Assembly (NCBI GenBank): GCA_001938485.1
Contig: MQRK01217243.1
Coordinates: 1 to 49,946, forward strand
Source of the DNA: Girardia tigrina
Taxonomy: Eukaryota
DNA: 49,946 bases
Direction of reading: 5' to 3'
Part shown: positions 1 to 49,946 of the stretch, in pieces
Position numbering within the stretch: position 1 is the first letter of the stretch
How the letters are laid out: each line of letters opens with the position of its first letter
The notes under the pieces: generated by a model
Database searches by the model: none
Seen by the model: only the letters and a program-made list of their open reading frames with translations
Told to the model about the DNA's origin: nothing
Position numbers and translations under genes: made by a program

Positions 1-108
1 CACCCGTTACATTATTTAAATGTTATAACTATTCTGCTGTAAATGTCATAAATTTATCAAATATATTGTGCTAAAATGTGAGAGTCAACAGACTTTTGTC
101 CACAGCTG
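1..108. mobile_element. Terminal fragment of a Tc1/mariner-type element
   Basis: Ends ...ACTTTTGTCCACAGCTG followed by TA (109-110). The reverse complement CAGCTGTGGACAAAAGT resembles typical Tc1 TIRs. The other end is not in the window. Confidence 0.5.
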
Positions 109-899
109 TATATAGAAAGGCACATAGTTCATACAAGACATTTGAAATATATGCCGCCATTCTTTCGATGATCATTTGTTTTACATAAAAAGGGGATTCA
201 TAAAAACACTTATCACGACTTCATAAATGTTAGACCTATTAGGAACATTTAGACAAGTCATTACAACTCTCAGAAAGTCTTTCATCGTTTGTCATCATTC
301 TAATTGGTTTTCTTATTTCTGTTTTTAATCACGATTATTCGAACAATTTTTCTAAGTCATTTTTTTAAATATATTAATTAATATTAATTAAAAATAATAA
401 TTTTTACCATTTTTCAATAAATCCAAAAATAATAAAAATGTCATCAAATTATTAAAAATACATTTAATTTAAATTTTACCAAAAAATATTAAACTTAATT
501 TTAATTGTGAAAATAAAAATATGAACTTATCAAATGATTATTTTAATTATGTTCGAATAGTTGATCACTTTAAACTTAATAAAATATACCAATTTCCATC
601 TGGGTGAGAGAATCACCATTCTAACTTCAACATACTTAAATCAACATACAACATCCATACATTCACACATTCAAACAATTTAAAATATTCCTCACTAGAC
701 CCATTAAACTTTTTTTATGAAATATCATTCGAATATAATATTATCCAATCATTTTTATCATGGGTATACAATTCGCGATTCTACGAAAAATTAAAAGATA
801 TTAACTTGAAGTACCATTTTATGACTTCAATCCATATTCTTTTGATTTGACTGCTCGTGGCAGAGGGATTAATATCATTGCTTAAACGAGTTTGAAACG

Positions 900-1700
900 A
901 AATTCTTGCTGAAAGTCAATTGCAACATAATGTTGAACTAAACTTTCTTTATGTAGAAACACTATTTGCAACTATAACTATTATTTCGTAGATTAGCAAA
1001 ATATATTTCTATTTAAAAAACCTTTAAATATTTGCAGACATCTTTAATTTTATTATTTTCTAATGTAATTGTGAAAGATTTAAAAGACCGTTTTCACAGT
1101 CTTTTTAGATTTGATTTTTGTCTCGACCACAAGTGGTTGCAAGGTCTGGACCGTATGGTTAGTGAGAGAGAATGTATGACTTTAACTACTGTAACTTTTC
1201 CACGGTTATTTGTGCAGTGTTTGATCGTAAATTTCTTTTACATGATCCTTGTTCAATTCATCATTGAATATCGTTTATTTTGTGCTGAATTCACTTGTAT
1301 AGACGTTTCAGCTAGCAGAACAGTAGTAGGATTTTTGCTTAGATACACATATTATTAATGAGTTTTGGCTAGGATCTACTTTTGCTATGGTTTTCAGAAC
1401 ATCGTTTCCTACTTGAATCTCAGGTCGACTAAGTGATTCATTTGGCAAGTCTAAATAACCATATTGAAATTTTTTGAATCAACGAACTACCATTGCTTTC
1501 CCAGCAACTTTAGCAGGGAACACACTGCTTGCATTATTTCTTATTTTATTGAAACACAAATTTTCCTTTATTTTGTTAAAACGTCTGTTGAATGTTAAAT
1601 ATCCAATGTCAAGAGGAAAAATGTATCTTTTAAACAACAAATTTTTATCAAATGATTTCACCGAAATTACATTATACGCCATTGAGTTTTCTCGTGTAAT
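900..1700 (-). mobile_element. Degenerate, internally deleted mariner transposase
   Basis: Minus-strand fragments VVR*FKKFQYGYLDLPNESLSRPEIQVGNDVLKTIAKVDPSQ (mariner HTH region) and RSNTAQITVEKLQ*LKSYILSH*PYGPDLAT (decayed HDNARPH...HPPYSPDLAP), with several stops and frameshifts. Confidence 0.7.
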
Positions 1701-1828
1701 TTAACCTAATTGAAATGCATATTTTCCCTTGGAATATCTTTAATTAATACTAATTAAAGTTAAAAGATTTCAGTACTTTTAATCATTCAAAAAATTAATT
1801 ATTCATAAAATATAATAACTTTTTTAAG

Positions 1829-2345
1829 ACAAATTAATGACCAATGAAGAAGTGAGAGCCAACAGAATACAAAGAATTCTTACATCAGATTTACCACTTT
1901 ATTTTGCGTTAATCACACGAATCAGACAAGAAGTGGCTCTCATTGGTCCTGAGGGTGTTGTTATGAGTTCCTCAGTAGTGCCACAAGTACAGGCTGTGTT
2001 TCCTGAAGGAGCTCTGTTGAAAAAAACCAGAGTTGGTATTCAAGCTCATGAGATACCTACAGAAATTGTCACAAGATTACTCGGAAATCGTGTTGCGTGT
2101 AGTCCAATCATTAGTATTGAACCTAGAAGACGTAAATTTCACAAGCCAATCACTCTTACCGTTCCACTCCCAAAACCAGTAAATAAAGGCATGATAAATG
2201 ATCCGAATAGTGGAACTGTAAACCTGAGATTACTATGCAGTATTACTGGTGGTAGTGCTCCAGCCGTTTGGGAAGACATTACAGGTTCAACACCATTGAC
2301 ATACCTGAAAGATTGCGTCTCGTTTACAACCACTGTATCTGCAAG
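1829..2345 (+). CDS. Ank: Ankyrin exon: end of ZU5-N and the ZU5-C domain
   Basis: Diagnostic ankyrin motifs GPEG..SSVVPQVQAVFPEGAL, SPIISIEPRRRKFHKPITLTVP, LRLLCSITGG..PAVWEDITGSTPL and VSFTTTVSAR. AG at 1827-1828, GT at 2346. Confidence 0.97.
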
Positions 2346-5300
2346 GTACCAATAAGTTTCATTTTTAGTCTATTACTATTTCAACTAGATTGTGGCTTAT
2401 TGATTGCCCAAACGTGCAAGGAGTTGCTGAAATGGCTACAAATGTCTATCGAGAGTCTACAGTAGTGCCTTATATTGGTCAGTTTGTTGTCTATGGTCGT
2501 CGCCATGATAAGGAGGAGGCACAATTTCGCATTCTTGGATTAACTGACGATTCAATTGACAAAACGCTTGAATGCCAAGAAAATTTCCAACTTATCGCAA
2601 GTGGTCCATCAGTTGAAGTACTTATTAGATTTAACAATTAATTTATCATTTACATTCTAATGTTACAATATTTTTCATTATAAATTATTTACACTTATGA
2701 TCTATAAAAAACGTATATTTTATAAGTTTTCATATATGAATCATAATTTTATTTTAATATTTGTTTTTAACTAATTCTTTTTAATTTATCTTTTATTTGT
2801 GATTATTTAGAATTTTGCTAATTAATCGAACGATTTCTGGTTTAATCTTTGTTCTTCGAGAATAATCACCTAAAGCCAATGACCAAATTTGACCTATTTT
2901 TTTCAATGTACTTGTAATAATAGAAAAAGGAAACTATCCTTTATATAAATTACTCCAAAAGAATACTTTTCTTTATCTATTATTATTCTATGAATAAACT
3001 GTATGAGTTAGTGATTGTAATAACTCGGGCAACCAAATGCCAGAAGGTTAAAATTTGTAATTAGAACAAAAATCTCTTGAAAAATCGTTCTGACGAGATA
3101 TTTCTAAGAAAAGTAACGTCTGTGGATTTTTTTTAGGTCAATAAAGTCAATTTTTTAAGTCAAATTTTCATATTTTTTAAGTCAAAATGTTGGTTGCCCT
3201 AGTAATAACTATTTATTAAGTGTAGCTGTTACAAGCAGAGTATTAAACTGAATTACAACGTAATAACGTAACTAATTACCACAAAAAAAACCAAATTCAA
3301 TGGGATGGATATCGTTACTTTGATAGTCTTCTCTTCGGTTGATGACGAGGGCAAGATATATTCCTTTGTAGTTCCATATTGTCCTCTTGGAATACTGGTA
3401 CCACAAAAATTGCAGTTTGTAAGATTGGTTTCAATACAATCAATTGTAAAATATTGAGAAATCATGCTTATTTTTGTTTATAATTCATTTTGCTGAAAAG
3501 TAATACGTCCTTTTTAAATAAAAATTAATTTGAACAAATTAATATTAAAAACTATTGAAAATAGAAAATCATATTACACTTTGTATTTTTACCATAATCT
3601 TTCTTAAATAATAAATATTTCAATGTGTATACTTAATTTGACAACTTTTTTTCTCAACTGTGAAAATCGAAAATCCGGAAAAGTTTTTGGCTATTCTTTC
3701 GTATCCGGATTTTTAAAAGTAACCGGATATCCGGATCCTAGAGCCGCTCTGGTAAATCTTTAGCGATAATGAACTGTCAGTTGTTACGTGATCTTTCAGT
3801 CAACTAACGATATCTTTATACAAATAAACGTAATAAATATATATAATAAAAGAGAATCAAATGAAATGTGTTCTTGAAATGGTATCAATTACATTATAAA
3901 AATTTCCATGTGATTTCTATTCATTCAAAAATAATCTTTCAGTATCAATATTAATTGTCAGTTACTTCTGTAACAGTGAAGAAATGCAACTAAAATAGTG
4001 ACACTAAAAACTTGTAATTATACGATCAATGAAATGTTTAGATTTTTATATATTTTTTCAACAGATAATCCTTTGCACTTCCCAAAAAATTCTCCAAAGC
4101 AGTGATTTTTAAATTAATAATGATGAATTATAATGATTTTCAATGTTTTTATTTAAGAAAAATATTTTGTTTTCATATTTTTAAAATCTAGAAATGTATA
4201 CTGAGACAAATTAGACTGAGTAATATTGAGTGAGATAATCATCAGTAACCTTTGTAATGTGGTCTGTGCAGTGACAATAACGATTGTTGGTACAATATAA
4301 TCCAGATATTTGAATCACTGTATTGATAGATTGAAACTGGTTTACGTAAGCGCAGATTCGTGTGTTTACGACCACCCGTTGGGTCAGCATCATTACCCGT
4401 CAATGGTAGCGGGGTCACCAATCTCTTTAAAATAAATGATTTACTGTATAACACTTGAAAATTCTTTTCTTGTTTTAAAAATTCGATTTAATCAAAGTTT
4501 CAAAATAATAATTCAGAATAAATTCAAAAAATATTTAAATACAAATAAATTAAAATCTTAATCCAATGTTGCTTAAACAGTAACACGAAAGATGTTTAAA
4601 ATCCTCAAAGTACTATGTTTTTACAATGCTGATTTTAACTCGCTACACATGTTTCATAAATTTGTTAAACGAGTTTTCACCCAATTCCATGGTCCGATTG
4701 AACTGAAAATTTCCCCTAATTTGTAATTCTGATGACAGCACATGAATTAATTAACAATTACTTTCTGAATGATTAATTAGTCATTTTTGCTATTAAAAAA
4801 ATTTACGATTAACCGCTATTTATCCATATTTAAAAATTAAATAGAAAATACTTTAATTGAAATTTCTATTTTTTTATATTTGTCAAATCTTTATGGATTT
4901 TTAATATTTTTTTTTGGTAATAAATACATTTTCGAGTCCTTATTAATCATATTTTATTTGGTTATATCTTTTTCATGAGGAATTTTCAAAAAATATTGAT
5001 TTTCTGGAATCCGGGTATCCTTCTCTTCAATCATTTTCAAAAACGAATTTTTGGTGGTTTAAGGGGCGGAAACCTCGCTCAGAAGACCAAGTTTTCTAAA
5101 TCTATAATCGACACAGAATCAATCAAAAAGTTTCGAGTCGGACCGAATAGTTCGAGATTCCCTCGTGATCTCATAGATGCATAGCTCCTCTTAACCGACC
5201 GATCATTTGGTCACTCCAAACTGCTCAATTGGTCAACTAGTTCGTTATATCTAATCCGAATCGATTAAATTGTTGAAAATTGAATTTGTTAATCGATTTT

Positions 5301-8300
5301 TGAGGGACATTTATTTGCATATAGCATTTTTTATAAAAAAAGAATTTTTTGATTTAATAGGTTACTCATTCACAACACTAAAATTTACTTTTGAATTTTC
5401 TGCTCTAGCTACAATTAAATCATAAAAAACGAGAACGTTTTAGCTCACATCGATCAAGAAGTCAGCGTCTGCTTATGAAATGCCAAACCTTAACTGGAAT
5501 TCATTAGTTTGAAGCATCAGACACAGCTATCACACTGAACGTTGTTTCATGTAAATTCTTTGTTTCTTTAAGAAAATATGTATTTTTCTATATTATAAAA
5601 GCTTATGGAATTAAAAATCTAAGAACGAAGAAAATGCTTTTGGTGGGCTGCGAAGAAATTTTCTTCAGCTTGGTGAGCCGCGACAACATTACAATAATTA
5701 ATCGTGTAATTATGGTTTAATAATCAATTAAAATCTCTTTAAATTTAAGTGCGACATTTTGACAACTAAAGAACATACTGTCCAGATGAAAGCAAAATAT
5801 TTAATAAAAACTCACAATTTTAAAACGTTTATTCAATAACCTATAACATCTTGTTGGTTGTTTAGTCTTCGTTTAAAACCCACTCAGCACAACACTCCTA
5901 ATAAAATACTAACATAGTGCTTGAACTTTAATTGCAAGATCCGATAGTCTACTTAATGATGCTTTACATGAATATCGTTCTCAATCCTATAAGAATTCGA
6001 ATAAAATTCATCAAACCCAGATCTGAGATATGAGCATCTTACTGTAACTGTTTTATTATCATTGATAACTAGTTTTAAGAATCCTCGAGATTGCTCTAGT
6101 TTCATTTTTATGAGTGAATTGAGATAATTTAGATGACTATAAATCTGTAGCTTGAGTTTTATTACGAAAATATTAATTTAATATTTGTGAGGGAAAATTT
6201 GGATTGTTGTAAGTTTGTTGTTTGTATGCTGTTTAGATTTGTGACTCTCCTACTCAGATAGGATTGATATGTTTATTGATTGATTATTTGAATCTAATGA
6301 AATCAATTTAATGATATTAATTTTATGTACTAATTAATTAAAGTTTTATAATTATGAATTTTAATAATATTTGTAGTAAACGATTTTAACTTATTAAATT
6401 TAATATATTTTAAAAATTAATGTTTATTTAAAAAATTACGTAATGCCTTTTTATCCAATAAAATTATGAGAAATTAAAAGTTAATATTAAAAAATTTCCC
6501 ATTCATTGTTTTTTAGTTTTGAATACATAAACAAAAACTATATCAATCAAAGAAAGATACTTACTGAGAATTGTTGTGAAGAATCTGTTTGTGTTGTCAA
6601 TAAATGTTTACATTCAAATTGTGATATTGTTAATATGGCGACCACGGCTCATGTGACAACGAACATTATGTTTTAGTAGTAAAATGGAAGAAGAAAGAAG
6701 CAAAACGAAGAATGAAGAAATTTTAAAAATAACAAAGCTTAACATTAAATATGACAAACTGGTTTCAAAACAGTTTCCTTCACATTCGTCTTTACAACAA
6801 TCTAATTTACAAACTTCGAGGGAGTTACATACAGTCATACAATTACATATACAATCGTATACACATTCACATAGACCAAGTATAGATTTTTACATTAAGG
6901 ATAGCATTGTCTTCGGATACACTTACTTTTAGACACTGGTGCTAGAGTAAATTTGATTGAAGCAAGTTTAATTAAAAACATACCAAATATAAGGATTAGA
7001 GAATCACGAAGACGTTTAGCATGCGCAAATACTTCTGAATTAATAAATTATGGAACAGTACTCTTGAAGATTAAAATTGAAGGGAGCCAAAAGAATATAA
7101 AATTCTATATTGTCAAAGGAATGAACCCAGAAATGATAGCAGGAGTGAACTTTTTGGATAATTTTGGGATAAAGCTGTTTAAGAATTTAATAAAAAATAG
7201 TGATGTATTTATGATAATGGATAGCCCATCCGATGAAGACGGATTGAAAAGGATAACGGACCTATACGGAGGTAAGGTCGATGATTAGTTGATGAACATG
7301 ATAAAAGAGTTTAAGTCAATATTCATGGCAGAGAAATGGGATATTGAGAAAACATCATTGACGAAACACAAAATAGAAACTAATGGTTAACCGGTGTTAG
7401 TAAAGCCGTATAGACAACCAAGACATTTTGATGAAAAATTAGACGAAGTTATTAAAATTTTGAAGAAAAGGATATAATCGAAAAATGTAGTTCACGATGG
7501 AACTTTCCATTGGTATGCATCTGGAAGAAAGAGAAACAAGAAATACGAGTGTGCATGGATTTTCGACAATTAAATAAAGTTACTCTCAGACCAGCATTAC
7601 CTATGCCAAATGTGGATGATATGTTGAATACATTGAACGGTGTAAAGTATTTCACTATAATTGACTTTGGAAACGCATGCTATCAAGTTGAACTTGATGA
7701 AGAATCAAAGATTAAAACGATATTCTCGACAAAGAATGGTCAATATTGTTTTAAAAGAATGCGTTTCGGAATAGCAGCCGCTCCGGCCACCTTTCAAGAA
7801 CTAATGGTAAAAATTCTTGGTGAATTGAACTGGAAGGAAGCTGTCGTATATCTAGACGATATCTTGATATTTTATAAGAAAGAACATCTATAAAGAATAA
7901 AGAATGTGTTTCAAAAAATCAAAGAATCAGGTTTGAATATAAATCCAGAGAAATGTCAATTTCTAGGAGAAAAGACCAAGTTTTTGGGCTACGTAATAAG
8001 TAAAGATTGTATAGAAACTGATAAAACAAAGATTGATGCGATTAATAAGTTTCAAAACCCATCATGTATTAAACATCTAAGGAGTTTCTTGGATTTGACA
8101 AATTATTACAGGAAATTCACAAAAGATTATGGAAAATTATGTTGGAAAGTTTTAGGTGTGTGTGGCAAAAACAAGGATAAGAAAATAATATGGGCAAAAG
8201 AATGTGACGAAGCTTTTCAGAGATTAAAAGAAAGAATGGTTCAAACTCCAATCTTGGCGTATCCAGACTTCGATAAAGAATTTATATTGGACACAGATGC

Positions 8301-11300
8301 AAGTTTCGATACGATTGGAGCAGTACTGTAACAAAAAGACTCGAGTGGAAGAGAAAGAGTTATTGTATATGGTTCTCATAAGATGAACAAACATGAACTT
8401 GGTTATTGCATTACGAGAAAAGAATTACTTGCGATATATTATTTCACTCAGCATTTTAAGTATTTCTTATTGGAGAAAGATTCTTGTTGCATATAGACCA
8501 CAAAGCTATTACGTTTATGATGACCGCAAGGAACCCAATAACACCGCAATTTCAAACATGGATAAATTTTCTCAGCGGTCTTGATATGAGAATGGAATAC
8601 AGGAAAGGTGAAAGACATTCAAATGCAGATGCTATGTCGAGAAACTCTTGCGAATTATGTAGTCAATGCCAAACAACACACGAAGAAGCGAAGAGAGGAA
8701 AGATTAAAACTCGAATTCTAGAGTTACACGAAGAACCAAATAGTTTCAAATGGTTGAATGACAATGAAGAAATCGAACAAATCAAGAAAGATATGAAACA
8801 AGGAAGAACAAACAAATGGAAACTGAAAGATGACATTGTAGCAACGGAAAATAATAAGTACTGGATACCGAGTACAAATAGCACCAATTTTATTGAAGAT
8901 ATGTATAAGATGATATGTCATGCTGGAAGTAAAAAGGTTTTTAACTACCTCAGAGATGATTTTGATATGGAAAATATGAGAAAAGATAAATGAAGTTGTT
9001 CAAAGTTGCATAAATTGTCAAAAGCGAAAACCACTAACTGCGAAAACAAAAGAAAGACATATTAAGGAATTTGCAGATGAACCTTTTCAGAAGATATATA
9101 TTGACTTTTGTGGTCCATTCAAGAGAAATGTTAATAAATACCAGTATATTTTGGCAATAATTGATCAATTTAGCCGATAAATTAGCCTGAATGCAGTTGC
9201 TCACCAAGACGAGAAAACGCTACGGAAAATATTGCTGGATATAAATAAATATAGATGTATATATAAATATGGACCACCTAAAGAAATCCATGTGCATAGA
9301 GGCAAAACATTTGAATCCGAACTATTTGAAGAAACACTGAAAAAGTTTAAGATAGAAGTATTTTATTCAAGCCCGTATCACCACAATACCAATGGAATTA
9401 TAGAACGACAATTTAGAACAATTAGAGATGCTCTTAATATCAGAATAAAGGATGGAACGCATAGAGATTGTACGGAAGTATTGTCAGAAATAGAATCTAT
9501 GATGAATAGTATCATTCAAGCAACGACAGGTATCTCACCAGCAGAAATAATATATGGAAGGAAATTAAGACATTGGTGGAAAAATAAAGAGGATAAAAGA
9601 AACCAAATTGGAAAAGAAGAAAAAGCTCCAGAAACGAGAAGAATTTTTAAAGTTGGAAACTAGGTATTGATAAAGAGAGAAAATGCCTCAAAAGAGGATG
9701 ACCGATATATTGGCCCTGTAATGATAATAAGACGGAGACATGAAAGAAGTTACGAATTGCAACTCGACAATGGTCAAAATTACATTTAATATTAATTTTT
9801 AAATTTTATTAAAGCCCTATTAAACTGATATACCAAACAAATGTGATTCACTTTGCTACAAAAGTCTACTGTTTATTTTCATACTGCAAATACTAGTCTA
9901 CCAATCATTCTCCATAATGTCATCCGTTTGAGCGATTTTTTAACAAAAGATTGGTAATTAATATTTCGTCCTAATTTACAATGGTATTTCCTATCCTCAT
10001 CGTTATAGTTTGTCACTTAACTCGTGGCTGTACCAGAATTCCTAAAATATTTGTTTTGAAAAAACTAAATTCTACTAGTATAATTGGTTATGAGATTCGA
10101 AATTAAAAGTTATCTAATTTCCTATACTCAATTGTTTACTTATTATTTTTAATTCTTAGGTTGTGAAAAATGTTTGAATATAAACATAAAAATGATATAT
10201 ATTAATTACCAGTAAGAATACTTTCAATGACTCTGTAATCTTGTATTTTTGTCTAAGAATCTCTGATATACTATATTTTAAGTCTATGAAAATTGCAAAA
10301 GTTATTACAAATTAAATTATGAAATTATTTTGCATTGCCAACTCAACTTGATTCAAGTGGTCTCGTCAAGGAGTTCTTTTGTGGATAAATTAATAATATA
10401 ACATTTTAACATGAAAGATTAATTGATACATTGTTATGTTACTTTTCCTGAATTGGTTAGTTTAATTTGTACAAAATTATAGTCATGAGTGATTATTGAA
10501 GATAGTGGATGATTAATTTATAATAATATATAAGGCTAATTGATGAAAAATAATTTGGGCATTATTATTCCAGATAAGTAAAAATAATAAAATAGTTATC
10601 TAATGAAAACTTCGTTAACGACTATACAACGAAGAGCGAAACGAAGGCTAAGTTAATTGATCGTAATAAAAGTGAGATAGATGTTAGGTATTGTATTTTT
10701 GAACCAACTAACAGTTCATGATCGAGGACTTTGTTGATATATCACTGAAACTTAACTTTCTATCAATATATTTTGCTTCTTTGCAAATGATAATTGGTTT
10801 GATTAAGTATTTTCTGGGATAATTTCTATTTTCGTCACGAGAATAAAAATTAGATTGTTTGGGAAACAAATCAGGATTTTCTTAAGCACTGATAACATTT
10901 TTAGTTAACCCCTTACTGCATGATTTTTTCTATTTTAATAAAAAATATATAATATAGGAAAAGAGAAATAAAGAGATACGTATTTGTATTTTTAAATAAA
11001 TGATTTTTTCATGTAGAAAATCCGAAAATACATTTTGGTCCATTTATGGAACGCTATGCAGTTAGGGTAATAAAATTATGAAAAAATATTTTGATCCACT
11101 ATGCGGTAAGGGGTTAAAGAGTAACAATTTAAAACGAAAGACTGAAAGTGAAAAGATAATAATCTTTCACAAAATATTTTTTCTTATTATATTCTTTTTT
11201 TTTGTCTGCCTAATAATCAGTTATTCGTACGATTATTGCTTTAGTGAGACTGATTTTTTTTATTAGTATTATTAATTAATTAACCCATTAAGTATAAATT

Positions 11301-14300
11301 TTTTTATAATTCTTTGATGGGGTTTGGAAATTTAACTGTTCTGCAATGTTAAAAAAAATCCGATAAAATCTTGATAAGTTTTTATTCATAAAAAAATATG
11401 TTCCCCGATGGGAACATTGGTACCAATAAGACATTTTTTACTTCTAGGAATTTGCTATTTATTTTAAAAAAAGATTGAAAATTTTGAAAACATTGGTACT
11501 TAATGGGTTAATATGAAATGCATATAATATGAAATTACAAATCTAATTCATTAATATCCAGTAATATTTGAATTTTAAACTGAATATATCGCAATTCGGA
11601 GATGTAATATTAATAAAATATAAAGTTTTTTGATGTCTTTCTTTGATTTTAGGTACTTCACAATCGTCCTCATTGGATAGAAACCGCAGGAAATTTAGTG
11701 CCAGTCACAAAAACAGGCGACCAGTTGAGTATGACTATTGAAGCACTAAATGAAAATAGAATAAGTTTCTTGGTGAGAGTTAAAGATATTCAACAAGAAC
11801 CAAAAGGAAAATTGGCAATTCTTCTTCATCAAAGAAATCAAGGCGGAGGACCTGCGTAATTTTTTCTCTTTTAATATTTAATTTTAATTTAATGCTTAAA
11901 ATAATAAAGCTAACAGTGACATAAATTTTTAGAAGTTCTAATGATGTTTTATTTTAGATTATATTGGAAATCTGATATGAAACCTTAGTGTTTTATGGTG
12001 TCTTTACTTATCTTATTTTTACAATTGCCCATTAATTCCATTGCCTCGAAGTTGATGCGAAATGAACCGAGCATTTGACATTATCTTTTAACAGTGATGC
12101 ACTTGTGTCTGGTATTTGACGACAGTTTATATATGCTAGAGCGGTTGTAGACATAAAAAATATAAAAATAATGAAACGAAAAAGTGTTTTTAGTAAAATC
12201 AAGTTCTAAAACTGTCACTTATTGAAGTTGGAGCCATTCTCTTGATTTTCGGCCATTTTCATTTTCAACATGTATTTTGGATTTGAAGCGAAAAAAATGT
12301 GCTATCATTATCGAAGGAAATCCCACATAATTTGTTCGAAAGATCATGGGTTCACCTCATGCATCGGAACCTCCTATTTGAGTTCTTGTATAGTCAATTT
12401 ATCGGCTATTGCAATGTAAAGTCAATTATTATCGTTTCACGAAATCACTTGAATTGGTTTTTATAATACAATTGCTACATTAAATTGATCGTTTGTAATA
12501 AACTTGGTTATAATTGTTCCATTTCTTTGATTTATTCATAATAAATGTCACCTTGATTTAACCTAACTCAGAATATGGTCGTTTGTCTATGAAGATCAAG
12601 TTTTTCAAGTTAATTAATGTCTAAACTGTTACATTTGTATAATCTACATTGATCTTCAATTCCGAATTTTCTTTTAACCTTTTCCAGCCCAAATTATTAT
12701 TTTTGAAAAAAACATTATTTATATTGTTGTTTCTTTTCTAGAAACAAGTAAGAATCGCGCTTTTTTGCATTCTAATATATGTAGTGTCATCTATTAAACT
12801 TTTTAGAAACTATTACTATGTGTAAAATTTAAATTAGGTAAAAGAGATAACTGTAATTTAATTTTTCAAATGTGTTGCCATATGGCAACAATGGGCTGGA
12901 AAGGGTTAAATCCAAAATCAAAGAGTTCTTGACATTTTTAACAATTTGTATTTCAATACAATTAATTTCTTTTAGAAAATTTCGACAAACATACTTTTAA
13001 TACACTATACAAAATGCCATAAATATATATATATATATTGAAAGAGTCATATAATATATTGAAACATAAAAAAATTACAACATTTAAATCATCAACAGTT
13101 TACATCTTCATACATAATTTGTAAATCACATTTACATGGACTAAGTCTTTTAATCGTTTGAAATTAGTGGGAAAACAAAAATTCAAGTATCCTATGAATA
13201 TACGCGACAAAAATGAATGATGTTATTGATCAGATAAACGATGGAGTACCAGAAAAGTAGTGCTAATTATCACCCGAGAATTTTCGCTGTTTTCACTTTA
13301 AGTAAACGGGATATACTCGACATATTTTCCACGTGTTGTTTGACGAATGTCTACCTGAGGTAGAGCGCTTAAAGGTTCTTCGTGGAAGTCTGATTTTACA
13401 TTAACGTCACTTAACTAAACTCTGAATTCACAATTAAATCTTCACCATAAACATTTGGGATTGATCGATTATCTCGAAGAAATTCAAATAAGAGAACGTG
13501 TCAAAATGAGTCTTTTTTGAACTTGAAGTTGCATATTTAAGCAAATAAAATAAATACTGAAATGAAGTTGTAAAACTAATTAAATGTGTTGAATATACAG
13601 AAATAAACGGGTTTCAAAATGGTATGTACAACTTAAATAAACAATTTATATTGATAAAATTTGAGTTTAAAAACGTATGAACTTAAATACTAGTCCAACT
13701 GAAAAAACATTTGGATTTTATGGGGTTTGTAAGAGCATGATGTGTAATTGTAAAATAATGTATGATGTGCAAAATTAAAATTTAAAAAATAGGTAAATAG
13801 TAGAAGGAGAATATTTTCATATTACATGAAGTATCTGAATATTTGAATTGTATTTTATTGATTTTTCATGAAAGTATTTTGTTTGACAATTTTATTTATT
13901 TTAGAAATGTTCTCGGATCAGCATCAGCTCAAAAACCCATTACAACTCTTGAAATTTGCCTACCAAATGCTATCTATCCATTATCTGATACATTAAGACG
14001 AAAGAAGATGAAAGCAGATTTTATAAAAACAAGTATGTTATTTAAATAATTTGTTCCGTTCTCTTTAAAATTATCATTTTTTGTATTTTTGCATTCAAAT
14101 CTGAAGCTAAAAATCTTATCGATTTAGTTACTAAGTAATATTCCGAAATAGTTCCTAACTTTTTTAACTATTGCATCCATTGAAATTTCGACTGAAATAT
14201 TCTCAATCCAGAGATAAACCATTATAATCGTGTACTTTGAATTGAGTTAACAATTTGAAGGGGTTAAGATGATTAAAATAATATATGAAAATTTAAGTAA

Positions 14301-17300
14301 TTAGAAGTAAATTCGGAATTAGTTTAATCAGAAAAAAATATCCGTACAAAATTTAATATAGGGTATTTCGACCAATATCATAATTTTCTCGACCAAAATC
14401 ATGAAATAATTCTATAAAACAGTATTTAACATGTAAATTATGAAAAATGTGAATAAATTTATTATTTTCAAGCCAATCAAAGTTTATTAATTTCGACGGA
14501 TTAACCGTCATCGTCAGAACAAATGATTTTTAAAACGAAATTTACTTATACAGTGCAGTTAATGATTATGCAATCAATACGTCATCAGTACATCATTTAA
14601 AAACTCTCAACAAAGTTGTAGAGAATGCACTTTGAACGTTAATTTTAGATCCAAAGATCTTATATATAACGCTTCACATGTCACTCTCTCCCAATAATTT
14701 TTAAATTGAGTGCACAGAAGTTTAAAGTGTTGTTAATTTATATCTCCTTTACAATATCTTCTATGCTACTTCCACCTTCATTACGACTGTGCTCTGGGAT
14801 TCTTTTACAAAGATTAAACCGTCGAAATTAATAAACTTTGATTGGCTTGAAAATTTTTTATTCGACAGTTTACCAATTTTATTCAAATTTATTCACAAAT
14901 TTATTATTCATTTATTTTTTCTCTATTAGAACACAATTAAATAACCAAACATTTGTCTAAAAAACGAACTACAATAATTATCTGTAACTTTGATAAAGTT
15001 AAATTTCTTAATTCTTGTTCATGTTTTGCATTTCCTCGAATTAATAAATTTTTCCATACATAAGATACATTTTCGATCGGGTTTAGAAAAGGTGAATAAT
15101 GTGGCAAATACTTAATGTTCATACTTGAAATTTCGAGATCATTTAATAAATCCCTGTAATTGTGACTTTACGTGTTTTCCATTACAAATGTTGCTGAATC
15201 TAGAAATGCATGGTATTTTCATTTCTTTTAACGGATCTTTAAACATTTCATCATTTACAGCTTGTTCATAAATTTTATGATACAAAATTCCATATTTATT
15301 CATCGCAGCTACAACAGAGATATTTCGGCTTCGGGAAGTTGGAACAGAAATGAATGCTGATGTTGCTTTTTTGCTTCGACCTTTATTTGATCTTGTCACA
15401 ACAGCAAAGTCTACTTCATCCAAGAAAATAAAATTTTTATCATCATTTATTGTTTTCCAATCTCGAATTTGGTTTGTATATGTTTCACGGCTATCAATTG
15501 TTGATGCTGTATTTCTTCTTTCTGGAATCCCATCAACATTTTTTATTGTATAATGAAATTCTCTTAGTACTCTTTCAATAGTACTTATTGAAACCCACAC
15601 ACTAAATTTTGCCACTCTTCTTTTTATCACCAGAAGTTTTCTTAACAACTTCTTTAGTGATTTTCTTCACACATTTGGCAGCAACTTTGGCAAGCATTGT
15701 CAATTTTTTATCCTTATCAGATATCGAAAATTTTATTTCGTTTTCTATTTCATCCGGTATTTTATAAATGAAAAAAGGAAGTATATCTTAGTAAAACACG
15801 CAATAAGTAATTGTGTAATCATCTTGGAATTTTTTATCAGGCACACTCCAAGAGGTTTTCAAAGACCCACTTGTACATTTATGCAAGCAATATTTAATAA
15901 TCTATCTTTGACCATCTCCCAATAAATTTTGTAAAACAAAAAATTCCTTAAACGTTTCAGAATCGCCGAAATATATAAACAAGTTAATAAAAAGTCTAGT
16001 GACAATTTAAGCGCAATTTCCTTATGTTATTCGGTGCCCAAATATTAAAACGTTTATATCAGTATTTGACTATGATTAATTTTTTGTNNNNNNNNNNNNN
16101 NNNNNNNNNNNNNNNNNNNNNNNNNNNNNNNNNNNNNGTTGTCTATTAATTATTAAAACGTTTATATCAGTATTTGACTATGATTAATTTTTTGTGACCG
16201 AACGAAAGAATATTTTTGAAAACTTTCTTCGGCAATATTGTTCTAAATTATTGCAGGACTCGATTGGTAAATGTTTCAAGTCGCTAAGTGGTCTGGTTGC
16301 CGAGATATAGGCCAAAAACTGCATTTTTTCGAGGTTTTTTGGCTTTTCCCGGAAATCCAGGAAGGAATTCCGGGAATTTTTTTGGCCCACAATCATCCTC
16401 CGAACTTGCTTAACATATTTACTTTTGGAACTAGCCCTCGATATTGCTTCGTTGAGGAGGAGATACGACTTAAAGCTGCGGACACACATCCATCCATCCA
16501 TCCACACAGAAATAACCAATTAATAATCGCAATTGTCAGTATGGAAATTGCGCTAAAAAGTTGTATTGCGCAACTACTACGGGTATTTTATAAAAAAATT
16601 ATACCAAATTGTCAAAATCATTAAAAGAGCTGTACTGAAGTTCAAAAAATTCGCTCTAATCGTCGGAATCTTAAAAGTTGGATTTTTTGGTTATATTATA
16701 AGAAATATAATATAAAAAATATTTGCATAAAGTATTTGAGGTAGTAAATTAAAATTCATTCGAATATATTTTAATAAAAAGATAAGAGATAAACTAACGA
16801 TTTACTAAAAGAAAAAAGAACAGAAATGTAAAATTAAATTAGAGAACATGTTTTGAAACAAAAATATTTTAAAATGTTTTTATCGCTTGAAGAGGGTTGA
16901 AAAAGTTTCTTTTTGTGTTCTTTACGTTATTTTTACTTTTTAATAATATTCGATCTTTTGTTATTTTAAAGTGTATCTTTAAAATAATTAAACGTTAAAA
17001 CATTAAAATACCTAAGAATGTTTGATTCTGACATATTAAAAGATGAATTTTAATTATAAAATTATATCTTATACATTTTTCATTATTTTGAGATGATACA
17101 TTATTAATTGAATAGATTAAATTTCAGATTTAAGTGTTCATTGGGGTTTTTGTTATTATATAATTTTGATGGACTGCTTATTTATATCTATACTTCACAT
17201 TAATTTAATAATACGGTAATTGACGTATATTGTAAAATGTTCCAAAATCCCAAAGTTTTCTGTATTAAAAGTAAATTTGGGACATATTTATGATCTAATA

Positions 17301-20300
17301 TGTGAATTCCAGGTGTAGAATATAATAGGAGTTGTTAAAAATATAATGTATGTTATAATTACAAATTAATACAACCAAAAAATTAATATTCAGGCATTAG
17401 TACAGAAAAAGTGGCCAAATCTGATTTAGATTTACATACGTTAGCGGCCCAAATTAATGGAGATTGGTTCAAACTAGCAGAAGCTCTTGGAATCACTGAT
17501 GAAGACACTCTAAACAGCCTGAGTTCAGAAAAGGATCCAGCCTACGCTCTTTTATTACTGTGGAAGTCACGGAGAGGGGATTCACCACATGGTTATTCAA
17601 TTTTACAATATATTTCTAATGTCTTCCTAAAATATTGATCTTTAATATTAGGTATATACATATGTTAATCATATTTATACTTTTCATAAGGAACTTATTT
17701 TGATTTTTTCTCTAATTAATACTCTTTTCGATTATCTACTTTTTTATAGTGAACATTATGGGGTCATTTATTTCGAGACAGAGTATTTTTCTTAGAATTA
17801 TTTAAAAAAATTCTGATTTTTTCAGCTTTTTCAAAATATGTTTTTAATAATTTTGTTTTTAAAATGAAACTTTTTTTGGATATTTACACAATATTTTTTT
17901 ATAAATATTCTATAAATGCTTCTTTTTTTCCTAATGTTATTTTATTGATATAAAAAACGTCTTTTTGATTTAGCAGATCAAAGAGACATGAATATCTGAG
18001 AGAAACAAATAAATTATTTCCGGCCAGACGTTTAATATTTTTTGTCGATGTTTTATTATTGCTTTGAAAATCATTCAGATTAATTATTTAACCGTTTTTA
18101 ATAATGTACGCAATTTATTTTTGGAAAGTTTTATTGTTTTAATGAATTTTTAAAAAATCTAAAAACATTTATTCTTGTATCAAAATCTGCAGGATGTTTT
18201 CCATAGGTCGTTATTTTAGATTATGGTTTATTAAATATAATCAGCTTTTGTAAATATTAGTTTGTATAAAAATAAGATAAATTTAACACATATTGACGAA
18301 CAATAGTTCTAAACTTAATAAATACATTTATGTTTAAAGTTTATCTAATAACTAAGGTCACAAAAAGTTTGTTTTACAAAAAAACAGTGTACCTCAATCT
18401 TTTCCACTTCAAAATATTAGCCGTTAGTTCCAATGCACCTGTCTCATTTCCGTTTCCATCGTTCAAAACATTTACAAAGGTTATCAGAAATCCAGCTTTC
18501 AAGTTCCGTACAACTTGAATTTTGGGTATAAAAATAAACTAAAGGAACTAAGTCTTACGAATCTTGAGTGATCTAGCGTTGTAATTGAATTACAAATCAC
18601 AAATTCTCAGACAATGAAAGCAGAATAAGTGGTTCATTTTCGTGATTCAGAAGCTATTAATCACACAAATTCGGTCGCACTCGACGTACATGATCCATCA
18701 ACAGTTTGTGAACCTCCACGTAGACCTTTTGTGTGAGAAATCCATCAACAATGGAGATCGATAGTCTTTTTGGTTCTACGTCATCGTCGCAGTCTTCATG
18801 GCTTTCTCCGAAACGCTTGATCTACTTGAAAAAAATCTGTTTTTTTAAGTTATAAAAATAATGCCAACTTTAACACTACGATTATCTAGATGACCTCATA
18901 GTTAAAATGCTTCAGTATGTTCCTCACCATCAGCGCAGCCAACGATGTTTTCACAATGCTACGTATGTACGAAGCTTTGCCAAATTTTTGGTCAATATTT
19001 TACTTAATATTAGTGGTACTAAAACGAAATTAATGAATAAAAATTTATAAATAATTCTTATTATTAATTTTAACGAAATAGATACCTTCCTTCACGTTTC
19101 TCTTATTTTTTTGAAACATTTTGCCTAACAATAACGTTTTAAATGTTGTTTCGATTTGTTATCAACTTTAAAAATTCTACGATCCAAAGAATGTTACATT
19201 TCCCTTTTAAGTCAAATTAGATGGCATAAAATCTAGAGGCCATTATTGGTTTCTTATTGTTATCCAAGACGGGCTTTTAATTTTATCCTTCGTCACTTTT
19301 ACATATAATATCATTTTTTACATATTATCATACTAAAAATGTACTCAAGGACGACTTGACAATGTGGAAGTTGTTCTAAATTTATACAAGCTACTACTTA
19401 AAATCGAATTATACTCTTATTGTTTGACAGGGTTAGAAGGTTTAAACATTAAATGTAAATAGTCGCAACCCAAGGGATTTTGTCATTGATAAAATGATAT
19501 TTTTCAGAATGTTTAAAAATACCTAATTTATCTGTTTTTATCCAAGATTAACCAATTTTCAAGATTAACATGTTCGCCGAATTTTCTGTTAAATCAAATG
19601 TTCTATTTTTAATAAAGTATAAATTTTCAATATTAAAACTATTCCTCACAATAGGTAATGAATTGGATAAAGCTCTACATACCATCGGTCGAGAAGATAT
19701 AATCAAAAATTGTTTGCTTAATACAACTGTTGTAACTAATGAAAATGAAAAAAGAAAAGCTTTTAAAGAAATAAATGGTTAATAAGTGATTTGGAATAAA
19801 ACAATTACATATTACTATTAGGCACTCATTACTTACATACTGACAAGCGAGGGTCACTGGATGGAGACGATAAAGCATCTCAAGGAGAAGATGATACGAA
19901 ACCATCAGTTGAAGAAGAAGATAGTTGGATTAATAATTAAATCAATTTTTTATAATTGCTAATGCAGGTGACGAGTCAATGATCATTGCAACTATCAAGC
20001 CAGGATCCGTGGTGAGAACAGACGAGAATGACAATGAATTACCTGATATGAAGAAAAATGCCTTTAATAATTTAATAGATATGTTAGATCAGATTTTACC
20101 GGAACCACTAATCCATGATCCTACTTATGACGATAGTGAGTTATTCTGAAAAGAAATGAATTTATTTCTATTTTTACAAATTCTTCAGATTCTGTGAGCG
20201 AAGATGAAATTTCTGCTAAAATAATAGAAAAGCCTGATAATATTCATCTTGATTTTTCCGCTATACCAGACAAGTTTGATGAAACACCAGAAGAAGATCA

Positions 20301-23300
20301 CCCAGATGATCATATTAAATCACGAACAAGTTCGATTGTCATTGTTTTGGTGTTGGTGATTTATGTTTTCCAATTTCTTCAGTGAGAGATACTTATGCTG
20401 AGTTCAAACCAAACGACGACTACTCACCCCCAGATGCTCTCGATGATCAAAAAGTTCTTTGTGGTAAAAAAAACAAGTTCTTTATAGTACTAACAGTAAC
20501 ACATATCACTTTAGATTACGAAAAAAGATCAGAGGTGGAAGATGACTTGCCAGCTGGTAATAGTTCATGTTTTTTGTCTTTGATTGTGTATGATTTGGTA
20601 GTCAGTTTTGAGTTCATATCTTATAAGTCTTCTTAATTACTATATCGATATGGTTACATGTGCATTTGAAATGGGAATGTTTGAAGTAAACTCGATCAAA
20701 TTCGTTTCGAAATAATAAAATATCAAAAATATGATTAATATATTTTTGAATGCTAATAATTATATTTTATTTTACCTTATCTGAATTTTAATATTATTAG
20801 GTGATTTATCAAATGAAATATTTCATAAATGTTTTTTTTAATTCATCGTCGCAATTTGATGATAATACTCAACAACTCCTTTTATTTCTCGAAAATCACA
20901 ACGATAAAATATTTTTTGATGTTTTGTCGAGTTTGTCATCATTGAACATCAAAGATCGTCTTGATTTAGGAGCGTTATTTATAAATTTATGTTGCTTGAT
21001 AAAAATCTTTGAAGTCAAATTTTACTACTATAACTTTCCCATAAGCTTCGATTATGTTACCTGTCTAGCTAGTATTCAAATCGGGATCTTAAAAGAGCAA
21101 CATGAAGTCTTGGGTTTAGCAGTTGCAGACTTTGGCATCTATTTTAGCAATAAAAACATTTTGTTAAATAGACGAAGTTTATAACTACAGTAGATTCTGT
21201 TTTTATGCGATTTTTAAAAAAAATATTATATGATAAAAAGCTTCTACTTCATTGGATGGCCAACAAGAAAACGTGTGTAACTACATCAATTTTCAAAGAA
21301 TGGCTTAATCGATATTTTATTCCAGAAGTTAAGAAACATTTGCTAGATAAAAGTCTCGAGTTCAAAGTGATTTTACTTATCGATAACGCGCCAGGTCATC
21401 CTTATATTAAACATCCCAATGTCGCGATAGTCTTTCTTCCATCTAATACAACCAGCATTTTTCTACCATTGGATCAGGGGATCATCTATAATTTTAAAAA
21501 AAATAGTATATAAAGTGGGCATTTCACCACATTTTGCACAAGATCGAGAATGAAGAGATGACAGTTATGAATACCTGAAAAAAATTTTCGATTTTGGATT
21601 GCATAAATCATGCTGATTTTGTTATTAAAGCTATAAAACGAAAAACTTTATATGCTTGCTGGAAAACGATTTGGCGAGAATGCATTAAAGGGAAAACCTA
21701 CTAGAAGAAATATCAACTGCAGAAAATATCTTTTTTACAATTGAAAATATTACCCATTTTTATGTGCTTTTATTGCATTATATCATATTTATGCTGTCCT
21801 TAGAAATATGGAACCTATAAATGGTTTTACTATAGTATTAGTACCCTTTTTCTGCAGTTTTTTTATGATGTTCTTTTGGAACATATCTACTGCATAAAAA
21901 AAGAATCTACTGTATTTCTACAAATTAAAGTCGAAAAATGTTTTTCTTTCAATTCAAATATTACAGTACCTGAGACTCATATTTAGACAAACAATCTTTT
22001 AACTCTTATATATCCAAAACTCGATGCTGAGCACCAACATGATAGTCAATTTCCTTTTATACGTCTAGATTTTTTGTAAATTGAGAAAATTTGATAATTA
22101 TATATTTTTAAACAACGTTCAGTACTTACTCGTTTAAACAATAGAATCAATTAAATTAAATTTAGTATATAGCTGGAATGAACAGGGTAAGAAATACGAC
22201 ATTCGTGCAATTCTTCAAAACAAGTTATTTCGATGAAATGGTTTACTGCAACGACATCGAAGGTCTTCTTTCGACAATAAAAATTCACACGAATGTGCAA
22301 TAGAACTGGTGACTCTTTGTCAATGGAAGTGTCAACATTTTGAAGGCTATGCTCCTTCATAAGGACAACATGTTTCCTGTATTGCCAGCGACCTATTCCA
22401 GGAAAGTTAAAGATACCTACTTGTTAATAAAATGAATTTTTGAGCTAATTCATCATGACAACTTCAAATGTAGAGTTTTTTTCGAATTAGAAGATCATCG
22501 TAATGCTCACTGGGATGTTGGGTGGCTACATCAAGTACGATTACTTTATTTATCTATGAGATAGCAAGCACGTCAGCAGCATTACAGGAGAAGCTATTAA
22601 CAAGAGTGTGTAAATCGAACACCAGGAATGCAAAATGTCCTCTATGAGGCTTTCGTAACACCGGGAAAAGTAACACCACCTTAACATGTTAAATTCGGCA
22701 TTTTCAAAAATTTCTTCAAGACTTTGGATTCGAAAGGGGAGCTAATAAAAACACTAAAGAATATTTTCCCGTGATTATCAGCAGCCAAAATAAAAGAATA
22801 CGTCTTCGTTGGACTAGATACCAGAATATAAATGAAAAGTCAGCAATTTCAAGATGCATTATCCCCAGTTGAATTGCATGTTCAGTTACTTACTTCAATT
22901 ACTTAGACAACATACGTACAAGAAGATTAAATCGAATTTGCTATTTATTTTTTCTCAGGTAAACATAGATCTTTTGGTTATCGAGATATAGTTTCATAAA
23001 TGTTGGAACCATTTGAACTGATGAAGGGGAATATGTCTCCGACAATTCACTTTCTAAAGTCACCTTAATTTTTTTATCCAAAATGGAAGAGATCACAGAC
23101 GAGCATGCTGAACGATTTCATGAAACCCTTTCAATACTGAAACAGCGATTTCAAGGAAAAGCAGATCATAGAATGATGATTGACTATTTATCGATGATTG
23201 GTTGTCGCTAAAATATGAATTACTTTGCCATAAATGCTGTATTACTTGTTTTCAACCTTGGGAGTTTGCATATTTTCAAATAAAATAAAAAGCATAAGAT

Positions 23301-26300
23301 AACAAAATATCTGGACGAATAAGAGAAAAATGACTATCATATTCGTGTTTAGCATCAAATTCTGGATATAGTACGTGTAAAGACTTCTTTGTCTAAAATA
23401 AAAAGTGCAAATTTGTCGGCTGTTGTTATTAGCAAATAAAGATAATAAAGTTATGAATTTGTAACTAATTGTTAAATAAAAATCAATAATGATTGTATTC
23501 TTAAAATAAAGTAAGAAATCTGACAAAAAAACCATACTGAAAATATTTCAAGGTCTCTAAATCAGCATCAATTGTTCTTTTCAATAAATCGTATGTGATC
23601 ACATGTTAGATAGATAGCACCATTTAATCTGGGAGTTAAATCTCTTTTGAAAAATCATCAAAGGATTAAGGTCCCCTGAAAGGGGGTGTCGGAAAATTCG
23701 TCCCCGAGATAAGTGGTTAATAAATAAAAATAAATAAAAAAAAATAAATAAAAATACTATTGTGAGAAATTTATTGATTAAAATGCATGTCGCATTCTTG
23801 AGTATTGATTAGTAGGATCTGTTAGTTTTTAAGAAAAATATTACACAAAAATTAATCCAATTCTGGAAATGAAATATACACTTCAAATATAAAATAATTT
23901 TTATATTTATATGACATTTCATAGATTATAAATTAAATTACAAAAATAAATGCTTAATAGAAAATCAAAAATAAAGAAGGATATATTTTAAAAATTTAAA
24001 TTTTCAGATTTTTTAACTTAGAAGTTAAAATTAAATGCAATACCTCTCAGATACTCAATATTCTTACTTCTTTTATAATGGTCACAAACCATAGAGTGAC
24101 CTCTTTTTGAAATTTTTTGATATTTCTTATTTCTTGTGGTAATAGGTATCCAAGAATTTAGCTGAGAGAGATCATATTGATGAAGACTTTGTTGTTGTTT
24201 GAGAACGTCAATGAATTTATATTTATTTGGGCAAACTGAACCACACATCTGTAAAAATCCACGATGCCAACCTTCAATATAAGTATTTGTACGATGGTCA
24301 TCATTTAACGGTCGCTGATATTGATTCCACATCTGTATTTCGAAAATAGGTGATCTGCGTCTTCTGTGTACCTTTTTTAATTTAGTCATTTTTTATTTTA
24401 ATTATTAAATTTTTCTGGGGCATTTTTTTCCGGGGACGAATTTTCCGGATACCCCGGAAAGGAAAATAATACCAATTAACCCTAGCCACACAAGGCTTTG
24501 AATGTAGACATGTTGTATTTAAAAACAAGAAAACAATAAATCTTTTTCTCAACGTACTTGCTGTGTAATATAATTGAAAGGAAAAGTTTTGCGTTATTCA
24601 AGTTCCGTTGAGAATTATCTCCGATGTCATTTAACCCTTCGTAACTCAATAGAACTTCGTAACTCAATAGAGAGAACTGTCAAATTCATCATCCTACCAC
24701 CAACGCCACCTGTAGGTACTAATAAATCACCGATGTTGTATCGATCGGTGTGTAACAGATATGAAACAGTGATTTAAAATGTGATATGTTAATAGTTAGA
24801 GATCCTGTAAGAGTTACAACGGTTTGTTACAGAAGTGTCACACCATGTTACGAAGGGTTAAGTTATAATTAAAATATTCATTTTTCTTATTAATTCGAAA
24901 ATTATATCTGATCTTCTTTTCTAAATATTTTCACAACCTTATGCTATGGATAACTATGGAGTTGGATTGATTTCAATTCTTATGCTCTTCAATGCTTAAT
25001 AGCATGCTGCAACACCCTTGCATGTGTCTGAAATCATTTATTGCGATCTTTTATAAAATTGTCTTTATGCATTCAGAGGAAACGTTTTATCTTATAATTT
25101 TTTTGCGAAAAGATTGTTTTTTAAAAACTGGATTGATAATAAAATGGAATTTAATTTTATAATTCAATAGAAAAAATGTTCAGATACCACAGAATAAGAT
25201 TCAATTTTTAATGACAATTTTTGACTTCTGAAGTTTTTGTTATTCAAAAGGAACGAACATACATCCTCATATTAGGTGGCAATACTACCAGCTTTATCAT
25301 TACCACTTATTCTTATGTCCGTTATGATTATTCTATAACTGAATCATTCGACTCAGAGATCCTCGAATCATCAGTTCTGATCTTTTACAGAAAATTGATT
25401 TTGAGAGTATGAAACCATAAATCTTTTGTTTTTTTAACGAAATGCATATTGAATGTTGAATTACTACCGTATATCAAATGAGTACACTGTGTCAATGTTT
25501 ATGAATGGGGCTGGTTTTATTTTAATGTTTCAATAATAATATTTATATTTCATTATTGAATGCATTAGGAATTTATGATTCGGAGTCGCAGAATCCATTC
25601 GTGAGTATTTTCTCGCCAAGCAAATTTAACTCAGACACAGATGAGGATTTTAGTTTTAGTGATAGGGATTCTCCTGTTGGTAATAATCGGAAGACTCACA
25701 TTTCTGTTAGCAGACAATGTTTTAGTCCTATTAGAATTAGGACACCTTTCTATAACAATTCCAACAATTCTTATGATAATAGTATTGAAATATCGAAGAA
25801 AATGAGATCAACTGCTATTGATCTAGAAGATAATTATAGATCATTGCAAAGCTGCTCGCATCCGGATACTGAGAATAATCAACATAATAATTATTTTGTT
25901 CGTATTTCAGTGGACGAAACTGTTAATAAATTGGTCCATGTACCAAGTCATGGGAAAAATATCTGTCAATTTAAAATAAAGAAAATCTTCGATCACAATT
26001 GTAATGCACCAACAATATCGGAGAAACATTTATCTTTGAGAAGCGAAAATTTGCAAATCATTCAATTAGAAAAAGTTGTTTCAGATAACTTTTTAATTAA
26101 AGGACACTTAAGCCTGAACAATATCGATAGTAGTGAATATAATCAGGTGTCGTCGGCATCTTCATCCGATTGCAATTTCGACTGTGACGAAGACGACTGG
26201 AACATTGCGACAGAAGAAGATTAGAAGAACTAAGATAATTAGGTTGTTTTAGGATTATTGCTGATCGCTTAGCGCTGCCTTAAACTTAGCTTTACTAATT

Positions 26301-28087
26301 TATTGTGAAAATAGTATTAATTATTTTTATAATTTTTATTATCATTGATGAATTTAACCACGATATGTCAAAGATGTATATTAGTGCAATATTTTTTTAT
26401 TGACAGATTTATCAGAATCTTTTAACCAAAATCCGTGTTGTTATTCTATAACCTCCACAGCTTTACAGATCGATCCTGACGACTTGCTGTCTTCTAAAAG
26501 AAATCAAGTTGATGAATCAGTTACCTCTTTCAAAATATTGTTACTTAATGAACAATGGTCAAATCATGAAAAACTTGACTCACCGTTGAATCCAACTAAT
26601 GAAAATATATACAAAGTACAGGGTAGTGAACATGCATCAATTCCAAATGATAGTGATCAAGAATTGGAGGAAGATTATTCTCATCAAATTGAATGTCTTA
26701 AAGAAGAAATGCTTATTGATTTTCCTGTTAAAATTCCAGGTATTTTACCACTTTTAGACAATAGCAGGCATAATTCTTGCATTCCATCGGTCTTGAATAG
26801 TTATTTGGAAACTGTAGAATTCACAGAACAACATGAAGAACCCTTGATCGAAAATGAAAATGTTCATGATATTTCAAATAAGAAAAATGAGACATGGAAT
26901 TTAAGCATTAACGAAGTTGCTTCAGAATTAATAAATGGAGTTCTAAGGCATGCGAATATTGTAGTCAAATCTGATAGTATAGTAGACTCAGTGTTAGAGA
27001 ATGTGAAGTATAAGGAGATAATTTATGTAATTGCTGAAGAATTAGTGGATAGTGTTCTATTTGATTCAATAAATAGTGTTGCTTTCCAAAATAAATCTTC
27101 AAATGAAACAGAGGATGACCTTAGTCCTGTTTTGGAACCTGAATCTCCTTTGATTGAAGATTGTGATTATTTTGCTAATTACAGTGATATTATAACACGA
27201 ATTCCAAAAGATCCTCCAGTGTTAAGTTTACCATTAAGTTTACCAAATGAAGAACCAAATGTTGGATTAATATTAACGACAAATGGTGATGAATTAGATA
27301 TAGTTCCTTTATCTCCTATTATTGAGTGTACTGAATCTATTGAAAAATCGCCTGAGTTGTTTTCTGATTCAAAATTAGACAGAGATGGTTTTGAGAAAAA
27401 TGGAAGGAATCAAAGATTTTGTCATTTCGACGACTCTAACTCATCATCGTCATTAAAAGAATTCGAAAGAACAGAAGAGGATTTACTTGATGATAAATGT
27501 CATTTCACTTTCATCACAAAATCGCCTAGTATTGACAATATTAGTCCAGTGAAAGAAACTGCAATAATTGATGAATTAACAGATTTAAGTGAAGCTCATT
27601 CGACTAATAGTATTGCATCTAGTCAACAATGCTCTGTGATATATACATCCCAAAGAGCTGAGTCTTTGCAACAGATCGACTCAGATTCAGCCGCCGGGCT
27701 CGCTATTGATCTACTGACCTCATCATCCAGAACAACCTCAATGAGCTCATCAATAATGCAAATGAGTTGTCATTCAACAGATTCAACAACATTAACAACC
27801 ACAACGACTGGTAGTACTTTAGTTAGAGTATCTCAACCATTCGATGATTTAACATCTCTTTCTGAACAACTTTCTACAGGATGCATGTCGTCAGGTTAGA
27901 TTGGAGTATTGATGGAGTGTCTTTGTCGTCTTGTTTTATGTCTTGAAAATTTTAATCTTTTTATTTGATGTCGTTTTATTATTTGTATTAAAAAATCGAT
28001 TCAGATTTTGTATTTTTTTTTAATGTAAAGCTTTTCTAATCAACGTTAATTTTGTTTTTATTAATTTTAGGGTCTGAGGATCAATAA
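1829..28087 (+). CDS. Ank: Ankyrin (unc-44/Ank2-type), 3' part of a multi-exon gene: ZU5-ZU5-UPA-death domain-acidic tail
   Basis: Phase-consistent GT-AG exon chain: 1829-2345, 2389-2617, 11653-11855, 13905-14032, 17394-17591, 19655-19777, 19822-19923, 19968-20135, 20189-20329, 20383-20463, 20515-20556, then 26407-27894 and 28071-28087 (stop). An alternative terminal exon is 25569-26224. The ankyrin repeats must lie upstream of the window. Confidence 0.9.
2389..2617 (+). CDS. Ank: Ankyrin exon: start of the UPA domain
   Basis: Removing a 43-nt intron (2346-2388) gives VSAR|LWLIDC (canonical VSARFWL.DC), then VPYIGQFVVYGRRHD.EEAQFR...TDDSIDKTLECQENF. Confidence 0.95.
3025..3201. mobile_element. 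hAT-type MITE
   Basis: Terminal inverted repeats TCGGGCAACCAA / TTGGTTGCCCTA, with a perfect 8-bp target duplication GTAATAAC at 3017-3024 and 3202-3209. Confidence 0.85.
3253..3751 (-). mobile_element. 5' fragment of a hAT transposon with a BED zinc finger remnant
   Basis: ISQYFTIDCIETNLTNCNFCGTSIPRGQYGTT resembles the first half of a BED finger. The minus-strand end CAGAGCGG at 3751 is followed by repeated CCGGA subterminal motifs. Confidence 0.6.
6572..9780 (+). mobile_element. Degenerate Ty3/Gypsy LTR retrotransposon (gag remnant, PR, RT, RNase H, IN), 3'-truncated
   Basis: Protease LDTGARVNLI (about 6930); RT ..RMRFGIAAAPATFQ..VYLDDILI; RNase H FILDTDAS; integrase HAG..C..C, IDFCGP, SSPYHHNTNGIIER. 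The PR-RT-RH-IN order is Gypsy-type. Many stops and frameshifts; no 3' LTR seen. Confidence 0.93.
6636..6646 (+). other. Primer-binding site (tRNA-Arg type) of the Gypsy element
   Basis: TGGCGACCACG is complementary to the 3' end (...CGTGGTCG-CCA) of metazoan tRNA-Arg(TCG). It lies just upstream of the gag remnant, after a short TGTTGTG...AATAAA LTR-like stub. Confidence 0.65.
10909..11113. mobile_element. piggyBac-type MITE
   Basis: TTAA|CCCCTTACTGCAT ... ATGCGGTAAGGGG|TTAA, with an internal partial copy of the right TIR near 11056. Confidence 0.85.
11284..11507. mobile_element. piggyBac-type MITE
   Basis: TTAA|CCCATTAAGTA ... TACTTAATGGG|TTAA, with the internal palindrome TGTTCCC-CGAT-GGGAACA. 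Confidence 0.85.
11653..11855 (+). CDS. Ank: Ankyrin exon: UPA domain (not in the ORF track)
   Basis: VLHNRPHWIETAGNLVPVTKTGDQLSMTIEALNENRISFLVRVKDIQQEPKGKL matches the ankyrin UPA consensus (GNLVP.TK.G.QL...F..ENRL...VK..D...EP.GRL). AG at 11651-11652, GT at 11856. Confidence 0.93.
12678..12905. mobile_element. piggyBac-type MITE
   Basis: TTAA|CCTTTTCCAGCCCA ... TGGGCTGGAAAGGG|TTAA, with the subterminal palindrome TGTTGCCATATGGCAACA. Confidence 0.85.
13905..14032 (+). CDS. Ank: Ankyrin exon: end of UPA and linker
   Basis: ANVLGSASAQKPITTLEICLP (compare Q..ICNLNI.LP). The phase-2 acceptor matches the donor at 11856; donor GTATGT at 14033. Confidence 0.88.
14465..14853 (-). mobile_element. 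5'-truncated Penelope-like retroelement with an inverted partial pLTR
   Basis: The minus strand encodes a GIY-YIG C-terminal remnant, HRRYCKGDIN*QHFKLLCTQFKNYWERVTCEALYIRSLD.KINVQSAFSTTLLRVF* (one frameshift), followed by a hammerhead motif. There is a perfect 35-bp inverted repeat at 14465-14499 / 14819-14853. Confidence 0.8.
14482..14520 (-). ncRNA. Minimal type I hammerhead ribozyme
   Basis: Minus strand: GUU CUGACGA U GACGG-UUAAU-CCGUC GAAA UUAA UA^ AAC. Core intact, 5-bp helix II, palindromic helix III (AUUAAU), helix I GUU/AAC. Confidence 0.8.
14937..15760 (-). mobile_element. Degenerate IS630/Tc1-like (DDE_3) transposase
   Basis: VSISTIERVL (HTH), FIFLDE, RNISVVAAMNKYGIL and YLPHYSPFLNPIENV..VWK, frameshifted near 15130-15200. 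Confidence 0.85.
15978..16558 (-). mobile_element. DINE-1-like / Helentron-associated non-autonomous element
   Basis: 12-bp subterminal inverted repeats AGCGCAATTTCC (16010-16021) / GGAAATTGCGCT (16543-16554), a (CATC)n microsatellite at 16487-16503, an AACAAG left terminus and an A-run right terminus. It spans the N gap. Confidence 0.6.
16088..16137. other. Assembly gap (50 N)
   Basis: Run of N, flanked by an identical 45-bp sequence at 16043-16087 and 16151-16195. Confidence 1.
17394..17591 (+). CDS. Ank: Ankyrin exon: death domain, first part
   Basis: DLDLHTLAAQINGDWFKLAEALGI....AYALLLLWKSR has the death-domain pattern (L..IA..LG.DW..LA..LG). Phase-1 splice sites are consistent. Confidence 0.92.
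18370..18990 (-). mobile_element. Old, internally deleted mariner element
   Basis: Minus-strand remnants KRFGESHEDCDDDVEPKRLSIS (compare KRF.EGRE.VEDD.RSGRP.TS) and FCKCFERWKRK*DRCIGTNG*YFE (mariner C-terminus). Confidence 0.65.
19655..20556 (+). CDS. Ank: Ankyrin exon cluster: end of the death domain plus five small acidic tail exons
   Basis: GNELDKALHTIGREDIIKNCLLN completes the death domain. Exons 19655-19777, 19822-19923, 19968-20135, 20189-20329, 20383-20463 and 20515-20556 are joined by 44, 44, 53, 53 and 51-nt phase-1 GT-AG introns, giving a continuous open frame. Confidence 0.85.
21188..21912 (+). mobile_element. Internally deleted Tigger/pogo element with both TIRs
   Basis: TA|CAGTAGATTCTGTTTTTATGC ... 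GCATAAAAAAAGAATCTACTG|TA. DDE_1 remnant FKVILLIDNAPGHP...VFLPSNTTSIFLPLDQGII. Confidence 0.92.
22150..23420 (+). mobile_element. Degenerate Chapaev3-like (CMC superfamily) transposase
   Basis: Colinear remnants VYCNDIEGL, W*LFVNGSVNILKAMLLHKDN, GMLGGYIKY, PP*HVKFGIFKNFFKTLD, LSAAKIKEYVFVG, MSPTIHFLKSH and DEHAERFHETLSILKQRFQGK..MMIDY. These match the LPPLHIKLG...SDEHGERFHQD family, which I recall being classed as Chapaev3. Confidence 0.7.
23684..24453 (-). mobile_element. Internally deleted MULE/Mutator element with TIRs
   Basis: TIR core CGGAAAATTCGTCCCCG at both ends. Near-perfect 9-bp TSD CCTGAAAGG / CCGGAAAGG. Coding remnant WNQY....RTNTYIEGWHRGF..PNKYKFIDVLK (MULE catalytic E motif). 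Confidence 0.88.
24635..24857. mobile_element. piggyBac-type MITE
   Basis: TTAA|CCCTTCGTAAC ... GTTACGAAGGG|TTAA, with a small tandem duplication CTTCGTAACTCAATAGA inside the left end. Confidence 0.85.
25569..26224 (+). CDS. Ank: Probable alternative terminal exon of ankyrin (S/N/D-rich, about 218 codons)
   Basis: The phase-1 acceptor TTAG|GA at 25568/9 fits the donor at 20557. It is a long open frame in very AT-rich DNA, ends ..DWNIATEED*, and has no transposon motifs. Confidence 0.6.
26407..27894 (+). CDS. Ank: Large (1488-nt) acidic S/E/D-rich ankyrin tail exon
   Basis: Phase-1 acceptor ACAG|AT at 26406/7, about 496 uninterrupted codons, phase-1 donor G|GTTAGA at 27895. It splices in frame to 28071 (GSEDQ*). 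Confidence 0.75.
28071..28087 (+). CDS. Ank: Last coding micro-exon of ankyrin (GSEDQ*)
   Basis: Strong polypyrimidine acceptor TTTTAG at 28065-28070, in frame with the upstream exon. TAA at 28085-28087; GTGAGT donor at 28115. Confidence 0.6.
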
Positions 28088-30123
28088 GTAACAATTCAGA
28101 CAATTTGTGCACATGTGAGTTTTATTTTATTCATGTAACTTAAAATGGTTTACTTAAAATAAAATTGTGTTTGAGAACTCGTATAATATGAGTGCTATAG
28201 ATATGCACATTGTAAAAATAATAATTATGACACTCTCATATTGGGTGTGTTTTATAAAGTACTTAGGTTTTCAAAAATGTAATTGTGAGAAGTGGTTGCA
28301 ACCTCAATATCAGGATTCATTTTTTAACACCAAAATTTATATATATAACAATTCACATATTTAAAACAAATTTTCCTGTTAATTTAATTATCTCGACCCA
28401 AATTAATCTATTAAATTCTTTGCGATTTAATTTTTAAAATCCTGAAAATTTATTTTCAAAATTTATTTCAAAGTTTATTTAAAATTGCTTATTAAAAATA
28501 TTTTTATTTATAAATAAATATTTAATATTTTTGTTTTCTTTACATTTTTAATTTTAAGATATTTAATAGATGCATTAAAAGATTTTTTTATTTTTAAATA
28601 GATATTTTATTTTTTATGATTTTCTTTTATTATATCATTTTTAATTTTTTTAAAATATTTAAAAACACATTAAAAATATTTTATTTTTAAAAGCGTTTTT
28701 GATTTTTTAAGTTGTTTTATTACATCATTTTTAATTTTAAAATATTGAATAAGCATATTTACATAAAGATATTTTACCCTTTAAATTAAAAATAATAAAT
28801 TATTCAGGCGAGATAAAAATTTAAATTAACCCCTCATAGTAATAAATCTTCCAAAATCGATTCCAAATTTTACTTTTTATTTAATTTAATTTTACTTATT
28901 ACTTTCTCTAGAAGAAATTGTGGATTATTGAATGTTGTTTCAGCAATGTGGAGCTACCTGGTACCTAAACGAGGAAACTATTACCTTGATTCGTAAAAAA
29001 ACCCTAAGCATCATATTTCGCTTCACCTTTTGAATTGCAGAAAATAATTCTAAAAGAGCGTATAATCAACAAAACAACTAAACTTCACACTCGATACGGT
29101 CTATGCAAAATTGGATGGTTTTGGTATCAGAAAACTATAATTCAGATTTGAACCTAACTTGTGAGATGATGCAAAACAACTTAATTCTTTGTAAGTAACG
29201 TGGATAGACTTTACTGGCAAATATGATTTCGAATAACCATTCACTTGATTGAAATCAAACGTGTATCATTAGAGTAGAAATTTTCTGGAGAGAAATCATC
29301 TTTAAAAATGCAAACATGGACATTCCAGAGACGAGTGACGATGCTTTCCTAGTTATGGTACCAAAAAGCATCATACACATCACTTTGTAGACAAAATCTT
29401 TGAAATAAACTCTATTACAGTGAGATCATTGCAACCTCCAGATAAAAAAGAAAGCAAAGCAACTCACCATTACGGTTCCTACAAAACCCCATTAAGTATT
29501 CTTGATTAAACGCTGGTCGATTACTGATATTTTCAAATCATAGTAAACTGAATTTCAACATGATAAAGACGCAAAACACAGATACAAATTATTCAAGCAG
29601 TACATCGTCAATCAGTAGATTTAGATGGATGAATTTCTGGCAAATAGGCTAAATCTCATTCTGATCGCAAATTTGGATGGAGTTATTTAGGAAAACCTTG
29701 AGCAACGAAAGCCGCGAAAAGTTTATAACTAAAAGACTTTCTGAATGATGAATATGTCAGACCAAATAATTAATAAAAATTGAGAAAATGGTTATTTGAG
29801 TAGTTATTAATAAAGATAAAACTATAATTATAATATTCTTTTAATGTTCAATTTCGTTCTTTAAAATATTTATAATTAAAACTTTACAGACCGCACAATA
29901 TCATGTAACATTACTAACTCTAAAATCTTTTTTAGATAAATTTTTTAAAATACAAAAATCTTTATTGCTTTGTTTCAACTTTTTGTTTAAATATTCGTTA
30001 GCACTTTTATTTAAAGCGTGTTTAAAATTATTAAAATTAATATTATTCAAATAAATAGGATTTGTAACATAAAAACCTAATATTGCCTCAATTTTCGCCT
30101 TAAACTTATTTTTATCAAATCTA

Positions 30124-30320
30124 TTTTTAATAAAGTGTTTAGGGCCAAATCAATTTTCAAACAGCATTCTCAACTAATTTGTTAAGAGTTTTCGATTAGA
30201 CTTGCGTAATTGATTACGTAATCATTCATTTGTTATATAAGAGCAATAAAAAAGAACATAATCAGTGATCTGATGATGACGGTTAAACCGTCGAAATATA
30301 TTATCACGAAATATATTTTT
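30124..30320 (+). mobile_element. 3' fragment of a Penelope-like retroelement
   Basis: Encodes LIKCLGP.INFQTAFSTNLLRVFD*, homologous to INVQSAFSTTLLRVF* of the copy at 14465-14853, followed by a related 3' UTR and a hammerhead motif. Confidence 0.78.
30265..30307 (+). ncRNA. Minimal type I hammerhead ribozyme
   Basis: GUGAU CUGAUGA U GACGG-UUAAA-CCGUC GAAA UAUA UU^ AUCAC. Perfect 5-bp helix I, 5-bp helix II, palindromic helix III (AUAUAU); predicted cleavage after 30302. Confidence 0.85.
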
Positions 30321-32188
30321 AAATGACGTTTATTTGTTTAAAATTATTTATTGCTCGATTTGGATTGTGAAGGTAATAAACGATTGTCTTTCGAACGTAA
30401 TAGATAACTAATGCCAATGGTACTGAAAATCGTTTGCCCTATGTAATAGTTGATTTATCCCGGGTCATTTATTTAAATCAACAGTTAAATTTAACAATAA
30501 ACATATTTAATAATATTATGGTATTAATATTTATTTCTTAATTTCAGATTTAGATTATTCCATTTACAACCGATTGACTTGGATTTATTATTGTTATTTT
30601 GATTATTCTTAATTTGAATTCTTTGAAATTTATTATCATTGTTTATAAATCGTAAAGTTTATCAAGACTCCCTGTTTGAAACATTTTATTAATTTGAGGC
30701 TTTATTTCGTTTGAATCTTTTTTATGTTTTTATTTATCCAAATCTTCTATATATCTTCTGTGATTAAAACTGTGTTGAAGAATCAATTATTTTGGTAGCG
30801 ATAGATAAATCTTCGGTTTATTGAATCTTATTAGATGGATTTATTTGTGTTTAGCGAAAGTGATGTGAGTCTTTGAAAAAACGACAACTGTTGACATTCG
30901 TTGATATTTTGGACTTATTAAAGCAAAAATTTCGATTTTCCTTAGTGTTATTCGTCAATAATCGTTGAGTTTGTATACGTGTAACGCAATGGAAAGAAAA
31001 TTTTGATTTCAGTTTGCTTTAATTTTTTTTATAATTGATGTTATAAAACCGGTTTTGGCTTTATTATTTATTTAACATTTATTGTTCAAAAAAAACTGTG
31101 AATTTTTTGTTGATGTTTATTGAAGAGTATAATGTATAATGAAAACACCATATTGTATTTTTAGTTGCAGCCATGTTATTATTATCATTATTATTTATGA
31201 TGGATTATAGCAAATATACTTGTTTATACATATATATTGCATTGTTGAATCAATTTTCAATTGTTATATTTTTCTTGTAATGTAAGGCCTAATAATTATT
31301 GCAATTAAATAAATTTAAGTAATTACTTATTTCTTCTTAATTTCTGGTCGATTCACAAGGGTATTCATAAGAAAGTGTCAAACGTATTTGAAATGAAAGT
31401 ATAAATTTTTCATAGATTTTTCTAGTCAACTAATTTGGTTATACGATTGCAGTGAATTAGTGTGAATTATTTAAAATGTATTGAGAGCTTTTATTATATT
31501 CGTCTTAAAATATTCAATCATCAGTTTCTGGAATTAATAATGAACTGCCGCGCAAAGACGACTGCAGAATTCAGAAGATTTGTTTTTAAAAGGATTTCTG
31601 AGTTAATGCACTTCATGGAAAGGAAATACATACATTAAAAACTGCATTTTATCTTTGAAAAGTTCACAAAGTCATTCTTTTTCGGGGAGTATGAAAAATT
31701 AATGGTTGAATTAGTTACCTTTTTGAGTAATTATTTAACGTAGCAATGTTCGTGTGAAAAAAAGGTGAATCGTGAATCACAGATATTAATAATGATTAAT
31801 TATAAAGTATAATTAAAAATAATGTTGAAACTTTGGATGATATCCTATTGAAGGTTATTAAAAATATATTACTAAAAGTTGTTGCCATTGAAATATTTTT
31901 TTCAATCTACGGAAACCCAGAATTTAATTCATTTGTCAGGAACAAATTCGCACTCTTATTATCGATTTTATATATCTGTGCCATTTCAGGTTCATTATGG
32001 GCTTAATCAAAGTCAATTAGGAAATATCAGAATCATTTAGGAAACAATAAGAGTAATTTTGTAAAATTTTCGTTCTTTTTGGAAAGAGTCATAATCATTT
32101 GAAAATTTATAAAGAGCATTTCTGGAATTTAATATCAATATCTTTATTTCAAAATAATAACAAACATCATAAAATCGTAATATACCTG

Positions 32189-32321
32189 TGTCGTATTTCC
32201 TTTCAAATAGAAAAGTCAGATTATTGATTTATTAATATACAGAAAATGTTTACAAAGATAATTTGTAATTTCGCCACAAAATGTTTTAATCATTTAAATT
32301 AAAATTTAAAAAATCACCACA
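32189..32321 (-). repeat. 3' LTR (133 bp)
   Basis: Direct repeat of 35908-36031, with about 9 mismatches over the first 110 bp or so plus an indel. PPT adjacent at 32322-32330. Confidence 0.92.
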
Positions 32322-35300
32322 TTCTTCCTCGCTGATTAAATCTCTCATATAGTCCTTTAAATATCCAGGGCTTCTTTTCATACGATGCGGTCGGCCATCA
32401 CCATGGTTTTTTCATTTATACTTCTGTTCCTTTGGTCTCTATTTGGATTTCATCCGTGCTGTTCTCCGCATGCAAAACTGGATTCTGAGTTCCAGAAGGG
32501 TTCCTTGTCAAATGCATTGATGATATCGTGTCCACTCTTTCCGACTTAGGAAAACAAACTTGAACCACATGAAGTGAGATAACATTTTACATTATCACTT
32601 CGTCCGCCAAGTGATTCGATTTGCTTACCCTCTTCATGTTTTTGAGAGAGGCCTCATTCCCAGGGGCGACCCATGATGGCAAACTTGCTTTTACTTTTCC
32701 TGGAATCCAATCTGCGCCGGAATCCAAAAAATTATTTCATGTGGATTTTCCATCCCAATTGCTCTTGATGGAAGGGCTCTAATGTTCATAACTGCTCGTT
32801 GAAGCTCACTCGTCCACTCGACAAGTGGTCTACGGGCTTGGCGCAGTTTCAACTGAACAGTTTTTCATATGACTTCATTGAGGCATTCACACTGACCATT
32901 TTCCGCGGGATGGTACGGAGTTGTTCTCATTTTATTGATATTCCAAGTTTTGAGGAAATCAGCAAATGCCCGACTTTCAAATTGGCACCCTTTGTCACTT
33001 TGGATTTTGCATGGTGGACCAAAGGTTGTAAACAGCTCTTCCAAACACTGAATGACAGTGTCTGTCGACATTCGGCACAGAGAACGCAAATGGAAATCTT
33101 GAGAATTCATCAATAACCGTTGGAATATAAGATTTTCCACGAGATAGCTCTTTTGGGCCCATAAAGTCAATCGATATTCTTTGCCATGGTCGTTTTGAAA
33201 GCACTAGTTTCAGATCTGGTATTTTGATAAACTTGGGTTTGAGTTTCGCACATATTCGGTATTGTCGGATGCATTATTGAACTACTTTTCGAGTATATTT
33301 AATTTAGAATTTACTTTCGATGTACTTTGTCAACCTTCCAATCCCCGGATGTCCCATTTGTTCATGTATAGATTTCACAATGACAGAAATCTCATCAGAA
33401 ACACTCATTTTTTCTAGTAAACCCGTTGAGCATACATGACTGAGAGCATCCGCTACTCGATTTGCAGACCCTGACCTATACTTTATCTCAAAGTCAATCT
33501 CAGCCAATCTGATTCGCCACCGTTCCATTTTTGCATTTTTCACTCCTCCTTTGGGTCTGCCATCAAAAGGATAAGCAATAGAAAGGTCGGATGTGCTCTA
33601 CTACCGCTACAATGGCGAATGCTTCTTGTTCCACAGCTGGCCAATCACTCTCTACTTGATCCAATCTACGAGAGAAAAAAAAGAAATAGGATGCCCTTCT
33701 TGAGACAACAGTGTACCAATTGATTGAGCGGATGCATCTTTTTTCTAAAACTGAAAATCCATTTTCTTTAGGAATCACCAATGATGCTGAGCCAATTTCC
33801 TGCTTGAGAATAGTGATGGCTTGCTTGCATATGTCACTTAGAGGAAATAATTTCTTAGCTTTCGCCTCATACAAAGGTTCTGCATTTCTCGAAAAGTCTT
33901 TCACCCACTTTGCATAGTACACCAACATTCCATTAAGTCTATCCAATTGTTTTAGGCTTTGAGGATCTAGAAACTTTAACAGATGGGTCAACCGACTTTT
34001 ATCTGGTAACATCTTACCATTTTCGAATGTATGTCCAAGGAAATTCATCCTGGTCTGAGCCAGTAATAATTTTGCTAAATTTATGGTTAGATTGATCTCG
34101 TTTCCTTTAATGAGAAAGGCTTTCAAATTACTATCATGCTCTTCGCGTGATCTGCCACAGAGGAACACGTCGTCAAAATAACACATTACACCAGGTAAGC
34201 CAGCCACAATGTGACTCATAGTTCTACAAAAAGCTACCACACCGTTTTTAACTCCAAACGGTAGTCTCGTAAACTGCCAAAGATTACCATCAACCTCAAA
34301 AGCCGTTAATGGTTGTTCACTCTTCACTAACGGTAACTAGTGGTACGCTGCACGAAGGTCTAACGAACTGTAACAGTTGTATCCATGAAGTTTTTTCAAC
34401 GTTACCAGAATCAGTGGAACCGGGAATGCATCATGTTCAGTAAACCAATTAATTGTAGTAGCGTAATCAACAGCCAATCTTTTCTTTCCTCCATGTCCGT
34501 TCACTACCACTACTTGCGATTGCCATTGAGATTTTGATTCCACAATGATGCCTTCGGATAACATTCGTTTAACCTCTGATTGAATAAAGTTCTGGTCAAC
34601 TTTCGATCTGTATCTTGAAGGTGTGCACACTGGCTGTATTGTTGGTATAAACGTGCCCAACGAAACTGGGTCCATCCGTAAACTCTTCTGACAATATCGT
34701 CATAGTGCTAGTAACGTGCAGTAGCGGGAATGAACCAGGAAGATATATATGAAGTCCACTGAAATTTCCAAGTATATCCATACTCAAAACTGCTTCTTCG
34801 GCCAACCTGGTTGCTATAAATACTTCTGCATCCACGAAAGCTTCTTTCAATTCCATAACAATAGATCCCTTTCCAACAATTGCAATTTGTATTCCATCAA
34901 CAGTGACTTTACACAACTTTTTACTATAGGCATGCCCAGACTCTTTGCGAGCTTCATGGAAATGATGGAAATTTCACTATCACTGTCCAGGAGCCATCAA
35001 ATGCGTCTACCCATTATCGTGGAAGACACATACTTCCGATTAGCTCTAAGTGTCAGAATACTAGCAATAATGCCTGAACTCTGAATAGTTGAATACCTTG
35101 CTTGACGACAGACTCTCTTGAAATGACTCATAATATTTCATTTGTAACCGATTTTCTGTGAGGCAGGACAATCTTGATGAGAGTGACTAACTAATGAACC
35201 ACACCATGTACATCCTTGGCGCAATCCTCAGTTTTGCTTCTCCATGATGTCCCTGCTGACATGAATTTGAACTCCATTAGTGCATCGATTGGTTTGGACG

Positions 35301-35907
35301 AAGCCACGATATTGAAGATGCTATTCTGTTTATTTTGTTTACAGCTTCTAATAGTGAATCTAGCGGCTTCCTTACGTTCTGCTACAGCAATAGCATCCTT
35401 CAAATCGAACTTCTTTTTGGCTTTGTCTCTCGCTGCAAATTCTTTACAAACTGTTGCTTGAGTTCCTAGATCTCGCAAGCCCCGACCAAATGAATCCCGT
35501 AATGCCCCGTCTTCGAAATTTGCTGGAAATTTACAATATTTCAATAAGGACCGTAGTTGACTCACATAGTCATGGATGGATTGCTCAGGCAACTGCTGAC
35601 ACGTATAAAGCTTGATCCGTTCTGAGAATACGTTCTTGTCAGCACACAATTTGGAGTGTAAAATTCGATAGCCGGGAGTGCAAGGTGACCTTAGCTGCTG
35701 TTTGTCAGTCGCTCCTACGTCTCTTCATAATAACTGGCCAACTGATCCCCAACGCACAACAGGAGTGTGTCTAATTTGTCATCTTCTGCAACTTCTGCCA
35801 ACCTAAGGAAACAATCGAAACGACAAATGAATTTTTCAAAACCCGATGCAGTAAGATCCATCAGCTGAGGAGGATTAAATTTGGCTATCATTGTTTGTTT
35901 ATTAAAT

Positions 35908-36031
35908 TGTCGCATATCCCTTCAAATAGGAAAGTCAGATTATTGATTTATTAATGTACAGAAAATGTTTACAAAGATAATTTGTAATTTCGCTGCAAAA
36001 TGATTAAATCATTTAAACAATCATCACAACA
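35908..36031 (-). repeat. 5' LTR (124 bp)
   Basis: Direct repeat of 32189-32321 with TGT...ACA termini. Confidence 0.92.
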
Positions 36032-36639
36032 TGGAAACAATCTTTGAATCCTGGTAATATATATTGTAAACATTTAAAGGAATTTCAGAAAATGAATTTT
36101 TTGCAACGTTTTCCAAATTATACAATCGATACTCAATGTTGCTTAAACCTGATTTATTTTCATATTGCAGTAAATTTAGTATATTAATTAGTAATTACCA
36201 ATTTTAGTTTTACTGATGCCTTTAAACTTAATTAGTCTGAATCAATGGGGTTAATCATTGGTCTGTGTAATACCCTTTATACCTAAGCGTATAGTATGGT
36301 CCATACTGTATGGATGTAAATATTTTTTTTGCTTTTCTCTATATGTAATACAGCGAATTATGATTTTTATTTTTATATTTACCTTTTTTTATTTATGGTT
36401 TTTATCAATCTATATTGTATTTTTATTTTGTATTTTTTTATATTTTTTTGTTTATGTGATAAGAAGAAAATATCAAGACTGTCAAGAAAGAAAATTCAAA
36501 AAGTGAAATAGTCATCGAATAAAAGTGGATTATGTTTTCCCCAATTTTTTTCCCTAACTTAAATTATAATTTATGATTATTAAATTGCCATAGGCAATTT
36601 TAAATTAAAAAAATAAATGATAAATTATAAATCAATAAA

Positions 36640-38316
36640 AAATTTTATTACCTGCTAATCCATCAAATAATTATTAATTCCGCGTCAGAAATTTAATTTA
36701 CCGCATTATCATCAAACCATCAGGTTATCAAGTCTATATCAGCATTACCTTTGTGTATGAGCAACGCTTACTACATCCACTGTATCGTTAAAATAATTTT
36801 TGGTTATTCCAACATCATTTTAATCATAATCAGTGATTTCTGAACGATTATATCAGAAATCCTATCTTATAACAAAGTTTATTTGGTTGAAAGTTTTCCG
36901 CCTCTATAAAGTGGAAGTAAAGAGTGATACTCAATTAATACCAATTCTCTAATAACTTTGACTTTCCGTATAAAAAATAACGTTAATTCGTTCAACTTGA
37001 TATTTATTTTCACAGTTGAGTTTTATTAACTTTTTTGTTACTAGAAGTTAATATTAAAATACAATTTATTATTATTGTAGTGATCTTCTCAATCAACCAA
37101 AAAAATCCGATTCGAAAAATCCGATTAGAAATAAAAAGGCCCGGATAAATCAAAAATAATAAAAACAATAACCTTATGAAAATTATTATGTTGGTGTTTA
37201 ATCGTATTAATTAAAATATAAAATATATTGCACAACATGGTCTCTTGTTCCATTTGATTCAATACTAAACACTCTATGCTATTTTTAAACAACATTCTCA
37301 TCGCGGGCGTGAGTTTACCGCACGGTCCGTCTCACCAGACGTCTCTCCGCTTCTCGGAAGCGAAAAACGGACGTCTCCGTAGGATGCCTATCGGTGGGCT
37401 GAAAAAGTTTCTTAATATTTAAAATGTTTTGAATCTCATAACATTTTTTAGGTAACCTATTCTGAAGTCACTGTATATTCAATCTCAGGAAACATTTTTG
37501 CAGGGTCTGAAATATAATTAACATCTTGAATTTCATTTAAAGAAAAAATTTTATTACTATTATCTATTTCACAATAATTATTTACAAAAATATCATTTTT
37601 ACAATCATTATATACAATCGGTTCAAGAATATCCTTACTCCTATTTAATGAATGGCTCAAACTTAACTCTCAGACTGTTGAAGCCCACCCTTTTCGTTGC
37701 TCCAACAGCAATTCGTCCTCGCTCGTTTCATCGCTCATCTATATCAGATCCTGGTAAATAGCCGCAACATTTCGGATTCCTTTATCGTCTCTTGAAGCAC
37801 TGATATCGAAGGTGCCTCCTTTTTTTACAAAAGGAACACAACAAGTTCAGACAATCGTTTTTCACGTGGTTGTGTTGGGGAATGTAAATAAAATTATTTT
37901 ATTAATCATTACTTTATTTAATTGTTTTGGTGAAAAATGTAAATAAATTTATTTATCTTGATATTAATTATTGTTGTTTATTTTATTTTTTGGTGTTATT
38001 TTATCCGTCGCATTAAATAATACGAGGATATTATTTACAATTTTATTTATTATTTATAATTTTATTTAAAATAAATTTAAAATTATATATATTATTTATA
38101 ATTAAATTTAAAAATTATTTTTTATGCGTGAGATTTTTTGTTACGCACTATGCGTTTCTGTCATGCATAGTGCGTCCCTACTTGCGGTGGCCGCGTTTAC
38201 CATTCATTCTTTCATATGAGCCACGCGTTTTTACCTTTTTATTTTTTTTTCTCACGCACGCGTTTCTCATCTCCGTCTGCAAATCGGCCACGCATAGAAT
38301 TTCATATATAATAAGA
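36640..38316 (-). mobile_element. Possible old Helitron remnant
   Basis: The minus strand starts TCTTATTATATATG at 38316 (Helitron-like 5' TC end), followed by a CpG/CGCG-rich leader and a decayed R/E-rich frame (FRFREAERRLVRR). No 3' hairpin-CTRR end was found, so the left boundary is uncertain. Confidence 0.35.
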
Positions 38317-39049
38317 ACAGTGTAGCAACACAATTGATGATTTTAATTTTCTTCATAGGTAAGATACTTGTTGAAAAATTAGTGATGATTTTAATTTTCT
38401 TCATAGATTCGTTCGACGGAAGGCATTATTATATTGATTAGAATACTACGACATTTCCAGTGACGTTTCGTATATTGCAGCAATCCTTGTTTTATTTATT
38501 GAATTTGGCAAAGCCTCTTGTAACGCCGAACATTTCGAGAGATTGGTTTCTGCAAAAATATATATCTGATATTGTACCGTTACAATCCGACAAACCGAAT
38601 TCTTTTCTGGTGATTATTTGATTTTATTTTCTCTTTGAAAAATAATTAAAGTTTCTTAAATTAAATTAATTAAAATTTATAACGCTTAATCCATACTATA
38701 ATAAAATAATAATCACTATTTATCAAACTGATAGACGCTTCGAAACGGTGATTTCAAAGCGATCTAAGTATACTTCACACATAGGATATTTGTATTATTT
38801 GTTTCTTTTGAAATAAGCTGTAAAATATTGTTTATATTATCAATAAATCTTATATAAAATACTTCGTTGTTTTGCATTATTGATATATAATAACAATTGT
38901 AAATTATTATTAATCAATTGGTTAAGTTTTAATTAAAAGAGAGTAATTTCAGAGGATATCACTTAAACAATTCTGTAAGAGGTTTAATAAATAAATAGAA
39001 GATTGTTCATCTTCTTTTGTTAAGCACAATAGTCAAGTAAAGGAAGTAC

Positions 39050-39290
39050 TTCTGCTTTACCAGTGTCTTAACAGTTGTCTTCTCTACACTCATAGCATAT
39101 TAATTTTCTTACTTTTGGATAGTTTCGTTTAATATGTCCTCTATTTTGGCACTGATAGTATACGATGTCTCGCCGTTCAAAACTCGATCACTGGATTTGA
39201 TGTTGATTGTGTTTTTTACTTGTTGGTACGTCCGGTATCTCGGTTGATTCTTCGTTATAACAGACCTTGGTTAATATGGGCTGTTGTTTT
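39050..39290 (-). mobile_element. Retrotransposon gag zinc-knuckle remnant
   Basis: The minus strand reads RRDIVYYQCQNRGHIKRNYPKVRKLICYECREDN, i.e. two decayed CX2CX4HX4C knuckles. Confidence 0.6.
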
Positions 39291-39789
39291 ACATATTTTA
39301 TGTTTTGAGGAAGAAATTGTTTATGTACAGCAAAACTTAAACATAATTAAGATCCTATGAAGATTGATTAAAAAAATAATTTTCGCGGGAGGATTTTCTT
39401 AAATTTGCAAAATATTAATTATTTTGGATAGTTCACATTTTAAGCATAAGAATTTTAAATTATTCTTATTAATATGCTGTTAAAAATCTTAGGGCTAATA
39501 AAGATCGTAATTCAATTTTTTTCGGGTGGATTTATCCCCCTTTGCGTACGCGCCTGGTTTACTGTCCCATGATAACCGTACCAACGATGTTATACTGTAT
39601 TTGATAATCATTACAAAATTTAAATGTAAAACAAAAATAATAATATCAATAATTAGATATAATATTTTAAACCGAAAAATTTAAATAATTTCATGTTACA
39701 AAATAACAAATTTTAAAAATCAAATTAAGGTAATTTAATAAGGGATTTGTTTTAATAATATAGTAAACTTTTCAAATTGAAATTTGATA

Positions 39790-42700
39790 ATGAATCAAAA
39801 GTCGAATTTTCTTTCATATGAAGGATTGCATTTATCAGTTGCAATCGAAACACCGCATTATTTAACGGAATATGTCGTAAGTACACGTCGAAATAATGAT
39901 CAATGACACAAATCTATTTGAACATTGTCACAGGAATATCCTGTCAAAATAACGATCAGTGCACACGAATCTCTTCCTGGAGAATCGTATGTCGTCGTTA
40001 AACGATATTCCGATTTCGATTCATTGAAAAAATCGCTAAAATTAGTTCAATTTTCGACGAATTTACCGCCGAAAAAAGTGTTTGGAAAATTCGATATGAA
40101 TCTTGTGAATGAGCGCCAGATTCTCTTGGAGAAATATTTGAAATCGATTTTGAGTACTCCGATCGTTGGGAAATCGGTTTCCGTGACGAATTTCTTTCAG
40201 AAATCCGCCGATTTCATTGTCGATTATTCGAGTAAATTTATCGATTGATTAATTATAATATGATCGAAAATAATTTTTGATGTTTTTTGCTGTCGAGTGT
40301 GTTGAGAAAACGAGTGTACTTGGTTATGGATCCGCTTCGGTTTGAGAGTATCTTGCACGATCGTATTTGTACATAATCTTCATTTAACTTGCTTATGCGT
40401 GTCGATTGTTTCGGATTTATTAGAAATTTGTTTCTGCAATATTGTTTAAAAATTTCCAATTAAATGTTTTAATTGAATTCTAGAACAATTCTTTTTATTG
40501 ATTATTTTCGGTCAATATTTGATTATTTATAAATACTCAATAATTATCCTAATTTATTTCTAAAAACATTTTTTGTCATTTATTACAGTCGCTTGCAGTT
40601 ATTAATCATGCAAATATTTTTTTATTTATTCTTATTTTTACATAGAAAATTAACTGAAAATAATTTAAAAATCAGAAAATTTAAAAAAATTATTCAATAT
40701 TTGCTAAGTTATTTAATAGAATGCTAAGTAATTAATTTTTTAAAATTTTTTAATTATTTTTTAGCATTTAAAAAAAATTTTAAAAAATTATAAAAAAACT
40801 TTTAAAAAATTGTTTATATAATTGATATGAGAATCCCATATTGCGCGAATAAGACGAAAGCTGTTGCTGCCATAAATTTAGAACAGGGGCTAGCCTATCA
40901 CTATAAAAACCAGACTGCAGACGGGAAGAAAGTTTATTATAGGTGTAAAAATGCGCAATTTAGAGGCCACAGTGCGATGCTGGTGCCTATCTCTGGTACA
41001 AAAATACCTCTGAAGAAGTTGTTTTATTCCGCTCCGGAAATCCGCATTCCTGCACAGGAATTGATAGAGGGCTTACAAAGGAAGCCAAACTTGTTGTTAG
41101 AGGGCTTTTTGACCTCAATGTAAAGGCAAAACAAATTCTTGAAAATTTATAAGAAAAAAACAATCCTGTCAGATGTAAATCTCAAGTTCAGACATACTTG
41201 AATGCATTGAAATCAGAAAAGTATGGACAATCGACCTTTAGCCTTGGAAAGCTTGAAGAATGGTGTCTGAACCATTTTCGTAAAGAAGATGATGATGAAG
41301 ATTCTGCAGTTGTTATCGGCTATCAAGTTGTTATTCATGATGATTTTCATGAATTGAATTGTGATCTTAATGAGAATTGCTTTCAGGTTGTGATTTCTAC
41401 TTCGCGTCTCATTCGAAATATGTATTTGTCAGATAAGTTACATGCCGATGCAACTTATAAGCTTGTTTATGAGGGTATGCCCGTGCTTGTTATAGGAGTA
41501 ACGGACATGAATTTACAATTTCATCCTTGCTGTATTACTTTATGTTCAAATGAAAAACAAAGAGATTTTGACTTTGTTTCTAAAACTATACGTCGAGAGG
41601 CAGAATTGTTAAACTGCACTCTTAGAATAAATTGTTCAATTTCAGATGCATCAAATGCCATTCGAAATGCATTCTTGGATGTATTTGGAGTGGATAAGCT
41701 ACTGGTGATGTGTTGGGCTCACGTGCGAAGAAATACAGTGAAGCATGTGCATCTTTTGACAAATAAGAGACTTTAGACAGTCGAAATGGAAGATATTGAT
41801 ATGCTTCAGCTTTCTTCAAATTCAGAAATGTTTTATAAAGCAATGGAATGCTTTATCATAAAATGGAGAAATGAGCAAGGCTTCATCGATTTTATGTTTA
41901 GTTCTGGATGGTTCTCTAGTCATTCAAATTGGTATGAAAGTGTAAAGAAAAGAACACCTTCTACAGATAATGCACTAGAATCATTTATTAATGTCATTAA
42001 AAACGAAGATACGTTCAGAGAAAGGTATCCACTAGGAAGATTTATGGAACTTTCATTAACTTCAATCAAAAGATGATCTAATCTGTATAAGAATAAAGAT
42101 AAAATCTTTTTTGAAAAAACAGAACCATCTTTAGAACAATGGACGATATCATATCAGTGGACCAGAATGAAAAAGATATTAGCATTAGAGAAACAGAATT
42201 CGAATTTATATATTCTGTTCCTGCAGCTTATAAGCAAAGTGTTACTGATGATGAAATTAAAATTGTCGAGGAGATGAGATGGTCAACTTTTGATGACTTT
42301 AAAGTAAAGGCTTTTACTGTTTGTAATTCGTCCACTAACCAATGAAAATTGGCATGCTGGTTCATGCACTTGTCCATACTTTCTGAAATGTTTTGTCTGT
42401 AAGCATCTTTTAGGACTTGCTATACGCTTGAAGCTCTAATCTGCACCTCCCGCAGCAAAAAACATGCCCATTAGGGAAAAAAGAAGGCGTGGAAGGCCAA
42501 AGAAAACTTCCAGAGCACTGCTCATTGATTGAAATAAATCGGTTTTAATAAAGAATTATATTTTCATTGTGTTTTGAATTTTTGTGACTTTATGAATAGA
42601 ACCTGAGCTTTTATCATTTCGGCTTTGGGAATTCAAATTATTTGTTTATCCAATTCTTTTTCATCTGACTCTCGAAAAAAAGTTCGTTTTTTAAACATTT

Positions 42701-45700
42701 ATTTATTCATTTACATTTTATACATGAAATTATTTAAATTATACTTTATATTTATAATTATCAATTTTTTTTGAAAATTTTTGAAATGATTTTTTTTTAT
42801 TTTGAACTGTTTTTTTTAAATTTGAAATAAAAATTCAATTTTCAAAATATTTTTTTATTTTCATTAATTTTTTAATAAAATTTAATGTATTTTTTACTTT
42901 TGTGATTATTAAAAGAAAATTTATTACGAAAAAAATGTTTTTCTTGTTATCTGGAATTGATTAATTGAAATACTTTGATTAAAAATTTGATTAAATGCTT
43001 TGATTAATTGAAAAAAATATGAAAAAAATTAAGAAATTTTATATTATTAAATTGACATTTTATTAACAAATGGTCCTATTATTATAAGTGTATGTGTGTT
43101 AAGGGGTAGAAAATATTATTTTATATATTTTCTATTCTCAAAAGGACATTTTAATAGGTATGTATTTTATATAAACATTTTTATTGGTTTAATTTTCTTT
43201 TTCTTTCATTTTTAGACCTGGTTTTATAATTAAATGGACCTGACAGTAATTATACATTGATTCCTTGGTTTTTTTTGGATAAAAATCTTCATTTTGGACA
43301 ATGTTGAATGTGGATTGTCCTCAATGAATTCTATTAAGAATTCATCGACTTCTCTGATTATTGGCTTCTTGTAACCTCCCCGTTTTCCAAATAATATTAT
43401 ACCGTACTTTCGATATTTATAGATTATTGTTTTGACCGCCTGTTAGGATTTTTAGCCAATTTGAAATTTTTGAATATTTAATTTTTAACACCTAAAATAT
43501 ATAAACTTCAGTATATATTAAAATGCAGTATACAAAATTTAAATCTAAGTTAAAAAAATGTTTTTTAATTAAATTTCAATAAATAATTAAATTTAAGTTT
43601 TTTTAACAAATTCAAAATTTAATTATTAAAGTTTAAAATCAATAACAAATTTTTTTCAAAGAATTATGTTACAAATAAATTAAAATGGATGAGTAAATTA
43701 AATTACAAATAATGGAATTGTAAAATATTAAACAAACTAAAATTTCGTAAATACATTGAAAAAGTATTAATAAAAATTTTTATAATTTAAGATAAAATTT
43801 TAAAAAACACAACTTTCCAATTTTATATATAAACTTAAAATTCCGAACAAATAATTATTCACAAATTAAAATCGGCATATGTTTATATTTATATTTAAAA
43901 TCTTGATATCTGGTTTATATAAATTTAAAAAATATTGTTCTTCATAAATTTGTTTAAAAAATGTTATTTTGTTGTATAAATAAAAAGTTGTATCATGAAT
44001 TCGGATTTTAATCTCGAACCCAATACCTATTAACTAAATTTTTCATAAAAAAACGAAAATGAAATTTCTTTTCTTGAAAATTTATTACTTTTTCAATTAA
44101 TTAATTTTAAAAATTTAAAACAAAATTGATATTTATTTTTGAAAAAATAGTGCTTTTTGAAATAAATTAATAAATATTTTAAAAATTAATAAAATAAATT
44201 GTTAGAAACAAATTTTCGTAAAAAAAGAAATTAAAAAATACAGAAGATAGTGTACAAATATGATTGTCCAAGACGCTGTGATAGTTAAATTGTTTACATT
44301 GATTTATAGATTTAATCCAGAGGATAATTATTAAATATTTATAAATAATCAAATATTAACTGAAATAAAAAGAATAAAATTCGTTTAAAATAATTAATTA
44401 AAATTTTTAAAAACTATTAAAATAATGCCAAAAACAAATTTTTGATAAATCCGCAACAATAGAGATACTTAAGCAACTTAAGTGATGATAATGTACAAAT
44501 ACAATAGTGTAAGAAATATTTCAAACCGAAGGGGATCTATTGCCAAGTATACCCTAAAATTTAAACACAAAACATAAACAAATACATAAAGATTATAAAA
44601 TAAAAAAATACAAGAGAAAGGAATTTTTAAAAAGCTAAAAAAACTGTAAAATAATTAAAATAAACAAAAATCGTAAGTAAAAAGAAGTTTAAATTAATTA
44701 ACTACTTAACGTACGTGACACAACGTCAAGTCCGCATTCATTCTTTTGCTTGTAAGACTTTTGCGATGAATCATACAGTGCGTAAATGTAGCAGTTGGCA
44801 CATTGGAACGCACACGTTCCCACAAGCCTGTTCGTTTTCCAGTCATTGCTGCAGCACCATCCGTGCATACTCCGATACACCAGGACCATTTGCTGCCATA
44901 AAATTATCAAGGATATAAAAAAGTTGTGCACTTGTTGTGTGAATCGGACAAGTTTTACAAAACAAAAAGTCTTCTTCAACTTCATCCATCCATATATCTG
45001 ACATAAGCCATTAATTGTGCCTGGTTAGAAACATCCGTCGATTCGTCCAATTGAATGGCAAATTGTTTACAATCTAGCAGCCTTGAAATCAACTGTTCTT
45101 CAACGTCAGCTGCCGCCAAAGTTATACGGTGTTGAATTGTGTCGTTTGAAATTGGAATTTTTTTAGTTTACTAGCCATAGCTTCCCCAAACATCTCTCGG
45201 TACATATCTATAGCAGCAGGCATTATCAGAGTTTCTTCTATTGTGTGAGGCTGTTTTCCTGTGCAACTCGAATTGCCACTAAAATGATGCTCTTAAAGCC
45301 TTCTCATTGACTTTAGTTGCTTGTACAATGCAAGACTTCTGACTATCAAGTGAACTTTTTTGCGCAGAAAATATTCCAATGGTTTTTCCGAGCAGTCAGG
45401 ATGATTAGTTTTAAGATGTCTTCGGAGTTTCACCGGTTTCATCGCTTCATTTGCAAGAATTTGTGAACATATAACACACTGCGGTCTGAGTTGATCATTT
45501 ACTATGACGCATATAAACCCAAAGCGCAAATACTTTTCATCATACCGTCGTATGGTAATTCGTCTTTTTTTCTTCGGAATTGCATTTGATTCACACTCAG
45601 GCTGTGAAGATGAGTATGAGTAATCATCATTAATGTTCTCATTTTCGGTTGTTTTCTTTGTTAGAAATTTATCCATATTTCCAATCAATTAAATTATTTT

Positions 45701-46837
45701 ATTACTTTATTAATTGTATTTTAACAACCCACTAATTTTTGTATTTTTAATGTCAATATAAACAGGAAGACGCCACTGAATTCCGGTGTAACTAAAATTA
45801 AACAAAAAAACGAAACACACATTTTCGCTATCGCCATCTAGTAATTCAAATGAATCAATAATTTTAAAAGTGACAACATCTATTCTTTTTCATTATTTTA
45901 TTAAAAAAAAACTTGCATTTCACCTTTGCTCGCGGACTACTAGGCACATGTCAGCGGACCACTAGTGGTCAGAGGACCTCAGGTTGAGAACCACTGAGTT
46001 AGCATATTAATATTACAAAGACTTAGTAAATTAAAAAACTAAATTTAAAATTAAATTTACAGCATTTATTTTTAATAAAAAAATCCAGACCTTAAGTCCC
46101 CCACTCCGTACTATAAGGGTTAAAATCAACGCTTGGTCTTTTCCTTTAGGAATAATCAAGGCCAGGGTCTTTTTTTCCATATGTACAAACAGAAAGAATT
46201 GCATAGAAGAAAATTCAGTTGATCGCATCAAGATTTCCTTTCATATCAACAGTCTGGAATCTATTGCCTTCAAAATAGACAGCAGTTTCGTCCATTCGGA
46301 TTGTTTTTGTTACGTTTATTGATGGCAATAATTTTTGAAGAAACACAACAAACGAAACAGCTCTATCAACCAAGGCATTATCAGACAAAGTTGTAAGATT
46401 GGTTCTTCTTTTTAAGGAAAAATTGTGTCTCTTCATAAGTATGATTGATTTGTTCTGATGATTCAGACGATTTCTAGTTTTAATTAATAAAATTTATATT
46501 TTTAAAAGAAATTATAATTTAATCTTTATTGACGATCACTTCTTTTCATTTAGAAAATTTCGTTGCGTTTTTTTCTTTAAATCATTAATTTTATATTATA
46601 TTGATATTTGTAAAGGTTTTTTTGTTTTTTTAAACAGGATTAACGTTCCAGCAAGTGTCATTGGATTTTCGCTGTGAAACCAATTGGCAAGTGATTAAAG
46701 CGTTGCCAGAGATGGGTTAAAATTGATTGATATTCAATGTCATCTAGTTAAATATTTACCATTTAGGTTGTCGAATAAAAAAAGGATATGTGTTTGTAAA
46801 CAAAATAAGTGATAATAGGAAGCATTTACTTTCATGG
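39790..46837 (+). CDS. PXK: PX domain-containing kinase-like protein (PXK/MONaKA orthologue), exons 1-4; continues downstream
   Basis: Exons 39790-39876, 39934-40231, 46638-46715 and 46767-46837 give ..LSVAIE..EYPVKI..VVKRYSDFDSL..LPPKKVFG..ERQILLEKYL..DYS|RLTFQQVSLDFRCETNWQVIKALPEMG|CRIKKGY..HLLSW. This is colinear with human PXK (RRYSDFDLL, LPPKKLIG, ALQQVSMFFRSEPKWEVVEPLKDIGWRIRKKY..LVLSW). Confidence 0.9.
39934..40231 (+). CDS. PXK: PXK exon 2: PX domain core
   Basis: KRYSDF, LPPKK and ERQ..LE.YL PX motifs; CAG acceptor at 39931-39933, donor GTAAAT at 40232. Confidence 0.92.
40827..42531 (+). mobile_element. Near full-length degenerate MULE/Mutator transposase with SWIM finger
   Basis: LHADATYKL (D1), ISDASNAIRNAF (D2), MCWAHV, PSTDNALESF (E), SWIM CTCPYFLKCFVCKHLLGLAIRLK and C-terminal RRGRPKK. 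A few frameshifts and stops. Confidence 0.9.
43260..43470 (-). mobile_element. Tc1/IS630-like transposase N-terminal fragment
   Basis: The minus strand reads AVKTIIYKYRKYG...GKRGGYKKPIIREVDEFLIEFIEDNPHSTLSKMK (paired HTH region). Confidence 0.6.
44698..45996 (-). mobile_element. hAT transposon (Buster/Charlie, ZBED5/SCAND3-like), 3'-truncated
   Basis: The TIR CAGTGGTTCTCAACCT starts at 45996. RRYDEKYLRFGF...PQCVICSQILANEAMKPVKLRRHLKTNHP, FAIQLDESTDVSNQAQLMAYVRY and CTDGAAAMTG are present, with frameshifts. Confidence 0.93.
46140..46440 (-). mobile_element. pogo-family transposase fragment
   Basis: MKRHNFSLKRRT (CENP-B HTH end) ... IRMDETAVYFE (first catalytic D). Confidence 0.75.
46638..46837 (+). 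CDS. PXK: PXK exons 3-4 (not in the ORF track)
   Basis: QQVSLDFRCETNWQVIKALPEMG and CRIKKGYVFV..HLLSW, separated by a 51-nt GT-AG intron (46716-46766). Confidence 0.88.
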
Positions 46838-48448
46838 GTAATACAATTTTACATTATATTTTTATTCTACCTCTTATTATTGGGTTTTAATAATATTTAC
46901 TAATTTTTTTCTAGTGATTTTTTTTAAAAAATTAAATGAAATAAAATTAATAAGACTATTTCATTAAAAAGCTACAATCTCAACAGTTGATTTAGTGTAA
47001 TTGAGGATTGTCTTATTAATGTATTATTATTGTTTAAAAATGAGAGTGGTTTTTTAAAATATCTGACCACAACTTTGGTATTTCCGAGCAATTAATTAAT
47101 TAAAAAATGGTTCAGAGTTCCATGATGGAGTTTTTTGTTTAGTCTGTGACGAACGCTCTAGTCGAAGTAGTGAGATTGCTACTAACCAAATACCAACATT
47201 ACTTGAAAATAATCAACATTACGCGATATAATGTTTTGGATTTCCATAATTTATTTTATTTCACATTGTGATTTTGCTTCGGGAAATAAAAAAAAATGAA
47301 TCGTGTTTAATAATCTAGAATAAAAAATATACGAATATTTAAAGTTACCTCCATAAATCCATCACAAGACTTTTTGCCACCCCAAAAATATCATGATTTG
47401 AATTTTAAATTATGAATTGCTTATATAACAAAATTATTACTTCTGAGAAATGTTTTTCTCAGATAAATCAACTGAAAGCAAATATTGAAAACAGTTAGCA
47501 GAAGCACGTAACAAACTCGATAAAAAATTTATGAAGTTTAATCGGGAAGTTAATCATATTAAGTAAATAGATTTTTGGGTCTTTTTAAAAGATTTCGAAA
47601 AAGCGTAAAGAATGTCTTCCAGTTTCCAATTTGTATGAATACTTTCTTCATAAAGAACTCAGTGATGTAGAATTTGTGGATGGTGAAAATGAGGAAATAA
47701 TAAAAAAAGTTGAAGAAAAATGTAAAGAAAAGCATGCGAAACTTATTGAGATTTTTATGGATGCTGAGAACTTTTGTATTGAAGATGAAAACATTTAATA
47801 AATGTATTTAATACGTAATCTTTTTACTATGTGCATTTTGTTAAAATACTTTTAAATCTTACCAATTTACTAGTTGATAACAAAAATAGCATAAAATTAT
47901 AATTTTTATACTTTACACTGTATTTATTCTGAATTATATTTTAACCATTGTCATTTAATCTTTAATCATTTAATCGTTTTAACATTGGTTTTTATCATGT
48001 GGGGTTTAAGAACACTTGGGTTCATAGGAGTATATTCCCAATAATCATGCGGAAACGCAGACGTTTCGTCACGTCATCACGAATTTCTGCAAATTTTTTC
48101 TCTATTTTATTCCAGTAAGATTTAGCTTAATCTAGCCACATTCGATTACCTTCATTTGCCTGTTTACTATGTCCGATCGTACTCGAACTCCTCCAACTCG
48201 CTCGTCTTGATTCGTTTTCATTCTTATAAAAAATTTCGTCGATTAAATATTTTACAGAATTGTACAGCTTGCCCTTCAAGTTTTGCACAATAAACATTAT
48301 ATTCTCTATCAGCCGTTTGTTTATTGCATCACAAATAACAAAACCACAGAAAATCTCTCAGAATCTTTTATTCTAAAATTTTTTTGCACAATTAAAACTA
48401 AATCATCTATTCAAACAACGAACATTACAATTTCTACTAAAATTTAAT

Positions 48449-48452
<4 letters not shown>

Positions 48453-48488
<36 letters not shown>
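48453..48488. repeat. (TA)n microsatellite
   Basis: Uninterrupted TA run of about 18 units. Confidence 0.95.
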
Positions 48489-48492
<4 letters not shown>

Positions 48493-49279
48493 CCTTTACT
48501 AATCAGGAATGAGTTATTGAAATTTTATCTGAATCTATTTTTACTAATTTTTGAGACATTAAATAAATAAGTTCTAAGCCGGAAAAACAAATATTAATAA
48601 TAATTCATCGGTGTTGCAAAGAAATATTCCGATCGACAGATTGAAAAAGAATTTTATTATTATGTATAAAATATTTGATAAATTTCAATTGTATTTTATA
48701 CAATCGAATTTCATGTCACATGGATCGTCAGCGGGTTTATTTTTGTTATAAATTTCATTAACGATTTAAAACAAAAAATCGTCTGATAAAAGATTAATTA
48801 ATAATTACTATCAATAATTAAATCATTAAGAAATAAAGTAATTTTGAATTGATTATTGATAATTTATTTCAGTTAGCACTTTTAAAGTTTATATAAGTTC
48901 CATTGCGTACTTTGAAATTAATGATTAATTAACCATTTTTAGTTTTTCTAAGTCAAAATCACTTTTGAGATAATATATAGAATAAATACTCATTTTTTCA
49001 AGTGTTGAATAGACACACAAAATGCATCTTGGGTGTTTATATGATCCAATTTTTGTTGAATAAAGTAATTAGAAGAGAAAGTTCAAAATTTAATCGTTAA
49101 CGACAAAAAATTCTTTTTCGTCAATTATTTAATGTATGTTTGGGGTGGTTGTTTTGTTATATTTGTAGATAGTGTTTTTTGCTATATTTTTAATTGTCTC
49201 AAAGAAGATAAAGCATTTTTCATAAAAATATATGTTCTAGTTTCAAACAAACCAGTAATCCCGGGATCAAAGGATTGTA

Positions 49280-49560
49280 ATCCAGTAACATCTTTCGAAC
49301 AATTTTCCCTTCTTAATAAACCATATACAAAATAATGTATCTACTGAATTGATCTATTACATTAAATAATATTTATTTCAAGTTTACCATTTTCTTTAAA
49401 TCACCAAAAGAGTTCATATTTTTTTCTGAAATTGCTCATTCGCGGATTGTTTAAAATGACTTTCTTTTGTTTTCGTTGTTAAAGTCTTTCTTTGACAATT
49501 TATACATCTTTGAATGATTTATTTTTCTTATAAAATTGTTCCAAAAAATCTTTCTTCTAG
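49280..49560 (-). mobile_element. Gypsy integrase fragment related to the element at 6572-9780
   Basis: The minus strand TTCAAAGATGTATAAATTGTCAAAGAAAGACTTTAACAACGAAAACAAAAGAAAG...TTTCAGAA...ATAGATCAATTCAG aligns by eye with 8999-9240. Confidence 0.7.
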
Positions 49561-49746
49561 TTTATGGAATCTAATATTCTATATAATGTTAGGTGGAGCG
49601 GAGAATTGCCGATTTGACCGAACATTTTTGCCAGTTTCAGAAATTCATAAATAACACATATAATTAAATTAATAAATTAAAATAATTAAATAAATCTTTA
49701 CTTGAATTAAATAAAGTAATTAACGAAAAGAATATATATATATATA

Positions 49747-49891
49747 TATTTCGAAAATATAATTTGATTAAAGCTTTTTTAATACAACTATTGGACATGT
49801 TTCGATTTTTAAAAAAATCATCATCAGCAAAATCGAAACATGTCCAATAGTTGTATTAAAAAAGCTTTAATCAAATTATATTTTCGAAATA
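49747..49891. repeat. Perfect 63-bp inverted repeat with a 19-nt spacer
   Basis: Arms 49747-49809 and 49829-49891 are exact reverse complements. (TA)n tracts lie on both sides. Confidence 0.97.
49791..49830 (-). ncRNA. Minimal type I hammerhead ribozyme (GUC site)
   Basis: Minus strand: UUG CUGAUGA U GAUUUUUUUAAAAAUC GAAA CAUG UC^ CAA. Intact core, A/U-rich helix II closed by G-C, palindromic helix III (ACAUGU), canonical GUC triplet, helix I UUG/CAA. Confidence 0.8.
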
Positions 49892-49913
49892 CTAAACTTG
49901 CGTTCACAAGACT

Positions 49914-49946
<33 letters not shown>

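Follow-up and report, generated by a model that had tools for sequence, protein, structure and literature searches.

Minimal type I hammerhead motifs of probable Penelope-like element origin in a 49,946-nt stretch of the Girardia tigrina genome

A 49,946-nt stretch of Girardia tigrina DNA (contig MQRK01217243.1; hereafter the window) contains three motifs, HH1, HH2 and HH3, which are very probably minimal type I hammerhead ribozymes of Penelope-like elements (PLEs), with such an origin likely for HH3 too. Cleavage is predicted for dimers alone, and the lone copies found here are likely silent. Both the architecture and the position of the motifs are already known for PLEs, and the finding is an ordinary one.

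Table 1. Features of the three hammerhead loci, in window coordinates
Feature	Position	Strand	Details
HH1, minimal type I hammerhead	14482..14520	minus (reads 14520-14482)	palindrome AUUAAU; predicted cut after A17 (14485)
Decayed C-terminus of PLE GIY-YIG endonuclease	14593..14812	minus	three frames, one internal stop; phmmer, tblastn
Inverted partial copy of HH1 end, with 42-nt tail	14814..14896	plus	41 nt, 98% complementary
Candidate 12-bp target-site duplication	left 14455..14466, right 14897-14908	plus	AT-rich control pairs
Host intron (GT...AG) containing the HH2 insertion	28115..30547	plus	X8 and X9 contigs join 28114 to 30548
Inverted PLE ORF piece, region just before DKG motif	29913..30149	minus	abuts endonuclease end
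Last 16 codons and stop of PLE endonuclease	30147..30199	plus	70 nt upstream of HH2
High-copy repeat segment (end of endonuclease, HH2-bearing pLTR and tail)	30147..30345	plus	contig depth
HH2, minimal type I hammerhead	30265..30307	plus	palindrome AUAUAU; predicted cut after U17 (30302)
Perfect 63-bp inverted repeat	49747..49891 (arms 49747-49809 / 49829-49891)	unstranded	19-nt loop
HH3, minimal type I hammerhead, separate lineage	49791..49830	minus (49830-49791)	palindrome ACAUGU; GUC triplet
One-sided tail, 27 nt	49892..49918	plus	(TA)n tracts flank insertion on both sides

All three motifs carry the core CUGANGA ... GAAA ... UH, with ends closed by helix I. Their elements run GUU, CUGACGA, U, a 5-bp helix II, GAAA, UUAA, UA, AAC in HH1; GUGAU, CUGAUGA, U, helix II, GAAA, UAUA, UU, AUCAC in HH2; and UUG, CUGAUGA, U, helix II, GAAA, CAUG, UC, CAA in HH3. 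Each has a single extra base (U) between A9 and G10.1, a G10.1-C11.1 pair, and a palindromic 15.2-16.2/loop 3 (UUAA, UAUA and CAUG, respectively). An initial sequence-only reading had described three minimal hammerheads, and the descriptor recovered all of them with exactly this order of motifs. Scanning the window with a strict and four relaxed descriptors returned these three loci and no others. Three matches were obtained in the window, against none in 1500 dinucleotide shuffles of it under the strict or relaxed descriptor, and three of 1500 shuffles gave one match when helix I was dropped. A search of the window against Rfam returned no hammerhead family; its seven matches were weak, unrelated and below the gathering score. 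The probability that the motifs are chance matches in AT-rich DNA is negligible. The window is 29% GC, the helix II of HH3 is A/U-rich and its helix I is partly confounded by an inverted repeat, but the shuffling result and the position of HH1 and HH2 behind PLE endonuclease ends refute a chance origin for those two.

The architecture had been called non-standard, a description that must be dropped, as it matches the published PLE consensus CUGANGAH-G...C-GAAAN-palindrome-NUH (PMC4209133, text and Fig. S3). The metazoan hammerheads of PLE pLTRs described there (Cervera and De la Pena 2014) share with the present motifs the CUGANGA core, the extra base between 9 and 10.1, the G10.1-C11.1 pair, the palindrome from 15.2 to 16.2, a short helix I and AU-rich flanks. 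As here, they are mostly solo copies from truncated elements, and opposite-strand pairs occur. The AUAUAU of HH2 is that of the Drosophila virilis Penelope row of Fig. S3, a figure in which U17 is common. By our count, however, the extra base (consensus H) is U in 12 of its 56 rows, compared with all three motifs here; most rows are without loop 3, and the 4-nt form is a less common listed variant.

HH1 and HH2 are in the sense orientation relative to a PLE RT-GIY-YIG open reading frame (ORF) and lie just downstream of it, in the pLTR, 70-75 nt behind the endonuclease stop. At the HH1 locus, the endonuclease fragment ends 75 nt upstream of the ribozyme on the shared strand and matches the proteins P0122 and P0123 (phmmer E 1.4e-6 and 1.1e-5; tblastn E 2e-13), of which P0123 contains RVT_1 (E 2.4e-11). 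This fragment was missed by a word-based protein search and by a narrow six-locus profile. At the HH2 locus, the endonuclease end was assigned through homology to the HH1-locus segment that matches P0122, and the adjoining ORF piece matches P0131, P0135 and P0136 (tblastn E 1.4e-13 to 2.7e-13, 44% identity). Inspected by eye, P0123 and P0135 lack a cysteine linker joining RT to EN, which points to Penelope/Poseidon. Pfam searches on 18 frames around the three motifs gave nothing relevant.

Metagenome sequences place similar motifs in the same setting. A scan with the HH1/HH2 core gave 65 loci, and these, like the set of 68 metagenome matches used below, retain several non-intact or unrelated chance matches (e.g. 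L008, L017, L033, L056). In 29 of the 65, a PLE endonuclease match ends less than 400 nt upstream on the shared strand, mostly at 113-143 nt. One locus, L027, carries a GIY-YIG domain above the Pfam cut-off; neither its endonuclease nor the six-sequence profile was close enough to pick up the fragment in the window. Prokaryote genomes yielded no match to the HH1/HH2 pattern and no relative of P0136. An antisense overlap, with a GIY-YIG frame opposite HH1 and HH2, was rejected: the frame had no Pfam match and no homologue, and the sense strand is where the true endonuclease match lies. A literature search for hammerhead, Penelope-like, GIY-YIG and antisense together, in which subscription papers were mostly out of reach, found nothing.

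To judge from their structure, the HH1 and HH2 insertions are 5'-truncated and inverted. An inverted 5' piece and a one-sided tail recur across the loci, as an inverted end plus tail at HH1, an inverted ORF piece at HH2, and a hairpin plus tail at HH3. The inverted copy of the HH1 end starts within loop II and hence is without CUGANGA. The candidate duplication at HH1 has modest support, with 68 of 5000 matched AT-rich control pairs sharing at least 12 nt; at the HH2 insertion, no target-site duplication of at least 7 nt was found. Canonical PLE insertions are drawn with inverted pieces and a tail (PMC8557442, Fig. 2 legend; PMC3846280), as at HH1 and HH2. Insertions of EN+ PLEs (Arkhipova et al. 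2013, PMC3846280; Craig et al. 2021, PMC8557442) likewise show a 5' inverted copy and a palindromic junction, with an optional tail carrying the first ORF codons and, in some clades, microsatellite targets. In contrast to those insertions, only stubs of 170-430 nt remain here. The Poseidon element PAc of Anolis carolinensis also has a one-sided tail, of 30-40 nt (PMC11167929).

HH3 probably represents the stub of a PLE end, an assignment that draws on the motif, the hairpin, the tail and the (TA)n target; a 27-codon open frame at the locus also fits. Neither Pfam frames nor tblastn matched a PLE protein at this locus, and a scan of viral contigs with the HH3 pattern gave no matches. Its 5' half falls in the 19-nt loop of the inverted repeat. 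The predicted fold of the hairpin has an energy of -86.1 kcal/mol (z -20.8), and the predicted pairing probability of helices I and II in context is 0.00. HH3 is a hairpin stub in (TA)n and is predicted to be sequestered by the inverted repeat.

The three motifs were also said to have covarying helices. They do differ in sequence while keeping their pairing, but their value as independent cases is smaller than it appeared. HH1 and HH2 are evidently relatives, since 106 of 148 aligned columns (72%) and the helix II stem are identical, so the three motifs represent two lineages. These two differ by a single compensatory change in each of helix I (U-A versus A-U) and the palindrome. In HH3, both U residues on the 5' side of helix I (49830-49829) lie within the 63-nt perfect inverted arm, so that two of its three pairs are confounded, leaving the G-C pair as the sole independent evidence. 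Within the HH2 family, run X1 shows variation at the two outermost pairs of helix I (30306 A>C/T at about 48% of depth; 30307 C>T at 69%), and the conserved helix I is therefore 3 bp rather than 5. In an alignment of eight representatives, chosen by hand from 71 motifs, 96.6% of 88 cells pair and two-sided change occurs at 8 of 11 pairs, a result equalled by none of 500 shuffles. The search pattern had fixed helix II in seven of the eight, and changes in that helix come from HH3 alone.

The suggestion of a large genomic ribozyme population is borne out for one family. The repeat segment with HH2 drew 5347 mapped contigs, and its summed contig depth in run X1 is 1.1-2.4 million, compared with 65-74 in unique bins. 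The HH2 family is thus very abundant in this run, four orders of depth above unique bins. This abundance bears on another reading, that the motifs are non-autonomous retrozymes or SINE-like units amplifying as short RNA circles. Such units would explain why the HH2 segment of about 200 nt is far deeper in X1 than the neighbouring ORF piece and is abundant in RNA-like runs, and animal retrozymes are reported as derivatives of PLE ends (bioRxiv 10.64898/2026.07.22.740005). Animal non-LTR retrozymes (PMC7229834; same preprint) resemble the present motifs in being type I, PLE-derived and thought dimeric. They are, however, tandem non-coding repeats, whereas the copies here are solo and attached to ORF remnants. 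No tandem array was found around any of the three motifs. A direct copy within 1.5 kb upstream occurred in 0 of the 68 related matches, and an inverted copy in 7. The HH1 and HH2 units begin inside the endonuclease coding region, as expected from 5' truncation. Amplification as retrozymes is, on balance, unlikely.

The location of HH2 allows a further reading, in which the ribozyme has been co-opted to cut a host pre-mRNA intron, pairing in trans with abundant family transcripts. HH2 is intact, lies inside a spliced intron in the sense orientation relative to the host pre-mRNA, and has family-like sequence plentiful in RNA-like runs. That X3, X8 and X9 are RNA runs is a guess from the spliced junction and an uncovered stretch of intron. 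The same splicing led to rejection of a putative RT thumb at 30500-31200, since 30548-31325 is a spliced host exon. Sites with U17 are cut slowly, and HH2 has U17 at its cut site. Its helix I has a predicted pairing of 0.01 in context, and published PLE hammerheads cleave poorly even as dimers (PMC4209133). Co-option is therefore very improbable.

With 160 nt of context, predicted helix I pairing in the monomer is at most 0.1 for HH1, 0.01 for HH2 and 0.00 for HH3, and all three are predicted to cut only as dimers. A palindromic helix III is indeed, as had been pointed out, of the type reported to need dimers. The PLE variants of Lunse, Weinberg and Breaker (RNA Biol 14:1499) have a short palindromic stem III and dimer cleavage, according to a review (PMC6765202). 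Transcripts of an intact tandem element would contain the ribozyme twice. Helix II would fold inside each copy, and the palindromic helix III and helix I would pair across copies, giving two active cores. The element's own protein would probably assist dimer cleavage, which would trim the precursor RNA; the present copies very probably arose through 5'-truncated, inverted insertion. PAc cleaves with protein help; its in vitro transposition did not require cleavage, and RNA-seq reads ending at the cut were not found in that work (PMC11167929).

The palindromes had been proposed to act as a family-specific pairing code, which would prevent cross-activation between elements. On paper, mixed pairs do keep fewer helix III pairs (4, 3 and 5 of 6), mixed 6-mer duplexes are weaker (+0.8 to +2.6 versus -0.2 to -4.6 kcal/mol), and palindromes differ even between the relatives HH1 and HH2. 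Nonetheless, helix I is likewise exchanged in a double hammerhead, and its trans form retains 0-1 bp in all three mixed pairs, including HH2 with HH3, where five of six helix III pairs remain. Mixed dimers are thus predicted to fail mainly via helix I, which discriminates between families better than the palindrome. Only a handful of 4-nt palindromes are possible. CAUG is common to HH3 and 55 of the 68 metagenome matches (as CAUG then U), in families whose helix I and flanks differ and of which several occur in one assembly, and AUAUAU is shared by HH2 and D. virilis Penelope. Coding at the ORF start offers an alternative reason for palindrome choice, and nothing favours selection for discrimination over drift under self-complementarity. 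As stated, the pairing code is unsupported, and we consider it doubtful. A literature search that covered few subscription papers, the key dimer paper not among them, found by title no joint treatment of PLE hammerheads and heterodimers; the work of Lunse, Weinberg and Breaker may already contain remarks on heterodimers or the start codon.

Ribozyme and start codon of the element are likely to overlap, through A9-U-G in HH1 and HH2 and through CAUG in HH3. In HH1, A9-U-G10.1 (14511-14509) reads AUG. The HH2 core reads as codons M-M-T, and its MMTVKPSKYI resembles the MMTNISSKYI with which P0131 and P0136, known from protein only, start. The score of this HH2 match is reached by 10 of 9972 window tiles, HH2 itself included; the HH1 match is weak, with 1261 of 9972 tiles scoring as well (104 for the HH1 tail copy). 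At the HH3 locus, the frame from the AUG in CAUG (49840) is open for 27 codons, through the 27-nt tail. Of the 68 metagenome matches, 31 have a conserved N-terminal motif that shares a frame with the AUG in CAUG, and 4 have it in frame with the A9 AUG. A precedent for such overlap is the anole PAc, in which the ORF begins at stem II and the start codon precedes the cut site (Frangieh et al. 2024, PMC11167929). Unlike PAc, HH3 and the metagenome families seem to take their AUG from within the palindrome.

If the ribozyme overlaps the ORF start, cleavage would part the AUG from the coding region. It is conceivable, as a tentative proposal, that the hammerhead is a dual-coding start-codon switch, its AUG supplied by the extra U in the HH1/HH2 clade or by CAUG in HH3 and the metagenome families. 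Dimer cleavage would then remove the AUG and split tandem transcripts into translated and template pools, helix I would provide family specificity, and coding would set the palindrome.

PLE hammerheads were already described as massive and widespread in a 2014 survey (PMC4209133), and the present window adds one more animal genome rich in them to the known picture. Natural sets of homodimers and heterodimers could separate the role of helix I from that of the palindrome, and the two placements of a start codon inside the ribozyme provide a testable lead on the function of PLE hammerheads.

A search of the whole 49,946-nt window with a strict descriptor (CUGANGA, an extra U, a G-C-closed helix II, GAAA, a 4-nt palindrome, UH and helix I) yields exactly three matches, HH1, HH2 and HH3 (Table), and relaxed descriptors add no further locus in the window. 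With helix I required, none of 1500 dinucleotide shuffles of the window gives a match; with that requirement dropped, three of 1500 give one each. The hammerhead sequences quoted in the sequence-only reading are correct. An Rfam search of the window does not report HH1, HH2 or HH3 as hammerheads. The motifs are real, and they are instances of an already known kind. Their architecture had been described as non-standard, but a base between 9 and 10.1, a G10.1-C11.1 pair and a palindromic 15.2-16.2/loop 3 are recurrent in minimal hammerheads of Penelope-like elements (PLEs), as described in the available part of PMC4209133.

Table. Hammerhead motifs and other features of the window
Feature	Position	Strand	Evidence
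HH1	14520-14482	-	descriptor match
HH2	30265-30307	+	descriptor match
HH3	49830-49791	-	descriptor match
ZU5-domain exon; long acidic open frames lacking any Pfam match	1828-2355, 25526-27899	+	Pfam E 1.1e-5 (ZU5)
Exons joined by splicing, the second the last exon with 3' UTR	28085-28114, 30548-31325	+	
Decayed LTR-retrotransposon-like pol regions	6905-9663 (+), 32865-35724 (-)		protease, RT and integrase-like stretches by eye
DNA-transposon remnant, DDE_3-like	15139-15666	-	
DNA-transposon remnant, DDE_1	21172-21513	+	E 4e-22
DNA-transposon remnant, MULE	41153-41776	+	E 3e-11
DNA-transposon remnant, BED/Spin-doc-like zinc finger	45293-45688	-	
PX-domain exon, second host gene	39922-40248	+	Pfam E 1e-14

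Remains of PLEs adjoin HH1 and HH2. The 39 codons at 14765-14649 (minus strand) have five matches (E up to 0.001) among 1.84 billion proteins. Three of these (P0122, P0123 and P0126) are RT/GIY-YIG proteins or fragments, P0123 having RVT_1 (E 2.4e-11) and a GIY-YIG match below threshold; the other two are repetitive and were rejected as chance matches. Queried with matches of this type and seven cluster members, tblastn finds the C-terminus of a PLE endonuclease in three frames at 14812-14599 (E 2e-13) and, on the minus strand at 30149-29913, an earlier portion of the PLE ORF (E 1.4e-13). On the strand of the hammerhead, the ORF stop precedes HH1 by 75 nt and HH2 by 70 nt. From this placement and the upstream stop follows the layout of the HH1 insertion, with the endonuclease end and the pLTR (the hammerhead-bearing PLE end) on the minus strand, and on the plus strand an inverted piece of the pLTR that carries a tail of 42 nt (14814-14896). 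It also has a candidate 12-bp target duplication (68/5000 by chance). In the HH2 insertion, an inverted ORF piece abuts a unit of endonuclease end, pLTR and tail. The HH3 insertion lies between two (TA)n tracts and is a hairpin of 145 nt, extended on one side by a 27-nt tail; protein searches of the window found no match for it. The available parts of PMC8557442 and PMC3846280 describe PLE insertions with inverted 5' pieces, palindromic junctions and tails of 30-40 nt. HH1 and HH2 show every sequence-level mark of a PLE minimal type I hammerhead; for HH3 a PLE context is only putative.

The motifs had been counted as three separate ones. HH1 and HH2 are instead one lineage, since they have a common helix II stem and, across the 150-160 nt up to GAAA, identical bases in 106 of 148 aligned columns. 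One pair of helix I and the inner pair of the palindrome show two-sided changes between HH1 and HH2. Contigs of run X1 were placed on HH2 at 80% likeness, which favours similar copies; among the variants listed, N7 is the only position affected within the core, helix II and palindrome, while the two outermost helix I pairs vary and position 1.1 is G at 30% of depth. HH3 sits in an inverted repeat whose 63-bp arms match perfectly around a 19-nt loop. Two of its three 5' helix I bases fall in the inverted arm, leaving only one independent pair; this overlap fits snap-back priming on short microhomology.

Complementarity of the differing helices had been taken to argue for selection on structure. 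In eight hand-picked representatives (the three window motifs and five metagenome loci), 96.6% of 88 cells pair and eight of 11 pairs change on both sides, values equalled by 0 of 500 shuffles; slid controls pair at 20-40%. Because helix II was preset by the search pattern and relatedness inflates such counts, they support selection but do not prove it.

The intron that contains HH2 in sense (28115-30547) has GT-AG ends, and contigs of two runs span its splice junction. After the HH2 helix I, a 10-nt stretch from GAAA recurs (30293-30317, plus strand; 15-nt period, in frame), and the repeat gives an alternative hairpin that would compete with helix I. In runs X3 and X9, 14 contigs each diverge at 30302-30303, directly past the predicted cut site at position 17. 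Beyond it, one consensus returns to family-like sequence, suggesting that the contigs stem from subfamilies whose helix I has a different 3' strand, not from cut ends.

An AUG is formed by A9, the extra U and G10.1. Two proteins related to the ORF piece next to HH2, P0131 and P0136, start MMTNISSKYI, and the HH2 core translates to MMTVKPSKYI, with the cleavage triplet AUH as an isoleucine codon. The match is suggestive only, as 10 of 9972 window tiles reach such a score, and it is weak for HH1. Of 68 metagenome matches, four have the A9 AUG in frame with a conserved N-terminal motif, and 31 have the AUG of CAUG in frame with it. The HH3 CAUG opens 27 codons up to the tail end, which is not unlikely by chance alone. 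Such overlap has a precedent in the anole Poseidon PLE (PAc), whose ORF is reported to start at stem II and whose cut lies 26 nt further downstream (PMC11167929, available part). The A9-U-G start is not general, since by our count just 12 of the 56 rows in Fig. S3 of PMC4209133 have U as the extra base.

The HH1/HH2 core pattern finds 68 matches at 65 loci in metagenome contigs. For 29 of these loci, the same strand carries a PLE endonuclease match that ends no more than 400 nt upstream, mostly at a distance of 113-143 nt. GIY-YIG exceeds the Pfam cut-off in L027, and L026 holds a near-complete PLE (548-3891): its RT and endonuclease follow a decayed 5' hammerhead, and an inverted 3' copy of 600 nt lies ahead of the element. 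The pattern ended at GAAA, so the sequence beyond is unselected; CAUG-U follows in 55 of 68 matches, most from one family, with position 17 being U in 46, A in six and C in three. Two motifs on contigs of other kinds (L063:1207-1267 and L029:1250-1310, both minus) have an identical helix II stem, a 2-nt CG palindrome and a GUC triplet; that of L029 stands after two open frames without PLE match. PLE motifs of this kind are reported in thousands per genome, mostly solo and derived from truncated PLEs (PMC4209133, available part). In run X1, 5347 contigs match the 1.6-kb stretch around HH2, and summed depth at 30170-30331, which covers the HH2 family and is no copy number, reaches 1.1-2.4 million versus 65-74 in unique bins. 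In order-of-magnitude terms, this suggests that the HH2 family has ten thousand copies or more, in line with the very large ribozyme population anticipated earlier.

Other elements surround the motifs. The ZU5 exon, acidic frames and last exon are possibly one ankyrin-like gene with giant exons, of which the last junction alone is linked. A direct repeat of 110 nt, with copies at 32189 and 35908, belongs to the minus-strand LTR-like region. Long imperfect inverted repeats (40351-40574 and 44145-44514) flank the MULE remnant, possibly as its terminal inverted repeats. A 48-nt duplication flanking a 50-N gap (16040-16195) is probably an assembly overlap.

In double hammerheads, a helix III of 1-2 bp cannot form in the monomer and two copies pair via their palindromes (PMC4209133 and PMC6765202, available parts). 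By our geometric reading, each core of the dimer would take the helix I 5' strand from one copy and the 3' strand from the other. On paper, homodimers form six of six helix III pairs and a helix I of 3-5 bp, whereas mixed pairs form four, three and five of six, with helix I only 0-1 bp. A family-specific pairing code in the palindromes had been suggested. The failure predicted for mixed dimers is owed mostly to helix I. Moreover, HH3 shares CAUG with several metagenome families whose helix I differs, some of them in one assembly, and the HH2 AUAUAU reads identically to the D. virilis row in Fig. S3 of PMC4209133. A palindrome code is therefore improbable; helix I discriminates more. PLE minimal hammerheads show low dimer cleavage in vitro (PMC4209133, available part). 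HH1, HH2 and HH3 are spaced 16-19 kb apart on alternating strands. They are predicted to be cross-incompatible as dimers, HH3 is predicted to be locked in a hairpin of -86 kcal/mol, and all three are most likely silent remnants.

Follow-up and report, generated by a model that had tools for sequence, protein, structure and literature searches.

The hairpin near the end of the window (the whole stretch of 49,946 nucleotides of Girardia tigrina DNA analyzed here) is best explained as an extremely 5'-truncated insertion of an EN+ Penelope-like element (PLE). It measures about 170 bp and lies in a (TA)n tract; its direct end accounts for 84 nt, and its inverted end, which includes a 27-nt tail, for 90 nt. 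We put the probability of this reading, which includes a likely origin in one TPRT event and a likely immobile and non-cleaving product, at about 0.9. An extremely 5'-truncated PLE was among the origins offered in an earlier note on this DNA, and it was supported by the recovery of the parent family, which encodes reverse transcriptase (RT) and GIY-YIG domains. The parentage, the boundaries, the two 3' ends of the family, the 2-nt overlap at the junction and the ORF start in the arm were all read directly.

The two arms (49747-49809 and 49829-49891) were complementary at 63 of 63 positions across a 19-nt spacer, and pairing stopped at the arm ends. They were the sole 100% pair among the best 25 inverted repeats (by length) listed for the window, which has a base composition of 29% G+C. 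The CUGAUGA core of a minus-strand hammerhead was found as described in the earlier note, which had seen a perfect fold-back built around this ribozyme. The left arm adjoined a (TA)n tract directly (49732-49749, the last 3 nt being common to the short 3' end of the element). The right arm was followed by 27 unique bases and then by (TA)n (49919-49946), which continues past the window end. The 27 bases (49892-49918) also belong to the element, as seen from contig cover and from a 97-nt match to a related contig, L001 (below). The size of 145 bp assigned earlier was therefore too small, the insertion being 169-172 bp (49747/50-49918). The placement of the element between (TA)n tracts held when 49892-49918 was counted, and failed for the 145-bp version.

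On the minus strand, 49747-49830 formed the direct, 5'-truncated pLTR end of 84 nt. It began 3 nt before the hammerhead core and contained these 3 nt of helix I, the core, helix II, the helix III palindrome and ORF codons 1-17, terminating at the short 3' end of the family. The inverted pLTR arm (49829-49891, plus strand) started within helix II, on its 3' strand and 6 nt before GAAA, and lacked the catalytic core. The Penelope tail of 27 nt (49892-49918, plus strand) brought this copy to 90 nt; it was present on the inverted arm only, and not, as had been thought, in both arms. The two copies overlapped by 2 nt at the inversion junction (49829-49830), and contigs of the family diverged at 49830 and 49832. 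In the tail region (49889-49919), a 12-bp stem was predicted on the antisense strand (z -3.06), compared with a weak one on the sense strand (z -0.87). These z-scores came from 2 of 6 folds computed and were kept out of the evidence.

A 20-nt piece of the tail, used as query, retrieved one metagenome contig, L001 (JACCDN010023602.1). It carries an open ORF of 549 aa, the stop of which lies 141 nt before the same hammerhead as in the hairpin. The ORF contained an RVT_1 domain (E 2.2e-11) and, at the C-terminus, a GIY-YIG domain (E 3.5e-4; 21.3 bits, just under the curated cut-off of 22.6). L001 was identical to the inverted arm plus tail at 93 of 97 nt (window 49829-49925, L001 1825-1921), to the direct end at 76 of 84 nt (L001 1804-1887) and to the tail throughout (L001 1888-1914). 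The tail in L001 was followed by only 7 nt of TA.

The L001 protein belongs to a 90% cluster of 15 members, which includes P0133, a protein of 836 aa that shares 97.5% identity with the L001 ORF over 518 aa. The N-terminus of P0133 was identical at 26 of 26 residues to the translation of 49840-49917 (plus strand), and the translation of the direct end corresponded to P0133 1-17. ORF codons 1-17 are thus represented by the arms, and codons 18-26 by the tail. The earlier claim that the element has no coding sequence was thus contradicted, as it contains the start of an RT/GIY-YIG protein. The 3' end of L001, behind the ORF, encodes the N-terminus present in P0133, as expected from a pLTR repeat.

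The link between arm and protein was obtained through the P0133 cluster look-up, after direct peptide searches had come up empty. Searches with the arm peptide gave 0 of 1 candidate, 0 in 1.84 billion representatives and no Pfam match. The open frame of the arm was by itself of no significance (P 0.07), and the window peptide matched the N-terminus in 1 of 9 distant full-length relatives. Pattern scans produced 0 and 1 matches in metagenome contigs, 0 in genome contigs and 0 in viral contigs, and P0133 as query gave no further loci.

Both the L001 ORF and P0133 had the makeup of an EN+ PLE, namely a single ORF with an RT containing YVDD and with GIY-YIG at the C-terminus. P0133 has DKG at 310, CxxC at 767 and H..H at 789-801 (CCHH in EN), and has neither a CX2-5CxxC linker nor CxC. 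Penelope/Poseidon elements are characterized by DKG, by CCHH in EN, and by having no CX2-5CxxC linker and no N-terminal EN or CxC, as given in PMC8557442. By these motif criteria alone, the parent protein is assigned to the Penelope/Poseidon pattern. None of the 120 relatives listed was a named PLE reference protein, and no published name for the parent family was found in the databases and literature searched.

To follow the family in other DNA, contigs of four public runs from three studies (X1, X2, X12 and X3, with X1 and X2 from the same study and X1 possibly the run from which the window derives) were aligned to 49700-49922. The numbers obtained were 4806, 3813, 74 and 594, respectively, which showed a repeat; 1414 of the 4806 X1 contigs matched at 99% or better. 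Summed contig depth gives no copy number, and the absence of cover in the bins 49700-49755, where the repeat was skipped in alignment, carries no weight. Contig cover ran on through 49892-49918. Among the loose-end rows listed (24, with 185 further), ends with a (TA)n consensus were found at 49891 in 39, 30 and 5 contigs (X1, X2 and X3) and at 49918 in 14 and 13 contigs (X2 and X3). Two X12 contigs ending at 49891 in these rows entered non-TA sequence. Two 3' ends, separated by 27 nt, thus exist in the family, and the insertion uses one of them on each side. The tail was backed by the loose ends at both positions together with the match to the P0133 N-terminus. The (TA)n consensus at the loose ends also supported targeting of (TA)n, which the earlier note had proposed to check. 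The family ends enter (TA)n although P0133 has no CX2-5CxxC linker, which is tied to (TA)n targeting in PMC8557442; no report of such targeting without the linker was found in the literature searched.

At the junction, 48, 46, 5 and 18 contigs in the four runs exited the hairpin at 49830 into other sequence, and 22, 16, 1 and 9 contigs entered at 49832 from other sequence (among the rows listed). The first 13 nt of the X1 loose-end consensus at 49830 were those found upstream of the core in L001, which are native pLTR. Variable ends attached to RT/GIY-YIG ORFs had been named beforehand as the sign of truncated PLEs, and the outcome pointed to this origin. The other suggestion, a minimal ribozyme-only non-autonomous element, was not supported, given that the arms are an ORF start and that contigs pass at 49830 into native pLTR. 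Two weak signals were also noted. One X2 contig had a different inversion joint, from 49806 to 49859, with a 25-nt side. In 10 X2 contigs with a loose end at 49857, the consensus resembled the hairpin junction at the far end (agreement 0.69, median 15 nt). No contig spanning the whole hairpin was present among the 32 pieces listed (9266 further pieces).

The hammerhead was found with a purpose-written motif descriptor, with which 99.9 kb (both strands) were scanned. There were three matches (14517, 30270 and 49827), all 3 of them within Penelope relics. In an Rfam scan of the window, 0 of 4 matches at E<=1 were to a hammerhead. On the minus strand, the core CUGAUGA (C3-A9, 49821-49827) was followed by an extra U, which is typical of the minimal hammerheads of PLEs (PMC4209133). 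Then came helix II of 6 bp with a 4-nt loop (49804-49819), followed by GAAA and the palindromic helix III (ACAUGU; 49794-49803). The core, the extra U and helix II's 5' strand came from the spacer; the 3' strand of helix II, GAAA and CAUGUC came from the arm. Cleavage was predicted after the GUC of CAUGUC (C17, at 49794), within ORF codon 2. The traits of a minimal PLE hammerhead (CUGANGA, the extra nucleotide, helix II with G10.1-C11.1, GAAA, palindromic helix III and NUH) were present, except for a helix I of 4-5 bp. Helix I was 4 bp in L001, and the inversion junction cut it to 3 bp in this copy.

Compared with L001, pairs 1-3 and 5 of helix II were kept, including G10.1-C11.1, pair 4 was changed on both sides from G-C to U-A, and a sixth pair was gained. 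This covariation comes from two sequences only and gives thin support, as the pattern scans and P0133 provided no further loci. The start codon of the ORF (49798-49796) lies inside the helix III palindrome (window 49798-49794, L001 1836-1840). Cleavage at the predicted site would therefore strip the start codon from the downstream RNA. An alternative start at the AUG formed by A9-U-G10.1 was ruled out; P0133 starts in helix III.

For the hairpin, the computed folding energy was -86.1 kcal/mol, versus -52.7 kcal/mol when the hammerhead helices were forced, and the computed probability of the G10.1-C11.1 pair was 4e-6 in the hairpin versus 0.95 in L001. The duplex of the helix III palindrome was computed at -6.0 kcal/mol. 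In a minus-strand transcript, the inverted arm would emerge first and pair with the 3' half of the ribozyme. A plus-strand transcript, in the sense of the PX exon (below), contains no hammerhead core. If transcribed, either strand would form the 63-bp stem. On the basis of these computed folds, the hairpin is predicted to keep the hammerhead from folding, and cleavage at this copy is unlikely. With a helix I of only 3 bp and its 3' half predicted to be sequestered in the stem, the ribozyme here is regarded as inherited cargo. The element as a whole is probably unable to move or to self-cleave.

As described in PMC8557442 and, for Pen2a, in PMC3846280, insertions of EN+ PLEs frequently show 5' truncation; a second copy, inverted and likewise truncated, lies next to them, and one end bears a tail of 30-40 bp. 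The hairpin has the inverted 5'-truncated copy and a tail on one side, slightly shorter than quoted. The anole element PAc was reported to nick both strands of AT-rich DNA in vitro, and its reverse transcription to start at two internal sites, the tail being the span between them, with uncut RNA as template (PMC11167929). AT-rich targets were also reported for Penelope (PMC3846280). By analogy, the GIY-YIG endonuclease of the element may have introduced a nick into each strand of the TA tract. Reverse transcription would have begun at two internal sites bracketing the tail, ORF nt 52 and 79, like those of PAc in vitro. Priming on the two opposite strands of the tract would have given two cDNAs that both ended early, one 3 nt beyond the hammerhead core and the other inside helix II. 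The 2-nt overlap would then have served to link them head to head. The template was presumably uncut, since the copy extends 36 nt beyond the predicted cut site.

The presence of the tail on the inverted arm only argues that one cDNA copying itself would not suffice, unless the tail of the other end was trimmed later. Self-priming on an antisense template, the origin preferred in PMC3846280, may also have operated; with such trimming it gives the same product as the two-primer mechanism.

The hairpin might instead represent a non-autonomous fold-back family, in which the hairpin, its junction being fixed, gives rise to transcripts that the parent RT/endonuclease copies in trans into TA microsatellites, and feeds small RNA against the parent. 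This is in keeping with the high contig counts on the arm, with the junction-like consensus of the 10 X2 contigs, weak as it is, and with the report that pLTR sequences sufficed for trans-mobilization in Adineta (PMC3846280). The contigs at the junction, on the other hand, mostly pass into native pLTR (the 48, 46, 5 and 18 above, among the rows listed), and the one X2 contig with another joint differs from this hairpin. Of the ORF, only 79 nt are left in the stub. PAc in vitro required the initial 172 nt (PMC11167929), and, if PAc is a fair analog, the stub would fall short. The RT start sites, moreover, would sit on opposite strands of the 63-bp duplex. The outer ends are common to many family contigs, and the contig data do not count the copies with the 49829/49830 junction. 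No mobile PLE fold-back family was found in the literature (titles and abstract openings; supplements of the cited papers were outside this scope). We consider such a family improbable.

An assembly or library artefact, such as a fold-back read or a mis-join of a single pLTR end, would account for the zero mismatches of the arms, the location at the window end beside a TA tract, and the absence of the junction among the contigs listed. A fold-back, however, would produce a mirror image of the flank and would be unable to add a tail missing from the other arm. The arm ends also coincide exactly with the two 3' ends of the family, and the same layout recurs at 14464-14854 with 40/41 identity. 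An artefact is accordingly very improbable. The terminal inverted repeats and the TA context would also suit a hairpin MITE, a DNA transposon with a chance resemblance to a hammerhead. This has the least chance of all, the arms being made up of pLTR and N-terminal codons from an element with RT and GIY-YIG; it was refuted by the L001 DNA match and the P0133 N-terminal match. The truncated EN+ PLE insertion remains the preferred reading.

The earlier note had also called the element probably very recent. The 0/63 mismatches only bound the divergence of the arms below about 4.6% (95%). The identity with the P0133 N-terminus and the many contigs at 99% are consistent with a young subfamily, judging from sequence, and leave this copy itself undated.

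Two further Penelope relics occur in the window. The one at 14464-14854 is also a fold-back, with 41-nt arms (40/41), a decayed GIY-YIG end and the hammerhead at 14517 (minus strand); its inverted arm, too, begins inside helix II, 10 nt before GAAA. The other (29500-30330) has a hammerhead at 30270 (plus strand), behind a decayed endonuclease end and of the same family as that at 14517. A relic of an inverted PLE ORF at 29901-30149 (minus strand) was not an inversion of the pLTR type. The two relics resemble each other and were matched by 8 and 6 of 134 proteins (other relatives), respectively. Neither was matched by L001 DNA or P0133, which in the window matched the hairpin only. This, together with their mutual likeness, indicated a second PLE family, in agreement with the earlier statement that the hairpin shares its layout with the 14464-14854 copy and belongs to a different family.

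An exon for a PX domain was found at 39922-40245 (plus strand; Pfam E 1.3e-14). The protein search with this exon gave 0 of 132 candidates, and Atlas returned PX families, not PXK. The frame at 48126-48290 is reminiscent of the kinase-like part of PXK. A short open frame after the AG at 49593 (plus strand) could be a further or the last exon, which bears on whether the element lies in an intron, as the earlier note supposed for PXK. Exons for ankyrin-type ZU5 and Death domains were seen at 1828-2641 and 17387-17638. Two broken sets of LTR-retrotransposon-like ORFs (6905-9663 and 32865-35724) and several DNA-transposon-like relics were judged by eye. A weak Rfam match to SNORD123 (15193-15261; 32.8 bits, gathering 45) lies in a transposase-like frame and is likely due to chance.

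Earlier descriptions exist for the layout, for this class of ribozyme and for the bias in target, and the hairpin is the EN+ Penelope layout at minimal length. As a single insertion it has little weight; it is useful in that it documents Penelope integration cleanly, with the junction, the parent protein and the two start sites of reverse transcription legible to the base. Both pLTR-type inverted arms in the window, from two families, stop within helix II, one 6 nt and the other 10 nt before GAAA (n=2). These stops and the predicted removal of the start codon could inform the origin of inverted pLTRs and the role of the hammerhead. Were the fold-back family real, no PLE-dependent element would be smaller, and mobilization would need no more than about 80 nt from the start of the ORF.

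The hairpin shares with the described EN+ PLEs (Penelope/Poseidon; Adineta Pen2a; PMC3846280, PMC8557442) the head-to-head direct and inverted ends, the short overlap at the junction, the tail on one end and the AT-rich target. The first ORF codons lie in the pLTR in both, for 12 aa in Pen2a, or 22 with the tail (PMC3846280), and for 17 and 26 here. It differs from them in its direct copy of only 84 nt, which has no RT/EN sequence, in its tail of 27 nt versus 30-40, and in a TSD unreadable inside (TA)n.

With the minimal metazoan PLE hammerheads of Cervera and De la Pena 2014 (PMC4209133), it has in common type I, the extra nucleotide 9/10.1, G10.1-C11.1 and a palindromic helix III needing a dimer. 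These were reported not to cut as monomers and to cut weakly as dimers, and opposite-strand pairs 100-700 bp apart were considered probably truncated PLEs. The hairpin, in contrast, has one complete core only, a helix I of 3 bp, and a ribozyme buried in the 63-bp stem.

As in PAc (Poseidon, Anolis; Frangieh et al. 2024, PMC11167929), the hammerhead and the start of the ORF overlap, the tail is bracketed by two 3' ends, and an AT-rich target and an uncut RNA template are common to PAc and the family of the hairpin. The PAc ORF, however, starts at stem II with the cut 26 nt downstream, whereas the ATG here is in helix III with the cut in codon 2. The 3' ends are at ORF nt 52 and 79 here, compared with about 111-118 in PAc. 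The non-LTR retrozymes (bioRxiv 10.64898/2026.07.22.740005) are likewise short PLE-derived sequences with type I hammerheads. They are described as tandem repeats with at least two complete hammerheads, whereas the hairpin, with a single inverted pair and one core, falls outside this class.
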